The position numbers were made by a program, and so were the translations under genes. DNA of 64,000 nt from an uncultured cyanobacterium (GTDB lineage Bacteria > Cyanobacteriota > Cyanobacteriia > Cyanobacteriales > CAWUOF01). A model generated the notes under the pieces. It saw nothing but the letters and a program-made list of their open reading frames with translations. It made no database searches and was not told where the DNA came from. Every line of letters begins with the position of its first letter. Position 1 is the stretch's first letter. Shown here piece after piece: positions 1 through 64,000 of this stretch. The stretch lies in contig CAVUSO010000001.1 in the NCBI GenBank assembly GCA_963744145.1, positions 1,536,001-1,600,000 on the forward strand. Direction: 5' to 3'.

Positions 1-1328
1 CTGCTGGGGCTAAATTGCGATTTAGTTCAGAACAAACGATGAAAATAGCTCAATCTCTTTATGAAGCAGGCTATATTACTTATATGCGAACTGATTCAGT
101 CGCACTTTCTGAACAATTTTGTGCTACAGTGCGTCAATATTTAGAACAACATGATCCGGACAATATTCCTGTCACAGTAACCCAATATCGGGCTTCTAAA
201 AATGCTCAAGAAGCACATGAAGCAATCAGACCAACAGATATTTATCGTCATCCTGAACAATTGCAATTAGCAGATCATGAAAATCATCTATATCAATTAA
301 TTTGGAATCGCACGATTGCTTCCCAATGTAAACCAGCGCAATTAGCAAAAACTCGGATTATTAGTCAATCGGAGTCGGTATTTTGGGAAGCAAAAGGACA
401 AGTTTTAATCTTTGCTGGATATACTAAATATTGGCATAATATTAGTAACGATCATGTATTACCGCAAGTCAAAATAAATCAAACTCTCACCGTTAAAGAA
501 GCTAACTCAGAAAAGAAACAAACTCAACCCCCACCTCGATATACGGAACCGAAATTAGTGCAATTAATGGAACGGAAAGGAATTGGAAGACCCAGTACCT
601 ATTCCCCGACTATTAAAACTCTCAAAGAAAGAGAATATGTCCAATTAATCAAAAGTAAATTACAACCAACTCAACTCGGAATGGAGTTAGATCGGTTTTT
701 AGATCAAGCAATTCCAGATTTAATTCAAGCAGATTTTACCGCGCAAATGGAAACTCAACTCGATGCGATCGCATCTGGTAACCTGAACTGGGAGAAATAT
801 TTAACTAGCTGGAATCGAGATTATTTTACCCCAGCAATTGGTAAAGCAATAGCAGAAATTAAACATTTTCAACCTCATATTAAGCAACAAGATTGTCTAC
901 CCAACCAAACCGAATCAGTAAAAATCCAGTGTCCTAATTGTGGTAAATTAATGAGCAAAGTATTTTCTAAATCTCCCAAATTAAAAGCAGATCATTTTCT
1001 CAAATGTCATCAAGAAAATCAGGGTTGTGGAACAGTCATGTTTTTAAATGTGAAGACTAAAAATTATGAACTTCCTTATGTTGCACCTAAAATTACTCCG
1101 GAAATAAAAATTACTAAATCCGAGTTATCAACTCAGCTTAAATGTCCAATTTGTGAATCAATTTTAGAAACTCACCCATATATGAAAAATGGTCAATCTA
1201 AGATCATGTTGCGTTGTACTAATCCGAAAACTAGACAAACTAAATGTAAAGAAGTAGCATTTTTTGAAAGTAAAACTGGTAACTGGTGGTCTCCTAAATT
1301 TGGGGAAATGAAAAAATCCCAACTTTAA
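1..1328 (+). CDS. topA: Type IA DNA topoisomerase, 5'-truncated by the window edge, with two C-terminal Cys4 zinc-ribbon-like segments
   Basis: AQSLYEAGYITYMRTDS (catalytic Tyr motif), AQEAHEAIRPT, GIGRPSTY; CPNC..C..C and CPIC..C..C near the C-terminus. Confidence 0.9.
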   Translation, partial: AGAKLRFSSEQTMKIAQSLYEAGYITYMRTDSVALSEQFCATVRQYLEQHDPDNIPVTVTQYRASKNAQEAHEAIRPTDIYRHPEQLQLADHENHLYQLIWNRTIASQCKPAQLAKTRIISQSESVFWEAKGQVLIFAGYTKYWHNISNDHVLPQVKINQTLTVKEANSEKKQTQPPPRYTEPKLVQLMERKGIGRPSTYSPTIKTLKEREYVQLIKSKLQPTQLGMELDRFLDQAIPDLIQADFTAQMETQLDAIASGNLNWEKYLTSWNRDYFTPAIGKAIAEIKHFQPHIKQQDCLPNQTESVKIQCPNCGKLMSKVFSKSPKLKADHFLKCHQENQGCGTVMFLNVKTKNYELPYVAPKITPEIKITKSELSTQLKCPICESILETHPYMKNGQSKIMLRCTNPKTRQTKCKEVAFFESKTGNWWSPKFGEMKKSQL

Positions 1329-1460
1329 TACATGATCACATCAAATTCGCAGTGCATTAGCCTTTTACAGATTATCTCTCTACTATCGGCTCCAATGCAG
1401 TGTTAAATCACGACCAACTTGGCAATTTTTGCCAGCAATCGTAAAATATTACTCTAGTTG

Positions 1461-2932
1461 CAATACGGTTCGGTTAAGCTAAAAATCAGGTAAAATGAAA
1501 GTGTCACCTAAATGGAATGAGTAGGAATGCAGCTCAAAGAATTCACTGTAATATCACCTGTGGTCGAATCAGGGATGATCCTCAAAGCGTTAGAAACAGC
1601 GATTCCATCGACAGCAATTGAAAAAGCCATTGAAGATACCAATAGAAAAGAGGAACGACAAAGAGCATTACCAACGCATCTGGTTATCTGTCTAATCATT
1701 GGGATGAGTCTATGGTCTAGGGGGTCAATGAGGACAGTGTTGAAAAATCTGGTTGATGGCTTAAATGAAGCATGGGTCAGAGTTAGTTATTATTGGCGAA
1801 TACCATGTAAATCATCAATTACAGAAGCTAGACAGCGAGTAGGTGCAGGGGTAATGCGGCATCTGTTTCACATAGTAGTTAGACCACAGGCTACTAGGGA
1901 AACCCCAGGGGCTTTTTTAGGTGAAAAGCGAATTATGGCTGTAGATGGAACAGTGTTTGATGTGCCAGATAGCGACACAAATGCCAGAGTATTTGGATAT
2001 CCAGCTAGTCGTCCTGGAACTAGAGCCGCGTTTCCCAAGGTGCGTTTGGTTCTATTGATTGAAGCAGGAACACATTTAATTGTAGATGCCTTGATCTGCC
2101 CTTACCGAATCGGTGAGCGAGTCAGAGTGAAAAGGTTACTACGGTCAGTCACCACTGGAATGTTATTAATGTGGGATCGTGGATTGCATTCTTATGCAAT
2201 GGTGCAAGCCACCTTGTCCCAAAAATGTGATTATTTGGGACGCATCCCCAAAAATGTTAAATTTCCTGTGGAGCAGGTATTGGATGATGGTTCCTATCTC
2301 TCCTGGATTGCTCCCGACGGCAAGTCGAAAAAACAGGGCATGACCAAAATTATGGTTCGAGTCATTGAATACACTATTGATAATGGCGAAGCACAAACTT
2401 ACCGTCTGATTACCAGTTTGACGGACATCGCTTTATTTCCAGCTTTATTATTAGCCACAGAATATCATCGTCGTTGGGAAGTTGAAAATACTATCGATGA
2501 ATTGAAGGTTCATCAATTGGGACGTAAAACTCTGATTCGTTCTCTTCATCCCCGTGAAGTGGTTCAGGAAATTTATGGTTGGCTCCTCGGACATTGGGCG
2601 GTTCGTTCTCTCATGTTGACCGCGGCCACCTCTGCTCACATCTCCCCTTTACGATTGAGTTTTACTGGTACTCTCAATGTTGTCCGTCGTGCTATTCCCA
2701 AATTTCAGCGCCTTCAACCAGAAGAATTTCCCCTTTTTTTTAGTTGGTTGATCAGGGAAATTTTGGATGAACCAATTCCCAAACGTGAAGGTAGAAGTAA
2801 CCCTCGTGTTATTAAAAAAACTCGCGCCAAATTTCCATCCAAGAAACCAATTCATAGAGGTCAGGGAGTTAAACATGAAACCCTCAATTTTTCTATCCTC
2901 AATACTGCTTAAAGCTTAACCGAACCGTATTG
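1461..2932 (+). mobile_element. Complete IS4-family insertion sequence (1472 bp)
   Basis: Perfect 20-bp TIRs CAATACGGTTCGGTTAAGCT (1461-1480 / 2913-2932); 10-bp TSD ACTCTAGTTG (1451-1460, 2933-2942). Confidence 0.95.
1527..2912 (+). CDS. IS4-family DDE transposase
   Basis: AVDGT, WDRG and YHRRWEVENTIDELK (IS4 Y-R-E-K signature); lies between the TIRs. Confidence 0.93.
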   Translation: MQLKEFTVISPVVESGMILKALETAIPSTAIEKAIEDTNRKEERQRALPTHLVICLIIGMSLWSRGSMRTVLKNLVDGLNEAWVRVSYYWRIPCKSSITEARQRVGAGVMRHLFHIVVRPQATRETPGAFLGEKRIMAVDGTVFDVPDSDTNARVFGYPASRPGTRAAFPKVRLVLLIEAGTHLIVDALICPYRIGERVRVKRLLRSVTTGMLLMWDRGLHSYAMVQATLSQKCDYLGRIPKNVKFPVEQVLDDGSYLSWIAPDGKSKKQGMTKIMVRVIEYTIDNGEAQTYRLITSLTDIALFPALLLATEYHRRWEVENTIDELKVHQLGRKTLIRSLHPREVVQEIYGWLLGHWAVRSLMLTAATSAHISPLRLSFTGTLNVVRRAIPKFQRLQPEEFPLFFSWLIREILDEPIPKREGRSNPRVIKKTRAKFPSKKPIHRGQGVKHETLNFSILNTA

Positions 2933-3037
2933 ACTCTAGTTGTGCTAAACGATGATCACCCCTCTGACGCAAGATTGCCCATAGTATAAACCTCACCATT
3001 ATCTTAATTCTACTCTAGGATACTCAGTTTGAGTATA

Positions 3038-3388
3038 CAACCTATTCCAGGTTTATGAAGTTCATCAAGTTGATCTGTGGGGCAGGGCGGGTTCATTAAG
3101 GTTATTTGTGTGTGGCAAATTCAACGGTGAACCCGCCCCTACAGAGATTCACCAAAAAATCGATCAGGATTAGAGGATGACAAGATTAACAGGATTTGTA
3201 GGGGCAGGTGAATGAATTTATGATCACAATCAACCGGGATTTGTAGGGGCAGGTTCACCAATCAATTCTGCTCCAAACCGATCACGATCATAAACCTGCC
3301 CAACCAACACAGATCACTCACAAGCGACTTTAACCGATCGCCATTCATGCTAAATCTTACTGTACTTCATCAACCACCGAATCCGCTG
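3038..3388. mobile_element. REP-containing MITE-like element inserted at a TA
   Basis: Imperfect TIRs (TA)CAACCTATTCCAGGTTTATGAAGTTCA / TGTACTTCATCAACCACCGAATCCGCTG(TA); internal GTAGGGGC hairpins; removing it restores a sequence matching 5304-5377. Confidence 0.7.
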
Positions 3389-3563
3389 TAGTTCAGAATT
3401 TGGCAATCCCCAAGCCAAAATTACAGGGCGATCGCTTCCGGCACTTGCGCCATAATCGTTAAGTTTTATAGAGATTTTTAGGATCAACAGCGATCGCGCT
3501 GTAACCCTTACGAAGAATTACTAAAAGTTCAGTTTTTAGAAGTGCTGAAAGTTTGACTTTAAC

Positions 3564-4049
3564 TTAACTAAAAAGAAATGGCTTGACAGAAGAAATCATC
3601 CGATCTAATTCAGTTTTGTTATGTTTGAGAAGATCGTGGTTCCATAATTCATCTGTATGATCGGAACAATCAGTTGCAAGAGTCTCTCCAATTTCTTCAA
3701 AACTCTTTCTAAGGTTTCTCTTTAAGTCTTCTGGTTCAGATAACACTCCAAGTATAAATACTCGGTCATTTAAATCTTCTGGAATCTGTTGCTTGACATA
3801 ATCCAATCGATTTTCATCCTGATCAAAATCAATCAGCAATACAATTTTTCTGTTTGGGTATTGCCGCATTGTAGGTACAAAATCATCCGTAAACTTTTCC
3901 ACTACTGTTTTCCAACCACGGACAAATGGCAAAACCTGCATTAAACGCCCATTCAGCCTAGGATGAAGCCAAAATCCGTTTGCCATCTCTGAATTAGCGC
4001 AATCTTCAGGTAACACAATGATATGTGGTTGATACTTGTTAACGCTCAT
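3564..4049 (-). CDS. Hypothetical protein with TOPRIM-like acidic motifs, partner of the upstream ATPase
   Basis: IIVLPED near the N-terminus and LLIDFD (DxD); start overlaps the ATPase stop (ATGA). Confidence 0.65.
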   Translation of the reverse strand: MSVNKYQPHIIVLPEDCANSEMANGFWLHPRLNGRLMQVLPFVRGWKTVVEKFTDDFVPTMRQYPNRKIVLLIDFDQDENRLDYVKQQIPEDLNDRVFILGVLSEPEDLKRNLRKSFEEIGETLATDCSDHTDELWNHDLLKHNKTELDRMISSVKPFLFS

Positions 4050-5149
4050 AATTCTAGGTCACCAAGAATCAAACTATCTATCAGATCGCCTCCGATAGAT
4101 AGTTCACTAAGCGATCTAATTAAAGTTGGCTCTAGATGACTTTTTCGATCAAGTACAAAGGTATTTTCACTCTGAAATTTTCGGATCGCTTCCTGATTGT
4201 GTGAGGTCGCTAAAATTTGACCCCTATGATTAAACGAGCGTCGTAATGATATAACAAAATGCCCAACCTCTGACAAGGAAAGGTAATTGTCAGGCTCGTC
4301 CCAGAAGCAAAAAAGCGGACCGTAGTATTTGTTAGCAGCTAAGACAATGGCACAAAGAAAAAAGCATTTCTCCCCATCAGATAAATCTTTAAAGTCAACA
4401 TTCAGATTGGTGTTATTCTTTTCAAATCTAACCACCATATTCTTGAAGTCTTTACCAATCAATTCATTCTGGATATCGCTAATATCAGTCATTACTTCAT
4501 GGAGGTATTTGTCAACATCTTTATAAGCAGCAGGATAGCGACTGAGCAATCCAGAAAACCACTCTCCAAAGTTTGAACCGTCTCGCTTTGGTTCCAAAGT
4601 TTCACCGTTAGAGTCTCCAGTCATCAGGCTTGGAATCGGGGCTAAGATGATCATGTGTGCAAGCCAAATTCTGAAAATACGAAGCGGATCAGTTTCTGAT
4701 TGCTCCTGAATTACTGGAAGGGCAATCAGATGCCAATCTACTAAAAACTGAGCCTCACGATTTCCTGAAGTAAGAGTGACTTGAGCTTCTTTTCTGGAGT
4801 AAACTGGCTCTCCTGCGACTAACAATTGTTCTTCAAATACTCGAAGTTCTCTAAAGCTTTCTGGTAACTCCAGTGCCAGGACATACTTGTACAATTTCTC
4901 TTGAAGCAGTACTTCTATTTCAAATCGAATTGGAATATTAAATCTTCGAGGAGCAAAGTCCTTAGATTGAATTAGTTGCCCAACTCTATTGCTCCCTCTA
5001 CCAATGCTCTGAAGTAACTCTAGCACACTAGCAATTGTTGATTTACCTACACCGTTTCTTCCAATTAAAAGTGCGGATGATATTCCCTTGAGGGACAATT
5101 CAAAATTCTCTAGACATCGGAAATTATGTATATACAGCCTTTGGAGCAT
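4046..5149 (-). CDS. ABC/AAA_21-type ATPase
   Basis: MLQRLYIHNFRCL start, Walker A GRNGVGKS, signature LSDGE, Walker B CFWDEPD, H-loop ATSHN; ATG at 5149 preferred over 5221. Confidence 0.9.
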   Translation of the reverse strand: MLQRLYIHNFRCLENFELSLKGISSALLIGRNGVGKSTIASVLELLQSIGRGSNRVGQLIQSKDFAPRRFNIPIRFEIEVLLQEKLYKYVLALELPESFRELRVFEEQLLVAGEPVYSRKEAQVTLTSGNREAQFLVDWHLIALPVIQEQSETDPLRIFRIWLAHMIILAPIPSLMTGDSNGETLEPKRDGSNFGEWFSGLLSRYPAAYKDVDKYLHEVMTDISDIQNELIGKDFKNMVVRFEKNNTNLNVDFKDLSDGEKCFFLCAIVLAANKYYGPLFCFWDEPDNYLSLSEVGHFVISLRRSFNHRGQILATSHNQEAIRKFQSENTFVLDRKSHLEPTLIRSLSELSIGGDLIDSLILGDLEL

Positions 5150-5480
5150 AGGAAAATAACAAGGTGATGTCAGTATTGATCGACAGAAGATTCTTGAAAT
5201 AGTCAAATTACCTCTTGGCACTGTTACCCCAGGAAGGTGATGAAGTCATCAATTGAGTCTTCTTCAGATCCAAAAGTCAGCCGCGAGATCCTTGAGGTTA
5301 TCTATTCTATTCTAGGATACTCAGTTTGATTATAGTTAAGACGTTAAATCCCCAAGCCAAAATTTTCGGGCGATCGCCTCATCCTCAAATCTACATTGTC
5401 ATAACTTTTCCTGAGCGACTTTCCCCTAGCGAGGGCTAGTCCATTAATCACTATTGACTGCCATCAACATAATGTAATAT

Positions 5481-5552
5481 GTAGGGGCGAAGCATTCCGG
5501 TAGATATTGATTGATCAAAAGCAGTGATTTATTTCCGGAATGCTTCGCCCCT
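5481..5552. repeat. GTAG-type REP inverted pair
   Basis: GTAGGGGCGAAGCATTCCGG ... CCGGAATGCTTCGCCCCT. Confidence 0.8.
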
Positions 5553-5574
5553 GATTTTTATAACTAACAAACCA

Positions 5575-6342
5575 ATGACAACATTATTGACCATCGATCA
5601 CCTGTCAGTCCGCATCTATGACTCAGAAAATAGCATCGCACAGGATGCAGCACAAATAGTCCAAAGCTACTTACAAACAGTCATCTCTGAGCAAAATGAA
5701 GCTAGAATTATGCTCGCAACTGGTAACGCTCAAATTAAATTTCTTGAAAATTTAATTGCTCTGGGTGGAATCGATTGGTCAAAAATTACCTTTTTTCATC
5801 TTGACGAATACTTAGGAATTGATCCTAACCACTCAGCTAGTTTCCATCGTTATTTATGCGATCGCGTCGAAAAATTAGTCAACCCAGGAGCATTTCATTA
5901 TATTAAAGGAGATGTTTTAGAACCACTAGAGGAATGCGATCGCTACGCTCAATTACTAGCAGAACAACCCATCGATCTTTGCTGTTTAGGACTAGGAGAA
6001 AACGGACATATAGCTTTTAACGATCCCGCTGTCGCTAATTTTGATGACCCGCGCACTATAAAATTAATCAAACTGGATCAAGTTAGCTGTCAACAATTAG
6101 TTAAACAAGGACATTTCCCGAATTTGGAATCAGTTCCTCAATATGCTTTTACGATCACCATACCTGCTATTTGTCAAGCTAAAAAAATTATTTGTTTAGC
6201 ACCAGAAAAACGCAAAGCTGCAATTGTCAAATCTATGTTAGAGACAGAAATTAGCACAAAGATTCCAGCATCAATCTTGCGTAAATGTGATCAAGCAACA
6301 TTATTTTTAGATCTAGATTCAGCTGGTTTACTGGAAAAATAG
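5575..6342 (+). CDS. nagB: Glucosamine-6-phosphate deaminase family protein
   Basis: LATGNAQ, FHLDEY and GLGENGHIAFNDP motifs; the 5' extension in the ORF track runs through a REP, so ATG 5575 is chosen. Confidence 0.85.
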   Translation: MTTLLTIDHLSVRIYDSENSIAQDAAQIVQSYLQTVISEQNEARIMLATGNAQIKFLENLIALGGIDWSKITFFHLDEYLGIDPNHSASFHRYLCDRVEKLVNPGAFHYIKGDVLEPLEECDRYAQLLAEQPIDLCCLGLGENGHIAFNDPAVANFDDPRTIKLIKLDQVSCQQLVKQGHFPNLESVPQYAFTITIPAICQAKKIICLAPEKRKAAIVKSMLETEISTKIPASILRKCDQATLFLDLDSAGLLEK

Positions 6343-6358
6343 CAATTTAGGTCTTCAG

Positions 6359-7174
6359 TCAATTATCATGGGGTAATTGCGGTTTAATTTGCTTAGCCTT
6401 ATAAAAAGTTTCTAAACTTTGGCGATCGCCCACAAACCGCCAGTGCCAAGGTTCATAACTAACCCCTTGAGCATTATTTTTGGGAAAAGATAATTCAAAA
6501 CTAAAATGGGCTGCATTAGCTTTTAACCATTTATAAGCCGCAGTATTTTCAAAATCAGGACTAAGATTAGTTGCTGGGACATCTCCAGCCCCAATATCAA
6601 CAGCATAACCAGTATGATGTTCACTATAACCAGGGGGGGCACTCACTGCTGCTCGTTCTGCGGCTACTTCTCCACGTTCAGCTTTAACATCAAAAAATAA
6701 ATATTGCTGATCGGAGATCGATCGAAAACCGGAAATTGGCACTAAGCTAATCCCTTCTGCTGCTGCTGCTGTGACCATTTCTTGCCATTTCTGGGCTGCT
6801 GCCTTTCGCATTTTAATAGTACCATCAGGCACAATAGACTCTAGTTCAGCAGCAGGGGCTTCTTGATAAGGAAAATGTCCCAGAAGGGTATTTTGGACAG
6901 CTGGATGACTAGGTGAAGGTGGTTCTACCAATACCGATGGAGATGGTACTGAAGTAGGTGGGTGGATATCCGCAGTTTGACCAGCAAATTGGGTGCTATA
7001 CCACACCAAGACAATGCTGATCACACCAATACCGACAATTCCCCCAAACCACCATCTGATCGGGAATTTGGACGATGTTTCCCCAGACTGATTTTCCCGC
7101 AAAGCTTCAGGGATATCATCAGTCGGGGACAAGGGTAACTGGGACGCTTTTGACGATAAACCAGCTTTATCCAA
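6359..7174 (-). CDS. D-alanyl-D-alanine carboxypeptidase (VanY/M15B), membrane anchored
   Basis: SGFRS, SAPPGYSEHHTGYAVD, YEPWHWRF; N-terminal TM helix. Confidence 0.92.
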   Translation of the reverse strand: MDKAGLSSKASQLPLSPTDDIPEALRENQSGETSSKFPIRWWFGGIVGIGVISIVLVWYSTQFAGQTADIHPPTSVPSPSVLVEPPSPSHPAVQNTLLGHFPYQEAPAAELESIVPDGTIKMRKAAAQKWQEMVTAAAAEGISLVPISGFRSISDQQYLFFDVKAERGEVAAERAAVSAPPGYSEHHTGYAVDIGAGDVPATNLSPDFENTAAYKWLKANAAHFSFELSFPKNNAQGVSYEPWHWRFVGDRQSLETFYKAKQIKPQLPHDN

Positions 7175-7266
7175 AGCTATACTCCTGCACTTAGATCAAT
7201 CAATGTTAAAAATTGTAGACTGAGACGGTTCTCTGGTGGTGGAGGGTTTAGTGATGGGCCATAACT

Positions 7267-8199
7267 ATGTCCAATTTGGAAAATCAACTCCTAGAACTCT
7301 ACGGTAAGCTTGGGGGAGGAATTCTGCTGGGATTTATTCTCGGTCGCGCACTTCCTCCTGATCTGCCCGTTTATTTGGGTAAATTTCTCTTTTGGATTGG
7401 AGTACCAATTAGTGTTGTCGCTTTTATGCGACGAGCTGACTTATCTGGAGCTATTTGGGTAGCTCCGGTTTTAGCTTGGGTGGCGATCTTACTAGCAGGC
7501 TTATGTGCCAAACTGTGGATTACCATTCCAGGTAAGCAAATAGAGAATAAACAGACTCTAGGCAGTTTTTTTCTCTTATCCATGTTTGGGAATACGGGTT
7601 ATGTTGGCTATCCAGTGATTCTGGCATTAGTAGGAGAAAAATATTTCGGTTGGGCGATATTTTATGATCTAATCGGCAGTGCATTGGGTGCATACGGGTT
7701 AGGGGTGGCGATCGCTGCTCGCTTTAGTACAGCAGAAAAACGACAATGGCAATTAGCCCTAGCAATATTTAAAAGTCCAACTTTGTGGAGTTTTGGTTTT
7801 GGTGTGATGTTCCGAGAAGTCCCCTTACCGTCCTCCATTGAACAAACTTTACAATTATTGGCTTGGATCTCATTGGGTCTATCCTTAGTTCTGATCGGAA
7901 TGAGAATTAGTCAGCTCAAATCTTGGGTGAATTTTCAATTAGCTTTCATCAGTCTGGGCATTAAAATGTTCTTTGTGCCTCTAGTTTTGGGATTAGTGCT
8001 AGTCGGTTGCGGATTTACTGGTCCACCTCAACTCGTCATCATCCTCCAAATAGCTATGCCCCCAGCATTTGCTACTTTAGTGCTGGCTGAAACTTATCAT
8101 CTTGACCAAGACTTAACGGTTACTACCTTAGCGATCGGTTCCATTGGCTTATTATGTACTCTTCCCATCTGGTTATGGCTATTTGGCATAAACTCTTAG
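7267..8199 (+). CDS. AEC (auxin efflux carrier) family transporter
   Basis: About 10 hydrophobic segments; FGNTGYVGYP and AMPPAF motifs. Confidence 0.88.
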   Translation: MSNLENQLLELYGKLGGGILLGFILGRALPPDLPVYLGKFLFWIGVPISVVAFMRRADLSGAIWVAPVLAWVAILLAGLCAKLWITIPGKQIENKQTLGSFFLLSMFGNTGYVGYPVILALVGEKYFGWAIFYDLIGSALGAYGLGVAIAARFSTAEKRQWQLALAIFKSPTLWSFGFGVMFREVPLPSSIEQTLQLLAWISLGLSLVLIGMRISQLKSWVNFQLAFISLGIKMFFVPLVLGLVLVGCGFTGPPQLVIILQIAMPPAFATLVLAETYHLDQDLTVTTLAIGSIGLLCTLPIWLWLFGINS

Positions 8200-8735
8200 C
8201 AGAGAGAATCTTTCAACTGTTTAGTAGCCAAATAATCTACGGCTAATTCCTTTGGACTCATTTGTTCATAACGTTCAAAAGGTTGATGAATCCAGGGGTT
8301 ATCAGGTAAATAATCTACATAATAATCAGGAGTAAACACCGAGCAAGCCTTATACCAGAGGACAGCAGTGCGAATTTCCTTGATTGACAGCCCATAATGA
8401 TCCTTGAGCCAATTAATTGTCTCTTGCAAAGTAATTCCCGAATCGACTAAATCATCGACTAGCAAAATGCGACTACCTAAATTATCAGTAGTCATGGTCA
8501 AATGACGGGAAAACTTAATCGAACCGCGAACTTGGCCCCCAGCACCACTATAGGAGGAAACGGCAAAAATGGCCAGCGGTTGGTCATAAATCCGGGCTAG
8601 AATATCCCCGACTCGCAATCCACCCTTAGCTAGACAGATAATTTGATTAAAATGCCAGTTAGAGTGATAAATTTTGCTTGCTAGTTGCTCAATCTTTTGA
8701 TGGTACTCTGACCAAGATATGTAGAGATCGGACAT
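8196..8735 (-). CDS. Type I phosphoribosyltransferase
   Basis: ILLVDDLVDSGIT PRPP-binding motif; WIHQPFE. Confidence 0.9.
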   Translation of the reverse strand: MSDLYISWSEYHQKIEQLASKIYHSNWHFNQIICLAKGGLRVGDILARIYDQPLAIFAVSSYSGAGGQVRGSIKFSRHLTMTTDNLGSRILLVDDLVDSGITLQETINWLKDHYGLSIKEIRTAVLWYKACSVFTPDYYVDYLPDNPWIHQPFERYEQMSPKELAVDYLATKQLKDSLC

Positions 8736-8850
8736 AATTGGTTTAATTGGTAAAAAACTAGGAAAATCATAATGTTATCAACTATTGTGGATAGTTACCA
8801 AGCTTACCAGAACTAAAAAATAATAAATTTAGCTAATCAATGCTACGGTT

Positions 8851-10305
8851 ATGAGCGGATTTCGATTTTCTAATTTCATTGATCAGGTTGGCTTTAATGG
8901 ATTTTTATTGGACAATATGAAGCCAAAAATTTTTAATCTGCTTTTATGGTCTTTAGCTGGTTTTACCAGTCTGATCGCACTCTGGTTCATTGGTGGTAAT
9001 ATTATTGCTAGCCAACAAGAGCAAGAGATGAATGTGGCGAAAAGAGAATTTTTCCAGCAGTTTGCCAAAGCCGATGCTAATGATTCGGCTTTGAAATTAG
9101 CAGAATTAATATCTCAATTAGGGATAGAGCCTTTATTAGGTATGAAAGAAAAATCAGCGAAAATTTTTTCATCCTATCAAGCCGATCGACAAGCTTTTAA
9201 AAAAATTCAATCCTCCTTAAAAATTTATCTGGCAAATCAATTAATGAAGCCAAATAATGACGTAGATATTCCTCCAGAAAAATTACGTCAATATTTAAAA
9301 TTACAAGAAGATTCTTTAGAAGCCATCCGGACGCATATTCTTAATAATGAACAACCACGCTGGCCAATAGATTTAAGTGCTAAAGTTAATAATCAATCTT
9401 TTACTAATTTTACTAGTCTGATTGATCTGCAAAGAATCCTGGCTCTAGAAATGCTAGAACGAAATCGGCAAAAACAGGTAAAAGAAATGCTACAAACTTT
9501 AGAAGTTTCTTGGCAATTAAATCGAGCGTTAATGGCAAGACCTGAATTTATGTCTCAATTGGTAGCATTGATCATAGCCAGAATGCAAGCAGGAGTGATG
9601 CGAAAATTAGATGGTGTTCCATCTGAGTGGCAAGAACGTCTAGATGATTTCGCTCAAGAAGATTATCCCAAAAGTTTTTTGCGATCGATGAATGGTGAAA
9701 TTCGCGATGGAGCTAATCTGATTAAAGATCATTTTTGGGAAACCTTAGAGGGTAGTAAAATTAGTAAAAAAGATTTTTCTGATCTAGGAGATATCGAAAA
9801 AGCCGAATGGTTAAGAACTTTATCCACTTTTGATTTTATCCTGCAACCCTATTTTCGCTTTGCCGCTATAGATTATTGGCAAAAAATGCAAAAAACTATC
9901 AATGAATTACCCAAGCAAGATATCTGTTTATTTGCACCGGATAAATTTACTAAAGAAAATGAATTATTAGTTGCTAACTGGAATATTCCTGGTCAAACAG
10001 CACAGAGCAGTTGGGTAAAGATGTGGCAAAATTTTGCTCATTTGTCCCTAGACTTGGAATTGACAAGGAAAATACTTCGGGTCAAAGAAATTGCTGCGAA
10101 AAACCGACATTGGTCAGAAGCAATTCCCGGGATTTCTCTCTCTCATTGTCTTGATGGTAAATGGATCTACCAAGTTTCTGCTGATGGTATTATGTCACTT
10201 ACTTATAACCAAAAACCAGACTGGTTAGAAGAAAAAACCGGATTACCCTTGAGTTATACAGCTAAAGAAATTGAAAAGGAGCAAAAACCTATCTCACCAA
10301 AATAA
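8851..10305 (+). CDS. Hypothetical protein with N-terminal TM anchor (start may be ATG 8917)
   Basis: 484-aa ORF; hydrophobic LLLWSLAGFTSLIALWFIG segment. Confidence 0.7.
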   Translation: MSGFRFSNFIDQVGFNGFLLDNMKPKIFNLLLWSLAGFTSLIALWFIGGNIIASQQEQEMNVAKREFFQQFAKADANDSALKLAELISQLGIEPLLGMKEKSAKIFSSYQADRQAFKKIQSSLKIYLANQLMKPNNDVDIPPEKLRQYLKLQEDSLEAIRTHILNNEQPRWPIDLSAKVNNQSFTNFTSLIDLQRILALEMLERNRQKQVKEMLQTLEVSWQLNRALMARPEFMSQLVALIIARMQAGVMRKLDGVPSEWQERLDDFAQEDYPKSFLRSMNGEIRDGANLIKDHFWETLEGSKISKKDFSDLGDIEKAEWLRTLSTFDFILQPYFRFAAIDYWQKMQKTINELPKQDICLFAPDKFTKENELLVANWNIPGQTAQSSWVKMWQNFAHLSLDLELTRKILRVKEIAAKNRHWSEAIPGISLSHCLDGKWIYQVSADGIMSLTYNQKPDWLEEKTGLPLSYTAKEIEKEQKPISPK

Positions 10306-10346
10306 GTATTTTATTGAAGTTTCACTAATAAATTCAAACCATCATA

Positions 10347-10585
10347 CCAATTGATGATGAAGATACATTGATAGGATTGATCTGTGGGTCGGGGTGGGTT
10401 TTGATGATTAGTGGGTAAATAGCAAAAATCTCGGTGAACCCACCCCTACAAAAACCCGCAAATAGAGGATAAAATTGGTAGGGGCAGGTTCACCAGTCAA
10501 TTCTGCTACCAACAGATCACCATTATAAACCTGCCCTGACCTAACAGATCAATCTCAGATTAAGTTCAATTTCATAGTTAATTGG
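10347..10585. mobile_element. REP-containing MITE-like element flanked by TA
   Basis: Ends (TA)CCAATT..ATGAA / TTCAT..AATTGG(TA); two internal REP hairpins similar to those in 3038-3388 and 45779-45902. Confidence 0.65.
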
Positions 10586-10645
10586 TATAACCGAGTTGTT
10601 TGTAGGTGGTGTTTCAATCGCGATCGCCTATTTTGATATCTATGC

Positions 10646-10816
10646 TTATGATTCCAATTCCAATCTGACATTATCTTTAGCGATACAGTAGAGAATTTTC
10701 AGAATGTAAGTTTTACCCGTATCGTTTTCTCCAATCAAAATATTAACTTTAGCGTGATCTTGCCACTCAAAATGCTCGAAGATACCAAAATTTTCAATTA
10801 CTAATTTAGAAAACAT
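10646..10816 (-). pseudogene. Truncated AAA/ABC ATPase (N-terminal 56 aa only)
   Basis: MFSKLVIENFG..ILIGENDTGKT Walker A, then a stop with no Walker B. Confidence 0.75.
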
Positions 10817-10872
10817 CAATCTTCTCCCAAGTATATTATTATGTATTATAGCTCGATCTGATTCAGTTACCT

Positions 10873-10944
10873 GTAGGGGCAAAGCATTTCGGCAAATCAA
10901 TAATTGTTTCAACGAAGAATAATATTACCGAAATGCTTTGCCCT
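10873..10944. repeat. GTAG-type REP inverted pair
   Basis: GTAGGGGCAAAGCATTTCGG ... CCGAAATGCTTTGCCCT. Confidence 0.8.
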
Positions 10945-11032
10945 CACCATTTATGCAGCCAACAGATCAACTATATAATTAGCAAATAGTCATCAATTTT
11001 CCATTGAGCAGTAAGGTATAAAAATTTAATAA

Positions 11033-11082
11033 TTTGTTTGTAGTAAGTGATGAGAGCGATAAATCGCTTACTACAAACCAAA
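11033..11082. repeat. Short GTAG-type hairpin downstream of the GTPase gene
   Basis: TTTGTTTGTAGTAAGTGAT ... ATCGCTTACTACAAACCAAA inverted repeat. Confidence 0.6.
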
Positions 11083-11125
11083 TCATCAAGTGATGTATTT
11101 TCATTTCTAATTAACATAATCTAGA

Positions 11126-12430
11126 TTAATTTTTAATTCCTTTAAATTGCTCTTTAGCTGTTTTAAATGCTTCTTTCATAGCTGACTGAATTTTTTCAGG
11201 ATCGGGTTTTTTCCCTCCCATTAAATCACCAAAGTAAACACAAGCACCTTCTCCTAATGTCCAAGTATAAGCAGCAGCCCAAGATGCAGCAATCACACTA
11301 CCAAAACCAGGTAAAAATTTAATCAATTCCCGTCCGATCGCTTGGGCTAAAAAACCACCAGCGATCGCACTGACAATCCCACCAGCTTGAGATGGAGTGA
11401 TAGTTTGTCCGTACAATTTCCCTAAAGAAACTACCATTGATACTTGTAATGCTGTCAAAGCGGGCATCGTAGCAAAGGGTAACGGTACAGCAGCTAATGT
11501 AGCAGCCATGACCGCAAATGCTAAGATATAACGTCTAGCTACATCTCGATATAAATTACCAATTTGACTGGTAGTTGTTTGATCTAATAATTGATAAATT
11601 GCTTGTGCTTCTGCTTCGGGTAATAACTCAGCTAGGTGATCTCGAAATAATTCTAAGCCATAAAATACAGGATGATAACCATCTTCTTCCAGAGTAAAAT
11701 CAATTAAAACTGCTCGATCAAATATCCCAGCAAAAGCTGATTTAATCGCCGTAAAAGCACGGTTAACTTCCTCCACATTGGGTGGATAATCAGGATGATC
11801 AGTCAGACTCGATGGATAAACTTCATGTAAACAGGTGACAGCTAATAGACAGGGAATTTCTGGATATTTTTGACGCAATTTCTGAAGAATTTGGTACAGC
11901 GTATCGGTAGCAAAATCATTAATCTTAATCGTTAAAATCAGCACTCGTGCTTGACGATTTGATTGTTGCAAATCGCCAATCAGTTCTTCAATAATGCCTG
12001 GGGTATCCTGATTAACATCCCCTAATCCTACCGTATCAGTAAAAATTAGTAATGGGAGTTCAGATGAAGGATAAGCATAGCGTTCAGTATGTTGGGTGTG
12101 GGGGCGAAATCCTTGACCAATAATTTCCCCTGACACACCAGTTAAACCGCGCACAATGGAACTTTTCCCAGCTTGGGTTTTACCAATTAGTAAAGCTTCT
12201 GTGGTCGGTAATTGCGATCGCACTGTGACTAAAATTTCTGCAATCTTGTCTTCACTAACACTAAACCATTTCAGTGCTGTCTGTGCTAATTCATCTAACG
12301 GGATCACTTGTTTTAATCGAGTGGTGGTATTGGCCAAAATCTGCCCCAGGCGATCGGGTTGAGAATTTTTTCCCAAATTACTAGATGGGTTAGAATCAGG
12401 TAGTGGCGAGTTTTCTGGTTCATTAGTCAT
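11126..12430 (-). CDS. P-loop GTPase with C-terminal hydrophobic YcjF/DUF697-like region
   Basis: G1 GKTQAGKS, G3 DTVG; AAVPLPFATMPALTALQ helix region. Confidence 0.82.
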   Translation of the reverse strand: MTNEPENSPLPDSNPSSNLGKNSQPDRLGQILANTTTRLKQVIPLDELAQTALKWFSVSEDKIAEILVTVRSQLPTTEALLIGKTQAGKSSIVRGLTGVSGEIIGQGFRPHTQHTERYAYPSSELPLLIFTDTVGLGDVNQDTPGIIEELIGDLQQSNRQARVLILTIKINDFATDTLYQILQKLRQKYPEIPCLLAVTCLHEVYPSSLTDHPDYPPNVEEVNRAFTAIKSAFAGIFDRAVLIDFTLEEDGYHPVFYGLELFRDHLAELLPEAEAQAIYQLLDQTTTSQIGNLYRDVARRYILAFAVMAATLAAVPLPFATMPALTALQVSMVVSLGKLYGQTITPSQAGGIVSAIAGGFLAQAIGRELIKFLPGFGSVIAASWAAAYTWTLGEGACVYFGDLMGGKKPDPEKIQSAMKEAFKTAKEQFKGIKN

Positions 12431-12511
12431 AAGATTTAAAATGCCAGATTTGATCAGTAATCGATCCTAGGTTGCATCAGTATTTTTTTTCTAGTTTACC
12501 TTTTTTGAACA

Positions 12512-14425
12512 ATGGGAATATTAAAGGTTTGGCAATGGGCAGTCTTAGCACTCCCAATCATCACGATCATTACTTTCTTGCTCATCGCAGCAGCACAACA
12601 AATCCACACATGGGGGATTAGTTGGATTTGGGCTGTATTTACCTTAGTATTTGTGGGTTGGCGTTGGTTACTGGTTACATGGACTAAACCAGTTCGATCG
12701 CAGGTCGAAGCGATCGTCTTAGAAGTCCAACAAGAATTGGAGTCTATCCCTGATGTTAGTCCAATGGAGTTGAGTGGAAATGATCCCATTATCCAAGCAG
12801 AAACTGCATTGCAACAAATTATCAAAAATGCCCAAAATGATCCCCCCATTTGGGAAAATTGGCCAATTTTTTGGCAACGATGTCAGGAATTAGTCACAGC
12901 GATCGCCTATATTTATTATCCTCAAGTCAAACATCCCCTCTTAAATATATATATTCCCCAAGCATCAACTTTAATGCGGGGAACTGTAGATGATTTAGAT
13001 CGATGGATGCAGAAATTATCACCTGCACTTAATCAAGTCACGATCGGACAAGCATACCAAGCTTATGAACTTTACCATCAACTCGAACCATCAGTCCGCA
13101 AGTTTTGGCAAGTATGGAGCTGGGCACAATGGATCTTTAATCCAACAGCAGCGATCGCTAAAACTGCGAGTCAGCGTTATAGCACTCAAGCTAATCAAGA
13201 ATTATTAGGAAATTTAAGCCAACTCTTACGAGAAGTAGCACTAAAAAACTTATGTCGGCAAGCGATCATTCTGTATAGTGGTAGCCAACCACCAACTTTA
13301 GTAACAGGTGTGACTACACCAACTTTACCTAAAGCCAATACTAAAACCCTGCGAGAAATATTAGAACAAGCTGAACCTATTGCAGAAATTGAGCAAAAAC
13401 CAGTTAATATTTTGTTAGTTGGTAGAACTGGCGCAGGAAAAAGTAGCCTAATTAATACTTTATTTCAAGCCGACTTAGCTGAGGTTGATGTTTTACCAAG
13501 TACAGATCAAATTAAAAATTATCATTGGCAAATCCAAGGAAAAGAAACCCTCACCCTTTGGGATACTCCCGGTTACGAACAAATTAATCGATCTGATTTC
13601 CGGACAGAAGTATTAAATTATGTTCATCATTGTGATTTATTACTATTAGTGACTCCAGCTCTTGATCCTGCCTTACAAATGGATCTAGATTTACTCAAAG
13701 AAATCAAAACTGAAGTAGCTGATTTACCTGCGATCGCTGTTGTTACCCAAGTCGATCGGCTTCGTCCGCTCCGGGAATGGGAACCACCTTACTATTGGCA
13801 ATTAGGGGAAAAACCAAAAGAAATTTCGATTCGATCGGCAACCCAATATCGGACTGAACTATTAGGAGAATATTGCAATTTAGTCTTACCAGTAGTTACC
13901 AGTGATCTAAAAACCAATCGCTCTAGTTGGGGTGTTGAGGCAATATCATTAGCATTAATGACAGCGATCGCACCAGCTAAACAACTTCGCTTTGCCCGAT
14001 TTTTGTGTGATTTAGAAGCCCGAACTGTAGCTGCTGGTCAAATTATCGATCGCTACACTTTGCAAATGACAACTACCCAAGGAATCACAGCCCTCCTCAA
14101 AAGTCCAGTGCTTCAGTTTATTTCTACCTTATCAACTGGTTCCCCTACCCTAGCTTACTTGCTCGCAGAACAAATTCCCATTGAAAAATTACCAATAGTC
14201 ATTGGTAAATTGCAAATGGCTTACGATTTATTTTCCCTGTTGAGTCCCGCAACAACTAATATTGCTAAATTCGACCTCTTATCTTTGTGGCCATTGCTGT
14301 TAGAAAATTCCAGTACACCAGATCGTAATGCTTGGGCATTTGGTCATGCTCTGGTCGAATATTGGACTAAAAAACTAGCGATCGCCCAACTCCAAGAACG
14401 ATTTAATTACTATCTAAATATCTAA
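12512..14425 (+). CDS. Membrane-anchored P-loop GTPase family protein
   Basis: Two N-terminal TM helices; G1 GRTGAGKS, G3 DTPG, G4-like TQVD. Confidence 0.82.
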   Translation: MGILKVWQWAVLALPIITIITFLLIAAAQQIHTWGISWIWAVFTLVFVGWRWLLVTWTKPVRSQVEAIVLEVQQELESIPDVSPMELSGNDPIIQAETALQQIIKNAQNDPPIWENWPIFWQRCQELVTAIAYIYYPQVKHPLLNIYIPQASTLMRGTVDDLDRWMQKLSPALNQVTIGQAYQAYELYHQLEPSVRKFWQVWSWAQWIFNPTAAIAKTASQRYSTQANQELLGNLSQLLREVALKNLCRQAIILYSGSQPPTLVTGVTTPTLPKANTKTLREILEQAEPIAEIEQKPVNILLVGRTGAGKSSLINTLFQADLAEVDVLPSTDQIKNYHWQIQGKETLTLWDTPGYEQINRSDFRTEVLNYVHHCDLLLLVTPALDPALQMDLDLLKEIKTEVADLPAIAVVTQVDRLRPLREWEPPYYWQLGEKPKEISIRSATQYRTELLGEYCNLVLPVVTSDLKTNRSSWGVEAISLALMTAIAPAKQLRFARFLCDLEARTVAAGQIIDRYTLQMTTTQGITALLKSPVLQFISTLSTGSPTLAYLLAEQIPIEKLPIVIGKLQMAYDLFSLLSPATTNIAKFDLLSLWPLLLENSSTPDRNAWAFGHALVEYWTKKLAIAQLQERFNYYLNI

Positions 14426-14466
14426 TCAGTTTGAAGTTGGCCTACCGTTAACCGCACCGAATTGAC

Positions 14467-14871
14467 TTATAACTTACCGAGCAGACTACTGACAGATTTT
14501 TCAGCGTGACTGTGAGTAACTATGCCCGGACCATATTCACCGGGTTTGATTTGATATTTGACTAGATCGGCTAATTCTTGTAATTGCGAGATTGCTTCGG
14601 CACCTTCTAACTTCATCAGTTCCCGATCATCTCGCATTTCCGTCCAGGTGATGCCATAGTCTGATACTAAAAAGCGAATCAGATGATTATCACCTAAGCT
14701 GACCATAAAAGACCCACTATTCATTTGGCCACCGCAGGTATAGCAAGATGCTAAGTATCCCCGTCGCTCTAACACTATTGCTAGAGCTTGGAGATTCATC
14801 ACCAAGTCTTGAACAAATTGTCGGTGTTGCTCTGCTAATCTTACAAACACTTTTTTTCCTCCAGTGACCAC
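14467..14871 (-). CDS. DUF1815-like conserved cyanobacterial protein
   Basis: RLAEQHRQFVQDLVMNLQALA..ASCYTC recognised from memory. Confidence 0.8.
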   Translation of the reverse strand: MVTGGKKVFVRLAEQHRQFVQDLVMNLQALAIVLERRGYLASCYTCGGQMNSGSFMVSLGDNHLIRFLVSDYGITWTEMRDDRELMKLEGAEAISQLQELADLVKYQIKPGEYGPGIVTHSHAEKSVSSLLGKL

Positions 14872-15097
14872 ACTTAATCTGATAACTTTTTAATCTTTTC
14901 TTCAGAGTTTAGCTGCGAAAATTTCTTAAGCCCGGACCAGTAATTGGCAGCTAGCCTCTAATGATTAAAGTAACTGACCCTCCTAAATAAGCAATGTATA
15001 TACAGTTACAGTCTATTTAGCATCCTTACTTTGTTCGATTCAGTTTTCGCTAATTAAGTTCCGGACAAAAACTTCCCTAAGTAATTCATCCTGAGCG

Positions 15098-15310
15098 TTA
15101 ATTAACGTGCCACCAACCGAGACCAGGGCCAATTACCCGTACAGTTAGCCAAGCCACCACTAAAAAACCAATTCCAATCCAGGCACCTTTGGTAGACCAT
15201 TTTACAAATTGTTCTGCTTGAGTTTTAGTAATTGGTAGCCAAGGTAAAATGGTGGTTTCTTGGCCATATTTTTCACCTAAAGCAGTCTGACGACGTTTTG
15301 CTTCGCCCAT
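15098..15310 (-). CDS. DUF2839-like small membrane protein
   Basis: MGEAKRR start; GAWIGIG..VRVIGPGLGWW. Confidence 0.85.
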   Translation of the reverse strand: MGEAKRRQTALGEKYGQETTILPWLPITKTQAEQFVKWSTKGAWIGIGFLVVAWLTVRVIGPGLGWWHVN

Positions 15311-15401
15311 AATCTAAGAATCAGATGACAATTTATGTTCAAATTGATAATAGCCTTTGCTTGGTAATAATGGTTAGTTATTTAGGAAAATTAAAGGTAA
15401 A

Positions 15402-16934
15402 TTACCCAGTAGGGTGATCTGAATGGGTAAACAAAGTAGCATCTAAATAATTAATTCGAGCTAGAGGACTTAGAGCTGCTAAGACCTGATGTCCATAGCT
15501 ACGGTGGTTGACGCGATTATCCAGGATTGCCACAATTCCTTGATGTTCTCTCAACGGAGCGATCGCCCGAGTGAGTTCATTTAAAGCGACCGGTAGTAAA
15601 TACAACCGAAACCAATCTTGACGCAACTGCTTATAATAAGCGACTCGACCTGCTACTAGGGGATTTTCTAAAGAAGGAATGGGCAAAGTGGCTACAATTA
15701 ACAATCTTGGTACTGGTAAAACTGCTTGATGTTCTTGCCAAAATTTCCAACCGCTGATTAGTACCCCATTATCATCTAAACAAGTTTTTTCTACTTGAAC
15801 CCGTGAACCAAAATCCGCCGCTAGAGACGCCCCCACCTGATATTTCAGGGGCATATCGCTAATTAACAGGACTGTTAACCCAAAATCTGGAGGACTAACG
15901 CAAATCAAGGAACTAACTTCACGAATTAGGGCACTTTGAAACTGGGGTGTATTGGGCATGGGCAACCGATCGGGTAGGTAAAGCTGAATCATTTCATGCT
16001 GGCGATCGGTGGAAAATTTCACTGCAGTCAGATCCCCGAGTCCCATTTGCTGACGAAAAATGGGTGCTGCTGCGGTCAAATCCAACATTCCACCAATTAA
16101 TACAATTGGCTGCTTATACCAGATCGGTGCTAAAGCCGAGGCTACTTCAACCGCACCACAAAATAGGGAAAAAAAACCTTGCTGACGATAAATCTCTGCC
16201 CACAATAGTTGACTATTGGTCTGAAAACGCTGCCAAAAATACTGCCAAGCTGGTGGCCAAATTTGCGGGGTGGGTGGGAATACTTGAGCCAGCAATTTTA
16301 CATAGTCAATTTCCGCACCATCAAGCAAACAACACTGATAGGGATTGGGAGGATGTTGGAAAATTGCTCGCGTTAATTTTACCCACAGATCCCGAATTCT
16401 GTCTGCTTGGTCTGGATAGAGTTGCATTAATTGATGCCAATCAGCGGGACTGATTTTAGCCGTTAGTTGGTCACAAGCCCATGTTTCTAAATCATCAGCA
16501 CCATCAATAATCGTGGTAATTCCCCCTGGGATCGATTGATTAGATGCCAACCGCTCTCCTAACCAAGCACTAGGGGAAATCAACAATAGACCCTGAAAAT
16601 GATCATAAGGCCAGCGATCGCCTATCTGAATTGGTTTTTCGCTACCGATCCACTGCTGCAATTGGGGAATTTCTACCATCAGCAAACGTTGCTGCACTGC
16701 TTCGGTGGCGACCAAAACCACTGGTTCTGGCCATAATAGCACTGACATTAAATAGCTTAATCGATAGGACCCTTGGGTGTTCAGAGAGGGTACACCTGTT
16801 TGGATCAGGGCGCTCCGTCCCAATCGTAAAGCCCGGGCTACCAATCGGGCCATGGTCAAATGATGGGGCCAGTAAGGACGGGGATGCGATCGTAAGAAAG
16901 CACGCAAGGATTGATGGACTTCTGCTTCAATCAC
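15402..16934 (-). CDS. DinG/YoaA-like helicase C-terminal domain protein with degenerate ATPase motifs
   Basis: LIVATLPIPSLENP and GIVAILDNRV match the DinG C-terminal half; no canonical Walker A or DEAH. Confidence 0.75.
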   Translation of the reverse strand: MIEAEVHQSLRAFLRSHPRPYWPHHLTMARLVARALRLGRSALIQTGVPSLNTQGSYRLSYLMSVLLWPEPVVLVATEAVQQRLLMVEIPQLQQWIGSEKPIQIGDRWPYDHFQGLLLISPSAWLGERLASNQSIPGGITTIIDGADDLETWACDQLTAKISPADWHQLMQLYPDQADRIRDLWVKLTRAIFQHPPNPYQCCLLDGAEIDYVKLLAQVFPPTPQIWPPAWQYFWQRFQTNSQLLWAEIYRQQGFFSLFCGAVEVASALAPIWYKQPIVLIGGMLDLTAAAPIFRQQMGLGDLTAVKFSTDRQHEMIQLYLPDRLPMPNTPQFQSALIREVSSLICVSPPDFGLTVLLISDMPLKYQVGASLAADFGSRVQVEKTCLDDNGVLISGWKFWQEHQAVLPVPRLLIVATLPIPSLENPLVAGRVAYYKQLRQDWFRLYLLPVALNELTRAIAPLREHQGIVAILDNRVNHRSYGHQVLAALSPLARINYLDATLFTHSDHPTG

Positions 16935-16955
16935 GATGAGACCAATGACTTTTAC

Positions 16956-17828
16956 TTATCGGCGTCGTCTACTACCGAATGCTCTGCGGTTAGGAGCAGA
17001 TCGTTTACTGCCAAAACTACTGGAACTGGATTTTCTCTGACTAAATTGATTGTTAGATTTAAGGTTGCTTGAACCATAGCCAGAACCAGTAGAGCGACTA
17101 TTAGTAGAAGAGGTGGAGGAAGGCTTACTCACCTCTGGGCTTGAGTTAGATTTGTTTAATTGACCAGTAGTCCGGAGACGAGCATTTTGAACTACAGCCG
17201 CAGGTGGTGGTGTTTGATAGCGATTTTGGTATTGTCCCACTGCTTGATTATAAGTATTGCCATAACCACCATAGCCACTCAACGTTACTCCTGGGTGATA
17301 TACGGGTGGGATGTAGTATTGGGGAGTAAACAACATATTACCGACCATCTGACCAGCCAAAGCACCAGCGAAAGGAGTCCAAAAACTAGATTCTTGGCGA
17401 ACTACTACGACTTCTCGCTGTCCAGTTTGAGGGTTAGTTTGGGTTTCTGTCACCGCATGAATATATTGGATTTTAAAGTCCTCACTCAGGTGCAAGCTCG
17501 TTTTACCACTTGTAACTTGTAGATAGGTTTTTTTACCCTGAGATACTTCTGTATCGGTCAAACGAGCCATCATCACATCTTTAGTCCGAACTACTGGTGG
17601 ATTACTGTTGAGTAAGAACAGACTATATTCACCATTGACATCATTATAAGTAGCTTGTTGGACTAGATATTGGCCATCAGTTAAGTTTTGCGCGAGATTG
17701 TTGGGCTGGTTAACATTAGTAAATTGATTGGTATTACTTCTACCACAAGCAACCATGATGATGGCAAAACTCAAAGTCATTAACAGGACAAGTAATTTGC
17801 GAAACATAATAAATGATGGTAACAACAA
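16956..17828 (-). CDS. Putative lipoprotein with Ser/Arg-rich tail (start may be ATG 17807)
   Basis: Signal peptide with lipobox MVAC; SFWTPFAGALAG; low-complexity C-terminus. Confidence 0.75.
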   Translation of the reverse strand: MLLPSFIMFRKLLVLLMTLSFAIIMVACGRSNTNQFTNVNQPNNLAQNLTDGQYLVQQATYNDVNGEYSLFLLNSNPPVVRTKDVMMARLTDTEVSQGKKTYLQVTSGKTSLHLSEDFKIQYIHAVTETQTNPQTGQREVVVVRQESSFWTPFAGALAGQMVGNMLFTPQYYIPPVYHPGVTLSGYGGYGNTYNQAVGQYQNRYQTPPPAAVVQNARLRTTGQLNKSNSSPEVSKPSSTSSTNSRSTGSGYGSSNLKSNNQFSQRKSSSSSFGSKRSAPNRRAFGSRRRR

Positions 17829-17913
17829 CTAAAAACCAGTTAACCAGAATAAATTGTAGATCCCTGAGCTGATTTTTCCCAAGATTGACCAATTTCCAAG
17901 ATCAGGAATTGGA

Positions 17914-18522
17914 TTAGAGAGGAATTAATTCGGGAAAGTTACTCAAAATTTGGTCTGCCGTTAATTCATCACCTAATCGAGCTGGGGAAAAATGAATTTG
18001 GATGGCTCGCAAATTGTTTTGGTAGTGCAGATTCATTAAGGTTTTTAATCCAACTCTTAAAGCATTTATATCTGCTAAATCTGTTTCCAATTCCGCTCTT
18101 TCGCCTTCATAAGCAACTGTAATAATCACGACGATATTACGAGTTATTGGTATCGATAAAGGTGAATCTACACTAACATCATCATTCATTTCTACCAGTC
18201 CGCTTAAGTAGCGAGTGCCGGAATCTGTAAAAAGTTCATTTACATAATCAGCCGCTTCACCCTCTGACCAAAATACCTCACCTTCGTTAGCTGCCGATTG
18301 CCAATAGATATCATATTCTAATAATTTTTGGCAGATTTCTACGAGTCCTTCCCCAAGAACACTCAGGTCTCCTTCTGCATCGATCGCTTCTCTTCCCTTC
18401 TGATTTAGTACACCTAGTATTGGTGCTATTTCTGCTCCTACCAGGTGAATAAATAAACGACAGACTACAAACCTGGTTTTGCCTCTAAGTCGATTCAGAC
18501 TATCACTCCATGATGTCATCAT
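17914..18522 (-). CDS. DUF1517-like protein
   Basis: C-terminal IQIHFSPARLGDELTADQILSNFPELIPL pattern. Confidence 0.7.
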   Translation of the reverse strand: MMTSWSDSLNRLRGKTRFVVCRLFIHLVGAEIAPILGVLNQKGREAIDAEGDLSVLGEGLVEICQKLLEYDIYWQSAANEGEVFWSEGEAADYVNELFTDSGTRYLSGLVEMNDDVSVDSPLSIPITRNIVVIITVAYEGERAELETDLADINALRVGLKTLMNLHYQNNLRAIQIHFSPARLGDELTADQILSNFPELIPL

Positions 18523-18566
18523 TAGTTTCCTCTTGTTTGTATATAATTGACAATTAAAGATGACTT

Positions 18567-20126
18567 CTATTGCTCTAGGTAGTGAAAACCTTTGACAAAA
18601 TCAATAACAATTTTTCCAGTTGGCAAAGCGAACTTTGTCGCTGTTGATGTTTCTTTGGAGATGTTATTAGTGTTAGTTTGATTGATGAATCGTTTGCCAA
18701 AGGATGCGTTATGATGAATGGTTAAGGTCTGAGCACTAGAATTAGTTAAAACTAACTGAGTTGGTGACTGAAATAGGTTGCCGCGTTTGATCGTTCTGGC
18801 ATAATTTTTGGAATTGGTAATTTCTCCAACCTTGGCGATCGCTTGATTGATTTCTACTCTTAACTGCTCAATTCTTTGGGGATTTTTGGAGGTGAAGCTA
18901 TCGACTTCTTCCGATTCAATCAGCTTTAAAAAAGCTGTAATGTTTTCTTGGGTAGCTTCGGCATCAGTAAAGGGAAGAATGGCTAAATAAGCAGTAGATA
19001 ATAGTTGATCATCCGCCGCAATTCTAAAGGTAATGGTAGTGCGTCTCGGTCCGACTTCGATACTAGGAGGTTGACTCATTACCGGGTAAACTTGGGCAAT
19101 TTGGTAGTAAGTCGCAGCCAGAGCAAAATTGGATTCTTGCTCTAAAGGTGCATCGACAATAATTTGGATTGTGGGTAGGGTAGCATTAAAAAATTTCTTG
19201 GAATCTTCTGCACTCAAGCGATAAATTTCCGAGCGATCGCCATCGGGACTTAGATCAACCCATTCACAAGTCATCCCTTCAGTTTTTAACCCTAACCGCG
19301 ATACTGCATACAGTTTCGCTCCAGTTAAAATTGCGCCGGTTAAATCAGCACCAACCCAATCAGCTTGGATCAAGTTAGCTTGGGTTAAATCAGCGTGAAC
19401 TAAACTAGCATTCAATAAGTTGGCATTACTTAAGTCTGCACCCATTAAGTTGGCACCACTTAATTTAGCTTCGCTTAAGTCAGCCCAGCGTAAATTGGTG
19501 CCACTCAAATCAGCCCAGCGCATATTCGCTCCACTGAGATCAGCCCCACTCAGATTAGCCCGACTCAGATTAGCTTGTCTCAGTTCTGCATCTTTGAGAT
19601 TAGCCCCACTTAGATTAGCTCGGCTTAGATCAGTACCATGTAAATTTGCTTGTCCGAGATTAGCTGCGGTCATTGAAGTCCCTCTGAGATTGACTCCACT
19701 CAAATTAGCCCGACTGAGATTAGCTTGTCTCAGTTTGGCTTCGCGTAGATCCGCACCGCTAAAATTAGCACCATTAAGGTTAGCTCCACTGAGTTCAGCC
19801 CGAATTAATTCAGCGCGAATCAAGGTAGCTTGAATTAGTTGGGCACCAGTCAGATCCGCCCGAATCAAGTTAGCCACATTGATACAGGCACCATTTAAGT
19901 TAGCTCGACAGAGATTCGCACCACTCATCCGGGCCACATTCAATTTGGCACCACTTAAGTTAGCATCACTGAGATTGGCCCCACTCAGGTTAGCCACACA
20001 GAGATTTACCTGACTGAGATTGGCACCACTGAGATTGGCCCCACTTAAGTTGGCCTCACTGAGATTGATAGCAGTAAAGTCTCTTACTCCAGCTGCGTAT
20101 TTTTTTAAGAGTTCCTCGACTTCCAT
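18567..20126 (-). CDS. Pentapeptide-repeat protein with C-terminal globular domain
   Basis: About 270 aa of A(N/D)LSG repeats followed by CEWVDLSP. Confidence 0.92.
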   Translation of the reverse strand: MEVEELLKKYAAGVRDFTAINLSEANLSGANLSGANLSQVNLCVANLSGANLSDANLSGAKLNVARMSGANLCRANLNGACINVANLIRADLTGAQLIQATLIRAELIRAELSGANLNGANFSGADLREAKLRQANLSRANLSGVNLRGTSMTAANLGQANLHGTDLSRANLSGANLKDAELRQANLSRANLSGADLSGANMRWADLSGTNLRWADLSEAKLSGANLMGADLSNANLLNASLVHADLTQANLIQADWVGADLTGAILTGAKLYAVSRLGLKTEGMTCEWVDLSPDGDRSEIYRLSAEDSKKFFNATLPTIQIIVDAPLEQESNFALAATYYQIAQVYPVMSQPPSIEVGPRRTTITFRIAADDQLLSTAYLAILPFTDAEATQENITAFLKLIESEEVDSFTSKNPQRIEQLRVEINQAIAKVGEITNSKNYARTIKRGNLFQSPTQLVLTNSSAQTLTIHHNASFGKRFINQTNTNNISKETSTATKFALPTGKIVIDFVKGFHYLEQ

Positions 20127-20629
20127 TGGGGCTACCTTGCAAACATTTTTATACTTCGACTACGCTCAGTACAAGGGTTTTAATACCACCCAGTCATAAT
20201 TTTGGGGGATTATTATCTTTTGCCAAGAAAACCATCCTTTTGGTTTGGGTGGAGCCGCAGCAAGCCACTTTGAGCTAAATGCTCGCAGCAACGGCAAAAT
20301 GCTGATGCTAGAATTAAGTTCTAGTGGCCACTTTTTTTAGCTTAACTGTGTTGATCTACTTATTTATGCTGGGCAACATTATGTTGTTTATCCCGACATG
20401 GTTCTTCTTATCCTAAACTTTTTCTGTGATTTTGAGAAATAATCAGATGGAATTTTTTCTCAAGACCTGCTTGTTGGGTTTGATCAGCCTTAAAAAAACA
20501 CATCGTCTTGTTGTCAATCAACGGTTTTTCGGAAATATTGGGATGGGAAATTATTTGATTTTTTACTGGTCAGAGTAAAATAAGGATAGGATCAGATATA
20601 AATTATCTAATAACTTTTCTCAATAGTGA

Positions 20630-22222
20630 TTAAATATCGTCAATCTCTTGATTAAATCCTTTGAGAAAATCAACTACTATTCTCATATTAGTAAGTTTAA
20701 ATTTGCTAGTTTTAATCGCCGGTAGAGTTCCCGCACTAATCCCCATTGAACTATTGGGAAAATGTTTACCAAAAGATGGGTGACGATGGATACTTAATGC
20801 TTGGTTACTGGAATTAGTTAATATGGTTTGAGTAGGAGCTTGAAAAAATTTCCCTCTTTTCGCCATTTTATCATATATTTTTGTATTTTTTAATTCACTC
20901 ACATTACTAATGGATTTTTTCAGGGCGTTACTGACTTGTTCAATTAGCTTTGGATACCTAGTTATTGATTCATCAAATTCGGAAACTTGAATTTGTTTGA
21001 CTAAAGTGGTGAGATTTTCCTGAGTATCGACCGCATCTTGAAAAGGTAGAATTGCTAGATAAGCAGCAGAAAATAATTGCTCATCACTGGAAAGCCGAAA
21101 AGTAATAATGGTACGACGATGACTAACTTCGATGCTGGGAGGATAGCTGCTGATCGGATAAGTTTGGATGATTTGTTGATAAATAGCAGCTAAAGCACAA
21201 TTAGCGTTTAAGTCTAATGGTGCATCAATGACAATGCGGACTGTGGGTAAAATGGCATTAAAAAACTTTTTCGAGTTTTCGGAGGTAAATCGGTAAATTT
21301 GAGAGCGATCGCCCGTGGGACTTAAATCTACCCATTCACAGGTCATTCCTTCAGTTTTTAATCCAAATCGAGATACCGCATGGAGTTTGGCTCCGGTTAA
21401 AATTGCGCCGGTTAAGTCTGCACCGACCCAATCCGCATGAATGAAATTAGCTTGGGTAAGATTGGCATGAACTAAACTAGCATTCATTAGATTAGCATTG
21501 CTTAAGTCTGCACCGACTAAATTGGCACCACTTAATTTGGCTTCACTCAGATCAGCCCAACGGAGATTCACACCACTCAGATCAGCCCACCGCAAATTGG
21601 CACCACTTAAATCTGCCCCACTCAGGTTAGCGAGAGTTAAATTAGTTTGTCTGAGTTCTGCATCTCGGAGATTAGCACCACTAAGATCACAACGACTTAA
21701 ATCTGTTCCTTTTAAGTTTGCTTGTTCTAAGTTAACTGCAATCATCGAAGTACCACTAAGATCGGCTTCACTTAAATTCGCTCCACTTAAGTTCGCTTGT
21801 CTAAGTTTGGCTTCCCGAATTACTGCCCCGATTAAATTAGCACCACTGAGATCCGCACCACTGAGATCCGCTCTCATTAATTCTGCCCGAATTAAAGCGG
21901 CTTCAATCAATTCTGCTCCGCTCAGGTCAGCCCGAATTAAATTGGCAACGTTTAGATCTGCCCCATTTAAGATGGCATTATTGAGATTGGCACCACTGAG
22001 TCTGGCGACATTGAGTTTGGCTTGGGTTAAGTTAGCTGATCCCAAATTCGCTCCACTGAGATTGGCTACACTCAAAACCGCATAAGATAAATTGGCATTA
22101 CTGAGATTGACTCCACTCAAATTGGCTTCACTGACGTTAATCGCGATGAAGTCCCTGACTCCTGCCGCATATTGTTTAAGGAGTTCCTCGGCTTCCATTG
22201 ACGCTACCTTTGACAAACTCAT
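20630..22222 (-). CDS. Pentapeptide-repeat protein, tandem paralog (start may be ATG 22198)
   Basis: Same architecture and shared motifs (EELLKxYAAGVRDF, GLKTEGMTCEWVDLSP) as 18567-20126. Confidence 0.92.
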   Translation of the reverse strand: MSLSKVASMEAEELLKQYAAGVRDFIAINVSEANLSGVNLSNANLSYAVLSVANLSGANLGSANLTQAKLNVARLSGANLNNAILNGADLNVANLIRADLSGAELIEAALIRAELMRADLSGADLSGANLIGAVIREAKLRQANLSGANLSEADLSGTSMIAVNLEQANLKGTDLSRCDLSGANLRDAELRQTNLTLANLSGADLSGANLRWADLSGVNLRWADLSEAKLSGANLVGADLSNANLMNASLVHANLTQANFIHADWVGADLTGAILTGAKLHAVSRFGLKTEGMTCEWVDLSPTGDRSQIYRFTSENSKKFFNAILPTVRIVIDAPLDLNANCALAAIYQQIIQTYPISSYPPSIEVSHRRTIITFRLSSDEQLFSAAYLAILPFQDAVDTQENLTTLVKQIQVSEFDESITRYPKLIEQVSNALKKSISNVSELKNTKIYDKMAKRGKFFQAPTQTILTNSSNQALSIHRHPSFGKHFPNSSMGISAGTLPAIKTSKFKLTNMRIVVDFLKGFNQEIDDI

Positions 22223-22375
22223 AGTTAGGTTTAAACGCTATTGCCAGCTTAAAATTACATCTGGGGTAAAGATTTGTTAGACGCAATAGCATTTGCTACT
22301 GCCTATTGCTTTTGCCTCTTTCACCTCTATGATGGTTTGACAATCTGATTAGCTAGTTTTTGTTGGATATAGTAA

Positions 22376-23233
22376 ATGAATATTGGCATTGTTGGGTTAG
22401 GTTTAATTGGTGGTTCTCTCGGCTTAGATTTACGATCGCTTGGCCATCGGGTCTTGGGGGTTAGTCGTAGTCCCCAAACTTGTACTCAGGCGATCGCTCG
22501 ATCAATTGTGGATGAAGCTAGTGTGGATTTGTCTTTGTTGACAGGTGCTGATCTGGTTTTTATTTGTACCCCCTTGATGGCCATTGTTCCCACAGTTGAG
22601 CAATTGATTCCTTTTCTTTCTCCTCAAACTATTTTGACTGATGTTGGTTCAGTAAAAACCCCTCTGGTGCAAGCAATTACTCCTCTTTGGTCTAATTTTG
22701 TTGGTGGTCATCCCATGGCTGGGTTATCTGAAAGCGGTTTGGATGCGGCCCAATCCCATTTATTTGTCCATGCACCTTATGTTACCACCCCTGTCCCCAG
22801 TACCCCCGCCCTGGCCCTGACCATCGTCGAGGAACTGGTGGGATCGCTCCAAGCGAGAGTTTATCGCTGTAGTCCGGAAAATCACGATCGGGCGGTTGCT
22901 TGGATTTCCCATCTACCTGTGATGATTAGTGCTAGTTTAATTGCTGCGGCGATGAGTGAAAATGATGCAGCAATTCTCTCTTTGGCCCAATCCTTAGCGA
23001 GCTCTGGTTTCCGTGATACCAGTCGTGTTGGTGGTGGCAATCCAGAGTTAGGGGTAATGATGGCTCAATTTAATCGCACTTCTCTGTTACTTTCATTACA
23101 ATCCTACCGCGATCGCCTGGACCAATTTATTACTCAGATTGAGGAGGAAAATTGGCCAGATTTAGCCCAACAACTAATCGCCACTCAACGGGCTAGACCT
23201 GATTTTATCCAGAAAAACTCGCTGGTTCCATGA
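22376..23233 (+). CDS. tyrA: Prephenate/arogenate dehydrogenase
   Basis: GLGLIGGS Rossmann motif, TDVGSVK, GGHPMAG, HDRAVAWISHLP, GFRDTSRV. Confidence 0.95.
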   Translation: MNIGIVGLGLIGGSLGLDLRSLGHRVLGVSRSPQTCTQAIARSIVDEASVDLSLLTGADLVFICTPLMAIVPTVEQLIPFLSPQTILTDVGSVKTPLVQAITPLWSNFVGGHPMAGLSESGLDAAQSHLFVHAPYVTTPVPSTPALALTIVEELVGSLQARVYRCSPENHDRAVAWISHLPVMISASLIAAAMSENDAAILSLAQSLASSGFRDTSRVGGGNPELGVMMAQFNRTSLLLSLQSYRDRLDQFITQIEEENWPDLAQQLIATQRARPDFIQKNSLVP

Positions 23234-23269
23234 TTAATTTGGTGAGGTTTAATCTTTTACCAACTCTAG

Positions 23270-23716
23270 CTAATCAATCTCATGAGTCAATAAGTACCAA
23301 AATACAGCCACATTCAGGAGAAAAACCACTAATTTTAATGATGATATACCTTTGAATAGTTCATAGATCTCTAATGGTATACTAATCCCAACGATTCCGA
23401 CCACTAATAATTTTGCCCATTTTTTCTGATACCACAAGCCCACCGCTTCAATTCCGTTTAAGGTTGCATATATAGCTGTGGCACTAACCGCAAATATGTA
23501 ATGTTTTGGATTTACACTTAAAATCTTTTCTAAAAACCATTTGACAATTTCTCGTTTACCTGATAGAACGTAGTCTTCTGCATAATCATATAGTTCATTT
23601 TGGCTTTTGAGTGCCAGAAATAAACTGAGGGAAGTAATAGTCAACAGCAAAGCTTGAAGACCTTTGTAAGCAACAATCAGCTTCAATGCGTTTGGACGTT
23701 TATGATGTCTATTCAC
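23270..23716 (-). CDS. DUF2127-like membrane protein
   Basis: IEAVGLWYQKKWA and IPLEIYEL motifs; 4 TM segments. Confidence 0.8.
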   Translation of the reverse strand: MNRHHKRPNALKLIVAYKGLQALLLTITSLSLFLALKSQNELYDYAEDYVLSGKREIVKWFLEKILSVNPKHYIFAVSATAIYATLNGIEAVGLWYQKKWAKLLVVGIVGISIPLEIYELFKGISSLKLVVFLLNVAVFWYLLTHEID

Positions 23717-24070
23717 GTCAGTTATGGTTAGCTTAAATCTATGGGTTAATCGAGTCTACTTTATTTTAATGTCAAAAAAAGCTGCGAGCTATAGTAATTT
23801 ATTATTGTTCAATCTGGAGGTTTGACTGAGTTGCGATCGCAGTCCGCACGTTTGTACGTCCGCATTGCCAGTTAATTCTATATGATCAATTTATTTTTAT
23901 TTCTAAGAAGCATATTAATGCTGGTAGCGATCGCAGTCGGTCTAATTATACCTTGTGAAAATTACCTTTTCTTTTGTTCCTGGAGTAGCATATTAGCCCA
24001 TTCCCGGTTTTTTGATGGTAAAGGTGGTACAGGTTCGAGTCGATCATCTATAACCTCGCTTCGACGACAT

Positions 24071-24697
24071 TTATTTTTCCAAACTCTCTCTCAACTTTTG
24101 ACGAAACTCTAAAACTAGATCTCTTGGTTTACCAGGTTTCATCATGTAATGAGCGAGTAAACTTAAATCTAAATTTGGTAACAACTCACTTTGATCAATC
24201 TGCTCATAGCCATTTTCTCGCAGAGAATATAAAGAAAATTGATGATTTTCCCAAAACCAAACTTCAGGAAGTTGCAACCCTTGATAAATTTCTAAGGAAT
24301 TAATTCCTCCACTGGTAATAACTACTTCAATAGCAAGATCTGGGATTAATTTTTCTGAACCAAAACAATAAGATTCATCAGGTTCTATTCCTTTGGCTAT
24401 TTTTTGTTCTCTAAAAGTAGTTGACCCTAAAGGATAGAAATCAATCCCCTCTTCTAAAAAATAGCATTCCAACAACATCGCCATTAGTTTTTTATTAAAT
24501 TCATGACGACGACTAGGTGACATAATTTCTAAAACTCCGGCTAGATAACTGACTCGATAACCAGAGCGATCGCCTAATTTATTGAGCAATTTTTCATACT
24601 GTTCCCAACTTACTCCAGAAGTGATTAACCTTGATTCAGGATCATCTGCTAATAATCCCAATTCATCTGATATATCTTTAAATAAAATTCTAGTCAT
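24071..24697 (-). CDS. Uma2-family endonuclease
   Basis: LEIMSPSRRHE, EPDESY, PDLAIEVV. Confidence 0.92.
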   Translation of the reverse strand: MTRILFKDISDELGLLADDPESRLITSGVSWEQYEKLLNKLGDRSGYRVSYLAGVLEIMSPSRRHEFNKKLMAMLLECYFLEEGIDFYPLGSTTFREQKIAKGIEPDESYCFGSEKLIPDLAIEVVITSGGINSLEIYQGLQLPEVWFWENHQFSLYSLRENGYEQIDQSELLPNLDLSLLAHYMMKPGKPRDLVLEFRQKLRESLEK

Positions 24698-24737
24698 AAT
24701 TTTAGCTACCTGGCGATCGCTTCTCTAAAATTTTGAT

Positions 24738-25100
24738 TCATATCGGTAATTTTCTCACTCTGAATGTTTCATCTGTTACAGAAATAATTGCTCCTGCTGC
24801 CAAATTCTCTGCACATAAATTCAGTATTTCATCCAAACGTTCGTTGATTATTTGATAGCTTTCATTTCCTAGCCGAAATAAAATCACACTGGGTAATTCT
24901 GCGCCACTTGTAGCTAACAAATAACCAAAATCTAAATCAACAGTTAACACAATTCTTTCCTCATCCTTAGCTTTGACTAGAATTTCATCATCAGGTAATC
25001 TTTCTAAACCTTCTTCAACTAAATGAATAGCATCGTAACCGCGATTTCTAAGCCAATTAACAGTACGCGGTGAAATCCCCATATCTGCTAAAAATTTCAT
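24738..25100 (-). CDS. DUF5615 PIN-like toxin
   Basis: MKFLADMGIS, DDEIL, VLTVDLDFG. Confidence 0.88.
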   Translation of the reverse strand: MKFLADMGISPRTVNWLRNRGYDAIHLVEEGLERLPDDEILVKAKDEERIVLTVDLDFGYLLATSGAELPSVILFRLGNESYQIINERLDEILNLCAENLAAGAIISVTDETFRVRKLPI

Positions 25101-25339
25101 TAGACTTTTTCCACAGTTGTAAAAGCATAAACTCGTTCTTCAGTTAGCCACGCTGCATAAAGCAAAGATTGACGAATATCCTCTGGTTCTAAATAAGGAT
25201 AATCCTCAATAATGTCTGCTACTGTTTTACCATTTGCGACTAAGTTCACCACTAAAGAAACAGGCACCCGCATTCCCCGAATACAAGCTTTACCTGCCAT
25301 AATCCGAGGATTAAATGTAATGCGATCTAGACCTAACAT
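25100..25339 (-). CDS. DUF433 antitoxin
   Basis: RITFNPRIMAGKACIRGMRVPV..DYPYLEPEDI; stop/start overlap (TAATG) with the PIN-like gene. Confidence 0.92.
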   Translation of the reverse strand: MLGLDRITFNPRIMAGKACIRGMRVPVSLVVNLVANGKTVADIIEDYPYLEPEDIRQSLLYAAWLTEERVYAFTTVEKV

Positions 25340-25618
25340 AAATTAACTCTCCAAAATACTTTTAATTTCAATTATAATCTAATCTATCCTATTAAACGAG
25401 CAATGGTTTTAGCTATTTTCAAGGGCGATCACTGAGCGATCAGATCCTTCTTAGTAGCTGATTTATTCCCAGATATGAGATTATTTTATCCCAACTAATA
25501 AAGATTCTATCTAAAATCTACTTCTCAACGCCACCATTTGGTTACATCCTGAAGCACCCACACCTTCCCCCAGTTTTTTACCTGCTTCTTCTGTGGCTTT
25601 TTCCCCTGCTTTCACTAG

Positions 25619-27046
25619 CTACGGTGTACACACAACCATACCTAGAGCGAGTTTCCAGCCATCAAAAAAGGATTGAAATTGGCTTAGTCCGCGCACTAAA
25701 GTAGTAATTCCTGGCGGTTTTTGAGACCGATAGCCAGACCAACCACCCAGTCGAGCAATAATCCAAGTTGCCCAAGGTAAAGAATGAGGTGGATAAGGAT
25801 TTTGTTGTGCTAAAGTTGGTCCGGAAACAGTGGGAGCAATCTGGGATAAACATTGCTGTTGTTCATCATTGAATGCGTAGGTTGCAGGTAATTCAGGCTG
25901 GTCACGCCCGACAATTAACTGCAAAATTCTGACAGCTACCGATAAAGCTAAAACACACAATTTTTGAATAGATTTAATTGACTCTAATTGAGTTGCTTCG
26001 AGATCTAAGCCAACGGATTTGAGGGTAGCAAACAGTTGTTCAATCCGCCAGCGCCATTTGTACCATTCAATTACTTGTAATGCTTGTTCAATACAAACTA
26101 CTCTATGTGTAGTGAGTAATCGCCAGTGAATCGGTTGTTGACCTTTTGGTGGATTGACTTCTACAGCTTCCACTGCGTAAAGATTGACACTTTCTGGATA
26201 ATCTGCGGCAGATAAATGCTCAGGACGCTGAATTTGAACGAGGGCACAACGTACTAACATGAATGCTTCTCTCGCTGTTCGTCCAACCCGTGAGTCAGCC
26301 TGGACTTCAATGGCATAAGTTCCTTCACAATGTTGCTGACTTAAATAGGTATACAGAGACTCAGACTGCTCTTTGAGCCGACGGTTCTGTCCGACTCTAA
26401 TTAAGAGATGATGCTGTTGATTAGGTACTCTGACAAATTCTTCAAATATATCGCTTTCCCGATCGCCTATATGAGTCACCATTTTCATATTAGACCAGCT
26501 GAAACAGGTGCGGGTTTGAGCGGCTGACTTGAGCCATTTATAGGATTCTTTTTCTTCAATCGGTAAGTTTTTATATTTTCTTTCATGCTTATCCTGATGG
26601 TCAGGTTCTCTTGTCCACAATTGCACTGTACTTAATCCAAGTGGGAATCCATTTTCTGCATCTAATACCAGTGTGGGATGAATATAAAATCCGATATCTT
26701 GATTGTTTCCTACTACTCCAATTCCCTCGGATTTCAATCTCCCTTTGTGAGACTCTAAGTTAATTTCACTACTATCACTTATCGCTAAGACGTGGTGTTT
26801 TCCATCTACCTGTAAGGCGCAATGCTCTCCTAAACTTACGACTAATTCTCCAGTTTTTACATTCTCATTCCCTAAAAATCGGTAATATCCAACTTGCTCG
26901 GCTCGATTTTTACTGATTTTCCGAATATTTACTGATTGATGTTGTGCCATTGCTGCATACAATGAAGCCCCTCTTTTTCCCAGTCTTGGATCTCCGAATG
27001 CTGTTCTCTCACATTGTTGCACATGAATTAAAATTGGATTTTCCAC
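25619..27046 (-). CDS. IS4-family (Tn5-like) transposase
   Basis: FGDPRLGKRG, GDRESDIFE, YKWRWRIEQLFATLK, IARLGGW; stop codon falls inside the TIR. Confidence 0.93.
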   Translation of the reverse strand: MENPILIHVQQCERTAFGDPRLGKRGASLYAAMAQHQSVNIRKISKNRAEQVGYYRFLGNENVKTGELVVSLGEHCALQVDGKHHVLAISDSSEINLESHKGRLKSEGIGVVGNNQDIGFYIHPTLVLDAENGFPLGLSTVQLWTREPDHQDKHERKYKNLPIEEKESYKWLKSAAQTRTCFSWSNMKMVTHIGDRESDIFEEFVRVPNQQHHLLIRVGQNRRLKEQSESLYTYLSQQHCEGTYAIEVQADSRVGRTAREAFMLVRCALVQIQRPEHLSAADYPESVNLYAVEAVEVNPPKGQQPIHWRLLTTHRVVCIEQALQVIEWYKWRWRIEQLFATLKSVGLDLEATQLESIKSIQKLCVLALSVAVRILQLIVGRDQPELPATYAFNDEQQQCLSQIAPTVSGPTLAQQNPYPPHSLPWATWIIARLGGWSGYRSQKPPGITTLVRGLSQFQSFFDGWKLALGMVVCTP

Positions 27047-27108
27047 TACTTTTTTCTCCTTACTTCCCTTCTCTCCTTACTCTATCTCAACTTGTGTGTA
27101 CACCGTAG
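25619..27108 (-). mobile_element. Complete IS4-family (IS50/Tn5-like) insertion sequence (1490 bp)
   Basis: 17-bp TIRs CTACGGTGTACACACAA (25619-25635 / 27092-27108); 11-bp TSD GCTTTCACTAG (25608-25618, 27109-27119). Confidence 0.95.
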
Positions 27109-27281
27109 GCTTTCACTAGATAGGGTAAGAAAGGAGTTAAAAAAGCGGTCAAAGTTACTACATCCATCAGCTAGCTCCTGTGCAATTGTTCATGTAATAC
27201 AGACTAACCTAGCAAACTTCCAGATTTTGTCCAGCAAATATTTACTTTTTTTAAGTTAATTCGCGATCGCGCCATTTTCAG

Positions 27282-27434
27282 TCAACAACAAAAATTAACA
27301 ATAGCTGCTAATGCTAAGGATAACATTTGCTCATTATCTAAATCTTCACGACTTTTATCTTTAACAAAATTAATTGCTGTCATAGCAGAATCTCGTATAT
27401 GTTTAAGGCGCGTTAAATCGTCAATTTTGCTCAT
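27282..27434 (-). pseudogene. Truncated HEPN/DUF86 toxin (50 aa)
   Basis: MSKIDDLTRLKHIRDSAMTAINFVKDKSREDLDNEQMLSLAL then an early stop; overlaps the MNT stop; no RxxxxH motif. Confidence 0.72.
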
Positions 27435-27723
27435 AGATTACCATCGCTTCTTGTAAAACTTGATCGCGAAAATAACGACTTAAATCGGCGCTAGTCCTTA
27501 AATCTACTATCCGTCCTAATAAGTGGCTTAATTCATCTTCCATACTTACAATCGCCAGCCCAGGGGTTTTTCCTGATTCAAACTCCACTAATACATCTAT
27601 ATCACTTTCAACTGTAAAATCATCACGTAAAACTGAACCAAATAAAGACAATTTACGAATATGATGTCGCTGACAAAATTGATTAATCTCTGTCTTTGGT
27701 AAATCAATTGGTAAGGTTTTCAT
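27421..27723 (-). CDS. Minimal nucleotidyltransferase (MNT) antitoxin
   Basis: LFGSVLRDDF..SDIDVLVEF, VDL. Confidence 0.92.
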   Translation of the reverse strand: MKTLPIDLPKTEINQFCQRHHIRKLSLFGSVLRDDFTVESDIDVLVEFESGKTPGLAIVSMEDELSHLLGRIVDLRTSADLSRYFRDQVLQEAMVIYEQN

Positions 27724-27885
27724 ATTCCCAATTCCTTAAAATTATTAGCGAACGCTACCATATTAAACGAGCGATGGTTCGGGCTATTGTGAATGTACCC
27801 CAACTTGGATCAGAAATTTTAGTTGGGTTGTGTTCAATGATATTATATAAGACTCAGAAGTTAATTTTAGCAACGAAAAAATTTT

Positions 27886-28650
27886 ATGAGTCTGCATCAA
27901 CCCCTACATCGGGCTTTTGATCAAGGTAATGCCCTGAAAATTATCAGTGGTTTGACCAACTTTAATCACCACCATGTTGCAGCGATCGTCCGAGCTGCTG
28001 ATTTAGGTGGTGCTACCTTTGTCGATATTGCTGCCGATCGCGATTTAGTTAAACTGGCCAAAAGCTTGACAAATTTACCAATCTGTGTATCAGCGGTAGA
28101 AGCAGAAAAATTTGGACCCGCAGTAGCAGCAGGTGCGGATCTAATTGAAATTGGTAATTTTGATGCTTTTTATGCCCAAGGAATTCGGTTTGAAGCAGCA
28201 GAAGTATTAGCAATTACCAAAGAAACCCGATCGCTTTTCCCGGAAATCACCCTCTCTGTCACTGTTCCCCACATTCTCGAACTTGATCGTCAAGTCCAAC
28301 TAGCAGAAGCTCTCGTTCAAGCTGGTGCAGATATCATCCAAACCGAAGGGGGAACTAGCAGCACTCCCACCCATCCCGGTACTTTAGGATTAATTGAAAA
28401 AGCTGCCCCCACTTTAGCCGCAGCCGCAGAAATATCCCGCGCGATCGCTGTCCCAGTTCTTTGTGCTTCAGGAATTTCTAACATTACCGCTCCGATGGCG
28501 ATCGCTGTAGGTGCTTCAGGAGTTGGTGTTGGTTCTGCGATCAATCGCTTAGATAGCGAAATTGCCATGATTGCTGCTGTGCGTAGTTTAGTTGAAGCCT
28601 TAGCAAGTGTCAAGAACAGGCAAGATGCCTGTTCCACGATCCATGCCTAA
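27886..28650 (+). CDS. ycf23: DUF561/Ycf23 family protein
   Basis: LKIISGLTNF, GGATFVDIAAD, IEIGNFD, IIQTEGGTSS. Confidence 0.88.
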   Translation: MSLHQPLHRAFDQGNALKIISGLTNFNHHHVAAIVRAADLGGATFVDIAADRDLVKLAKSLTNLPICVSAVEAEKFGPAVAAGADLIEIGNFDAFYAQGIRFEAAEVLAITKETRSLFPEITLSVTVPHILELDRQVQLAEALVQAGADIIQTEGGTSSTPTHPGTLGLIEKAAPTLAAAAEISRAIAVPVLCASGISNITAPMAIAVGASGVGVGSAINRLDSEIAMIAAVRSLVEALASVKNRQDACSTIHA

Positions 28651-28738
28651 CCTATCTAGCAAAAATAACTAGAACAGGCAAGATGCCTGTTCCACAATAA
28701 TAATTTGTTCTGGTGGGATGGGCATCTTGCCCATCCCA
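28615..28738. repeat. ACAGGCAAGATGCCTGT-family short repeats
   Basis: AACAGGCAAGATGCCTGTTCCAC near 28615 and 28673, plus an inverted variant near 28713; same family at 34339-34465. Confidence 0.8.
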
Positions 28739-28747
28739 TCAATCAAG

Positions 28748-31360
28748 TTAGGATTTAGTCTTAGCTTCTAAGTTCTCCAGACGACTTTTTAAATCCTGAT
28801 TGTCTTTTTTCAACTGATCAATTTCTTGACGTAACTGTTTTACAGCTCGCTCTGCACCCGCATTTTTTTGCACCTTTTCCATCGCTTCTTCTGCCATTCG
28901 TCTGATTCGACCATCAGTTGTTTGCTCAAGCAAAGAACTAATAATGCCGATCGCTTTTGTTGTTTCCATTTGACCTAAAGCAGATACCACAGCTCCTTGA
29001 ATTAAAAAGAAAGATTCGCGAGCTAATTCTCCTAAACGCTGCAAAATTCGTTCGACATTAGTTGAATTTTGCCCCACAGAAATGGGACCTAACGCTCGAA
29101 TGGCTGCCAAACGTAAAGCTTGAGGTACACCTAATGCTGTATATTCTAAAACCAATTCCAGCGCAGTTTCAGAAGTTTTCATTTGACTTAAACCACCGAT
29201 CGCACTTCCACGTACTATCTCATTCCAACCTGGTCTTTCTGTCAAAACTGATTTCAGTAATTTCAAGACCTTTTCTTCTTTCGGCTTTTCCATAAAGATA
29301 GTGCCAGCGATCGCCCCTAAAGCTCGAATAGCAGCAGCTTCTACATAATAACTTTGATCACCTTTTTCTGCCAAGGGTTTGAGAGCTTTAAAACTTTCTT
29401 TAGTTTTAATTTCTGCTAAAGCTTCTACCACAGCACGACGGACTCGAGCATCTTCATCCTTCAACCCCAGAATTAAACTATCCACAGCTTGATTTAGTTT
29501 AATTTCGGCTAAATTTTTGGCTACTTCTACTCGTACCCCCCAAAATTTTTCATTTTTCAGAGCATCTGTCAGTGCTTTAACTGCTTCCAACCCACCTTTT
29601 TTCGCTAATGCTTCAGCTGCATAAATACGAGACAAAGGATCAGGATCAAACTTTAATTGAGCTTTTAGTTCCGGTAGGGCATAATCTAGGGTAACTTTTT
29701 TCAAATAATGGTTACCAACATCAAAACTGACAAAATCTGGTTTTTCCGTCAGGGGAAAGTAAAAACTCTGTTCCCGTTCCTGGATTCGGACTACAAAAAC
29801 CGGAATTTTCGGACGATCGCTAGATTTTTTCGACTGAGCATAACCAAAACTAATGGGTAACTTTAAATCAAACAAATCCTGATGATTACTATCTACACCC
29901 TCCGGAACTTGGGTTTGACACACTGTCACTTTAGCTAACTTACTATCTTCATCCCAAGCATAAGAAACCTGATATTCTGGATGACCACCACGATAAACAA
30001 ATTGGTCAAACAAAAATAACATATTCCGACCAGTAGCTTGATCAATCGATCGCAATAAATCAATTGTTTCTACAGTTTGATAAGCATTGGTCTGAACAAA
30101 GGTCTGAATAGCTTGAAAAAATAGCTCATCTCCTAATTCAGCCCGGAGCATATGATAAACACAAGCACCTTTTTCATACAAATGTCGATCATAAAGCTCG
30201 ATCGCTTCTCGATAAATATGAGTAACAATTGGACGTTTATAGCGAGAACTATCTTCGGTAAAGTAACTCCGAGCTTCATTTAAGCGATAATAAGCAGCAT
30301 CATCCCTACCATATTCTTGTTCTAGCCACAACACTTCAGCATAACTAGCCATACCCTCTTTAATCCAAGCATGAGACCAATGCTTAATTACCACTAAATC
30401 CCCAAACCACTGGTGTGCTAGTTCATGAGCTACTAAGCTTTCCGTATTCCGATTATCTAAAGCGGCTCGTTCATCTAGCAAACATCGATCTGTGAGCAGA
30501 GTGGTGGAGGTATTTTCCATTCCTCCAAAAATAAAATCATCCACACAAACTTGGGCATATTTAGGAAAGGGATAAGGATAGCCAAATTTTGTGCTGAAAA
30601 ACTCAATCATCTGGGGTGTTTTTCCCATACTCCGACGAGCATCATCTTCTCGTCCTTTTTCCACATAATAAGTAACTGGTTTACCATTCCATTCGTCTTG
30701 GATTTCGGCAAAATTACCTACCGCTAAAGTCATCAAATAAGTAGGATGAGGTTGGGTTTGAGACCAGTGATAAATTTTATCTTTACCAGTTTCTTGGGTA
30801 TTAATCAGTTCTCCATTGGAAATAACCAGGAAGTTTTTCGGTACTCTTACCCGAATTTCCGAAGTAGCTAATTGACCCGGATAGTCAAAACAGGGAAACC
30901 AAAAGCGTGAGTCTTCATCTTCACCCTGAGTCCAGACTTGGGTCGGTTTATCGGGATAGTCTTTGTCAGGATTAATAAAATATAGTCCACGTTGAGGTTG
31001 TTCTAGACTATAGGCAATGGTTAATTTTACTAGCTGACCAGCTACCATTCCAGTTGGTTGGTAAATTTGTAATTTTTGTCCATCATAGTCAAATTTTTGT
31101 TCAACTTCATCTACTTCTACGGATAGGATATTGAGATTTACCGCATCTAAGATCAATTTATCAATTCCATTCCGCAGGAGCGTTAACTGAAGGGTACAAG
31201 TACCTTGACATTGTTGTTTAGCAATATTGAGGGTCAAATCCAAAAAAATATGAGTTACCTGTCCCGGACGATCCGGACTATAGTGTGGGCGTGCGCCCGG
31301 TAGCTCAAAGGACTTATGACCATTAGTTTCGAGATCAAAATAAGACTGCGACATTGGCAA
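28748..31360 (-). CDS. pepN: M1 family aminopeptidase with C-terminal HEAT repeats
   Basis: GGMEN and HELAHQW..E zinc motifs; HEAT-like DARVRRAVVEAL. Confidence 0.92.
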   Translation of the reverse strand: MPMSQSYFDLETNGHKSFELPGARPHYSPDRPGQVTHIFLDLTLNIAKQQCQGTCTLQLTLLRNGIDKLILDAVNLNILSVEVDEVEQKFDYDGQKLQIYQPTGMVAGQLVKLTIAYSLEQPQRGLYFINPDKDYPDKPTQVWTQGEDEDSRFWFPCFDYPGQLATSEIRVRVPKNFLVISNGELINTQETGKDKIYHWSQTQPHPTYLMTLAVGNFAEIQDEWNGKPVTYYVEKGREDDARRSMGKTPQMIEFFSTKFGYPYPFPKYAQVCVDDFIFGGMENTSTTLLTDRCLLDERAALDNRNTESLVAHELAHQWFGDLVVIKHWSHAWIKEGMASYAEVLWLEQEYGRDDAAYYRLNEARSYFTEDSSRYKRPIVTHIYREAIELYDRHLYEKGACVYHMLRAELGDELFFQAIQTFVQTNAYQTVETIDLLRSIDQATGRNMLFLFDQFVYRGGHPEYQVSYAWDEDSKLAKVTVCQTQVPEGVDSNHQDLFDLKLPISFGYAQSKKSSDRPKIPVFVVRIQEREQSFYFPLTEKPDFVSFDVGNHYLKKVTLDYALPELKAQLKFDPDPLSRIYAAEALAKKGGLEAVKALTDALKNEKFWGVRVEVAKNLAEIKLNQAVDSLILGLKDEDARVRRAVVEALAEIKTKESFKALKPLAEKGDQSYYVEAAAIRALGAIAGTIFMEKPKEEKVLKLLKSVLTERPGWNEIVRGSAIGGLSQMKTSETALELVLEYTALGVPQALRLAAIRALGPISVGQNSTNVERILQRLGELARESFFLIQGAVVSALGQMETTKAIGIISSLLEQTTDGRIRRMAEEAMEKVQKNAGAERAVKQLRQEIDQLKKDNQDLKSRLENLEAKTKS

Positions 31361-31530
31361 ATACAGAGATTATAACTGAATTGTCTTTCAATATCGGACG
31401 GTTGGGTGTTATCCCTTAAAGGTGATCTTGTCTGAGTACAGCTTTTACTAGAAACAAAACCAGATTTGTCCCCTCTAGTAGTAGCAGTAGGAGGGTATTA
31501 TACGCTTCCTACATAAATTAAAAAAAACTC

Positions 31531-33156
31531 TTGGAGAAAAAAATGTCGATCAAAAAAACGTTGATCACTATTAGTACAGTAATTGTAGCTGGTGGTGTGG
31601 CTACTTATGTTTATTTGAAATGGGCACCTGGGGATGTATTAACAGCGATCGGTGGAGCGCGGATTGTTCCCGATCGCGCGTTGATGTCTGGTTTTATCTC
31701 TACTGATCCTTCTGCTTGGTCTAAATTACAGCAGTTTGGTACAGATCCAGCCCAAAAGTTGATTACTGAGCAGATTAAGAAAGTTCAACAGGATCTAGCT
31801 AGTAAAATCCAAGTTGATTTTGACAAAGATATTCAACCTTGGGTCGGAGGAGTCACTATGGCGATTTTACCCTCTAAATCACCTCAAGATCAAACCCAAA
31901 ATGTCCTGATGGTGATTGGGATTAAGGATAAGTTGAATGCTTGGAATTTTGGGATGAAGTTGAAAAATGTCCAAAAAAATGTTAAAGTTGTGGAAAGTCA
32001 ATATAAAGGAGTAACTATTACTCAGCAAGATCAGCAAAATTATGCGTTGTTGAATAATAGTTATTTAGTGATATCTTCTGATCAAGAAACTCTCCAATTG
32101 GCGATTGATACTTTTCAAGGCACTACCGCTTCTTTAGCCAGTAAATCAGATGCGATGATGACTAAAGATGTGAATGTAAAAAATTCGATCGCGATGGTTT
32201 TTATGCCTGATTATGGAGCTTTAGTTGAACATTGGATTAGTCAGGCTAAAAATGACTCGAAACTATCTGCACTCAATATGAATCAGCTCAAGTCCGTTAA
32301 ATCGGTAGTAATGAACTTGGGAGTAGAGGAGCAAGGATTGCGTTTGCAAGCGATCGCGAAAGTTGACCCAGCCGGATTTAAAACTGTTTATAAACAACCC
32401 AACCCTGGCAAATTATTAGGTCTATTTCCCTCCCAAACTTTTGCCCTGATCAGCGGTTCAGGAATTAACCAGATTTGGAGTAATTTACAGATCCAAAGTC
32501 AAGAAAATCCCGACCTAAAACAACAAGTTAATAAAATTAAAGAAGGTCTAAAACTTGTGAATTTAGATGCGGATAAAGATGTATTTAATTGGATGAATGG
32601 TGAATTTGCCCTGGGCACAATTGGGACGGATCAAGGGATGCTCAAAGCCCTCGGATTTGGAGGGTCTTTAGTGCTAGAAACTAGCGATCGCCCCACGGCA
32701 ACAGCAACTTTACAAAAATTAGATAATTTCGTTAAAAATAACCCGATCAGTTCGGTTACGATCGAGCCGAGAGATATCCAAGGAGTTACCGTAACAGAAT
32801 GGAAAATTCCTTTACAAGGAGCGATCTTAGGATATGGTTGGTTAAATCAAAATTCAGTTTTTTTAGCTTTTGGCGGTCCGATCGTTGATCTGATGGCTCC
32901 TAAACCTAGTAATCCTCTCAATGTGAGTGATAACTTTAAAACTATTGCTGGATTTCTACCTAATCCCAATTTAGGTTATTTTTATGTAGATATGGACCAA
33001 GCTATGTCCATACTTGGTCGTCAATTCCAAGTTTCTCCTGATTTAAGTGCTGTCCTCAATTCCATTCGGGGGATCGGTCTCACCGCTAATTGGCCCGATG
33101 AAGCTACTGGTAAATTAGAGTTAGGGTTAGCTCTAAAACCTCATCAGCAAAAATAA
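31531..33156 (+). CDS. DUF3352-like protein with N-terminal anchor
   Basis: DFDKDIQPWVG, DVFNWMNGEFAL, NLGYFYVDM. Confidence 0.8.
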   Translation: MEKKMSIKKTLITISTVIVAGGVATYVYLKWAPGDVLTAIGGARIVPDRALMSGFISTDPSAWSKLQQFGTDPAQKLITEQIKKVQQDLASKIQVDFDKDIQPWVGGVTMAILPSKSPQDQTQNVLMVIGIKDKLNAWNFGMKLKNVQKNVKVVESQYKGVTITQQDQQNYALLNNSYLVISSDQETLQLAIDTFQGTTASLASKSDAMMTKDVNVKNSIAMVFMPDYGALVEHWISQAKNDSKLSALNMNQLKSVKSVVMNLGVEEQGLRLQAIAKVDPAGFKTVYKQPNPGKLLGLFPSQTFALISGSGINQIWSNLQIQSQENPDLKQQVNKIKEGLKLVNLDADKDVFNWMNGEFALGTIGTDQGMLKALGFGGSLVLETSDRPTATATLQKLDNFVKNNPISSVTIEPRDIQGVTVTEWKIPLQGAILGYGWLNQNSVFLAFGGPIVDLMAPKPSNPLNVSDNFKTIAGFLPNPNLGYFYVDMDQAMSILGRQFQVSPDLSAVLNSIRGIGLTANWPDEATGKLELGLALKPHQQK

Positions 33157-33172
33157 CTAACCAGTAGGGGCG

Positions 33173-33307
33173 CAATACGGTTCGTTTAAGGATATTTTGG
33201 GAGATATCGACGGAAGTTGGGCGAAGCATTCGGGCATAATATTAACAGATTTAAGCAATAAATTGTCGCCCGAATGCTTCGCCCCTACAATTAACCAAAC
33301 CGTATTG
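33173..33307. mobile_element. 135-bp MITE with ends related to the IS4 at 1461-2932
   Basis: Ends CAATACGGTTCGTTTAA / TTAACCAAACCGTATTG; 10-bp TSD AGTAGGGGCG (33163-33172, 33308-33317); internal REP pair. Confidence 0.9.
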
Positions 33308-33399
33308 AGTAGGGGCGCAAAAGCAATACGCCCCTACTGTGGTTGATTGTTTAAGCAATCAGAGAAAATAGTTAAGATCACCATTACCCTCAATCTAAT

Positions 33400-34317
33400 A
33401 TGACTGCGACTGTCACAACTACACCTGGATTAGCTTCCCGTTTAGTAAATGGGTTATTATCGATCAAACCCTTAGCCAATTTAGCCAGACACCAAGCGCG
33501 AACCATGATGATTAAACGCGCTGAAAAAATTGGTGTATATTGGCATGATGAAGTAAAGAAATTGCGATCGCAAGATTTAGAAGCCGAACTTAAGGCGATC
33601 CAAAATCCCCATCTCACCTATCCGGATTATTATCTTCGTTCTTTCCATGCTTATGATGATGGGAATTTAGGTTGGGAACCAGCAACGGAAGTAGAAGTTG
33701 CTGCTTATGCAGTCCATGCGGGCATTTGGCCCGAAGCTGGTGCTAAAGGTGATGGGAGACTACGCCAAACTTATCACGATGTTCTAAAATCTAAGTTGTC
33801 GATTCAGCCTCAAGATATCCTTGATTTAGCCTGTAGTGTAGGGATGAGTACCTTGGCACTGCAAAAAACTTATCCCCAAGCTAAGTTAACTGGTGTAGAT
33901 TTATCCCCTTATTTTTTAGCGATCGCCCAGTTGCGATCGCGTCAGCAGCAACTTGCGATCAATTGGATACACTCAAGCGCAGAATCAATCAATTTACCGA
34001 CAGCTTCATTTGATTTAGTATCTGCCTTTCTGCTGTTTCATGAACTACCACAATCTGCGGCAAGAGAGATTTTAACAGAAATTAGACGTTTGTTGCGTCC
34101 CAATGGTTATTTAACGATCATGGATATGAATCCTCAGTCCGAGGTGTATCGGAAAATGCCACCTTACATTTTGACATTGTTAAAAAGTACCGAACCTTAT
34201 CTCGACGAATATTTTACTTTTGATTTAGAGCAAGAATTGCCAGCTGCTGGTTTTCAAGCACCAACTATTAGTTATAATAGTCATCGTCATCGAACTATTA
34301 TTGCTCAAGTTAACTAG
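33400..34317 (+). CDS. Class I SAM-dependent methyltransferase
   Basis: ILDLACSVG, GVDLSPYFL, FDLVSAFLLFHELP. Confidence 0.9.
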   Translation: MTATVTTTPGLASRLVNGLLSIKPLANLARHQARTMMIKRAEKIGVYWHDEVKKLRSQDLEAELKAIQNPHLTYPDYYLRSFHAYDDGNLGWEPATEVEVAAYAVHAGIWPEAGAKGDGRLRQTYHDVLKSKLSIQPQDILDLACSVGMSTLALQKTYPQAKLTGVDLSPYFLAIAQLRSRQQQLAINWIHSSAESINLPTASFDLVSAFLLFHELPQSAAREILTEIRRLLRPNGYLTIMDMNPQSEVYRKMPPYILTLLKSTEPYLDEYFTFDLEQELPAAGFQAPTISYNSHRHRTIIAQVN

Positions 34318-34363
34318 ATTTCTGGCACAAGTAACTAGGACAGGCAAGATGCCTGTCCTACAG

Positions 34364-34488
34364 TAGACCTCTTGCAAAAGTCCTTATTGATCTATTTATT
34401 GACAGGCAAGATGCCTGTCCCACTAGAAAAAATCACTTTTGTGGGACAGGCATCTTGCCTGTCCTATTTATTTTTTGCAAGAGGTCTA
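34364..34488. mobile_element. 125-bp MITE-like element
   Basis: Perfect 16-bp TIR TAGACCTCTTGCAAAA / TTTTGCAAGAGGTCTA; internal ACAGGCAAGATGCCTGTCCCAC inverted pair. Confidence 0.82.
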
Positions 34489-34542
34489 GTAATTGTGGTG
34501 ACATTAAATCAGCAAACATTCCTGGTTGAGCCATCAATTCCT

Positions 34543-35979
34543 CTAATCAGAAGTTAATTTTTCTAGGGCTATTTGCAAATCTTTAGTCAAATCATTAACA
34601 GCTTGACGACGACTGGATTGATACTGATCCCCACGTTCGGAAACGGAAATTGGTTCTCCCACAGTCATTTTGACCCGTTGCTTACCCAAAACAGGACGAG
34701 TGAAAGGACTACCACCTTTAATTCTAGTTAGCACATCCCATAGTAATAAACTTGTTTCTGCAAAACGTTCTGCTGTTGGTTTTTCCCGGATATGTTGACC
34801 TGTAACTGCGACAAAGCTTTCGACTAAACGCATATGCCACATCCGGAGACTAGACTCTTCTGCTATCCGATCGGCAAGTCCTCGTTCTAAGGGGGATAAG
34901 GTTTCTAAAGATTTCAAATCTTCCCGATAAATGCGCTCCCAACCTGCTTGTTCTAAACGACGACAACGATCAATAAATGTTCCTTTAGCGCCTAACCCAA
35001 AATACTCTTCTGCAACTTTTAAGGCTACATCTAATAGTAATGGTAATCTAGTTTCTAACCTGGTATTGACATCCGTTGTAATTGATGAAGCTGGTGGGAA
35101 AGATTGATGATAAAATTTAGTATAAAAATCCTCCATAATAGTTAGCAGGTGACTACCGATTTTGAGCAAACGTCGATAGAGTTCTGCTTCTCGATCGTTC
35201 ATCCCTGATGACACACTAATTGGTAAAGCTTCGGTGAGATTTTCTCGTTTTAGACCAGTTGTCATTTCTAATTCTGTTAATAACCCATCTAAGCTATTCC
35301 AAGGTGCTTCTATATACTGATATTTGATCCCGATCGGAACAATAAATACCTGTTCCGATCGCCCAGCTTTGGCTAAATCTTCCACACACCAAAATCCCAT
35401 TTGCGAAATTCCTGGCTCGATCGGACTAACTATTTCATTATGTCCATTAGTAGCACCTTCTGGAGCTGCGGCGATCGGCAACTTACCATTCACGAATAAA
35501 TCACGAGCCGATCGCAAACCTGTCCGATCTAATTTTCCTCTAATAATCGGTGTACCACCTAAATGAGAATATAGCCAACCTACCCATTTTCCAGCCCAGA
35601 GGGGAATACCTCGATCATAAATGAAATGAGCATGGAGGGGTGATGTTAAAGGAATATTGTGTTTTTTAGCAAATTTGGGCAATAAGTGCCAGATCGTATA
35701 TGCTAAACAGTAGGGATCATCAACACTAGGATGACGAAATGCTAGTAAAAAGCGGATTTTACCACTTTGAAATTGATGATAGAAATCGGCAAGAATTTCT
35801 AGGTGATCAGCGTTAATATCAGTGATCGAAGTCTGCGATCGCAACCAAAAAGGTAAACCTAATTGTACTCCCCGTAAAACTAAAGGGTGAAGCTGGGGGG
35901 GAATAAATTCTAGTGGTGGTTGAGCGTGGGTGATTAAGTATGACATAGGATCACAGGTATTTTTACTTAAAACAAACAA
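34543..35979 (-). CDS. PlsC-like acyltransferase (start may be ATG 35946)
   Basis: HPSVDD (HxxxxD), APEGATNGH, IVPIGIKY. Confidence 0.85.
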   Translation of the reverse strand: MFVLSKNTCDPMSYLITHAQPPLEFIPPQLHPLVLRGVQLGLPFWLRSQTSITDINADHLEILADFYHQFQSGKIRFLLAFRHPSVDDPYCLAYTIWHLLPKFAKKHNIPLTSPLHAHFIYDRGIPLWAGKWVGWLYSHLGGTPIIRGKLDRTGLRSARDLFVNGKLPIAAAPEGATNGHNEIVSPIEPGISQMGFWCVEDLAKAGRSEQVFIVPIGIKYQYIEAPWNSLDGLLTELEMTTGLKRENLTEALPISVSSGMNDREAELYRRLLKIGSHLLTIMEDFYTKFYHQSFPPASSITTDVNTRLETRLPLLLDVALKVAEEYFGLGAKGTFIDRCRRLEQAGWERIYREDLKSLETLSPLERGLADRIAEESSLRMWHMRLVESFVAVTGQHIREKPTAERFAETSLLLWDVLTRIKGGSPFTRPVLGKQRVKMTVGEPISVSERGDQYQSSRRQAVNDLTKDLQIALEKLTSD

Positions 35980-35997
35980 AATATAACTAGCAAAATT

Positions 35998-38900
35998 TTA
36001 CTCCCATAGTGTTAATTCATTTAACCAGTTACGGACGAGAGAGACAATTTGCTCACGACGAGTTTCAAAGTTAGCAGCAATCCAGATGAAAATAATTCCC
36101 AGGGTTAAACCAATCAGCCATTTCAAGAAAGAATAGTAGGAATTTAGGATTACTAACTGATTTAGCACATTTAGTAAAAATGTGATAGTCCCAATATACA
36201 AAAAAGCCCTAGTTCTCAAAGCTAATCCGGTCAAAAGAGTAACAATACTTAAAATTCCTGAGAAAAACCAGGTTTGGGTAGATAAAGCAACGAAATCAAT
36301 TATTCCTATACCTAAGAGTCGGAGAATATGACGTACTTCTTTTTTGGTTGACTGTTGGAGATTAGGCTCAATTTGCACTAGATAAAGTAGTGTTAATGCT
36401 GGGGGAGTACAGGACCATAAATAATTAGTTAATCCCCATGTCCCCAACCAAAGCATAATTGCCCTAATTGCCCAATTAATTAAAATCGCACTAAGATAAG
36501 TTACTCGAATTTGTTGCTCAATTTTTGCCAATAAGATATAAAATGCAGCGACAATTAACAAAGTTAGAGGAGCAATAACTGTTTTGGTTTCCCAGATTAT
36601 CACTAAAGGACAGATTAAAGCACCAACCAGAAAAGGTCGCTTTGACCAACCCCAATTTTCCCAGGGTAAAAAATACATAAAATAGGCAAAAATTACAGCG
36701 ATCGCTGCACTCCAAGGTAATAAAGAGTCTGAAAACAGCAATTCTATTGGTGTACTTAACCAATAAAGTCTTAATCCAGCAATTTCTAACAATCCTAAAT
36801 AAACCCAAATTTCGGCAATACTGATTCTATCTCTTCCTCTGAAAGTAGACTGTAATCCAGATTCGGGAAGTTCTTCTAGATCCCAGTTAGCACGGTGTCC
36901 TTGAAAAATTGCATATCGAATTAAAAATATTCCAATTCCCAATCCTAAAAATTTATTCGCTCCAAGAGGATAAAAAACAGTAGACATTAATAAACAACTA
37001 CTCCAAATCCAATGCAGATGGGCAAATATTTTTAATTCCTGGGCTGAAAGTGTTAAATAATTGACTAACCAAGGAGTTAATATGCGGTAGCTATACATAA
37101 TACTAACACCCAATGCTGCCATGGCGATCAAATTATCACCGATCGATATTTCTGATATGGGGGAAAGGTGATAAAATAAAATTTCATAGGCAGAAATTGA
37201 TATCCCAATTGTGGCTAGATAAACTAAAGGTTTAAATGCTGAATTTCTCCGACCGACCCCAATTGCAATTAAAGCTAAACTTAAAGAAGTTAAACCAGTC
37301 CAATTAGTCACCATACCCCAACGTAATATAGCTCCCAATATGCCATAAACTAAGGGGATAATGTGCCAACTACGAGGAAATTCCCTCTGAGTATGACGGT
37401 GCAACCAATCTCCCATAATTTGGGTAATTAGTCCGATCGCGAAATTAGCGATCGCTAAGTTTAGTCTTGATGGATCGAAAAATCCCAAGGTTTCCGCTGT
37501 CAGTATTTCTATACTCCAACTTAAACCATAAATTAGCCAAATATTCGGTTGTCTAAATAGACGATAAGTAATGGCAATTACAGTTAAGCTACTAGCAATT
37601 AATATTGAGATCGAAGTGGGAGTAATTCTTTCATAAACAGTCCAAGAGTGGAGAGTCAAGAAAATTAATTCGCAGGTAGATATAGCGATCGCCCACTCAT
37701 TAATCGCGGTGCTATAAATAGTTGCTAATCGAGTAGAATGACGAATAATTAACCCCCAGATCAACCAGAGTACATTAATAATAATCGCGATCGCTACCAA
37801 CCATCCTACTAGAGATAATTCGGGTAATCCCGGTACTCCTTCCCACAACATGATTCCGACAAAAACTAAACCAAATCCGACGGTAATTGTAGCGGAGAAT
37901 TTCTCCTGTAAATAGCTAGTATTTGCTAACATCAAACAGGTAGCAATCCCTAAACCAATTAATCTTCCTCCAGGTATTCCCCAGGTTAATAATTGTGCCA
38001 TCGCGATCGCAATTATACTAATCCGACAGACTAATTGTCTCTGGACTACTTCGGTCCGACTAGCAACACCAATCAGAACTAAGGGTACAATTAACCATAA
38101 AATTCCCCATTCGGGACGGTTGATGAGAGGATTAAGGAGAGATTTTTGATAATTTTGGTAAAGTAACCAATAGCTTAATCCTGCTAAACCTAATCCTATA
38201 TACCAGGAACTACGACTAATGGTCGCAATAAATAAATGATTAATCGATAAGTTACTAGAGCTACTATTATTGTTTAATGCGACTATAATCCATTCTCCGA
38301 CCATAATCGTTAACCAAATTACTGCCCAAGTTGCTATATTTAGTTTTCCCATCCAGTCAATTGTACTTGCAATAGTTAGCAGAGCGATCAGATGGGTTAG
38401 GTAAATTAAAAAAGTTGGCATATTAACGGTAAAATCGCTAGAATTTTGCCGTTGATTTTCCCAATCTAAATTTCTTTTGGTGATTACTGCTGTGGTGATC
38501 GTCGAAAAACCGAGATTGAGCGATCGCAAAATTGGACTCACTAAACTAATCATTGTGAAAAAGCTACCTAATAATAAGGCAATTTTTTCGGCAAATTTAG
38601 CTAACTGATCATGTTCATGTCTATAGAGCCAATCTCTCCCCCAGAGCAGTAGAATTAAATAGGGAAATAGTGCAATACTCAAAAGTGCAAAGGGAGTTTT
38701 TTCAGTATCAGTTACAGCAGTAGAAATTGCGATCATCCATGTTTGTAGCTCAAATGGAATGAGTCTCCAACCTAACCAAATTGTCTGTAACCCAATTACG
38801 CAAATAGCTAGGAAATCAAGATGTTGCCAAAATCTAAATAAACGACTAGCAAAGACCCATAAACCTAATCCACTAATTGCGATCGCTTGTCCAGGTTCGG

Positions 38901-39981
38901 TGGAAACGGAAATTAACCATCCTAAACCTAATAATATCCCACCCATTAATTCCCAAGTCGAATTTTTTTTAGATGAATTAACCGCTCTATTTTGTTGAGA
39001 TAACCAGCACAATAACCAACCACTAATTCCGAGGGCTAATCCGAGTTGGGTGATCTGGATATGAGCGCCAAAGATTCCTCTTAATATTAATAAGATTAGG
39101 CTATAAATAATTATAGCAATCGTCTGAAAATTGTTATTTACATGGGGAGTTTTAGGGTTACGATATTGAGAGAAAATAGCGATCGCAGTTTCTAAGGTGC
39201 CGACATAAATAGCTACTAGGGGAAATAGGGATAATTGCCAACCCCAATGTAGATAACTTAACCCTAAAATATTAAATAGATTCCATCCGGAAATATTTAG
39301 TTGAAATTGGATCAGAAAAATAGTGGCACCAGTTAGAGTAATTCCAGCACCGATCGCGGTAAAATATTCTAGAGGATTATGCCATAATTGAAAACTATCT
39401 ATTGCCCAAAAATTAACTGGAATTAAACCCAGGGTAACTAGTTGTAACGTTTGAGCAGTTAAACGTAAATTCTGCTGTGGAATAGTCCAGAAACTGACAA
39501 TCCAAAAAGTTAAGGTATATCCTAATAAAACTCCATATTGCCCAACGGGAGGAAATTTCTCCCAGTGACTAACAACTAGAACTCCAGAAGATACTATCAC
39601 CATAAATACGCCTAAAAAAAGTAGCCACCGGACGCTAATTTCCGCCATCAGTGACTGCAAGCTTTTGGTGATAAAATTGCTAGGTAAGACTGGTTTAACT
39701 TGAGGATTAACTAAAACAGGATCGGTCAAAGATTCAGAAATTGATTCGGATTGGTCTTGATTAACTAAAGGATGAGGTGGAACAGATGAGCGATCGCTAG
39801 AAATTGCTACCAAATCGGGTAAAGGACTGGAAAGATATTGTTGACACAACTGTTTTACCTGAGTTTGGGAAATTAAACCCAGTTTCAACCACATATCTAA
39901 CCCTGCTAATAACTGAGATTGTTCAGAGTTGATATTTAGTGTAATGGTAATTTTGCGGTCAAAGATCGATGACATTACCAA
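35998..39981 (-). CDS. Large polytopic membrane protein (DUF2157-like)
   Basis: 1327 aa with many TM segments; GLDMWLKLGLIS N-terminal motif. Confidence 0.75.
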   Translation of the reverse strand: MVMSSIFDRKITITLNINSEQSQLLAGLDMWLKLGLISQTQVKQLCQQYLSSPLPDLVAISSDRSSVPPHPLVNQDQSESISESLTDPVLVNPQVKPVLPSNFITKSLQSLMAEISVRWLLFLGVFMVIVSSGVLVVSHWEKFPPVGQYGVLLGYTLTFWIVSFWTIPQQNLRLTAQTLQLVTLGLIPVNFWAIDSFQLWHNPLEYFTAIGAGITLTGATIFLIQFQLNISGWNLFNILGLSYLHWGWQLSLFPLVAIYVGTLETAIAIFSQYRNPKTPHVNNNFQTIAIIIYSLILLILRGIFGAHIQITQLGLALGISGWLLCWLSQQNRAVNSSKKNSTWELMGGILLGLGWLISVSTEPGQAIAISGLGLWVFASRLFRFWQHLDFLAICVIGLQTIWLGWRLIPFELQTWMIAISTAVTDTEKTPFALLSIALFPYLILLLWGRDWLYRHEHDQLAKFAEKIALLLGSFFTMISLVSPILRSLNLGFSTITTAVITKRNLDWENQRQNSSDFTVNMPTFLIYLTHLIALLTIASTIDWMGKLNIATWAVIWLTIMVGEWIIVALNNNSSSSNLSINHLFIATISRSSWYIGLGLAGLSYWLLYQNYQKSLLNPLINRPEWGILWLIVPLVLIGVASRTEVVQRQLVCRISIIAIAMAQLLTWGIPGGRLIGLGIATCLMLANTSYLQEKFSATITVGFGLVFVGIMLWEGVPGLPELSLVGWLVAIAIIINVLWLIWGLIIRHSTRLATIYSTAINEWAIAISTCELIFLTLHSWTVYERITPTSISILIASSLTVIAITYRLFRQPNIWLIYGLSWSIEILTAETLGFFDPSRLNLAIANFAIGLITQIMGDWLHRHTQREFPRSWHIIPLVYGILGAILRWGMVTNWTGLTSLSLALIAIGVGRRNSAFKPLVYLATIGISISAYEILFYHLSPISEISIGDNLIAMAALGVSIMYSYRILTPWLVNYLTLSAQELKIFAHLHWIWSSCLLMSTVFYPLGANKFLGLGIGIFLIRYAIFQGHRANWDLEELPESGLQSTFRGRDRISIAEIWVYLGLLEIAGLRLYWLSTPIELLFSDSLLPWSAAIAVIFAYFMYFLPWENWGWSKRPFLVGALICPLVIIWETKTVIAPLTLLIVAAFYILLAKIEQQIRVTYLSAILINWAIRAIMLWLGTWGLTNYLWSCTPPALTLLYLVQIEPNLQQSTKKEVRHILRLLGIGIIDFVALSTQTWFFSGILSIVTLLTGLALRTRAFLYIGTITFLLNVLNQLVILNSYYSFLKWLIGLTLGIIFIWIAANFETRREQIVSLVRNWLNELTLWE

Positions 39982-40484
39982 TGACTCTCATAGAGCGCGA
40001 TGGGGCAAATTGATCCAATTGTTTGATGATTTGCTTTTGTCTAAAATTTAGACAAGAGTGAGATTCAACCAATAATTAGACCTGCAATCAAGCAGAAGAA
40101 TTTAATTTGACTATATAAAGATATATTGCCAAAATCCTGTGCTGACAGACAGAGGACGGTAAAGCCGAATTATGTATTCATGGCAGGCAATGTGCGATCA
40201 TTTTAATATGGTGTAATATCTGCTAAGATAGGTTTGCTTTTGCTGTAGTAAATTTGGTAAACTAAATCAATAGCTTCAATCATATCTTGAGAATTTGAGA
40301 TCCCACACCATCGATCTGAGCCAGTTTGCATACTGTCCAACTGATCGACTAAGCACGAATAGATGCTACCAAGGATACATAAAATTTTATCTGGGATGAG
40401 GGGTAATACCCCCTATTATTTACTGATTTTTAGGAAAAAAAAAGACTACTTGATATTTAAAATTTAAGTTCTAGAGTCAAATAA

Positions 40485-41084
40485 ATGATGATGATCGAAA
40501 TCCTAGCCGCACTCTCCGCTTCAGCTGCCGGGGGAATGCGGATCGCCTTACCCCTACTTTTAATTGGATTATTACGAAGTGATTTATGGTCTCGTGTACC
40601 ATTGCTATCTCAGATTAACCCGCAGGTTGTGATCGGTATTTTGGTCAGTTGGTCATTATTTGAACTATTTGCTTCCAAAAAGTTATTAGGACAGCGACTG
40701 CTGCAAATTTTTCAACTGGTTTGTAGTCCAATTGTAGGGGCTGTGCTAGGAATGGCTGTAGCTAAAGCTACCCAAGTACCAAATTGGTGGATTTGGATTA
40801 TTGGAATTGTCGGTGGTTTATTAGCTTTGGTGCTGCAATTAGTGTTAGCTGGTTGGTTCTATCGCTTACGTGGATTACCGATCTGGGCAATATTTATTCA
40901 AGATTTCCTTTGTGTCATCCTGGTTTTGTTTGCTTTTGATGCGCCCAAACAAGGAGGACTAATTGCCTTACTTTTACTATGGTTAGCGATTCGGAGTTCT
41001 AAAGAGTGGTATCTCTGGTATATGCAGCAAGCGTCTAGCCGTAAACAAGGAAATCCTCGACGCTATAAACAGGACCCAGATTGA
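40485..41084 (+). CDS. DUF4126-like membrane protein
   Basis: SASAAGGMRIALPLL; multiple TM segments. Confidence 0.75.
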   Translation: MMMIEILAALSASAAGGMRIALPLLLIGLLRSDLWSRVPLLSQINPQVVIGILVSWSLFELFASKKLLGQRLLQIFQLVCSPIVGAVLGMAVAKATQVPNWWIWIIGIVGGLLALVLQLVLAGWFYRLRGLPIWAIFIQDFLCVILVLFAFDAPKQGGLIALLLLWLAIRSSKEWYLWYMQQASSRKQGNPRRYKQDPD

Positions 41085-41120
41085 TGGGTCAATGTGCGCT
41101 GATTGGCAAAAATGGACTAC

Positions 41121-42284
41121 TTATAGCAATCCGACAAAATGCAGAGGACCGTGACCGCTAATCAACTCAATCAACAAAGCCACAAAACCAAGCATTGCTA
41201 GACGACCATTCCACACTTCCGCTGTAGTTGTCAGTCCCCATTCCCAACGCTCTTGGGGATACATCTTGACTTTTTTCTTCGGGTGCATGATCTCAGACAG
41301 CTTTAAGGCTGGAGCGGTAAGAGATTCTAACACTAAATCAGCTAAGTCTTCGATAAATACAGGATGGGTATTGAGAGCGGGTACACGATGAAAGTGGTGA
41401 ATTCCAGCTTGTTCAGCTATTTCTCGATATTCCATGTCAATTTCTTGCAAGGTTTCGATATGTTCAGAGACAAAGCTAATTGGTACGATCACTAAATCTT
41501 TAACACCTTGAGCTGCTAGTTCGATAATGGCATCTTCAGTATAAGGTTGCAGCCATTCTACTGGACCAACTCGACTTTGATAAGCTAATATATATGGGTT
41601 AGGACGATTAAGCGTCTCCATGATTTTGACGGTGCAGTCCTCTATTTCTGCTTGATAGGGGTCTCCTGCTTCTTCAACGTAGCTAATCGGTACTCCATGA
41701 GCGCTAAAGAAAATATGTACTTGGTCGGGATGTTCAAATTGTTCCAGTTCTTGGGCAATAAGCTGGGCCATTGCTTGCAGATAGCCTGAACGTTGATACC
41801 AGGAGGGAATGGCGGTATGTTCGATGGCTAGTAAATCTGGATCTTGTGCCCATAATTGTTCAAGTAGACGGAAACTCGAACCGCTGGTGCTAATCGAGAA
41901 TTGGGGATACAAGGGAAGAATAACGAGTTTTTCAATCCGATCGCGTTTAATTTTCGCGATCGCTTCTTCGGTAAAAGGATACCAATAGCGCATTCCAATA
42001 TAAATTTGCGCTTCATGTCCTTTTTGCAATAAAGCTTGTTGCAAAGCATAAGCTTGTGATTCAGTTACTTTTCGTAATGGCGAACCACCACCAATTTGGC
42101 GATAATTTTCTTGGGATTTTTTCACCCGTAGACTAGAGATGAGCCAAGCTAAGGGTTTTTGCAACCAAGGAAAGGGTAACCTAATGATTTCTGGGTCAGA
42201 AAATAGATTAAACAGAAATGGACGAACGTCCTCCAGTTGCTCCGGCCCACCTAAATTTAATAATAAAACCCCAAAACGACCCAT
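41121..42284 (-). CDS. hemH: Ferrochelatase with C-terminal CAB/HLIP-like domain
   Basis: [46 protein letters not shown] tail. Confidence 0.97.
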
Positions 42285-42396
42285 AGCAGTTACACATTCC
42301 GTAATTTTTTAATTTTCGTTACTGATTTTAACAATAATATTTCTCAGTTGGATCTGCAAGAGTCAAGAATACACAACTTTCCCGAGAGGTTAAACA

Positions 42397-43026
42397 TTGG
42401 CAACAATTTTAAGGGACTGGAGTTATCAATATCAATGGCTGTATGATACTATTTCCCGTCTTGCAGCACTTAGTGTTGGTGGTGAAGATCGGTTTCGTCA
42501 CCTAGCGATCAAAGATTTAGAAATTAATAGTGAAACAAAAATATTGGATCTTTGTTGTGGTAGTGGTCAAGCGACCCAGGTCTTGGTGAAATATTCTGGT
42601 GATGTGACGGGATTAGATGCTTCACCCAAGTCCTTAACCAGAGCCAAACTCAATGTTCCGGAAGCTAAATATGTGGAAGCTTTCGCTGAGAATATGCCCT
42701 TTTTAGATGAGCAGTTTGATTTGGTACATACCAGTGTAGCGATGCACGAAATGGAGTCTGAACAATTGCGACAAATTTTTCAACAGGTAAAGCGAGTGTT
42801 AAAAAAAGGGGGAGTTTTTACCTTGATTGATTTGCATCGTCCCACAAATTTCTGGTTTTGGCCAGGAATGGCCATGTTTTTGTGGCTGTTTGAGACTCAA
42901 ACCGCTTGGCAGTTAATTGATACTGATTTAGAGGAATTATTATCTCAGGTAGGTTTTGCCAAGTTTAGGAGCAGCACTTATGCTGGTGGTAGTCTTCAGG
43001 TCATTCAGGCTTTTAAAGGTTTTTGA
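42397..43026 (+). CDS. Class I SAM-dependent methyltransferase (UbiE-like)
   Basis: ILDLCCGSG, GLDAS, FDLVHTSVAMHEM. Confidence 0.88.
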   Translation: MATILRDWSYQYQWLYDTISRLAALSVGGEDRFRHLAIKDLEINSETKILDLCCGSGQATQVLVKYSGDVTGLDASPKSLTRAKLNVPEAKYVEAFAENMPFLDEQFDLVHTSVAMHEMESEQLRQIFQQVKRVLKKGGVFTLIDLHRPTNFWFWPGMAMFLWLFETQTAWQLIDTDLEELLSQVGFAKFRSSTYAGGSLQVIQAFKGF

Positions 43027-43051
43027 CATTTAAACTGCATAAAAAATATTT

Positions 43052-43100
43052 TCCTGAATCTGGAAATTTTCTTTACCTGCTTTTTATTCCGGATTCAGGA
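43052..43100. terminator. Stem-loop between the methyltransferase and MATE genes
   Basis: TCCTGAATCTGGAA ... TTCCGGATTCAGGA 14-bp arms with one imperfect pair. Confidence 0.4.
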
Positions 43101-43185
43101 TTTGGCATTGAGAATAAATATGGAATTGTAAGTTATATGTATCATAATTTCTAGTTTACAACCCAAACTAAGTTCAAAATTTAAC

Positions 43186-44574
43186 ATGATGCCATCTGAA
43201 GTTAAAGCACCTGCACTAAAAAAGCAAGTCCTGTTGGCTGATGATCGACGGAGTATTATTCGCCAAGTGATGGCATTAGCAGTACCAGCAATTGGTCAAT
43301 CATTTTTGGAAACTCTAGTTTTTCTAGTTGACCGCGTAATGATTGGACGCTACGATGGAGATTCTTTAGCATCAATGCAAATTAGTGGCACACTGATTTG
43401 GGCGCTGGTGAGTTTTTTGTCTGCTTTTGGAGTTGGGGGAGCCGCGCTAGTTGGACGTGCGATCGGTGGTGGCGATCGCACTCTAGTTGGGGCTACAGTA
43501 CGTGGAAGTTTGCTATTTGCATTACTAGCAGGAACGATTGTCGCTTGGTTAAGTTTATTCAGTTTAGAGGATATTTTGGAGTTGTTTGCTCCTGCTGGTG
43601 CTGGTGTTCAAGGTGCTTCCCATGATTATTTAGAAATTTTACTTCCAGCCATACCGTTAATGGTATTAGGTAGTGTGGCTGCGGCTTTATGGAGAGCTGC
43701 GGGGAATACCAGAACTCCCTTTCTGATTGCTTTAGCAGCTAATAGTGTTAATGCTGTGATTAATTACTGTTTAATTTTTGGTAATTACGGTTTACCCGCA
43801 CTAGGAGTAAAAGGAGCAGCGATCGGTAGTGTAGTAGCTTTAAGTATTAACGCAATTGTGCTATTAGTGATGCTTGGTTCGAGGAAAAGGGTATTAACTT
43901 GGCGCGGTTTTGGTGGTGAAAAGATGGCGATCGCCCGGGTGTTAAAAATTTCCTGGCCCTCTTTTGGTGAACAATTAGTCCAGCATACGGGAGAATTAGC
44001 CTATCTGGGGATGATTGGGGCATTGGGTGGGATTGCGATGGCAGCAAATCAAGCTTTAATTAGTATCGAGTTAATTTGCTTTATGTCTGCTGAAGGATTT
44101 GGGATTGCTGCTGCGACGATTGTTTCCCAAAATTTAGGTCGGTCACGTCCAGATTGGGCAAATTTAGGGCTACGGGTTGCTACTTTTTTGGCGATCGCTT
44201 GGTTAGGAATATTTAGTTTTCTATTTTTGTTAATTCCGGATCAGTTAATGAGTAGTTTTTCTCCAGATATCCGCATTGTGACTGTGGGTATTCCTTGTCT
44301 TTATATTGCAGCGATCGCTCAACCTTTTATGGCAATTAGTCTAGTATTAGGACAAGCATTTCGGATTGCCGGTGATACTCGCACTGTTTTTTATATCACC
44401 CTGATTGGTTGGTTAATAGTTCGTCTCGGTACTACTTATATTTTTACTTTTGTATTTAACCTCGGACTGATGGGAATTTGGTTAGGGTCAACTTGTGACT
44501 GGATGATTCGTGCTGCTGTTTTAGTGATCATTTTTTTCTGGGGTCGGTGGAGTAAAGTTTTAGGATCGATTTAA
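43186..44574 (+). CDS. MATE family efflux transporter
   Basis: About 12 TM segments; RAAGNTRTP, LGVKGAAIGS, AGDTR. Confidence 0.92.
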   Translation: MMPSEVKAPALKKQVLLADDRRSIIRQVMALAVPAIGQSFLETLVFLVDRVMIGRYDGDSLASMQISGTLIWALVSFLSAFGVGGAALVGRAIGGGDRTLVGATVRGSLLFALLAGTIVAWLSLFSLEDILELFAPAGAGVQGASHDYLEILLPAIPLMVLGSVAAALWRAAGNTRTPFLIALAANSVNAVINYCLIFGNYGLPALGVKGAAIGSVVALSINAIVLLVMLGSRKRVLTWRGFGGEKMAIARVLKISWPSFGEQLVQHTGELAYLGMIGALGGIAMAANQALISIELICFMSAEGFGIAAATIVSQNLGRSRPDWANLGLRVATFLAIAWLGIFSFLFLLIPDQLMSSFSPDIRIVTVGIPCLYIAAIAQPFMAISLVLGQAFRIAGDTRTVFYITLIGWLIVRLGTTYIFTFVFNLGLMGIWLGSTCDWMIRAAVLVIIFFWGRWSKVLGSI

Positions 44575-45750
44575 AGGTTCTAATTGATAGCGATCGCGAG
44601 TATAGATTGCCAAAACTAAGACTCCTAATGTCAGGACTCCTGCTAAATAAAGTGGATAGGAATAGGTCTGAGGATTAGTTTGATGAATGATCATACCAGC
44701 AATTATTGGTCCGAAAGCATTAGAAATACTTAGATAAGATGAATTTAATCCCAAAGCTACTCCCTGTTCTTCTGGTCGAGCATTTAAGGAAATTAGTGCA
44801 TTCATGATGGGTTGGACTAAAGAGTTAAATAGGGAAAACACCAAACTGACTCCGACAAAATAACCAATATTTGCCCATAATGGCATTAGGAAAAATGAGC
44901 TACCGCGAATAAATAGACCAACAAATAGAAGAAAGACCAAACTAAATCTTTTTGTTAAAATTGATATTCCCCAAGTCTGCATTAGTACACCTAATAACCC
45001 AAACATTAGAAACATCAAAGTTAAAGATTTACTATTTTGATGTAAAACTTGCAGAAAATAAGGTTGAAAAGCGTAGGTGAAAATTGTGAAAGTTGTACCA
45101 ATTAATAAATTGATAATTAACAAAATTCCGATTTTGGGAAATGCTAATCCTTTAATTAAATTTGCTAGACCTAAATCAAATAATTTATCAGTTGCATCTG
45201 GTTTACCATGATAACTTTCGGGCAGAAAAAAGATGGTAATTAACGTAGCTATAAGTGCGATCACTCCTGAAGTTAAAAATGCTGCACCGAGAGAGATTTG
45301 TTGAGCAATTAAACTGAGTGCAGGTCCTAAAACAAATCCTAATCCAAAAGCAGCTCCATTAATCCCAAAAGCTTTCGCTCGAGCTTCTGGGGTAGTCACA
45401 TCCGAAATTACTGCTTGAGCGACAGAAGCATTACCCCCGGTAATCCCATCCAGAAAACGAGCGAAAAAAAGAACCATTGCTGTTGATGCTGTTCCCGCGA
45501 TAAAATTAGCGATTACTGTTCCTAAAAGACTAATGATTAATAATGGTTTGCGTCCATAGCGATCGGATAGTTTACCAATCACCGGAGTTGCAAAAAATTG
45601 AGCCACGGAATAGATAGAGAATAATAAGCTAGTTTCAAAATCATTGAGATGAAATTCTTTCCCATAAGAGTAAATTACTGGAATTAGAATTGTTAAACTA
45701 AGAGAATTAATTAGAGAAATGAGCGCGATAATCCAAAAATGACGATTCAT
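44560..45750 (-). CDS. MFS transporter (TetA/DHA1-like)
   Basis: GKLSDRYGRKP motif A, RFLDGITGG; the 5' extension in the ORF track starts inside a MITE, so ATG 45750 is chosen. Confidence 0.92.
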   Translation of the reverse strand: MNRHFWIIALISLINSLSLTILIPVIYSYGKEFHLNDFETSLLFSIYSVAQFFATPVIGKLSDRYGRKPLLIISLLGTVIANFIAGTASTAMVLFFARFLDGITGGNASVAQAVISDVTTPEARAKAFGINGAAFGLGFVLGPALSLIAQQISLGAAFLTSGVIALIATLITIFFLPESYHGKPDATDKLFDLGLANLIKGLAFPKIGILLIINLLIGTTFTIFTYAFQPYFLQVLHQNSKSLTLMFLMFGLLGVLMQTWGISILTKRFSLVFLLFVGLFIRGSSFFLMPLWANIGYFVGVSLVFSLFNSLVQPIMNALISLNARPEEQGVALGLNSSYLSISNAFGPIIAGMIIHQTNPQTYSYPLYLAGVLTLGVLVLAIYTRDRYQLEPLNRS

Positions 45751-45778
45751 GTTTTTTTGGGGTGAAAAGATTATTATA

Positions 45779-45902
45779 CCCCAATTTGCAGATTTTTGTA
45801 GGGGTGGGTTCACCGAGATGTTTGAGATTTACCTACTAATCATAAAAACCCACCCTCACCCACAGATCAATCTTATTAATGTATCTTAAGCGCGTGAATT
45901 GG
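45779..45902. mobile_element. Short REP-containing MITE-like element
   Basis: Reverse complement matches the first half of 10347-10585; flanked by TA. Confidence 0.65.
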
Positions 45903-46121
45903 TATCAACATCTTCCAGGAGGAGCAGGTAGAAATCTAATGGGGTGGGATCATCGGAGCGCCATTTTGGCTCGGTTCAAGGTTTTTGCTAGTTATTTTTT
46001 CCCATAACAATAATTTCTTTGAATAAGTGGAGAGCTTTTTTTGCATGAGGTGCTAAAATGATCATATTCACTTTTCCCATGCTCTTTTTAGGGATAGCGA
46101 TCGCGTTGCTCTTAACAAAAA

Positions 46122-46904
46122 ATGTACGATAACATTTGTAAATTTATCGCCGAAAACTTTAGTGATGATCTGGCGAGTTGGTTATTGGGAACTCCCGTAA
46201 AGTTAACCAAACTAAACCCAAGGGAGTTATCTTTAGAACCGATCCGGATGGACTCTCTGATTTTACAACAGTCAGAAGAGTTAGTTTTGCACACAGAATT
46301 TCAAACCGAGCCCGATCCAGCAATTCCCTTTCGGATGCTAGACTATCGTGTCCGAGGATATCGTTGCTTTCCTGACAAGGAAATGCGTCAGATCGTGGTG
46401 TACTTGCGACCCACCAATTCGGAATTAGTGAGACAAACCAGTTTTAGATTAAGTCGGACTCATCACGAGTTTGATGTAATTCGGCTCTGGGAACAACCAA
46501 CGGAGATATTTCTATCTGCACCAGGGTTATTACCATTTGCAGTGTTGAGTCGGACACCAGAACCAGAGTTAGTATTAAATCAGGTAGCGAGGAGCATTGA
46601 CCAAATTACCGATCGCAATGTTCAAAGTAATATCTGTGCATCCACAGCGATTTTAGCTGGATTAAGATTAAATGGAGAAGTAATTACTAGACTATTAAGG
46701 AGAGAGATTATGCGCGAATCAGTCATCTATCAAGAGATTTTGCAGGAAGGGTTACAGGGAGGAGTAGAGCAAGGGATAGAAATCGGCAAACAACAAGCAA
46801 AAGAGGGGATAGCTGTCAATTTGCTCAAAACTGGGATGACGGTGGAGCAAGTGGTTACTTTTACTGGGTTATCGGTAGAACAAGTACAGCATTTACAGCA
46901 GTAG
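46122..46904 (+). CDS. Rpn-family (recombination-promoting nuclease/putative transposase) protein, copy 1
   Basis: MYDNICKF, D..LHTEFQT PD-(D/E)XK-like core, MRESVIYQEI, C-terminal HTH-like tail. Confidence 0.88.
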   Translation: MYDNICKFIAENFSDDLASWLLGTPVKLTKLNPRELSLEPIRMDSLILQQSEELVLHTEFQTEPDPAIPFRMLDYRVRGYRCFPDKEMRQIVVYLRPTNSELVRQTSFRLSRTHHEFDVIRLWEQPTEIFLSAPGLLPFAVLSRTPEPELVLNQVARSIDQITDRNVQSNICASTAILAGLRLNGEVITRLLRREIMRESVIYQEILQEGLQGGVEQGIEIGKQQAKEGIAVNLLKTGMTVEQVVTFTGLSVEQVQHLQQ

Positions 46905-47023
46905 CTGAGTCAGTAAAAGTGATCGCATGAGTGAGACTTAAGCATGACTGTAAAAATTATCCGGGCTGCGATCGGTATTGTAGATGAATCCAGTTAATTT
47001 ACTGAGCGATCGCATCTGAAAAT

Positions 47024-47090
47024 TTAGCCCGGATATCCTTCTTGGAGATATTTTTCATGAGGGAATTAAGCTGAAAATAAGTCGGTTTTC
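47024..47090 (-). pseudogene. 3' remnant of the NB-ARC gene
   Basis: Nearly identical to 48778-48844 (..KPTYFQLN.LMKKYLQEGYPG*). Confidence 0.85.
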
Positions 47091-47189
47091 CATCATGTCT
47101 AAATAGGTGGGATTTTCTTCAATAAAGTAAATTAGCGGTGCTGTATCTAATGCTACAAGTTGTCCTTCTAACTGACTTATCCATTCCAT
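47055..47189 (-). pseudogene. Truncated PIN/VapC toxin
   Basis: MEWISQLEGQLVALDTAPLIYFIEENPTYL then runs out of frame into the NB-ARC remnant and stops at 44 aa. Confidence 0.75.
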
Positions 47190-47392
47190 GAAGCTCGTTC
47201 CTGATTAACATATTCTTGTGCATCAATCCCATTCCAAACTTCCTTACCCAATCCCCGCAATTCTGTAATACTATGTTGTGGCTTAGGCATAACCCTGTGA
47301 CGCACATCTGCTAACAGTTCAGCGATCAGTCGCAGTTGTTCATCCGGTGGGAGGCTGAGAGCTTGATTTAGGATCTCGTTATAATTAGACAT
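47177..47392 (-). CDS. Small antitoxin-like protein upstream of the PIN fragment
   Basis: LSLPPDEQLRLI..SITELRGLGKEVW..YVNQERASW; overlaps the PIN start. Confidence 0.72.
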   Translation of the reverse strand: MSNYNEILNQALSLPPDEQLRLIAELLADVRHRVMPKPQHSITELRGLGKEVWNGIDAQEYVNQERASWNG

Positions 47393-47465
47393 AGGTTCGC
47401 AAACGTGACTTTTTTAGTGATCATTTCTATTCTAGCAATAATTTTACCCTGATCTTATCCAAAAT

Positions 47466-47668
47466 GCGATCGCGTCGGTTGGAGAAGAAGGGGAGAAGGA
47501 TGGAATTGGTGGACAAAAGAATGGAGCAAAGACGATGACTTGATCTTCTCAGTCAATTCCCCTAAAGGTCATCTTCCAGGAGGAGCAGGTAGAAATCTAG
47601 TGGGATGGGATCATCGGAACGCCATTTTGGCTCGGATCAAGGTTTTTGCTAGTTATTTTTTCCCATAA
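47466..47668 (+). pseudogene. 3' fragment of the GUN4-domain gene, starting at a HIP1 site
   Basis: Near-identical to 53551-53753; a shorter copy lies at about 45909-46007. Confidence 0.85.
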
Positions 47669-47782
47669 CAATAATTTCTTTGAATAAGTGGAGAGCTTTT
47701 TTTGCATGAGGTGCTAAAATGATCATATTGGCTTTTCTCATGATCTTTTTAGGGATGGCGATCGCGTTGCTCTTAACAAAAA

Positions 47783-48658
47783 ATGTACGATAACATTTGT
47801 AAATTTATCGCCGAAAACTTTAGTGATGATCTGGCGAGTTGGTTATTGGGAATTCCCGTAAAGTTAACCAAACTAAATCCAATGGAGTTATCTTTAGAAC
47901 CGATCCGGATGGACTCTCTGATTTTACAACAGTCAGAAGAGTTAGTTTTGCACACAGAATTTCAAACCGAGCCAGATCCAGCAATTCCCTTTCGGATGCT
48001 AGATTATCGTGTCCGAGGATATCGTTGCTTTCCTAACAAGGAAATGCGTCAGATCGTGGTGTACTTGCGACCCACCAATTCGGAATTAGTGAGACAAACC
48101 AGTTTTAGATTAAGTCGGACTCATCACGAGTTTGATGTAATTCGGCTCTGGGAACAACCAACAGAGATATTCCTATCTGCACCAGGGTTATTACCGTTTG
48201 CAGTGTTGAGTCGGACACCAGAACCAGAGTTAGTATTAAATCAGGTAGCGAGGAGCATTGACCAAATTACCGATCGCAATGTTCAAAGTAATATCTGTGC
48301 ATCCACAGCGATTTTAGCTGGATTAAGATTAAATGGAGAAGTAATTACCAGACTACTAAGGAGAGAGATTATGCGCGAATCAGTCATCTATCAAGAGATT
48401 TTGCATGAAGGGTTACAGGGAGGAGTAGAGCAAGGGATAGAAATCGGTAAACAACAAGGGATAGAAATCGGCAAACAACAAGGGATAGAAATCGGCAAAC
48501 AACAAGGGATAGAAATCGGCAAACAACAAGGGTTACAACAGTTACAGGAAGCAAAAGAGGGAATAGCTATCAATTTGCTCAAAACTGGGATGACGGTGGA
48601 GCAAGTGGTTACTTTTACTGGGTTATCTGTAGAACAAGTACAGCATTTACAGCAGTAG
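47783..48658 (+). CDS. Rpn-family protein, copy 2 (four GIEIGKQQ repeats)
   Basis: Near-identical to copy 1 except for the 24-bp repeat expansion and a short adjacent insertion. Confidence 0.88.
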   Translation: MYDNICKFIAENFSDDLASWLLGIPVKLTKLNPMELSLEPIRMDSLILQQSEELVLHTEFQTEPDPAIPFRMLDYRVRGYRCFPNKEMRQIVVYLRPTNSELVRQTSFRLSRTHHEFDVIRLWEQPTEIFLSAPGLLPFAVLSRTPEPELVLNQVARSIDQITDRNVQSNICASTAILAGLRLNGEVITRLLRREIMRESVIYQEILHEGLQGGVEQGIEIGKQQGIEIGKQQGIEIGKQQGIEIGKQQGLQQLQEAKEGIAINLLKTGMTVEQVVTFTGLSVEQVQHLQQ

Positions 48659-48777
48659 CTGAGTCAGTAAAAGCGATCGCATAAGTGAGACCTAAGCATG
48701 ACTGTAAAAATTATCCGGGCTGCGATCGATATTGTAGATGAATCCAGTTAATTTATTGAGCGATCGCACCTGAAAAT

Positions 48778-50148
48778 TTAGCCCGGATACCCTTCTTGTA
48801 GATATTTTTTCATGAGGGGATTAAGCTGAAAATAAGTCGGTTTTACTTCAGATTTAGGATCGAGTAATAGCCGTCTTCCCAAAGATTGGATCGCATTTAA
48901 TAAGTCTGAAGTAGCTAACTTGTTTCTGCTGATAATTTGTGGTAATGTTATCGGTGTACTCTCCTGAGCTATATCGATTATAATTTCTTTTTCTGATGGT
49001 GATAATCTGTCAAATTGTCGTTTTAGTTGAACTTGTAAAGATTCACATAAAATTAAACTTTCACATTGGAGAAATTCAGAAACTTTACCTGCAAATAACT
49101 CTTGAATCATTAGAGCAGTAAACTCTAACCAGAGCGGATTTCCTTGGTAGATATTAATTAAAGTTTCCCAGGTTTCTTCATCTAATAAATTATGTTCCCT
49201 CAATATTTCTTTAGCTGCTATACCTAAATTACTTAATACTAAAGAGCGATCGGGACTATTTGATCGCTCTGATTTGGCAAAGTCTCTGATTTTTTCGGAA
49301 CTAATTAACATTAAGCAACTGTGATGAGAAGTTTTTGCTAATCGTCTAAAAAATAGAGGATAATTTTCTAAGGTTGGTTGATATTCTCCAGCAAATTTAC
49401 CGCTCCTAAAAAGCATCTGTACATCATCAAGAATAATCAAGCATCGATAGTTTCGCAGGTAATTGAGGAGTTGGGAAAGTTGCTTTTCAATATTGTGATT
49501 AATTTCTGGAGTTTCACAGAAGTTTTGGAGCAAGTTACTGAGGGTTGTTTCTAGGGTTGGAGAAAAACAAAGACTATAATAAATAATATAATCAAAATTA
49601 GTTTTTATTTGTTCAATTAAACGGAGACTCAGCGCGGTTTTACCAATTCCGCTCATTCCCAAAAGCTCGATCAGACGACAGCGATCGCTGATGATCCAAT
49701 GTTCTAGAGTAGCGAGTTCCGTGGTGCGATCGTAAAAGCTGAATATTTCTGGTGCATCACCTAAATTAATTTGGGGTTGTTTAGGGGTTTGTTGGGGATG
49801 TTGAGGAGATTTTGGCGATCGGGTCTTTTCTGAACAAATGTTAACATTATTAATTCCTCCAAAATTTTCACCAATAGATGAAATATGGTAAGTATTACCA
49901 TTTTCTACTATTGATCTAAAACTTGCTTTACTAACATCTTTTCCTAATCCATCCGATAGGATTTTCCACAATTGCGAACCGATATCCCTGACATAACTTT
50001 CGCTAGAATGGGTCATTTCAGCAATCTTTAGATAAGTCTCATCATGTAGAGTTCCTTGCAAAATAGCCTCTTGCAAATAGTCTAAGTGCTTACCTGTCTT
50101 AGTATAAACTAGCTCATCTGCCAATTTTAAGATTTCCTTAACATCCAT
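48778..50148 (-). CDS. HTH + NB-ARC (STAND) ATPase without C-terminal repeat domain, copy B
   Basis: N-terminal LQEAIL..TYLKIAE..SESYVRDIGSQLWKILS HTH-like segment; FYDRTTEL, Walker A GMSGIGKT, Walker B LIILDDV, GNPLWL. Confidence 0.88.
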   Translation of the reverse strand: MDVKEILKLADELVYTKTGKHLDYLQEAILQGTLHDETYLKIAEMTHSSESYVRDIGSQLWKILSDGLGKDVSKASFRSIVENGNTYHISSIGENFGGINNVNICSEKTRSPKSPQHPQQTPKQPQINLGDAPEIFSFYDRTTELATLEHWIISDRCRLIELLGMSGIGKTALSLRLIEQIKTNFDYIIYYSLCFSPTLETTLSNLLQNFCETPEINHNIEKQLSQLLNYLRNYRCLIILDDVQMLFRSGKFAGEYQPTLENYPLFFRRLAKTSHHSCLMLISSEKIRDFAKSERSNSPDRSLVLSNLGIAAKEILREHNLLDEETWETLINIYQGNPLWLEFTALMIQELFAGKVSEFLQCESLILCESLQVQLKRQFDRLSPSEKEIIIDIAQESTPITLPQIISRNKLATSDLLNAIQSLGRRLLLDPKSEVKPTYFQLNPLMKKYLQEGYPG

Positions 50149-50190
50149 AGGTCAACGATGGGATAAGCTTTCTGGCGTATTATATACGAT

Positions 50191-50265
50191 TTTTCCAACA
50201 TTTCCGACACTATTCTGACATTTCCAACTTGGTCACCCCAAAAAATACCCGATTTTTCCAACTTG
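50191..50265. promoter_or_regulatory. Short direct-repeat array in the divergent promoter (candidate operator)
   Basis: TTCCAACA, TTCCGACA, TTCTGACA, TTCCAACT at 9-11 bp spacing, plus TTCCAACT near 50256. Confidence 0.5.
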
Positions 50266-50335
50266 ATCTCTAAAATTACCAATACTAAACTTGAGTAGTT
50301 GATAAATGCTAAGTAAATCAAAATAAGAATGTGAT

Positions 50336-50560
50336 ATGGGATACAAGTCAGATCACGATTTTAGAACAGGTTTGTTCAAGCAAGTGACAAAAGGTATGGA
50401 AGATGACCAACCTCAAGAATTCCATCAATTTTTGCATGATTACTATTCAGAGCAGAAAGATAGTATGACTTACCAAGAACTTCTGAAAGCTGCAAAAGAG
50501 TTTATGGAAAATTATCCAGAATATACATGGAATGGTGATAGATGGGTTTTTCAAGAATAA
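50336..50560 (+). CDS. Small helical hypothetical protein (74 aa)
   Basis: ORF with FHQFLH..MTYQELLKAAKEF; first gene of the divergent run. Confidence 0.6.
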   Translation: MGYKSDHDFRTGLFKQVTKGMEDDQPQEFHQFLHDYYSEQKDSMTYQELLKAAKEFMENYPEYTWNGDRWVFQE

Positions 50561-50661
50561 GCATCTTGTTTGAATAAAATAGGTTGGCTTAACAAATTAG
50601 AGCAGCATATAATAGTCCACTAATTTTTTTGATAGTAACAATAGGAGATTAGAAGTAAACA

Positions 50662-50904
50662 ATGGCTAAACAAGCGGAAGCACTAATATCGAAATTTGGT
50701 GGCGATTACACTTATGAGGAGTTGCGCCTGATCAAAAAAGATTTTGAACTTTCTAAAATTCAATATGAATATCCAGGTAGTGTAAAAGGTAATAATTTTA
50801 CAGAACTAGAGGAACTGGCTAAAGATGGTGATCCAGATGCAAAAAAAGCAATTAAGCTTCTTCTCCAAACCAATAGACTAAATGAAAAATCAGGTCAAGA
50901 TTGA
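50662..50904 (+). CDS. Small hypothetical protein (80 aa)
   Basis: AGGAG upstream; EYPG..ELEELAKDGDPDAKKAIKLL. Confidence 0.68.
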   Translation: MAKQAEALISKFGGDYTYEELRLIKKDFELSKIQYEYPGSVKGNNFTELEELAKDGDPDAKKAIKLLLQTNRLNEKSGQD

Positions 50905-51017
50905 ATAGCCCGAGTAGATTATAGATAGTTTAGATGTTGTCTAAAATTTATTCTTGCTATTTAGAGTTTAGTTCATACTGAGTGGAGTTTCATTCTACAA
51001 GAATCAAGAGACTAATT

Positions 51018-51200
51018 ATGGCTAAAAAACACATGGGTCAAGTTAAAACGCCAACAGGTTCTGCTTACGATTATTATTGGGATGAAAATACTGGTGAAGT
51101 CTATGTTGGTAGCGAATCGGCTGGTAAAGCTTCATCCTCTGATGAAGCTTGGCGTAAAGCTAACTACTACGCAACTACGCTTAAACAATGGAAGGATTGA
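51018..51200 (+). CDS. Conserved 60-aa hypothetical protein, copy B
   Basis: 50/60 aa identical to 57057-57239 by manual comparison. Confidence 0.75.
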   Translation: MAKKHMGQVKTPTGSAYDYYWDENTGEVYVGSESAGKASSSDEAWRKANYYATTLKQWKD

Positions 51201-51206
51201 TTAAGA

Positions 51207-51431
51207 AAATTGTGATCGCTTCCTTCATAAGCTCTACTGTCTGGTGATATAAAAAATCAAGAAACGTTGAGTTTTTGTTGGGCGATCGCACTTGCTTTCC
51301 CAAAATCTCTACTAAATCTGACTGACAACGAACAATAATTCAAATCAAAATTGTGAATTGATCGCTCCATCAAATCTGATATCTAGTGATTGAAAAAATC
51401 AAAAGAGGTTGAGTTTTTGCTGGGCGATCGC
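51207..51431 (+). repeat. Two copies of a ~72-bp repeat ending in HIP1
   Basis: GATCGCT..GTGAT..AAAAAATCAA..GTTGAGTTTTTG.TGGGCGATCGC at about 51214-51289 and 51360-51431. Confidence 0.8.
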
Positions 51432-51481
51432 TTCACTAAATCAACAAGTTCTAACAAATTTTAATCCAAACGGAGTTAATT

Positions 51482-52306
51482 ATGAGTAGTATACTCGAAA
51501 ATATAAAAGAATGTTTAGATGACTCTAACAAATACAGAGAACGGGGAGACTTCTATTCTGAGCAAAAAAAATATAAGCAAGCTCTTGAAGAATATGCTAG
51601 GTCTCTGGAAAGATTTGAAATATATCTGCGGCTTACCGAAACAACTGCGGGAAAAACATATTATGAAGGAAACATTTGGCCTAATGTACTTTTTTCGATG
51701 GCTAGGATATTTATGAAGATTAAAACTTGCTATTTTGAGCAGGAAGATTATGCTAAAGCTGCATTTTTTATCAAAATCTTAAAAGAAATTGCCAAAAATT
51801 TAGATGGATTTAAAACTAGTTTTAATATAGAAATGTTAAACTCTTACGAAACATTAATTGAAGGATTAAAATATAGTGAAGCTTTAGTTAGTGTAAAAAA
51901 AGATATAAGTGATTTAAAGAATCAATCTAACAAAGTAGATGATTCTGATGAAATTTTTAAGAAAATTTGTTTAGAATTAGATAGATGTTGTTCTTATCAT
52001 ATATGTCCTTTACCTGCTAGAGGAATTGATAAGAAAGCTCCTTATGGTAGTAGTAGTAATTCTTGCTTCATCGCAACAGCAGCCTTCTCAACTTCTGTAC
52101 ATCCAGACTTAGACACATTCCGTAGTTTTCGAGATGAAAAACTTTTAACCAATTTGATTGGTAAGCAGCTAGTTAATCTCTACTATAAAATCGGACCCAC
52201 TATAGCTCAATATGTGGAAAAACAGCCAGGAATCAAAACTTTTCTAAAACAGCAACTAGGGCATTTAGCAAAGTGGATGCGTAGCCGAGGAGTTACAAGT
52301 AGGTAA
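51482..52306 (+). CDS. Helical/TPR-like protein with C-terminal CFI-box-CTERM domain, copy B
   Basis: SCFIATAAF..FRSFRDEKL..GKQLVNLYYKIGPTIA; GGAG RBS. Confidence 0.8.
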   Translation: MSSILENIKECLDDSNKYRERGDFYSEQKKYKQALEEYARSLERFEIYLRLTETTAGKTYYEGNIWPNVLFSMARIFMKIKTCYFEQEDYAKAAFFIKILKEIAKNLDGFKTSFNIEMLNSYETLIEGLKYSEALVSVKKDISDLKNQSNKVDDSDEIFKKICLELDRCCSYHICPLPARGIDKKAPYGSSSNSCFIATAAFSTSVHPDLDTFRSFRDEKLLTNLIGKQLVNLYYKIGPTIAQYVEKQPGIKTFLKQQLGHLAKWMRSRGVTSR

Positions 52307-52376
52307 TATAAATTTTTGCGATCGCCTATTTTTCAGACATGGTAATCAAAATAATTTAACTGAGGATGTAGCTAAT

Positions 52377-52560
52377 ATGGAAATTTTGGAAAATCGCCAA
52401 GAAATATGGTATGAAAAAGGTAAGGAGTTACGTTAGCAAGGTGAGTTTATAGGTGCGATCGCTGCATTCGATCAAGCTATAGCGATTAAAAACGACTTCC
52501 ATCAAGCTTGGTTTTTCAAGGGTATTGTGCTGAATTATTTAGAACGCTATGAGGATGCAA
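52377..52560 (+). pseudogene. Decayed 5' part of the TPR gene
   Basis: Matches 58467-58650; GAG>TAG at 52434-52436; homology ends near 52560. Confidence 0.88.
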
Positions 52561-52674
52561 CACACAAAGAGAGGCTTTCAAGAATCATCCTCAACCACCA
52601 CAATCAACTCAGTAGTGAAACATCAATCTGTCTATCAGTTTATAGGTAATTTCAACATATTGGAGATGTAAATA

Positions 52675-53753
52675 ATGCATTCTGTAAAAGGTGTAGATTA
52701 CACAAACTTACAACACTTGTTATCTGAAGGAAGATGGAAAGAAGCTGATTTAGAAACAGGTAAAAAAATGTGTGAAGTGATGGGGCGAGAAAAAGAAGGT
52801 AGTTTAACAGTCCAGGATATTAATAATTTTCCCAGTGAAGACTTACGCATAATTGATCAGCTTTGGGTAAAAGCTAGTAACGGTCATTTTGGTTTTTCAG
52901 TGCAGAAACGTATTTATGAAAGTCTGGGTGGAACCAAACGCTATTTAGGCGGAAATCAATATTATGATGAGAAAATCTGGAAAGCTTATGTTGCTCGCGT
53001 TGGCTGGTATTTAAGTGGACTTAATGGATGGATAGACTACAATGACCATACATTTCCAAGTAATGATTCATTCGACGGCCACCTACCAAGGGGAGGGTTT
53101 ACATTTACTTCCCAAGGGGGATACGCAGTCATTTCTTTAGGAGATTCTGGTTGGCACCAACTTCTTTTGCGAATGGACACAATTGATGGTAAGCAAACCA
53201 ATAAGCCTTTAGAAATAAAAGTTCTCGATTCAGTAAAAGGTGTAGATTACACAAATTTACAACGTTTATTGGCTGAAGTAAAATGGAAAGAAGCTGATAT
53301 AGAAACGCGCAAAAAAATGTTGGAAGTAATGGGGCGGCACAAAGTTTATAACGGTACTCTAAGACTCGAAGATATTAACAATTTTCCCTGCGAAATTTAC
53401 GCACAATTGATAAACTTTGGGTGAAATACAGTAACGGTCATTTTGGTTTTTCGGTGCAAAAGCATATCTATGAAGCTCTGGGTGGAACCTGGTCTTATAA
53501 TGAGAACACAGAACATCCAATATATAATGAGACTATCTGGACTACTTTTGGCGATCGCGTCGGTTGGAGAAGAAGGGGAGAAGGATGGAATTGGTGGACA
53601 AAAGAATGGATAAAAGACGATGACTTTATCTTCTCAGTCAATTCCCCTAAAGGTCATCTTCCAGGAGGAGCAGGTAGAAATATAGTGGGGTGGGATCATA
53701 GGATAGCCATTTTTGCTCGGATCAAGGTTTTTGCTAGTTATTTTTTCCCATAA
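52675..53753 (+). pseudogene. Tandem two-GUN4-domain gene with a 1-nt deletion frameshift near 53394
   Basis: Two GVDYTNLQ.LL...WKEAD.ET and SNGHFGFSVQK blocks; adding one G restores FPCEDLRTIDKLWVKYSNG. Confidence 0.82.
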
Positions 53754-53866
53754 CAATAATTTCTTTTAATAAGTGGAGAGCTTTTTTGCATGAGGTGCTA
53801 AAATGATCATATTGGCTTTTCTCATGATCTTTTTCAGAATGGCGATCGCGTTGCTCTTAACAAAAA

Positions 53867-54718
53867 ATGTACGATAACATTTGTAAATTTATCGCCGAAA
53901 ACTTTAGTGATGATCTGGCGAGTTGGTTATTGGGAACTCCCGTAAAGTTAACCAAACTAAACCCAAGGGAGTTATCTTTAGAACCGATCCGGATGGACTC
54001 TCTGATTTTACAACAGTCAGAAGAGTTAGTTTTGCACACAGAATTTCAAACCGAGCCAGATCCAACAATTCCCTTTCGGATGCTAGATTATCGTGTCCGA
54101 GGATATCGTTGCTTTCCTGACAAGGAAATGCGTCAGATCGTGGTGTACTTGCGACCCACCAATTCGGAATTAGTGAGACAAACCAGTTTTAGATTAAGTC
54201 GGACTCATCACGAGTTTGATGTAATTCGGCTCTGGGAACAACCAACAGAGATATTTCTATCTGCACCAGGGTTATTACCGTTTGCAGTGTTGAGTCGGAC
54301 ACCAGAACCAGAGTTAGTATTAAATCAGGTAGCGAGGAGCATTGACCAAATTACCGATCGCAATGTTCAAAGTAATATCTGTGCATCCACAGCGATTTTA
54401 GCTGGATTAAGATTAAATGGAGAAGTAATTACTAGACTATTAAGGAGAGAGATTATGCGTGAATCAGTCATCTATCAAGAGATTTTGCATGAAGGGTTAC
54501 AGGGAGGAGTAGAGCAAGGGATAGAAATCGGCAAACAACAAGGGATAGAAATCGGCAAACAACAAGGGATAGAAATCGGCAAACAACAAGGGTTACAACA
54601 GTTACAGGAAGCAAAAGAGGGAATAGCTATCAATTTGCTCAAAACTGGGATGACGGTGGAGCAAGTGGTTACTTTTACTGGGTTATCTGTAGAACAAGTA
54701 CAGCATTTACAGCAGTAG
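53867..54718 (+). CDS. Rpn-family protein, copy 3 (three GIEIGKQQ repeats)
   Basis: Near-identical to copies 1 and 2. Confidence 0.88.
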   Translation: MYDNICKFIAENFSDDLASWLLGTPVKLTKLNPRELSLEPIRMDSLILQQSEELVLHTEFQTEPDPTIPFRMLDYRVRGYRCFPDKEMRQIVVYLRPTNSELVRQTSFRLSRTHHEFDVIRLWEQPTEIFLSAPGLLPFAVLSRTPEPELVLNQVARSIDQITDRNVQSNICASTAILAGLRLNGEVITRLLRREIMRESVIYQEILHEGLQGGVEQGIEIGKQQGIEIGKQQGIEIGKQQGLQQLQEAKEGIAINLLKTGMTVEQVVTFTGLSVEQVQHLQQ

Positions 54719-54838
54719 CTGAGTCAGTAAAAGCGATCGCATGAGTGAGACCTAAGCATGACTGTTAAAAATTATCCGGGCTGCGATCGATATTGTAGAT
54801 GAATCCAGTTAATTTATTAAGCGATCGCATCTAAAAAC

Positions 54839-56209
54839 TTAGCCCGGATATCCTTCTTGTAGATATTTTTTCATAAGATAATTAAGCTGAAAATAAGTCT
54901 GTTTTCCTTCAGATTTAGAATCTAGTAATAGCCGTCTTCCCAAAGATTGGATCGCATTTAATAAGTCTGAAGTAGCTAACTTGTTGCTGTTGATAATTTG
55001 TGATAATGTTATCGGTGCATCCTCCTGAGCCAGATCAATTATAATTTCTTTTTCTGAGGGTGCTAGTCGCTCATATTGTCCTTTTAGTTGCACTTGCAAA
55101 GATTCGCATAAAATCAAACTTTCACATTGGAGAAATTCAGAAACTTTACCTGCAAATAACTCTTGAATCATTAGAGCAGTAAACTCTAACCAGAGCGGAT
55201 TTCCTTGGTAAGTATTAATTAAAGTTTCCCAGGTTTCTTCATCTAATAAATTATGTTCTCTCAATATTTCTTTAGCTGCTATACCTAAATTACTTAATAC
55301 TAAAGAGCGATCGGGACTATTTGATCGCTCTGATTTGGCAAAGTCTCTGATTTTTTCGGAACTAATTAACATTAAGCAACTGTGATGAGAAGTTTTTGCT
55401 AATCGTCTAAAAAATAGAGGATAATTTTCTAAGGTTGGTTGATATTCTCCAGCAAATTTACCGCTCCTAAAAAGCATCTGTACATCATCAAGAATAATCA
55501 AGCATCGATAGTTTCGCAGGTAATTAAGGAGTTGGGAAAGTTGCTTTTCAATATTGTGATTAATTTCTGGAGTTTCACAGAAGTTTTGGAGCAAGTTACT
55601 GAGGGTTGTTTCTAGGGTTGGAGAAAAACAAAGACTGTAGTAAATAACATAATCAAAGTTAGTTTTTATTTGTTCAATTAAACGGAGAGTTAGTGCAGTT
55701 TTACCAATTCCGCTCATTCCCAAAAGCTCGATCAGACGACAGCGATCGCTGATAATCCAATGTTCTAGAGTAGCGAGTTCCGTGGTGCGATCGTAAAAGC
55801 TGAATATTTCTGGTGCATCACCTAAGTTAATTTGGGGTTGTTTAGGGGTTTGTTGGGGAGGTTGAGGAGATTTTGGCGATCGGGATTTTTCTTGACAAAA
55901 ATTGACGTTATTAACTGTTCCATAATTTTGACCAATAGCTGATGAATAACTAAACCTTGCTCTTTCTAGGATCGCTCTAACATTACCTTTACTAACCTCT
56001 TCGTCTAATACCTCTGAAAGTATTTTCCATAATTCAGAAGCAGCAACTCTAACATAACCCTCAGTACAATCACGGTCTTGGGCTATCTTGGCATATTTCC
56101 GACCTTGGAGAGCTTCTTTTAAAATAGCCTCTTGCAGATCATCTAAGTGTTGTCCAGTTTTGGCAAAAACTCTTTCATCGGCGAATCTTAAAACTTCCTT
56201 AAGCTCCAT
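54839..56209 (-). CDS. HTH + NB-ARC (STAND) ATPase, copy C
   Basis: Same motifs as copy B; about 110 N-terminal aa diverged, remainder nearly identical. Confidence 0.88.
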   Translation of the reverse strand: MELKEVLRFADERVFAKTGQHLDDLQEAILKEALQGRKYAKIAQDRDCTEGYVRVAASELWKILSEVLDEEVSKGNVRAILERARFSYSSAIGQNYGTVNNVNFCQEKSRSPKSPQPPQQTPKQPQINLGDAPEIFSFYDRTTELATLEHWIISDRCRLIELLGMSGIGKTALTLRLIEQIKTNFDYVIYYSLCFSPTLETTLSNLLQNFCETPEINHNIEKQLSQLLNYLRNYRCLIILDDVQMLFRSGKFAGEYQPTLENYPLFFRRLAKTSHHSCLMLISSEKIRDFAKSERSNSPDRSLVLSNLGIAAKEILREHNLLDEETWETLINTYQGNPLWLEFTALMIQELFAGKVSEFLQCESLILCESLQVQLKGQYERLAPSEKEIIIDLAQEDAPITLSQIINSNKLATSDLLNAIQSLGRRLLLDSKSEGKQTYFQLNYLMKKYLQEGYPG

Positions 56210-56250
56210 AAGTCATGCTTTGGATAATTTTTACTAATATTACCAAAGTT

Positions 56251-56291
56251 TTTATAACATTTTACATAACATTATGTAACTTTTTCTAACA
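56251..56291. promoter_or_regulatory. Short direct-repeat array in the divergent promoter (candidate operator)
   Basis: TAAC at 56255, 56267, 56277 and 56287 in T-rich units. Confidence 0.5.
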
Positions 56292-56357
56292 GGCTCAAAC
56301 AACTAATCGTCCAAAGCAGCCATTGTATGATATTTGAGTAACTTCGGAGAAGCAAAA

Positions 56358-56624
56358 ATGCCTAGCCCAAGTGGTTGGAAATCTATCGGTAAAATTGATG
56401 GAGTTGATTGGGAAATCAAAGAAAAAAAGCACGGTCGATTTTTTCTTATGCGGTCTGTTGGAACTCAATATGACCCTAACGATCCTGATTATCCTCACAC
56501 TCTAGTTGAACTTGAAAATGGCCAATTAACTGGCTTTCAGCACAATTCAGATGATAGACACGGGATGAAGTTCGGAACACGGGATGTAATTATGGCGGCA
56601 GCAAGGATTGTTTTGAGCATTTAG
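56358..56624 (+). CDS. Small hypothetical protein (88 aa)
   Basis: GGAG RBS before ATG 56358; YPHT..FQHNSDDRH. Confidence 0.65.
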   Translation: MPSPSGWKSIGKIDGVDWEIKEKKHGRFFLMRSVGTQYDPNDPDYPHTLVELENGQLTGFQHNSDDRHGMKFGTRDVIMAAARIVLSI

Positions 56625-56726
56625 AGTCGTTGCATGATACTTGATTAAGATTTGCTGTTCGACTTTGCAGTGTTATAGCCGCTCTTGTTGTATATAATCT
56701 ACTTAGGTAAATGAGGCAAATATTCA

Positions 56727-56954
56727 ATGTCTAATAAACCATTTAAGGACGAAAGAAAACAAAATCGTGAATCAGCACAAAAGGATGTTGATAATGTCGT
56801 GAAAGAATTACATTTAACACCAGATGAAAGAGATAAATTACATGATGAATTAGGTGAAGATTATCTCGGATACCATGAAATTCTTGATAGAGCTAAATCT
56901 CTGTTTTCTAAACGTCATGTTAATTATAAAAATGGAGAAAAAGATCGCTGGTAG
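56727..56954 (+). CDS. Small helical hypothetical protein (75 aa)
   Basis: GAGG upstream; VVKELHLTPDERDKLHDEL..LGYHEILDRAKSLF. Confidence 0.68.
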   Translation: MSNKPFKDERKQNRESAQKDVDNVVKELHLTPDERDKLHDELGEDYLGYHEILDRAKSLFSKRHVNYKNGEKDRW

Positions 56955-57056
56955 TCAATGGTTATGCTGTAAAAATAAAGGGTTTATCAAACCGGCTAGT
57001 TAGAGTTTAGGTAATACAGAATTCAGTTGAATTTTATAAACATCAATGGAGTAGTT

Positions 57057-57239
57057 ATGGCTAGAAAAGCAATGGGTGAAGTTAAAACGCCAACAGGTTC
57101 AGTTTATACTTATTATTGGGACGAAGATACTGGTGAAGTCTATGTTGGTGGTGAATCGGCTGGTAAAGCCTCATCTGCTGATGAAGCTTTGCATAAAGCT
57201 AACTACTACGCAACTACGCTTAAACAATGGAAGGATTGA
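57057..57239 (+). CDS. Conserved 60-aa hypothetical protein, copy C
   Basis: GGAG RBS; paralog of 51018-51200. Confidence 0.75.
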   Translation: MARKAMGEVKTPTGSVYTYYWDEDTGEVYVGGESAGKASSADEALHKANYYATTLKQWKD

Positions 57240-57245
57240 TTAAGA

Positions 57246-57470
57246 AAATTGTGATTGATCGCTCTATCAAATCTGATATCTAGTGATTGAAAAAATCAAA
57301 AGAGGTTGAATTTTTGCTGGGCGATCGCACTTGCTTTCCCAAAATCCCTACTAAATCTGACTGACAACGAACAATAATTCAAATCAAAATTGTGAATTGA
57401 TCGCTCCATAAAATCTGATATCTAGTGATTGAAAAAATCAAAAGAGGTTGAGTTTTTGCTGGGCGATCGC
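57246..57470 (+). repeat. Two copies of the ~72-bp repeat ending in HIP1
   Basis: Copies at about 57257-57328 and 57399-57470. Confidence 0.82.
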
Positions 57471-57520
57471 TTTACTAAATCAACAAGTTCTAAGAAATTT
57501 TAATCCAAACGGAGTTAATT

Positions 57521-58396
57521 ATGGATGTTGCTACAGAAATACAACAATTATTGAACGCAAGTATCGGATGCAGAAACAGTGGAGACGTTTATTATGAGCA
57601 AAAAAAATATAAGCAATCTCTTGAAGAATATGCTAGAGCTCTGGAAAAATTTCAAGAATATCTAAACCTTTTTGGTGCTTTTGAAGAATCTGAGCGTCGA
57701 ATGTGTGGACATAGGACTGATTTCGATGTAGAAACCATAGGTAATGTAAAAATTAAAATTAATGTTCTTTTTCCAATGGCTGTTATATTTATTTCGATTG
57801 AAAATTGCTATATTCAACTGCGAGATTATGCTAAAGGTACGTTTTGTCTTAAAATTTTAAGACAAATTATCCAGGGGTTGGATAGAGTTAAAAATAGCCT
57901 ACATCCAGAGATATTAAAAGCCTACATAGAATATACTGAAATGTTAGATTCTTATGACCGATGTTTAAATTCAATGAAAATACTAACACTAACAGACAAA
58001 AGTGATTCTGATAATCAATCTAACGAAATTGACGATTCTGATGAGACTTTTAAAAAAATTTGTTTAGAATTAGACAAATGCTGTTCGTATCGTATATGTC
58101 CTTTGCCTGCTAGAGGAATTGATAAGAAAGCTCCTTATGATGGTAGTAATTCTTGCTTCATTGCAACAGCAGCTTACTCAACTTCTACACATCCAGACTT
58201 AGACACTTTCCGCAGTTTCCGAGATGAAAAACTTTTAACTAATTCTGTTGGTAAGCAGGTAGTTAATATCTACTATAAAATCGGTCCTACAATCGCTCAA
58301 TATGTGGACAAACAGCCAGAAATTAAAACTTTTCTAAAACAGCAACTAGGGTATTTAGCAAAGTGGATGCGTAGTCGAGGAGTTACAAGTAGGTAA
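57521..58396 (+). CDS. Helical/TPR-like protein with C-terminal CFI-box-CTERM domain, copy C
   Basis: SCFIATAAY..FRSFRDEKL; shares EQKKYKQ.LEEYAR and the C-terminal third with copy B. Confidence 0.8.
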   Translation: MDVATEIQQLLNASIGCRNSGDVYYEQKKYKQSLEEYARALEKFQEYLNLFGAFEESERRMCGHRTDFDVETIGNVKIKINVLFPMAVIFISIENCYIQLRDYAKGTFCLKILRQIIQGLDRVKNSLHPEILKAYIEYTEMLDSYDRCLNSMKILTLTDKSDSDNQSNEIDDSDETFKKICLELDKCCSYRICPLPARGIDKKAPYDGSNSCFIATAAYSTSTHPDLDTFRSFRDEKLLTNSVGKQVVNIYYKIGPTIAQYVDKQPEIKTFLKQQLGYLAKWMRSRGVTSR

Positions 58397-58466
58397 TATA
58401 AATTTTGGCGATCGCCTATTTTTCAGACATGATAATCAAAATAATTTAACTTAGGATGGAGCCAAT

Positions 58467-59840
58467 ATGGAAAATTTGGAAAATAGCGAAGAAGTATGGT
58501 ATGAAAAAGGTAAGGAGTTACGTGAGCAAGGTGAGTTTATAGGTGCGATCGCTGCATTCGATCAAGCTATAGCGATTAAAAACGACTTCCATCAGGCTTG
58601 GTTTTTCAAGGGTGTTGTGCTGTATGATTTAGAACGCTATGAGGATGCAATTGCCGTATTCGATCAAGCTATAGCAATTAAAAACGACTTCGATAAGGCT
58701 TGGTTTTTCAAGGGTGTTGTGCTGAATGCTTTAGAACGCTATGAGGATGCAATTGCCGTATTCGATCACCTTATAGCAATTGAATATAACTTCTGCGATC
58801 TAGCTTGGAATAATAAGGGGCTTGCACTATGTGAATTAAAACGCTATATGGACGCAATCATAGCATTTGACCAAGCTATAGCAATTAAAAATAACTATCA
58901 TGAAGCTTGGGATTCCAAGGGTTATGCACTGTCTAAGTTAGAACGTTATGAAGATGCGATCGCTGCATTTAATCAAGCTATAGCGATTAAACACGATTTC
59001 TTCGTAGCTTGGTGGCACAAGGGTGTTGTACTGTATGATTTAGAACGCTATGAGGATGCGATCGCTGCATTCGATCAAGCTATAGCGATTGATAATGATC
59101 AATCTGCTTGGTCTCTCAAAGGTCATGCACTGACGAGTTTAGGAAATGAGCTGTGGAAATTAGAACGACATAAGGACGCGATAATTGCATTGGATCAAGC
59201 TATAGCCATTAACCATGATAACGGACTAGCTTGGTGCTACAAGGGCTGTGTTTTGAATAACTTAAAACGGTATGAAGATGCGATCATTGCATTTGACCAA
59301 GCTATAGCGATTGACCATAATTGCCACGGTGCTTGGTTATTCAAGGGCGCTACACTGAATAACTTAGAACGCTATGAGGATGCGATCACCGCATTTGATC
59401 AAGCTATAGCGATTAAACCTGACTTACATCAAGCTTGGTTTGACAAGGGTTTTACACTAAATGAATTAGAACGGTATAACGATGCGATCATAGCATTAGA
59501 CCAAGGTATAGCAATTAAATACGACGACGAAAACGCTTGGTTTAATAAAGGTTTTGCGCTGTATAACTTAAACCAGCATGAAGATGCGATCGTTGCACTA
59601 GACCAAGCTATAAAGATTAATCACAATAATGAAAGCGCTTGTTTTTATAAGGGTCGTGCACTGAGTGATTTAGGACGCGATGAGGATGCGATTATGGCAT
59701 TTGACCAGGCTATATCAATTAAGCACGACTGCCAACAAGCTTGGTTTCAGAAGAGTAAATCGTTGCGTAAATTAAAACGCGATGAGGATGCCAATGCAGC
59801 CCTTAGCAAGTTCTTTAATTTTGTTGTGGAGAAATCATAA
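58467..59840 (+). CDS. Tetratricopeptide-repeat protein (about 13 repeats)
   Basis: Repeated AW..KG..L..LERYEDAIAAFDQAIAI. Confidence 0.95.
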   Translation: MENLENSEEVWYEKGKELREQGEFIGAIAAFDQAIAIKNDFHQAWFFKGVVLYDLERYEDAIAVFDQAIAIKNDFDKAWFFKGVVLNALERYEDAIAVFDHLIAIEYNFCDLAWNNKGLALCELKRYMDAIIAFDQAIAIKNNYHEAWDSKGYALSKLERYEDAIAAFNQAIAIKHDFFVAWWHKGVVLYDLERYEDAIAAFDQAIAIDNDQSAWSLKGHALTSLGNELWKLERHKDAIIALDQAIAINHDNGLAWCYKGCVLNNLKRYEDAIIAFDQAIAIDHNCHGAWLFKGATLNNLERYEDAITAFDQAIAIKPDLHQAWFDKGFTLNELERYNDAIIALDQGIAIKYDDENAWFNKGFALYNLNQHEDAIVALDQAIKINHNNESACFYKGRALSDLGRDEDAIMAFDQAISIKHDCQQAWFQKSKSLRKLKRDEDANAALSKFFNFVVEKS

Positions 59841-59966
59841 CTTCTAAATATGAATCTTATCCAAAATACGATCACTTCTCTTAGGATAGCTTCTTACAGA
59901 TTGTGTAAGTTCTTACAGATTGTCTAAGTGTTTCTCAGTTTGTATTCTGAAATGGAGGTTAAGCAA

Positions 59967-60413
59967 ATGGGATCTTGGAGTGATTGGCATAAATGTGAAT
60001 TTGATAGTGATGGAAATATAGATATGGGACCACTAAATGATGCACCTAATTGGCCTGGTCTTTATGCAATTGCTATGAAAGATCCAGATTACGGTGATTT
60101 TGTTGTTAATTATATTGGAATGTCAAAAAAAAGTATTTGGAAAAGGCTTGATACCCATTTTTCAGGAAGAGGTAGCAAAGTTATAGCAAGAAGATTAAAA
60201 GCTAAGAAAGATAAAGATACAACAATGTCTCGAGTGGATGCCCTTTATTTCATGTTTTTAGAGACTTCAGAATATGATGCTCCTTGGATGGAAGCTCTTT
60301 ACATAAGAGGAACAAAACCGATTGCAAATGTGCAACAGGAATTGAAGCTACCAACAGCACTAGAAAGAGCTTTACGGAATTCAGATGTTAATTTTGAACC
60401 AGAAGATGATTAA
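59967..60413 (+). CDS. Stand-alone GIY-YIG nuclease-like protein
   Basis: PGLYAI..NYIGMS, RLDTH, EALYI..PIAN; GGAGG RBS before ATG 59967. Confidence 0.75.
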   Translation: MGSWSDWHKCEFDSDGNIDMGPLNDAPNWPGLYAIAMKDPDYGDFVVNYIGMSKKSIWKRLDTHFSGRGSKVIARRLKAKKDKDTTMSRVDALYFMFLETSEYDAPWMEALYIRGTKPIANVQQELKLPTALERALRNSDVNFEPEDD

Positions 60414-60555
60414 GACCTAACTATGCGATCGATCCACTAACTTATGATAGAAAAAATAAAGAAAGGTTGGGGTTTTGCTGGGCGATCTTCTTTAAGCTGC
60501 TGGGTAATTTACTTGGTTAAGCTAATGGAGAAGAAGGATAGTAGCTTTAGGAAAG

Positions 60556-60641
60556 TTTCCTAAAACAGCAACTAGGGCATTTAGCAAAGTGGATGCGTAG
60601 TCGAGGAATTACAAGTAGGTAATCTAGATTTTTGCGATCGC
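60556..60641 (+). pseudogene. 3' remnant of a third CFI-box-CTERM gene
   Basis: Matches about 52241-52326 (FLKQQLGHLAKWMRSRG.TSR*) up to the following HIP1. Confidence 0.85.
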
Positions 60642-60702
60642 CCTAATCTTCTCTAAAATGCGATCGCTTCTCTTAGGAATTCCAAAAAATAAAAGCAGAA
60701 GA

Positions 60703-60815
60703 AGGGTGAAGCATTCGGATATAATGTTACTCCCCTTCGACTACGCTCAGGGTAAAGTTTGATCGCTTAATTGTCGCCCGAATGCTTCACCCCTACACTT
60801 AACTAAACCGTATTG
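60703..60815. mobile_element. Truncated copy of the 33173-33307 MITE
   Basis: REP pair plus right end TTAACTAAACCGTATTG (60799-60815); left end absent. Confidence 0.75.
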
Positions 60816-60971
60816 CTAATTGGCATCTGGTCTTTATGCAATTGCTATAAAAGCTACAGAAAATCACGAACCTACTAGATCAGAATAGGAAATAGTTGAC
60901 GCTACAGACTCTTTTATCATCGTATTAGCAGCAAAATTACTAGCTAGTCATTGCGAAATTTATACCGATCA

Positions 60972-61940
60972 TTAATCCTGAAAATCCCCTAGATTAATTC
61001 CTAAAGCGATGAGTTGTTCAGGAGATAGAGTGCTGAATTTTTGGAATAACTCTTGTCGTTTTTGTCGTTCTTGTTGAGCCTCCGAGTTAGCTCGTTCAAT
61101 TTCAATTTTAGCTTGGTTTACCTCGATCCTAATTTGTTCAATCCGAATTTCAGCTTCGACTCCAGCTTGTTGAGCTTCAGCTCTAGCTGATTGAGTCTCT
61201 TGATGGATGACTAATTCTGCTGCTGTCGGTAACCAATTCCCAGTTTCATCATACCAGCGTAACCAGCGTCGATTTATTCCTTCATATTCCCCTAACCAGA
61301 TGCCGATCCCAATTTTTAAGTCTGTCAACCAAAATCCTAGTTCTTCTGGTGCTAATGCTTGTTCTTGATATTTACCTTTTTCTAGTTTAAATAGACGCAA
61401 GCGATCGCGACGACGACTATATACTAGATAATAAGGTACTTGTAAAATCTGTTCATAAACTTCCCACTTTGTCGGTTGTATTTCGGCTTTTAATGGTGGA
61501 TTTGCTTTAGATATTGCTTGACCATTTTCTCCATCTTCTTCCTCAATGTCTGCTCTTTCTCCTAAGTCTTCTTTTTCCGTTCCAGGAGATAGTAATTCGA
61601 TCACAACCACCGGATTGACTTTTTCTTGCCAGATTACATAACTATCACGTAAATCTCTACCTTCATAGAGTCTGGGCACATCAACCACTAGAAACCAGTC
61701 GGGGCGTTTGTGCCAAAGAGTGTGATTGACATCGTAATATATGTTTAAATTAGAGCAGGTAAAAATTCGCTCTTTGGGATAATCTTGTAAGCGAATCGTA
61801 TGTCTCAGTAATGAGGGTTGTAACCAATGAAATTCATCGGGCAAACCAGGTTCCTCTGGGTCCTCACTAGGGAGATCATACATGGTTGGTTGTGGTAGTT
61901 CAGTTGGGGAAATAATTGGAGGTTGTGGTTGGGTTGGCAT
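60972..61940 (-). CDS. Uma2-family endonuclease with C-terminal coiled coil
   Basis: MYDLPSEDPEEPGLPDEFH, RPDWF, VVVIELLSPGT, WLRWYD. Confidence 0.9.
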   Translation of the reverse strand: MPTQPQPPIISPTELPQPTMYDLPSEDPEEPGLPDEFHWLQPSLLRHTIRLQDYPKERIFTCSNLNIYYDVNHTLWHKRPDWFLVVDVPRLYEGRDLRDSYVIWQEKVNPVVVIELLSPGTEKEDLGERADIEEEDGENGQAISKANPPLKAEIQPTKWEVYEQILQVPYYLVYSRRRDRLRLFKLEKGKYQEQALAPEELGFWLTDLKIGIGIWLGEYEGINRRWLRWYDETGNWLPTAAELVIHQETQSARAEAQQAGVEAEIRIEQIRIEVNQAKIEIERANSEAQQERQKRQELFQKFSTLSPEQLIALGINLGDFQD

Positions 61941-62083
61941 AGATTTTATTTAAGTTTAGTTTAATATCATCATTATGTTCCATTCTAACTTAATTCACTT
62001 AAGGTGACCAAATTCTGAATCTAAAAATCCGATCGCTCTAATTTGCTTAAACATCCGATCGCTCATTAAGGACGAACCCTGAC

Positions 62084-62785
62084 TTAGACTATAGCGTCAG
62101 CTAATTTCTGGACAAATGTGGTATGCTCAGAAGATTGCACACCCTCTTGTAAAACTGTTAATACAAGCTGCATATTTCCAGCCAATAATTCTGCTACCGC
62201 TAACCATAATCCCGGAAATACTTGACTGCGAATAATTCCATCAGGATCAATGGGTAAATTGACATACTCACCCTGCTCTAGATAAAACCAGCTAATTTTT
62301 TGATCTAGGACTTGCCAAACAATATATTCTTTTACCCCATTACGACGATAAGCTTGTTTTTTAGCGTGAAGGTCAATCGCAACACTGCTAGCTGCTATTT
62401 CGATCACCAACTCTGGAGCCCCTTCAATATAATCATCGTCATTTAGTCTGGTTTGACCTCCTGCTTTTTCATTGATCAACAGTACCGCATCTGGTTGTGG
62501 TTCGTTATCAATATCTAATAGCACTGTAGGAGCATCTCCTACAGAAATACCTGGTGTTGTAGCTGCGTAAGTTACTAACCATCCGATCATCCAACTATGC
62601 GGTTGTCCATGACTCTTAAAGCGCAGTGCAGCAGACGTATAGACAATCCCTTCAATTAATTCAGCTTTTTTCAGGTTGATCATAGCTTGATAGCGACGCT
62701 CAAATTCGTAACGGTTTAAGCGATCGCCATTTTCGAGAAAAGGAATTGTCAAATTCTGAGAGGGTGTTTTAACCATAACAGTCAC
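62084..62785 (-). CDS. Uma2-family endonuclease
   Basis: LENGDRL, KAELIEGIVY, EPQPD, APELVIEIAASS. Confidence 0.92.
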   Translation of the reverse strand: MTVMVKTPSQNLTIPFLENGDRLNRYEFERRYQAMINLKKAELIEGIVYTSAALRFKSHGQPHSWMIGWLVTYAATTPGISVGDAPTVLLDIDNEPQPDAVLLINEKAGGQTRLNDDDYIEGAPELVIEIAASSVAIDLHAKKQAYRRNGVKEYIVWQVLDQKISWFYLEQGEYVNLPIDPDGIIRSQVFPGLWLAVAELLAGNMQLVLTVLQEGVQSSEHTTFVQKLADAIV

Positions 62786-62829
62786 AGTTTAAATGAACCT
62801 ATGTTTATTTTACAGGAATTATGATCGGT

Positions 62830-63753
62830 TTAGCGAGTTTGACCAAGGGCGATCGTCACCGAACCACTAATTACCATTAATCCTCCAAACAATGCTATAA
62901 TGCTATAATGTTCTGGAGCGAGTAGACTGGGTATTAGGGCTGTAGTCATCTTTCCTACTGTTAGGGTAATAATTGGTGTTGTTGCTACTAATGCACTTAT
63001 TTTTGATGCTTCCCAATGGGCTAAAGCTTCGGAAAAAGCACCATAAGCAAATAATGTATTTAAAGCGCAGAAAATTAATATTCCTCCCTGTAGTGGAGAT
63101 AATGATCCGATCGTTTGGGGATGAGTGGTAGGACTAAATAATAATGCTGCTCCTCCATAAATTATCAACATAATATTAGATGAAGGTAGTTGTTCTAATA
63201 GTTGCTTTTGTGCTAGAGCATAAACAGCGAATGCTAGAGCTGATAAGATGACTAAAATACAACCATATATATATTGACCCGATGTGGCAATTAAACTGAC
63301 TAATTGTTCATGGAAAAATAGAATAAATCCACAGATTAATATTCCTAACCCCATCCATTGACTTCGAGTATAACGTTCTTTAAAAATTATTAAACCACCT
63401 AATCCTATACAAACATGGGCGATTTGAAATAATAGTTGAGCATTAGCTGGAGAAGTTTGAGATAACCCTTGGATAAATAATAAATAGTTGCTCGCTAAGA
63501 AGATTGTCGCGATCGCTAATAATATGAATGAACTAGGACGTAATTTCTGAATCTTCGGTAATTGTTTCCTGATTCCTAAATAAATCCCTAAGATGATAAA
63601 GGATACTAAAAACCGAAACCATGTAACTGTATAAACATCTAGTTTTTGTAAGACTATTGTTAGTGCAATTGATAAAGTTCCCCAGAAAAATATTGCCACT
63701 AAAGCTAAAGATAATCCTAAACGCCATTTTCCCGAAGCAGAGTGAAGTTTCAT
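62830..63753 (-). CDS. DMT/EamA family transporter
   Basis: About 10 TM segments; TWFRF, IIFKERY, AYGAFSEALAHWEASK. Confidence 0.9.
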   Translation of the reverse strand: MKLHSASGKWRLGLSLALVAIFFWGTLSIALTIVLQKLDVYTVTWFRFLVSFIILGIYLGIRKQLPKIQKLRPSSFILLAIATIFLASNYLLFIQGLSQTSPANAQLLFQIAHVCIGLGGLIIFKERYTRSQWMGLGILICGFILFFHEQLVSLIATSGQYIYGCILVILSALAFAVYALAQKQLLEQLPSSNIMLIIYGGAALLFSPTTHPQTIGSLSPLQGGILIFCALNTLFAYGAFSEALAHWEASKISALVATTPIITLTVGKMTTALIPSLLAPEHYSIIALFGGLMVISGSVTIALGQTR

Positions 63754-63788
63754 TAAATTATTACCATGATAAAAATCCGATCGCGAAT

Positions 63789-64000
<212 letters not shown>

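Follow-up and report, generated by a model that had tools for sequence, protein, structure and literature searches.

STAND proteins include the transcription activators MalT, AfsR/SARP-NB-ARC-TPR and GutR. Avs proteins are single polypeptides that unite an effector, an NTPase and a TPR sensor, and their action is post-translational. Integron arrays are made up of small promoter-less genes in series, and their content varies between strains. In the accessible part of a catalogue of domain architectures, an r4_2-NB-ARC(-TPR_MalT) arrangement is recorded from cyanobacteria (PMC11119718). The accessible portions of the work of Kaur et al. on NTP-dependent conflict systems take an ECF-like HTH as a sign of a transcriptional response, describe the coupling of parts through EADs, Death-like/TRADD-N domains or vWA-MoxR proteins (PMC7159879, PMC8195603), and treat GUN4 as a domain confined to cyanobacterial conflict systems (PMC7159879).

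The locus described here shares with MalT, AfsR and GutR the fusion of an NB-ARC/STAND NTPase to a DNA-binding domain, putative direct-repeat sites in the target promoter and an adjacent target operon. It differs in that the protein has its sigma-r4-like HTH at the N-terminus and lacks a fused sensor repeat domain, the predicted target is a set of variable tiny genes rather than a metabolic pathway, and HTH, operator and cargo appear to be swapped as a block. Going by the accessible catalogue text, the r4_2*NB-ARC*TPR_MalT proteins ('SigR' class, PMC11119718) likewise join an N-terminal r4_2-type HTH to NB-ARC in cyanobacteria, but the proteins here end after the winged-helix region, without TPR_MalT. 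Common to this locus and the systems of Kaur et al., as far as the accessible text of PMC7159879 and PMC8195603 extends, are a STAND core, effector genes that vary rapidly, components of GUN4 and TPR type and a skew towards filamentous cyanobacteria. No EAD, Death-like/TRADD-N or vWA-MoxR coupling part was found here (TRADD_N matched one of 11 members, E 0.028), and the coupling appears instead to be transcriptional; the locus type may already figure in the supplementary neighbourhood tables of those papers. An NLR-like ATPase and a variable genomic context are shared with Avs and bacterial NLR-like defence, although no Avs or NLR model in PADLOC was matched (only PDC-S27, E 1.5e-4).

Architecture of the array

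The array occupies positions 45909-60642 of the analysed window, a 64-kb stretch from a filamentous cyanobacterium, and contains two full units of ~6.08 kb and two collapsed ones. Unit B (47466-53550; blastn self-comparison, per-100-nt identity) and unit C (53551-60642, with a fourth-unit remnant at its 3′ end; repeat families, blastn) have Rpn start codons at 47783 and 53867, the 6084-nt spacing given in the first-pass annotation. The gene order proposed there also holds: Rpn (+), HTH-NB-ARC (−), two small ORFs, a 60-aa ORF, a repeat pair, a CFI-box gene and a TPR gene. In blastn self-comparison, 47466-50154 aligned with 53551-56215 at 92.6% over 2694 columns, and 50956-52560 with 56995-58650 at 81.7% over 1663 columns. 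The promoter and cargo blocks between them (50155-50955 and 56216-56994) had no similarity by blastn, as expected from the earlier claim of unrelated cargo slots.

Unit A (45909-47095; repeat families D3-D6, D11 and D18; tblastn) is 89.9% identical to 47570-48850 and 91.2% to 53655-54911. What remains of it is a GUN4 3′ tail (45909-46004), the Rpn A gene (46122-46904, +) and the final ~145 nt of an HTH-NB-ARC gene (46951-47095, −). This collapsed unit had been recognised from its Rpn at 46122, but a further remnant had been overlooked. At 60415-60642 (+), a fifth copy of the repeat, now degenerate (60415-60489), and the last 91 nt of the CFI gene in a third copy (60552-60642) mark a collapsed fourth unit (families D10 and D12; blastn 92-93%; tblastn 23 aa), which extends over 59928-60642 if the GIY-YIG gene is counted in. 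The unit boundary falls within the GUN4 3′ end, and tails recur at 47468-47665 and 45909-46004 (tblastn). The locus is probably a tandem array, decayed in part, in which an accessory module of filamentous cyanobacteria is present in at least four copies. Units A and B are separated by a unique spacer with a 71-aa antitoxin-like orphan ORF (47177-47392, −; weak Unstab_antitox match, E 0.05), present as a single genomic copy by tblastn and with homologs near three related loci (L034, L037 and L038).

Rpn B (47783-48658, +; 291 aa, TIGR01784 100.7 bits) and Rpn C (53867-54718, +; 283 aa, 100.4 bits) carry four and three GIEIGKQQ repeats, respectively; the three Rpn ORFs (starts 46122, 47783 and 53867) scored 100-108 bits against a cut-off of 52. 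The unit C Rpn, used as a query, found no match in any related locus. Rpn is therefore a local passenger, and its inclusion as a module member was dropped.

Regulator, operator-like arrays and block exchange

The regulators of unit B (48778-50148, −; NB-ARC E 3.8e-10) and unit C (54839-56209, −) are each 456 aa long, with a class-2 and a class-1 HTH head, respectively, and their NODs are 95% identical. Both scored 40-41 bits against NB-ARC PF00931 (cut-off 23.5), and an alignment of 16 regulator sequences shows little or no variation in Walker A, Walker B and GNPLWL. A search for a C-terminal sensor repeat domain found none. The N-terminus resembles a sigma-70-region-4/LuxR-like HTH, a sub-threshold assignment: the unit C HTH matched Sigma70_r4_2 with E 0.0076 (16.3 versus 25.7 bits), and the unit B HTH had no match in the same profile search. 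The family is very large, occurring in 264 of 400 other genomes at E ≤ 1e-60, and most members, including four paralogs in this genome, have other neighbours, which indicates a general regulator class rather than a dedicated defence gene. Cargo at close regulator homologs includes an IetA-like AAA ATPase (PADLOC E 1.3e-36) and dynamin-like GTPase, radical-SAM, ParB-like and Zn-ribbon/DnaJ-type zinc-finger proteins.

A new observation is the covariation between HTH type and the direct-repeat arrays of the divergent promoter; units B and C hold different pairs. The unit B promoter contains a class-2 operator-like array of TTYCYRAC direct repeats (50193-50228, +), the sole one in the 64-kb window (0.00 expected), with one other in the genome. 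In unit C, a class-1 array of four NTAACW repeats, 10-12 nt apart (56255-56290, +), is the sole one in the window (0.21 expected) and the only non-coding one in the genome. Among 59 N-termini compared, from loci that are related by descent and are not independent samples, all 11 loci with a DCxEGYVRVAA-type HTH had 3-5 NTAACW repeats 30-110 nt upstream of the start codon, and the remaining 48 had 0-1. NTAACW positions fell near +44, +56, +66 and +76 in five of the six loci listed. Two to four TTYCYRAC repeats were present in 19 of the 59 loci, whose HTH heads are 53-100% identical to that of unit B and mostly of SEGH[IV]R type; the 11 class-1 loci all fall outside this set. This covariation lends comparative support to the earlier description of the module as STAND-regulated, and is the basis on which the regulator is predicted to bind DNA and activate transcription.

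Divergence between units B and C is mosaic. The first-pass annotation had described scaffold DNA as nearly identical, which is accurate for Rpn and the NB-ARC core (94-100% per 100 nt) but not for the HTH-coding NB-ARC N-terminus (49865-50154; 61-73%) or the CFI N-terminal half (51487-51930; 43-69%). The lowest dS values were those of Rpn (0.04), the NOD (0.11), the 60-aa gene (0.19) and the CFI box (0.26); dS reached 0.66 in the CFI N-terminal half (dN/dS 0.68), the second hypervariable segment, and 0.94 in the HTH. In a quick NOD tree, B and C were sisters (support 100), and the operator class required at least three changes across well-supported branches. The mosaic divergence, together with the conflict between the NOD tree and the HTH/operator class, indicates block exchange. 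Cassette exchange had been proposed for the micro-ORFs; the swapped block is larger and takes in the promoter as well as the 5′ part of the regulator gene that encodes the HTH.

Cargo, conserved genes and recurrence

The cargo ORFs of unit B are B74 (50336-50560, +; 74 aa), with a homolog of 62% aa identity in the same slot of L038, and B80 (50662-50904, +; 80 aa), with homologs in L029, L038 and L123 at 80-86%. Those of unit C are C96 (56334-56624, +), a member of the 'YPH' small-protein family (HMM of four homologs from other loci, E 2.5e-7) with 96 aa from TTG or 88 aa from the first ATG (56358), and C75 (56727-56954, +; 75 aa), with homologs in L031, L069 and L112. Only B80 (dN/dS 0.13-0.16) and C75 (0.16-0.19) were measurable. 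These ORFs had been called unit-specific. They are indeed unrelated between B and C, but all four, and also the GIY-YIG protein, have same-slot homologs in other genera, which supports the view that cargo ORFs are draws from a shared pool of small-gene families.

The 60-aa gene, C60 (51018-51200 and 57057-57239, both +; alignment), is highly conserved, with 104 clusters in the protein database, and its AF2 model (pLDDT 89.7) has four strands and a helix. Neither C60 nor the CFI protein gave an informative fold match. C60 is followed in each unit by two repeats of ~85 nt, 141-142 nt apart (51206-51289 and 51347-51431 in unit B; 57245-57328 and 57386-57470 in unit C, from repeat families and blastn; all +), which occur nowhere else in the genome; those of unit B are hairpin-forming, with fold z-scores of −2.65 and −4.48.

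The CFI-box-CTERM proteins of unit B (51482-52306, +; 274 aa) and unit C (57521-58396, +; 291 aa) scored 74 and 77.4 bits against NF041770 (cut-off 40); alignment and AF2 models reveal a variable, fast-evolving, TPR-like N-terminal half and a conserved C-terminal box. The TPR gene assigned to both units is intact only in unit C (58467-59840, +; 457 aa, 102-nt repeat units, TPR_1 E 2.3e-71, families D1 and D2). In unit B, a 5′-end remnant with an in-frame TAG (52378-52560, +) is 90-97% identical to 58467-58650. Several array parts are decayed, and the locus could be dispensable in this genome. GUN4 does close unit B, but as a tandem two-domain gene (52675-53753, +; PF05419 E 2.5e-49 and 7.7e-15; domain score 167 bits; families D15 and D17) split into ORFs of 249 and 110 aa by an assembly frameshift near 53394-53424; one contig of a DNA run has an extra G after 53394 that joins the frames. 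The GIY-YIG gene said to close unit C (59928-60413, +; 161 aa from GTG) was matched below the Pfam cut-off (PF01541 E 0.0019, 18.9 versus 22.6 bits), and is a probable GIY-YIG protein: a homolog in the L112 cargo slot is 49% identical, with the G-Y, YIG, R, E and N columns invariant.

C60 was found in 22 of 400 other genomes of the order. At 18 of 20 fetched C60 loci a divergent HTH(-NB-ARC) gene adjoins, full-length in 16 (one in two pieces) and an HTH-only short form in two; downstream, 10 of the 20 have a CFI-box protein and four a GUN4 protein instead. A divergent HTH(-NB-ARC) gene also lay within ~3 kb at 17 of 38 further CFI-box loci. These loci were gathered via C60, the regulator or the CFI box, so the fractions are conditional and are not population frequencies. 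The co-occurrence of C60, divergent HTH-NB-ARC and CFI-box genes in other genera identifies a module rather than a chance neighbourhood, as the first-pass annotation had anticipated.

Competing explanations and proposed mechanism

The best reading, judged probable, is that a sensor-less STAND transcription factor drives a private, recombining cargo operon. Repeats of ~6 kb are a classic cause of misassembly, and in the fragmentary contigs of the only DNA metagenome run, possibly the source sample itself, the unit junctions are unbridged. The same contigs, however, match unit-specific segments of B and C at ≥97%. With 7-18% overall divergence between the copies, and with different genes in each, an artefact is very unlikely, close to negligible, and the duplication is regarded as genuine. 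It is improbable, too, that the STAND protein is a protein-level executor whose HTH acts as an effector on invader or host DNA beside unrelated neighbours: HTH domains do number among conflict-system effector modules in the accessible text of PMC7159879, but here there is specific covariation of the HTH type with arrays of repeats whose positions in the regulator's own divergent promoter are fixed, and the genome has few if any other such arrays. A cassette array of integron-like or Rpn-driven kind, with the ~85-nt hairpins as recombination sites and Rpn as recombinase, is a doubtful proposition. As in integrons, small promoter-less genes stand in series with variable content, and structured repeats exclusive to the locus lie at small-gene 3′ ends (C60, twice per unit; GIY-YIG). 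The sequence GCGATCGC forms the end of the repeat boundaries, an Rpn gene is present in each unit, and a related block lies 3′ of C60 or a neighbouring small gene in five other loci. Yet all related loci lack Rpn, no integrase family (IntI included) was found among 20 ORFs scanned, and the repeats share no cross-genus consensus structure (four predicted pairs, −0.81 kcal/mol). The B-versus-C breakpoints coincide with the regulator start codon and a point ~60 nt upstream of C60, away from the repeats.

Two further readings concern function. A true anti-phage or abortive-infection system, in which STAND would sense infection and the small proteins then induced (GIY-YIG, ParB-like, Zn-ribbon, C60) would halt the cell or target invader DNA, would be a stronger functional claim built on the best reading, and is entertained tentatively. 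It would accommodate the resemblance of a STAND NTPase with hypervariable neighbours to the conflict systems in the accessible text of PMC7159879 and PMC8195603, the restriction of the module, among named matches, to filamentous cyanobacteria, the IetA-like cargo of close regulator homologs, the recurring GIY-YIG and ParB-like cargo, and the dN/dS of the CFI N-terminal half. The flanks also hold TA genes, Uma2 and Rpn, and Rpn proteins are reported as antiphage TA systems in the accessible part of bioRxiv 10.1101/2023.05.02.539157. TA and Uma2 genes are, however, abundant genome-wide (57 tblastn matches for the first Uma2 protein), which makes their presence in the flanks weak evidence, and the nuclease assignments are sub-threshold. 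Consistent with the statement that no named system was recognised, PADLOC matched no known system; its only strong match in the 64-kb window, PD-T4-6, stems solely from the GUN4 domain. A PHROG search of all small ORFs and a search for viral or plasmid relatives of C60 gave no phage or plasmid link. Slightly less credence is given to the view that a regulator-operon pair of physiological function (stress, development, cell surface) underwent ordinary segmental duplication, its variable small ORFs being fast-turnover accessory genes with no conflict role. The regulator family is widespread, with paralogs that control unrelated neighbours, many array parts are decayed, and GUN4 and TPR are abundant in the genome (63 and 138 tblastn matches). 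Against this stand a patchy spread together with the high conservation of C60, the repeated exchange of HTH, operator and cargo as a block, and a cargo pool rich in nucleic-acid-related small domains.

In the favoured model of a STAND-driven cargo operon, the module comprises a 456-aa STAND ATPase divergent from a private operon of variable small genes from a shared pool, C60 and a terminal protein, which has a GUN4 domain or else is a CFI-box protein whose TPR-like N-terminal half evolves fast. The ATPase would act as a signal-gated transcription factor, its HTH binding 3-5 direct repeats that lie 40-100 nt upstream of the regulator's start codon at intervals of roughly one helical turn, and nucleotide-dependent oligomerisation would switch on the cargo operon in the manner of MalT/AfsR. 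The lack of a fused sensor domain makes it probable that the trigger is sensed in trans, by the TPR-like/CFI, GUN4 or 60-aa protein. Recombination would move a single block made up of the 5′ end that encodes the HTH, the operator/promoter and the first cargo genes, such that the ATPase cores of B and C remain 95% identical yet their HTH/operator pairs differ and their cargo is unrelated; the array itself would be the product of unequal homologous recombination between Rpn-containing repeats. The module most likely serves in conflict or stress response, through induced small effectors such as GIY-YIG and ParB-like proteins; defence is a plausible role.

Structure of the array and mosaic divergence of its units

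ORF listing, repeat search and a blastn self-comparison of the window delimit two full units of the tandem gene array, unit B at 47466-53550 and unit C starting at 53551, whose Rpn genes begin at 47783 and 53867, a spacing of 6084 nt. In the self-comparison, 47466-50154 and 53551-56215 match at 92.6%, and 50956-52560 and 56995-58650 at 81.7%. A collapsed copy, unit A (45909-47095), retains the Rpn gene and the final ~145 nt of the regulator gene. The two full units, their spacing and the collapsed third were correctly described in the first-pass annotation, which overlooked the 3′ remnant of a fourth unit: a degenerate ~85-nt repeat copy lies 3′ of the GIY-YIG-like gene at 60415-60489, and a third copy of the terminal 91 nt of the gene for the CFI-box-CTERM (CFI) protein lies at 60552-60642. 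Because the unit boundaries sit within a GUN4 3′ end, copies of which occur at 45909-46004 and 47468-47665, the ancestral unit ran from Rpn to GUN4. An assembly artefact, named earlier as a possible source of the duplication, is very unlikely as the origin of the array, since the copies are too diverged. As a whole, the earlier observation is partly confirmed.

Units B and C were compared segment by segment, by per-100-nt identity and by synonymous divergence. Rpn (dS 0.04) and the ATPase core of the regulator (NOD; dS 0.11, 95% amino acid identity) are jointly the best conserved, at 94–100% per 100 nt. The conserved 60-aa gene, C60, has a dS of 0.19 (79–92% identity), and the CFI box a dS of 0.26 (87–97%, including the 5′ end of the TPR gene). 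The N-terminal half of the CFI protein is a second hypervariable segment, with a dS of 0.66, 43–69% identity and a dN/dS of 0.68. The HTH head of the regulator reaches a dS of 0.94, with 61–73% nucleotide and 51% amino acid identity, and the promoter and two small ORFs (50155-50955 vs 56216-56994) are unrelated and could not be aligned. The scaffold had been called nearly identical; this holds for Rpn and the ATPase core and fails for the HTH head and the N-terminal half of the CFI protein, while the cargo slots are indeed unrelated. As divergence differs this sharply between segments, the block that was swapped takes in the 5′ end of the regulator gene with its HTH code, the promoter as well as the first cargo genes, exchanged jointly, and the earlier claim of exchange between units stands in this form.

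The regulator and its putative operator arrays

The regulators, 456-aa HTH-NB-ARC (STAND) proteins divergent from the cargo operons, score 39.9 and 40.6 bits against NB-ARC (PF00931; cut-off 23.5). Their Walker A, Walker B and GNPLWL motifs are intact, and GxxGxGKT, LIILDD and GNPLWL vary little or not at all across 16 regulator sequences. The regulator alignment stops after a conserved ~100-aa region C-terminal to GNPLWL, and no sensor repeats (TPR, WD40 or LRR) were found in the 456-aa proteins with Pfam at E ≤ 0.01. A weak Sigma70_r4_2 match covers residues 25–56 of the unit C regulator (E 0.0076; 16.3 bits against a cut-off of 25.7), with none in unit B; the available part of a survey of cyanobacterial sigma-like proteins catalogues the architecture r4_2-NB-ARC(-TPR_MalT) (PMC11119718). 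The regulator family is very large: at E ≤ 1e-60, members were found in 264 of the 400 other genomes. Four paralogs of the same length in the window's genome face unrelated divergent neighbours. On C1, a contig of the window's genome, the paralog at C1:5672993 faces two divergent ORFs (C1:5669376-5672776), one of 345 aa and one of 700 aa; the latter has a P-loop and looks helicase-like by eye.

Alignment of the 200 nt upstream of regulator start codons, for 59 N-termini, revealed two HTH types, each with its own direct-repeat array at fixed positions. Class 1, defined by a DCxEGYVRVAA-type HTH and including unit C, carries three to five NTAACW repeats 30–110 nt upstream in 11/11 loci, near +44, +56, +66 and +76 in five of the six loci with positions listed; the other 48 N-termini have zero or one such repeat. 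Class 2 comprises 19 loci, including unit B, with two to four TTYCYRAC repeats near +42, +51, +60 and +85/94, and does not overlap with the 11 loci of class 1. The class-2 HTH heads, mostly of SEGH[IV]R type, are 53–100% identical to that of unit B. In a further related locus, L034, TTYCYRAC repeats are visible by eye, and it was missed by the count of 19 because its start is set too far upstream.

Each array occurs once in the 64-kb window, inside the divergent promoter of its own unit (0.21 occurrences expected for class 1 and 0.00 for class 2). Elsewhere in the genome, class-1 arrays of four lie solely within coding repeats, and a class-2 array of three is found at a single further position, C1:6926186-6926210 (TTCCGACATTTCCGACATTTCCGAC), which may be a second target or reflect cross-talk. 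A 499-aa secreted-looking ORF follows ~340 nt downstream of this position, and a regulator paralog (C1:6931363) whose HTH is 71% identical to that of unit B is ~5 kb away. Scans with promoter and terminator consensus sequences returned sites no more numerous than in shuffles.

A quick tree of the NOD domain pairs unit B with unit C as sisters at a support of 100, and operator class still requires at least three changes across well-supported branches. Both the covariation and its conflict with the NOD tree are expected if the HTH binds the repeats and HTH and operator move together. The operator–HTH covariation, seen at the level of sequence, is new evidence on this type of locus and supports a putative DNA-binding role for the N-terminal HTH.

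Recurrence of the module, its cargo and its passengers

C60 has two copies in the array and none elsewhere in the window's genome. Among 400 other genomes of the order, 22 gave a match, and in a large protein database C60 forms 104 clusters, the named members of which are all from filamentous cyanobacteria and carry no Pfam family. Directly upstream of C60, 16 of 20 fetched loci have a full-length divergent HTH-NB-ARC gene (one in two pieces); the others have an HTH-only short form (2/20), a very distant relative only (1/20) or a contig edge (1/20). Downstream, a CFI-box protein is found in 10/20 and a GUN4-domain protein in its place in 4/20. The CFI-box domain itself occurs in 44/400 other genomes, at 53 places, and 17 of 38 further CFI-box loci fetched have a divergent HTH(-NB-ARC) gene within ~3 kb; all these co-occurrence counts hold only given the way in which the loci were gathered, and they come from related genomes. 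The proposal that these genes form a module is borne out in other genomes.

The cargo ORFs had been regarded as unit-specific, and they are not orphans, since homologs occur in the same slot elsewhere. Homologs of the unit B ORF B80 occupy it in L029, L038 and L123, and a homolog of its neighbour B74 does so in L038. The unit C ORF C75 has homologs in L031, L069 and L112, and an HMM places C96 in a small 'YPH' family (E 2.5e-7). For B80 and C75, dN/dS is 0.13–0.19, which indicates purifying selection. Clustering of the divergent flanks of 57 regulator loci adds to this pool small proteins of the ParB-like, zinc-ribbon, DnaJ-type zinc-finger and GNAT-like kinds. In L030, 340–3834 nt past the C60 start, a 111-aa GIY-YIG-like ORF is accompanied by J-domain-like and Hsp70-like proteins, as judged by eye from N-terminal sequences.

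Neither C60 nor the CFI protein has an informative fold match. For C60, a Foldseek search against the PDB gave none at E ≤ 0.001, and the wide VIA search a best Z of only 4.8. A predicted complex of C60 with the HTH-NB-ARC protein scored 0.01 and is uninformative on binding. In viral contigs, 33 pattern matches to C60 yielded 0 confirmed cases, and no match was found in plasmids. The CFI proteins match CFI-box-CTERM (NF041770) at 74.0 and 77.4 bits (cut-off 40) through a C-terminal domain of ~69 aa starting CFIATAA, in which C212, F213, I214, T216 and A217 show little or no variation among 11 aligned sequences. Fold searches with the CFI protein returned just generic TPR rows (E ≥ 0.046), and the ESM Atlas only unnamed clusters for the box; a TRADD-N match in one of the 11 members (E 0.028) was dismissed as chance. 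The literature searched contains no mention of the CFI box or CFIATAA.

Of the families originally listed, Rpn, NB-ARC, CFI-box-CTERM, TPR and GUN4 were recovered, the unit B TPR 'gene' being only a remnant with an in-frame stop and GIY-YIG falling below threshold. GUN4 (PF05419) scores 167.5 bits (two stretches) and 55.7 bits, above the gathering score. In unit B it is one tandem two-domain gene, split by a frameshift (53394-53424) into ORFs at 52675-53424 and 53421-53753. In one contig (depth ~3) from X1, a DNA sequencing run with thin or absent cover over parts of the locus such as 53510-54043, a further G follows 53394 and 53397 reads C instead of T; the two differences together restore a continuous GUN4 motif, FPCEDLRTIDKLWVKYSNGHFGFSVQ. 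The frameshift is thus an error of the assembly or else a polymorphism between strains. The GIY-YIG-like protein and its homolog in L112, placed between a C75-like gene and the CFI gene, score 18.9 and 19.6 bits for PF01541 (gathering score 22.6), and the window protein has no match among PDB sequences. In a two-sequence alignment with a 49%-identical homolog, G44, Y46, Y62-I63-G64, R73, E112/E122 and N134 are invariant; the conserved Tyr, Arg, Glu and Asn positions may correspond to catalytic residues of GIY-YIG nucleases.

Rpn (TIGR01784) is recognised over its full length at 107.6, 100.7 and 100.4 bits (cut-off 52.1). It had been assigned to the module, and this was not borne out: the unit C Rpn query has no match in any related locus, and for this reason Rpn is regarded as a local passenger. 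Of the whole repeat, the stretch that holds Rpn was homogenised last, and the gene probably takes part there solely as repeated DNA. The three copies (46122-46904, 47783-48658 and 53867-54718) differ chiefly in a 24-nt repeat coding for GIEIGKQQ, with one, four and three copies respectively, in the C-terminal part. The variable C-terminal domain of E. coli Rpn is reported, in the part of the literature available, to be translated separately as an antitoxin. Outside the window, C1:902684-908376 holds five tandem, more distant Rpn paralogs (42–46% identity to the window copies), and a short Rpn fragment lies at C1:903816-903968.

The ~85-nt repeats are confined to this locus in the genome, and a genome-wide MITE was accordingly dismissed. 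A repeat-like conserved block (…GCGATCGCTCTCTCGAATCTACTATGCGGTAGTGG.AAGGATGGGAGAGG…GCGATCG) lies 3′ of C60 or an adjoining small gene in five other loci (L028:8229-8322, L029:8099-8192, L036:8199-8292, L037:2824-2917 and L069:550-643). Single repeats fold better than shuffles (z −2.4 to −4.5), and nine copies from six loci across genera gave no conserved RNA structure, with four pairs predicted at −0.81 kcal/mol. Rfam returned nothing relevant over 45.0–61.5 kb. An integron, in which such repeats would mark mobile cassettes, finds no support: 20 ORFs of 46.1–62.8 kb contain no integrase family (IntI-type tyrosine recombinase; Pfam, E ≤ 0.01), the repeats share no attC-like structure, and they do not follow every cassette. 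Several different small ORFs share one ending, AAGGATTGATT.

Candidate conflict role and proposed mechanism

A PADLOC search, suggested in the first-pass annotation, matched no named system. The PADLOC profile PD-T4-6 was matched only at positions 304–433 of 450, its GUN4-like part, short of full length, and PHROGs gave no match for any small ORF. Toxin–antitoxin and Uma2 genes in the flanks are weak evidence for a conflict role, since both kinds are common throughout the genome. Two genes of the Uma2 family, putative restriction endonucleases, lie directly downstream of the array at 60972-61940 (−) and 62084-62785 (−), the second matching PADLOC candidate PDC-S03 (E 7.6e-15), and the family has 11–57 tblastn matches in the window's genome. 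A 71-aa antitoxin-like ORF with no adjoining toxin partner (47177-47392, −) occupies the unique spacer between units A and B and has one to three homologous copies near L034, L037 and L038. In indirect support of a conflict role, Rpn proteins are reported as antiphage toxin–antitoxin genes in the available part of one preprint (bioRxiv 10.1101/2023.05.02.539157).

The candidate conflict role has indirect support of other kinds as well. The available parts of two studies predict STAND-centred, rapidly varying systems in multicellular bacteria, with GUN4 as a cyanobacteria-specific component, and take an ECF-like HTH in them to indicate a transcriptional response (PMC7159879, PMC8195603); the layout of the present locus resembles the systems described there. 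Unlike the ternary/EAD-coupled conflict systems of Kaur et al., it has no recognisable EAD, Death-like/TRADD-N or vWA-MoxR parts in Pfam at E ≤ 0.01, which may lack some EAD models. The genes opposite close homologs of the regulator code for an IetA-like ATPase (PADLOC E 1.3e-36), a GTPase of dynamin-like type and a radical-SAM protein. In L063 (3026-3973) and L066, regulator homologs 57% identical to those of the window stand opposite the IetA-like AAA ATPase, followed by a ~118-aa membrane protein, an arrangement that connects the regulator subfamily with one part of a defence system already known. A RiPP or bacteriocin cluster was dismissed, as the units have no modifying enzymes or exporters. 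Of the earlier interpretation, module and exchange hold, Rpn falls outside the module, and defence is a candidate role. The combined literature search returned the architecture survey (PMC11119718) only, in the text available; supplementary tables of PMC7159879, PMC8195603 and PMC11119718 may list such neighbourhoods.

The locus, with its established anatomy, conservation, covariation and mosaicism, is classified here as a STAND regulator or conflict locus of transcriptional, block-exchangeable design. It is proposed that the STAND protein would act as a signal-gated transcription factor, oligomerising on the repeat array and activating the divergent cargo operon. For the sensor it lacks, the fast-evolving TPR-like/CFI or GUN4 proteins would substitute in trans, or else C60. 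The array may have arisen by unequal homologous recombination, and diversification would proceed by recombination of the HTH–operator–cargo block. An extension of this scheme, possible and still rather unlikely, would make the locus an NLR-like immune module that multicellular cyanobacteria wire through transcription, in which a sensor-less STAND ATPase, triggered by separately encoded, fast-evolving TPR-like/CFI or GUN4 sensors, switches on a private cassette of miniature effectors. HTH head, operator and cassette would be exchanged together between genomes, with C60 as the universal core component, making a 'plug-and-play' immune locus; under this immune-module reading, joint exchange would render the tandem copies mutually insulated circuits with different payloads.

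If the proposed model holds, the locus would represent a family of NLR-like switches that act by transcribing an exchangeable small-gene operon of their own. The STAND-based conflict systems predicted in multicellular bacteria would thereby gain a transcriptional branch, and C60, the CFI-box-CTERM domain and several micro-protein families would receive a first genomic context. Two sequence-defined HTH/operator pairs on near-identical ATPase cores within one locus offer a direct, testable example of a joint swap of specificity and payload. Should the locus be only a stress regulon, it would still be a clean case of mosaic evolution following tandem duplication.

Follow-up and report, generated by a model that had tools for sequence, protein, structure and literature searches.

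Two NB-ARC paralogs lie close together in the window, i.e. the whole 64-kb stretch of DNA that was analysed, and their N-terminal parts and promoter repeats differ together. This raises the question whether the helix-turn-helix (HTH) domain of each protein recognises a repeat array in the promoter of its own gene. The genes and their HTH domains are located as follows:

48778-50148, minus strand: NB-ARC paralog A gene, open reading frame of 456 aa (Pfam NB-ARC, 39.9 bits, cut-off 23.5)
54839-56209, minus strand: NB-ARC paralog B gene, open reading frame of 456 aa
49894-50148, minus strand: coding region of the copy A HTH domain (aa 1-85; AF2 model and PF26355.1)
49966-50007, minus strand: predicted recognition helix of copy A (aa 48-61), SSESYVRDIGSQLW
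55955-56209, minus strand: coding region of the copy B HTH domain (PF26355.1)
56027-56068, minus strand: predicted recognition helix of copy B, CTEGYVRVAASELW

The two proteins are identical at 384 of 456 residues. As an earlier note on this DNA had claimed, the first ~110 residues diverged strongly (55 of 109 identical over aa 1-109, or 50.5%), and the helices that it quoted, SESYVRDIGSQ and TEGYVRVAASE, were both found in the window proteins. Its description of the proteins as near-identical from RSPKSPQ onward holds to about aa 375 (262 of 266 residues over aa 110-375; 98.5%), but not beyond (67 of 81 over aa 376-456; 82.7%). According to Pfam and AF2 models, paralog A consists of an HTH_VMAP-M9 domain (aa 1-85), a P/Q-rich disordered linker (~aa 88-140), a P-loop NBD, a helical domain and a winged helix. 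A profile search recognised no sensor domain in the NB-ARC protein, and the closest solved relatives of the NOD are plant NB-ARC immune receptors (CNLs). NCBIfam gave weak matches to Orc1/Cdc6 and IstB (E 0.006-0.03).

The identification of the N-terminal domain as an HTH was borne out by a recognised HTH family, PF26355.1 (HTH_VMAP-M9), with precomputed matches on both window proteins. The AF2 model of aa 1-88 was confident and contained a helix-turn-helix; in copy A, pLDDT was 88-97 across aa 1-80, with helices at 24-34, 39-45 and 50-68. Foldseek searches with the HTH domain returned no match at E ≤ 0.001, and the best PDB folds were sigma-E region 4 on -35 DNA, GerE, DosR and FixJ (target-normalised TM 0.58-0.67). 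A local Pfam copy gave only Sigma70_r4_2 in copy B (E 0.0076) and nothing in copy A. The domain is Pfam HTH_VMAP-M9, with a predicted sigma-region-4/LuxR-like fold.

Repeat arrays in the two promoters

Upstream of the two genes we distinguished the following elements:

50179-50184, minus strand: -10-like box TATAAT of copy A, 30 nt before the ATG (aligned family box)
50193-50228, minus strand: putative proximal operator array of copy A, four units
50247-50262, minus strand: distal pair of copy A, GTTGGAAAAATCGGGT, 25 nt upstream of the proximal array
56237-56242, minus strand: -10-like box TAATAT of copy B, 27 nt before the ATG
56254-56290, minus strand: putative operator array of copy B, four units

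The copy A repeats are TTCCAAC (50193), TTCCGAC (50202), TTCTGAC (50213) and TTCCAAC (50222), at spacings of 9, 11 and 9. Read on the sense strand (consensus GTYRGAA), the units GTTGGAA, GTCAGAA, GTCGGAA and GTTGGAA start 44, 35, 24 and 15 nt before the -10 box. Between the distal pair and a TAAAAT at 50271-50276 on the cargo strand there are 8 nt. In copy B, TAAC cores at 56255, 56267, 56277 and 56287 (spacing 12, 10 and 10) belong to GTTAN units at 56254-56258, 56266-56270, 56276-56280 and 56286-56290; on the sense strand GTTAG, GTTAC, GTTAT and GTTAT start 48, 38, 28 and 16 nt before the -10 box, which in most B-type relatives is TATAAT instead of TAATAT. The earlier claim of four repeats per gene at the same upstream position was correct, as both arrays lie 45-81 bp from the ATG. 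In both window copies, 6-7 nt separate the end of the 3'-most clear unit from the -10 box.

We compared both strands of the 64 kb with 200 dinucleotide shuffles, with motif and spacing fixed post hoc. Each array was the sole such cluster on both strands of the window, and 0 of 200 shuffles gave array A or array B (spacing 10-12 for B); with loose spacing, the array B pattern occurred in 11 of 200. Tandem Repeats Finder called no repeat at either promoter. An unbiased 7-mer repeat statistic was reached in 1 of 100 shuffles for array A and in 15 of 100 for array B. Hence, array B taken alone is not significant; what makes it real is that its units are conserved in B-type loci, in 19 others by eye, of which 10 were aligned with copy B. 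These loci keep the units and spacings of copy B (10, 10, 12), while the spacers drift. Judged from the window alone the repeats are weak, and it is the comparison across the family that makes them convincing.

Mosaic history and divergent cargo operons

Positions 47466-52560 pair with 53551-58650 as a segmental duplication, and Rpn genes flank both window copies. At the DNA level, most of the Rpn gene and of the NB-ARC core match at 93-100%; the final ~90 codons of the NB-ARC gene match at 81-95% and its first ~110 codons at 55-73%. The stretches 50150-50970 and 56215-57010 are not alignable, and beyond them identity is high again. Between copies A and B, dS is 1.16 in the HTH part (dN/dS ~0.27) and 0.097 in the NB-ARC core. 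Moreover, the copy B N-terminus shares 87-91% of its residues with B-type proteins of the Microcoleus group, whereas the cores of those proteins are only 55-58% identical to that of copy B. The NB-ARC cores have been homogenised between the paralogs, and the HTH with its array has been retained as an old module (dS 1.16, versus a rounded 0.10). Recombination or gene conversion that stops within the linker would even out the cores, and HTH, 5'UTR and array would be inherited as one module of ~0.5 kb.

On the opposite strand, each NB-ARC gene faces a divergent operon:

50336-52306, plus strand: divergent cargo operon of copy A, open reading frames
50336-50560 and 50662-50904, plus strand: micro-ORFs of the copy A cargo, open reading frames
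50982-51200, plus strand: conserved 70-aa ORF of the copy A cargo
51482-52306, plus strand: TPR/CFI-box-CTERM protein of the copy A cargo
56322-56331, plus strand: ATTGTATGAT, candidate -10 (TATGAT) of the copy B cargo promoter
56334-59840, plus strand: divergent cargo operon of copy B, open reading frames
56334-56624 and 56727-56954, plus strand: micro-ORFs of the copy B cargo
57027-57239, plus strand: conserved 70-aa ORF of the copy B cargo
57521-58396, plus strand: CFI-box-CTERM protein of the copy B cargo
58467-59840, plus strand: TPR protein of the copy B cargo

The copy A cargo operon has a match to NF041770 (E 6e-21). The earlier note had proposed that HTH, operator and micro-ORFs move as one block. 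This held for HTH and array, as the dS values indicate, and not for the micro-ORFs, which were ruled out because their homologs pair with other HTH types: homologs of copy A's two micro-ORFs adjoin B-type HTH genes (L025, L042), and a homolog of copy B's first adjoins an A-type gene (L049). Homologs of the copy A cargo likewise occur in other loci whatever the HTH type. The micro-ORFs belong to a variable, divergently transcribed cargo operon.

A divergent upstream neighbour was present in 72 of 79 rows of the family alignment described below. The distance from array to cargo start varied (IQR 69-218 nt), which leaves control of the cargo by the array weakly grounded. The ATTGTATGAT motif begins 32 nt past copy B's 5'-most array unit and was kept in 11 of 11 aligned B-type upstream regions, with any cargo; it may be a promoter element of the cargo operon. 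Conflict-type cargo in the neighbourhood comprised GUN4, a double-GTPase/NACHT-like P-loop protein with WD40, an AIG1 GTPase, an IetA-like AAA protein and E1-Ubl-E2-JAB. Neither a vWA nor a MoxR gene was seen in the examined part of the window or in the loci.

Arrays and helix types across the family

We examined 77 homologous loci from other cyanobacteria together with the two window copies. Repeats were seen upstream of homologs throughout the family, and all nine helix groups among the 79 rows had sense-strand repeats ending at a -10-like box. Of 78 rows, 64 had three or more type-specific units. The repeat statistic exceeded every one of 100 shuffles in 29 of 78 rows; in 45 of 78, no more than 5 of the 100 shuffles reached it. 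Family promoters carry 9-12-bp direct-repeat arrays in a fixed register to a conserved -10 box. In 59 of 64 rows, the 3'-most unit begins either 6-7 or 14-16 nt upstream of this box. The box itself, as aligned, reads TATAAT in 51 of 78 rows, and in 57 of 78 its distance from the ATG is 27-28 nt. The earlier description of the repeats as about one helical turn apart fits only roughly, as the majority of spacings between units measure 9 or 10 bp. Types A, G, D, C, E and others also have a distal pair, set off by a gap of ~25 or 34 nt. With a strict pattern, own-type motifs clustered at the own promoter in 38 of 80 rows, and nowhere else in the 64-kb window or in any locus. The promoters had no -35 match at the array position.

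The predicted co-variation of HTH helix and upstream repeats was found across genomes, the core sequence tracking helix type and not the NB-ARC core: R-D helices go with GTCGG, R-N with GTCAG/T, R-V with GTTAT, R-Y with GTAGG and K-N with GTACG. For helix D55 against a GTCGG-dominated array, the counts were 27, 5, 0 and 42. Residue 55 was the most informative of 100 columns on array class (1.20 of 1.90 bits); the recognition-helix columns as a group were not significantly more informative than the remainder of the domain (p = 0.125). R-N helices had two separate origins, in N-terminal clades each supported at 99 and both with GTCAG/T arrays, and the D-to-N change at residue 55 coincided twice with GTCGG to GTCAG/T. 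Furthermore, the distal pair varied in step with the proximal array and had the same core. Slippage inside one array cannot explain this joint change.

Helix type changed 25 times on the NB-ARC core tree, where the types are interleaved, versus 11 times on the N-terminal tree. Near-identical cores went with different arrays in four sets (WA/WB, L012/L043/L054, L014/L017/L039 and L006/L038). The NB-ARC core is therefore not the determinant of array type. Much of the correlation would arise from co-inheritance alone, because HTH and array lie within ~200 bp and travel together in any recombination event. Only three contrasts with branch support were available for a phylogenetically independent test (p ≥ 0.25). 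The GTCGG core is common to types A, G and F despite their differing helices, and arrays were mixed in WA, L001, L002, L009, L015 and L016. Paralogs within one genome shared a helix group in 5 of 34 pairs, against an expected fraction of 0.137, and hence showed no avoidance.

Proposed mechanism and alternatives

Beyond the anatomy, conservation, co-variation and mosaic history observed here, the best reading, to which we give an even chance, is that these proteins are self-addressed STAND (NB-ARC) transcription switches that bind their own operator arrays, like MalT/AfsR. The HTH would recognise a type-specific 5-7-bp core in the promoter of its own gene, repeated 4-9 times on one strand with a spacing of mostly 9-10 bp and sometimes 11-14 bp. 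The array occupies the -35 position in a fixed register up to the -10 box, and the distal pair or the 5'-most units adjoin the putative promoter of the divergent cargo operon, whose content is highly variable. If the NB-ARC part oligomerises in an ATP-dependent manner, several HTHs, each on a disordered linker of ~50 residues, would be aligned along the array and bind it cooperatively, like a switch. Activation, with positive feedback and cargo induction, seems more likely than repression. Units abutting the -10 box in many loci would suit a repressor equally. A published Trichodesmium TSS table contains no TSS near the homolog.

Negative autoregulation is a less probable reading, though the foremost of the alternatives. 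The array would then be an operator through which the HTH keeps a conflict-system NTPase low, and output would be protein-protein signalling to the cargo instead of transcription. Antitoxins and defence-island regulators behave likewise; in 27 of 64 rows a unit begins just 6-7 nt upstream of the -10 box and so abuts it; the array spans the whole -13 to -60 region and would occlude RNA polymerase; its position is tied to the promoter of the regulator itself rather than to the cargo; and the lack of a detected TSS for the Trichodesmium homolog in culture fits a silent gene. However, the missing -35 match at the array resembles activator-dependent promoters, the 3'-most clear unit of the window copies stops 6-7 nt short of the box, and SARP/AfsR sites, as described in parts of PMC10936776, cover the same spacer and -35 region and yet activate. 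It is rather improbable that linkage alone is at work, with promoter and first 110 codons forming an old haplotype and the repeats being bound by another factor or representing phased A-tract/UP-like slippage DNA. HTH and array are indeed contiguous, every unit has an A-rich tail, and the few independent contrasts, the TRF and 7-mer results for copy B alone and the frequency of shared helix groups among same-genome paralogs agree with linkage. Against it, at least nine helix groups each keep several copies of one core matched by the distal pair, the register to the -10 box is fixed and motif clusters occur nowhere else, the D-to-N change twice accompanies the change in core, B-type cores are conserved while spacers drift, and a period of 9 bp does not keep the phase needed for intrinsic curvature.

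We regard it as very unlikely that the N-terminal domain diversifies under an arms race, as an adaptor between proteins or an effector-associated module, and has no relation to the promoter repeats. Bacterial NLR-like N-termini are often adaptors, according to parts of Kibby et al. (bioRxiv 2022.07.19.500537), and the cargo is typical of conflict systems; yet the types are discrete and strongly conserved across genera, the copy B N-terminus far better than the core, dN/dS in the HTH part is ~0.27, and the domain is classified and folds in the AF2 model as an HTH. Least probable of all, and only remotely likely, are mobile-element iterons or recombination sites bound by an Orc/Cdc6-like initiator ATPase. 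The weak Orc1/Cdc6 and IstB matches, the Rpn nuclease genes beside both copies and the duplicated segment fit such elements. In contrast, every array stops at a -10 box 27-28 nt upstream of the start codon, the flanking genes show no conservation (Rpn in only five other loci), each chromosome has 2-4 copies with different cargo, and the closest solved relatives are plant immune receptors.

The same pairing in 77 related genes of other cyanobacteria suggests a family of self-addressed genetic switches, for which precedents exist. In lambdoid phage immunity regions, HTH specificity and repeated operators co-vary and are swapped as a cassette between near-identical genomes. Here, the cassette is the head of a chromosomal STAND ATPase, the repeats are direct instead of palindromic, and no phage context was seen. 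In MalT box arrays the boxes are short and asymmetric, and the promoters lack a good -35; MalT is not known to occupy its own promoter in such an arrangement. MalT has its HTH at the C-terminus, the reverse domain order, and a SUPR sensor, whereas the NOD studied here scores as NB-ARC/AP-ATPase and is closest to plant CNLs. Shared with MalT/LAL proteins such as E. coli MalT is a STAND ATPase with inducer- and ATP-dependent multimerisation and cooperative binding of MalT boxes by a LuxR-type HTH (described in parts of PMC4381067).

AfsR and other large SARPs of Streptomyces likewise place a DNA-binding domain at the N-terminus, ahead of a STAND NOD. The sites that they bind are one-strand direct repeats over the -35 and spacer, with the 3' repeat at a fixed short distance of 8 bp from the -10, and activate (parts of PMC10936776). 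They use an OmpR-type wHTH with BTAD instead of a sigma-r4/LuxR-like HTH_VMAP-M9, and two units at 11 bp instead of 4-9 at mostly 9-10 bp. The present family lacks a TPR sensor, has its sites in the regulator's own promoter and comprises many cyanobacterial paralogs with different cores. Cyanobacterial 'SigR'-type r4_2*NB-ARC*TPR_MalT proteins similarly fuse a sigma-region-4-like HTH to NB-ARC; the relevant parts of a domain-architecture survey that records them (PMC11119718) cover architecture only, without DNA sites, co-variation or the TPR-less 456-aa form. VMAP (vWA-MoxR-associated proteins) and bacterial NLR-like systems are alike in their conflict-type cargo and in the HTH family named after VMAP. 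The relevant parts of the eLife 2020 VMAP/conflict-system paper (PMC7159879) describe neither the HTH-NB-ARC family nor promoter repeats, and DNA-binding N-termini of bacterial NLR-like proteins have been proposed to 'activate a transcriptional response' (in part of bioRxiv 2022.07.19.500537).

Two NB-ARC genes and their promoter repeats

Both NB-ARC genes of the window lie inside a segmental duplication (47466-52560 vs 53551-58650), and each has direct repeats, a putative operator that we call the array, in its own promoter. The genes, here copy A and copy B, and their repeats are located as follows:

48778-50148, minus strand: copy A NB-ARC gene, an ORF of 456 aa
54839-56209, minus strand: copy B NB-ARC gene, an ORF of 456 aa
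50193-50228, minus strand: copy A proximal array, sense-strand units GTTGGAA, GTCAGAA, GTCGGAA, GTTGGAA
50247-50262, minus strand: copy A distal pair, repeat units upstream of the proximal array
56254-56290, minus strand: copy B array, sense-strand units GTTAG, GTTAC, GTTAT, GTTAT

Each duplicated unit comprises the 3' end of a GUN4-like gene, an Rpn-family gene with the NB-ARC gene convergent to it, and a divergent series of small ORFs with a TPR/CFI-box-CTERM protein after them. The two NB-ARC proteins are identical at 384 of 456 residues. The strong difference that the earlier note had seen in their N-terminal ~110 aa was borne out (55/109 identical over aa 1-109), and the near-identity that it had described for the rest of the protein holds for aa 110-375 (262/266) but not for aa 376-456 (67/81). 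DNA identity between the copies is 93-100% for the greater part of the Rpn gene and NB-ARC core, 81-95% in the last ~90 NB-ARC codons and 55-73% in the first ~110. Neither the intergenic region nor the first two small ORFs show similarity, which is back at the third small ORF. The synonymous distance dS is 1.16 for the HTH part, 0.097 for aa 113-375 and 0.18 for the putative winged helix. The difference between 1.16 and 0.097 implies that the N-terminal module is old and that the core was recently homogenised. The pair also illustrates how paralogs can retain distinct addresses while gene conversion homogenises the remaining protein. The divergence junction falls inside the stretch of aa 88-140, which is disordered in the AlphaFold model.

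The putative winged-helix end, aa 376-456 (48778-49050 and 54839-55111), forms a second divergence island with 82.7% amino acid identity, dN of 0.093 and dS of 0.18, and its flanks are highly similar between the copies. Across the family, divergence of this end does not track HTH type.

The repeats were found where the earlier note had placed them upstream of each gene. Each array is the sole such cluster in the 64 kb, and none of 200 shuffles made one, for a pattern that was set post hoc. An unbiased 7-mer repeat statistic was reached in 1/100 shuffles for copy A and in 15/100 for copy B, and Tandem Repeats Finder reported no repeats in either window promoter. A sigma-70 consensus scan gave no -35/-10 pair at the conserved boxes. 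An Rfam scan of 46000-60000 gave no match, and hence the intergenic conservation is not explained by a known RNA element.

Promoter architecture and recognition helices across the family

The protein search yielded 2293 relatives at E<=1e-5 among 7999 candidates scored, and 2687 cluster representatives carry this HTH. Named relatives are nearly all from filamentous Oscillatoriales-type cyanobacteria, with a length of ~456 aa and frequently several per genome. A genome scan confirmed 380 loci, and we drew the promoter comparison from the best 80 of them. Three of the 80 loci lacked a usable N-terminus and were dropped; the remaining 77 and the two window copies make up 79 rows. Promoter statistics were calculated on 78 rows, leaving out one with only 82 nt of upstream sequence.

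The earlier note had made its proposal depend on repeats upstream of homologs, and these are present in all nine groups of predicted recognition helix, as sense-strand direct repeats in the 170 nt before the ATG that reach a -10-like box. This box reads TATAAT in 51/78 rows, and in 57/78 its end lies 27-28 nt before the ATG. Unit spacing is mostly 9 bp (96 cases) or 10 bp (57 cases), with some spacings of 11, 12 and 14 bp, and its autocorrelation peaks at 9-10 bp. A gap of ~25 or 34 bp separates the distal pair from the proximal array. Among the 64 rows with at least three units, 59 have a 3'-most unit that begins 6-7 or 14-16 nt ahead of the box. The repeat statistic lay above all 100 shuffles in 29/78 rows, and was reached by at most 5 of 100 shuffles in 45/78. 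The C-type loci of Okeania and Dapis have the same architecture ~130 nt farther upstream. Clusters of a locus's own motif type occur solely at its own promoter, and none was found elsewhere in any locus or in the window.

Predicted recognition helices and the repeat units of the arrays found with them
R-D-[IV]-G-S, R-D-V-A: GTCGGAAAT
K-D-V-A-S: GTCGGAAAAA, 10-bp period
R-N-V-A-S, R-N-V-G-S: GTCAGAAAT / GTCATAAAAT
Y-V-R-V-A-A-S (19 loci and copy B): GTTAT / GTTAG
R-S/G-V-A-S: GTCAGATAA
S-E-S-H-V-K-N-V-G-H: GTACGAAAA
S-E-T-H-V-R-Y-I-G-A: GTAGGAWWT

The repeat core, i.e. the 5-7-bp sequence of the unit, follows the predicted helix type across genomes, as the earlier note had expected, but the phylogenetically independent comparison of D at residue 55 with GTCGG arrays had just 3 contrasts to draw on, all from supported branches; no contrast ran the wrong way, and p was at least 0.25. 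Helix residue D55 set against arrays dominated by GTCGG gave counts of 27, 5, 0 and 42. Of 100 alignment columns, that of residue 55 tells most about array class: it has an entropy of just 1.72 and yields 1.20 of the 1.90 bits. R-N helices are found in two N-terminal clades that are separate and have support of 99 each, and both clades have GTCAG/T arrays. GTCGG is common to three helix groups, and several arrays are mixed.

Helix types are interleaved on the tree of the NB-ARC core, with 25 changes vs 11 on the N-terminal tree (75 rows). Different arrays accompany near-identical NB-ARC cores in copies A and B of the window, and among the homologous loci in L012 vs L043 and L054, L014 and L017 vs L039, and L006 vs L038. 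The N-terminus of copy B is 87-91% identical to those of B-type proteins, whose cores are just 55-58% identical to that of copy B. Judged from these sequence comparisons, the NB-ARC core is not the determinant of array type.

Shared descent offers another explanation for the match between helix and array: both lie within ~200 bp of each other, so that they are co-inherited whatever their function. Enrichment for informative positions in the recognition-helix columns as a group had p = 0.125, and same-genome paralogs gave no signal of avoiding the same helix type (5/34 pairs vs 0.137 expected, among the best 80 of 380 loci). Given the co-inheritance and these test outcomes, the argument for function rests on four other points. 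Several copies of one repeat core are kept per lineage; the same core recurs in the separate distal pair; the register to the -10 is fixed; and unit cores are conserved while the spacers drift. The case for putative sequence-specific protein binding to the repeats is in this sense a comparative one.

Domain composition and the proposed switch

PF00931 (NB-ARC) matches both window proteins, at 39.9 and 40.6 bits against a Pfam cut-off of 23.5, and the family profile matches the plant CNLs Sr35, ZAR1 and MLA13 (E 8e-8 to 2e-6). In 37 sequences, G164, G167, I168, G169, K170 and T171, L237, I238, D241 and D242, and Q335, G336, N337, P338 and L339 are invariant; these blocks correspond to the Walker A GxxGxGK[ST], Walker B hhhhDD and GxP ('GLPL'-like) motifs. 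After the NBD, the full-length AF2 model has helices at 308-361 and then three helices and a beta-hairpin at 369-453, as candidates for the helical and winged-helix domains, with a mean pLDDT of 64.8 and a pTM of 0.35, a quality insufficient for a fold search. Domain search found no repeat sensor (TPR, WD40, LRR) in the 456-aa window proteins and no recognisable sensor domain in the NB-ARC proteins; the TPR or WD40 proteins in some cargo operons, i.e. those divergently transcribed from the NB-ARC gene, are separate genes. Our search found no longer proteins with this N-terminus, which is weak evidence.

Precomputed annotation assigns PF26355.1 to the N-terminus of both window proteins (P0001, P0002) and to all 120 listed homologs. 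This entry is named HTH_VMAP-M9, 'vWA-MoxR associated protein N-terminal HTH domain'. Literature searches with the accession, the names and the 17-nt array string found no paper, and passages of the paper introducing VMAP systems (PMC7159879) do not describe the HTH-NB-ARC family or the promoter repeats. The AF2 model of the N-terminus is confident over aa 1-88 (pLDDT >88 over aa 1-80) and places a helix-turn-helix at 39-45 and 50-68. Its top Foldseek matches are sigma-E region 4 on -35 DNA, GerE, DosR and FixJ, at a best E of 0.6 and none at E<=0.001, and the N-terminus profile had no match below E 0.44 among PDB sequences. Sigma70_r4_2 matches copy B below threshold (E 0.0076; 16.3 bits vs a cut-off of 25.7), and the window proteins fall outside the sigma-70 family, since domain search found no sigma-70 region 2 in them. 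They likewise fall outside the MalT/LAL class, as their HTH is N-terminal and domain search gave no GerE or TPR_MalT match, and outside the SARP (AfsR-type) class, as neither protein has a Trans_reg_C or BTAD match.

The known STAND regulators AfsR/SARP and MalT can serve as a model for the logic of the family. Passages of PMC4381067 describe multimerisation of MalT followed by cooperative binding to MalT boxes. For AfsR/SARP, passages of PMC10936776 describe an N-terminal DNA-binding domain combined with a NOD, sites that are direct repeats with the 3' copy 8 bp from the -10, covering the -35 and the spacer, and activation by 'sigma adaptation'. Excerpts of a survey of cyanobacterial sigma-like proteins list the architecture 'sigma r4_2 NB-ARC TPR_MalT' (PMC11119718), and in excerpts of bioRxiv 2022.07.19.500537 the DNA-binding N-termini of bacterial NLR-like proteins are proposed to set off transcriptional responses. 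STAND transcription factors on direct repeats are already known; the family-wide co-variation of helix and operator and the modular exchange are new here.

By analogy with MalT and AfsR, we propose that oligomerisation of the NB-ARC domain would align several HTHs, on a flexible linker, along the array at the gene's own promoter. HTHs aligned in this way would form a cooperative switch, with activation more probable than repression, and the switch may also act on the divergent cargo promoter. The Trichodesmium primary transcriptome (Table S1 of PMC4143802; 6080 TSS) has no TSS at the homolog promoter at 33018xx-33021xx and is uninformative on this promoter.

Some proteins with this HTH domain, namely P0122 (541 aa), P0150 (391 aa) and P0241 (223 aa), are made up of 3-6 tandem copies of it with a different recognition helix in each, which is compatible with several such HTHs side by side on DNA.

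Divergent cargo and neighbouring features

A divergent neighbour is present in 72/79 rows, with highly variable content. The cargo types found include:

small ORFs, a conserved 70-aa protein and a CFI-box-CTERM/TPR protein
GUN4-domain proteins
a double-GTPase/NACHT-like P-loop protein with a WD40 protein
an AIG1-type GTPase
an IetA-like AAA protein
an E1, ubiquitin-like, E2 and JAB set
a dynamin-like protein with an HTH_3 domain
an MscS channel

Many toxin-antitoxin-like genes and genes for Uma2 nucleases surround the loci, and the arrangement resembles a regulator coupled to interchangeable conflict or defence cargo. In two Okeania loci (L064, 667-3361; L071, 1516-about 3400, minus strand), a bacterial ubiquitination-like set of ThiF-type E1, ubiquitin-like protein, E2 and JAB peptidase is encoded by the operon divergent from the D-type NB-ARC gene.

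The first two small ORFs of the cargo, the micro-ORFs, had been thought to move with HTH and operator as one specificity block. This part of the proposal had to be abandoned: both micro-ORFs of copy A have 68-83%-identical homologs beside B-type genes (L025, L042), and the first one of copy B has a homolog beside an A-type gene (L049).

Array and cargo start are a variable distance apart (IQR 69-218 nt), so that control of the cargo is an inference. B-type loci have a conserved ATTGTATGAT, a candidate cargo-strand -10, ~35 nt beyond the array irrespective of cargo, and several A, G, D and other loci have a TAGATT/TATATT-like cargo-strand hexamer ~8-11 nt beyond the distal pair, as seen by eye and missed by the automatic count. 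Both elements hint at cargo control.

Upstream of the arrays lies a conserved TACAAT-containing motif, AGTACAAYGATGA in A-type loci (L003, L012, L049) and ATCATACAAYG in all B-type loci, which may serve as a second promoter directed at the NB-ARC gene or as a cargo-promoter -10 on the other strand. B-type loci of the Microcoleus group (L011, L019, L025, L029, L036, L037, L044) also contain, ~200-250 nt upstream of the NB-ARC ATG and to the cargo side of their GTTAT array, a degenerate element of A type consisting of GTCGGAACTGTCGGGAC, a spacer and decayed units. Either a module replacement left this element behind, or an A-type paralog uses it as a site in trans.

STAND/NLR-like ATPases are plentiful in multicellular cyanobacteria, and to our knowledge an output is known for almost none of them. 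The HTH-NB-ARC family has a directly testable output, in the form of a defined putative DNA site before each gene. If the pairing of HTH and array is functional, it would make readable the code by which a sigma-region-4-like HTH recognises DNA, supply orthogonal regulator/operator parts as a set, and open a route to the signals that switch on neighbouring defence-type operons. A wider reading, which we regard as rather unlikely, is that filamentous cyanobacteria hold a natural library of mutually distinct HTH/operator pairs on NLR-like NB-ARC ATPases, each a portable bidirectional promoter cassette that switches variable immune or conflict cargo, with a near one-residue code at position 55. 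The code would then read D for GTCGG, N for GTCAG/T, V for GTTAT and Y for GTAGG, the switch would be ATP-driven, cooperative and transcriptional, and the family would parallel, in bacteria, NLR transcription regulators such as CIITA. Under the same supposition, the A-type remnants found upstream of B-type genes would be a hint that paralogs cross-regulate one another.

The duplicated unit occurs a third time at 45909-47095. This copy contains a GUN4-like 3' end and an Rpn gene (46122-46904) and terminates in a ~70-nt NB-ARC relic that derives from the 3' end of the gene (...KPTYFQLNSLMK, out of frame thereafter), with toxin-antitoxin-like small ORFs following at 47055-47392. A third NB-ARC copy has evidently been lost. 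The Rpn-family genes at 46122-46904, 47783-48658 and 53867-54718 contain 1, 4 and 3 copies, respectively, of a 24-nt tandem repeat (GIEIGKQQ). The cargo operon of copy B closes with a TPR gene (58467-59840) composed of 102-nt repeats. Only ~110 nt of copy A (52451-52560) are similar to it, and GUN4-domain genes (52675-53753) stand in its place. Self-comparison of the window also revealed a duplication of 1.2 kb with 74% identity (18943-20138 vs 21015-22210) and an inverted match of 130 nt (10344-10472 vs 45774-45905).
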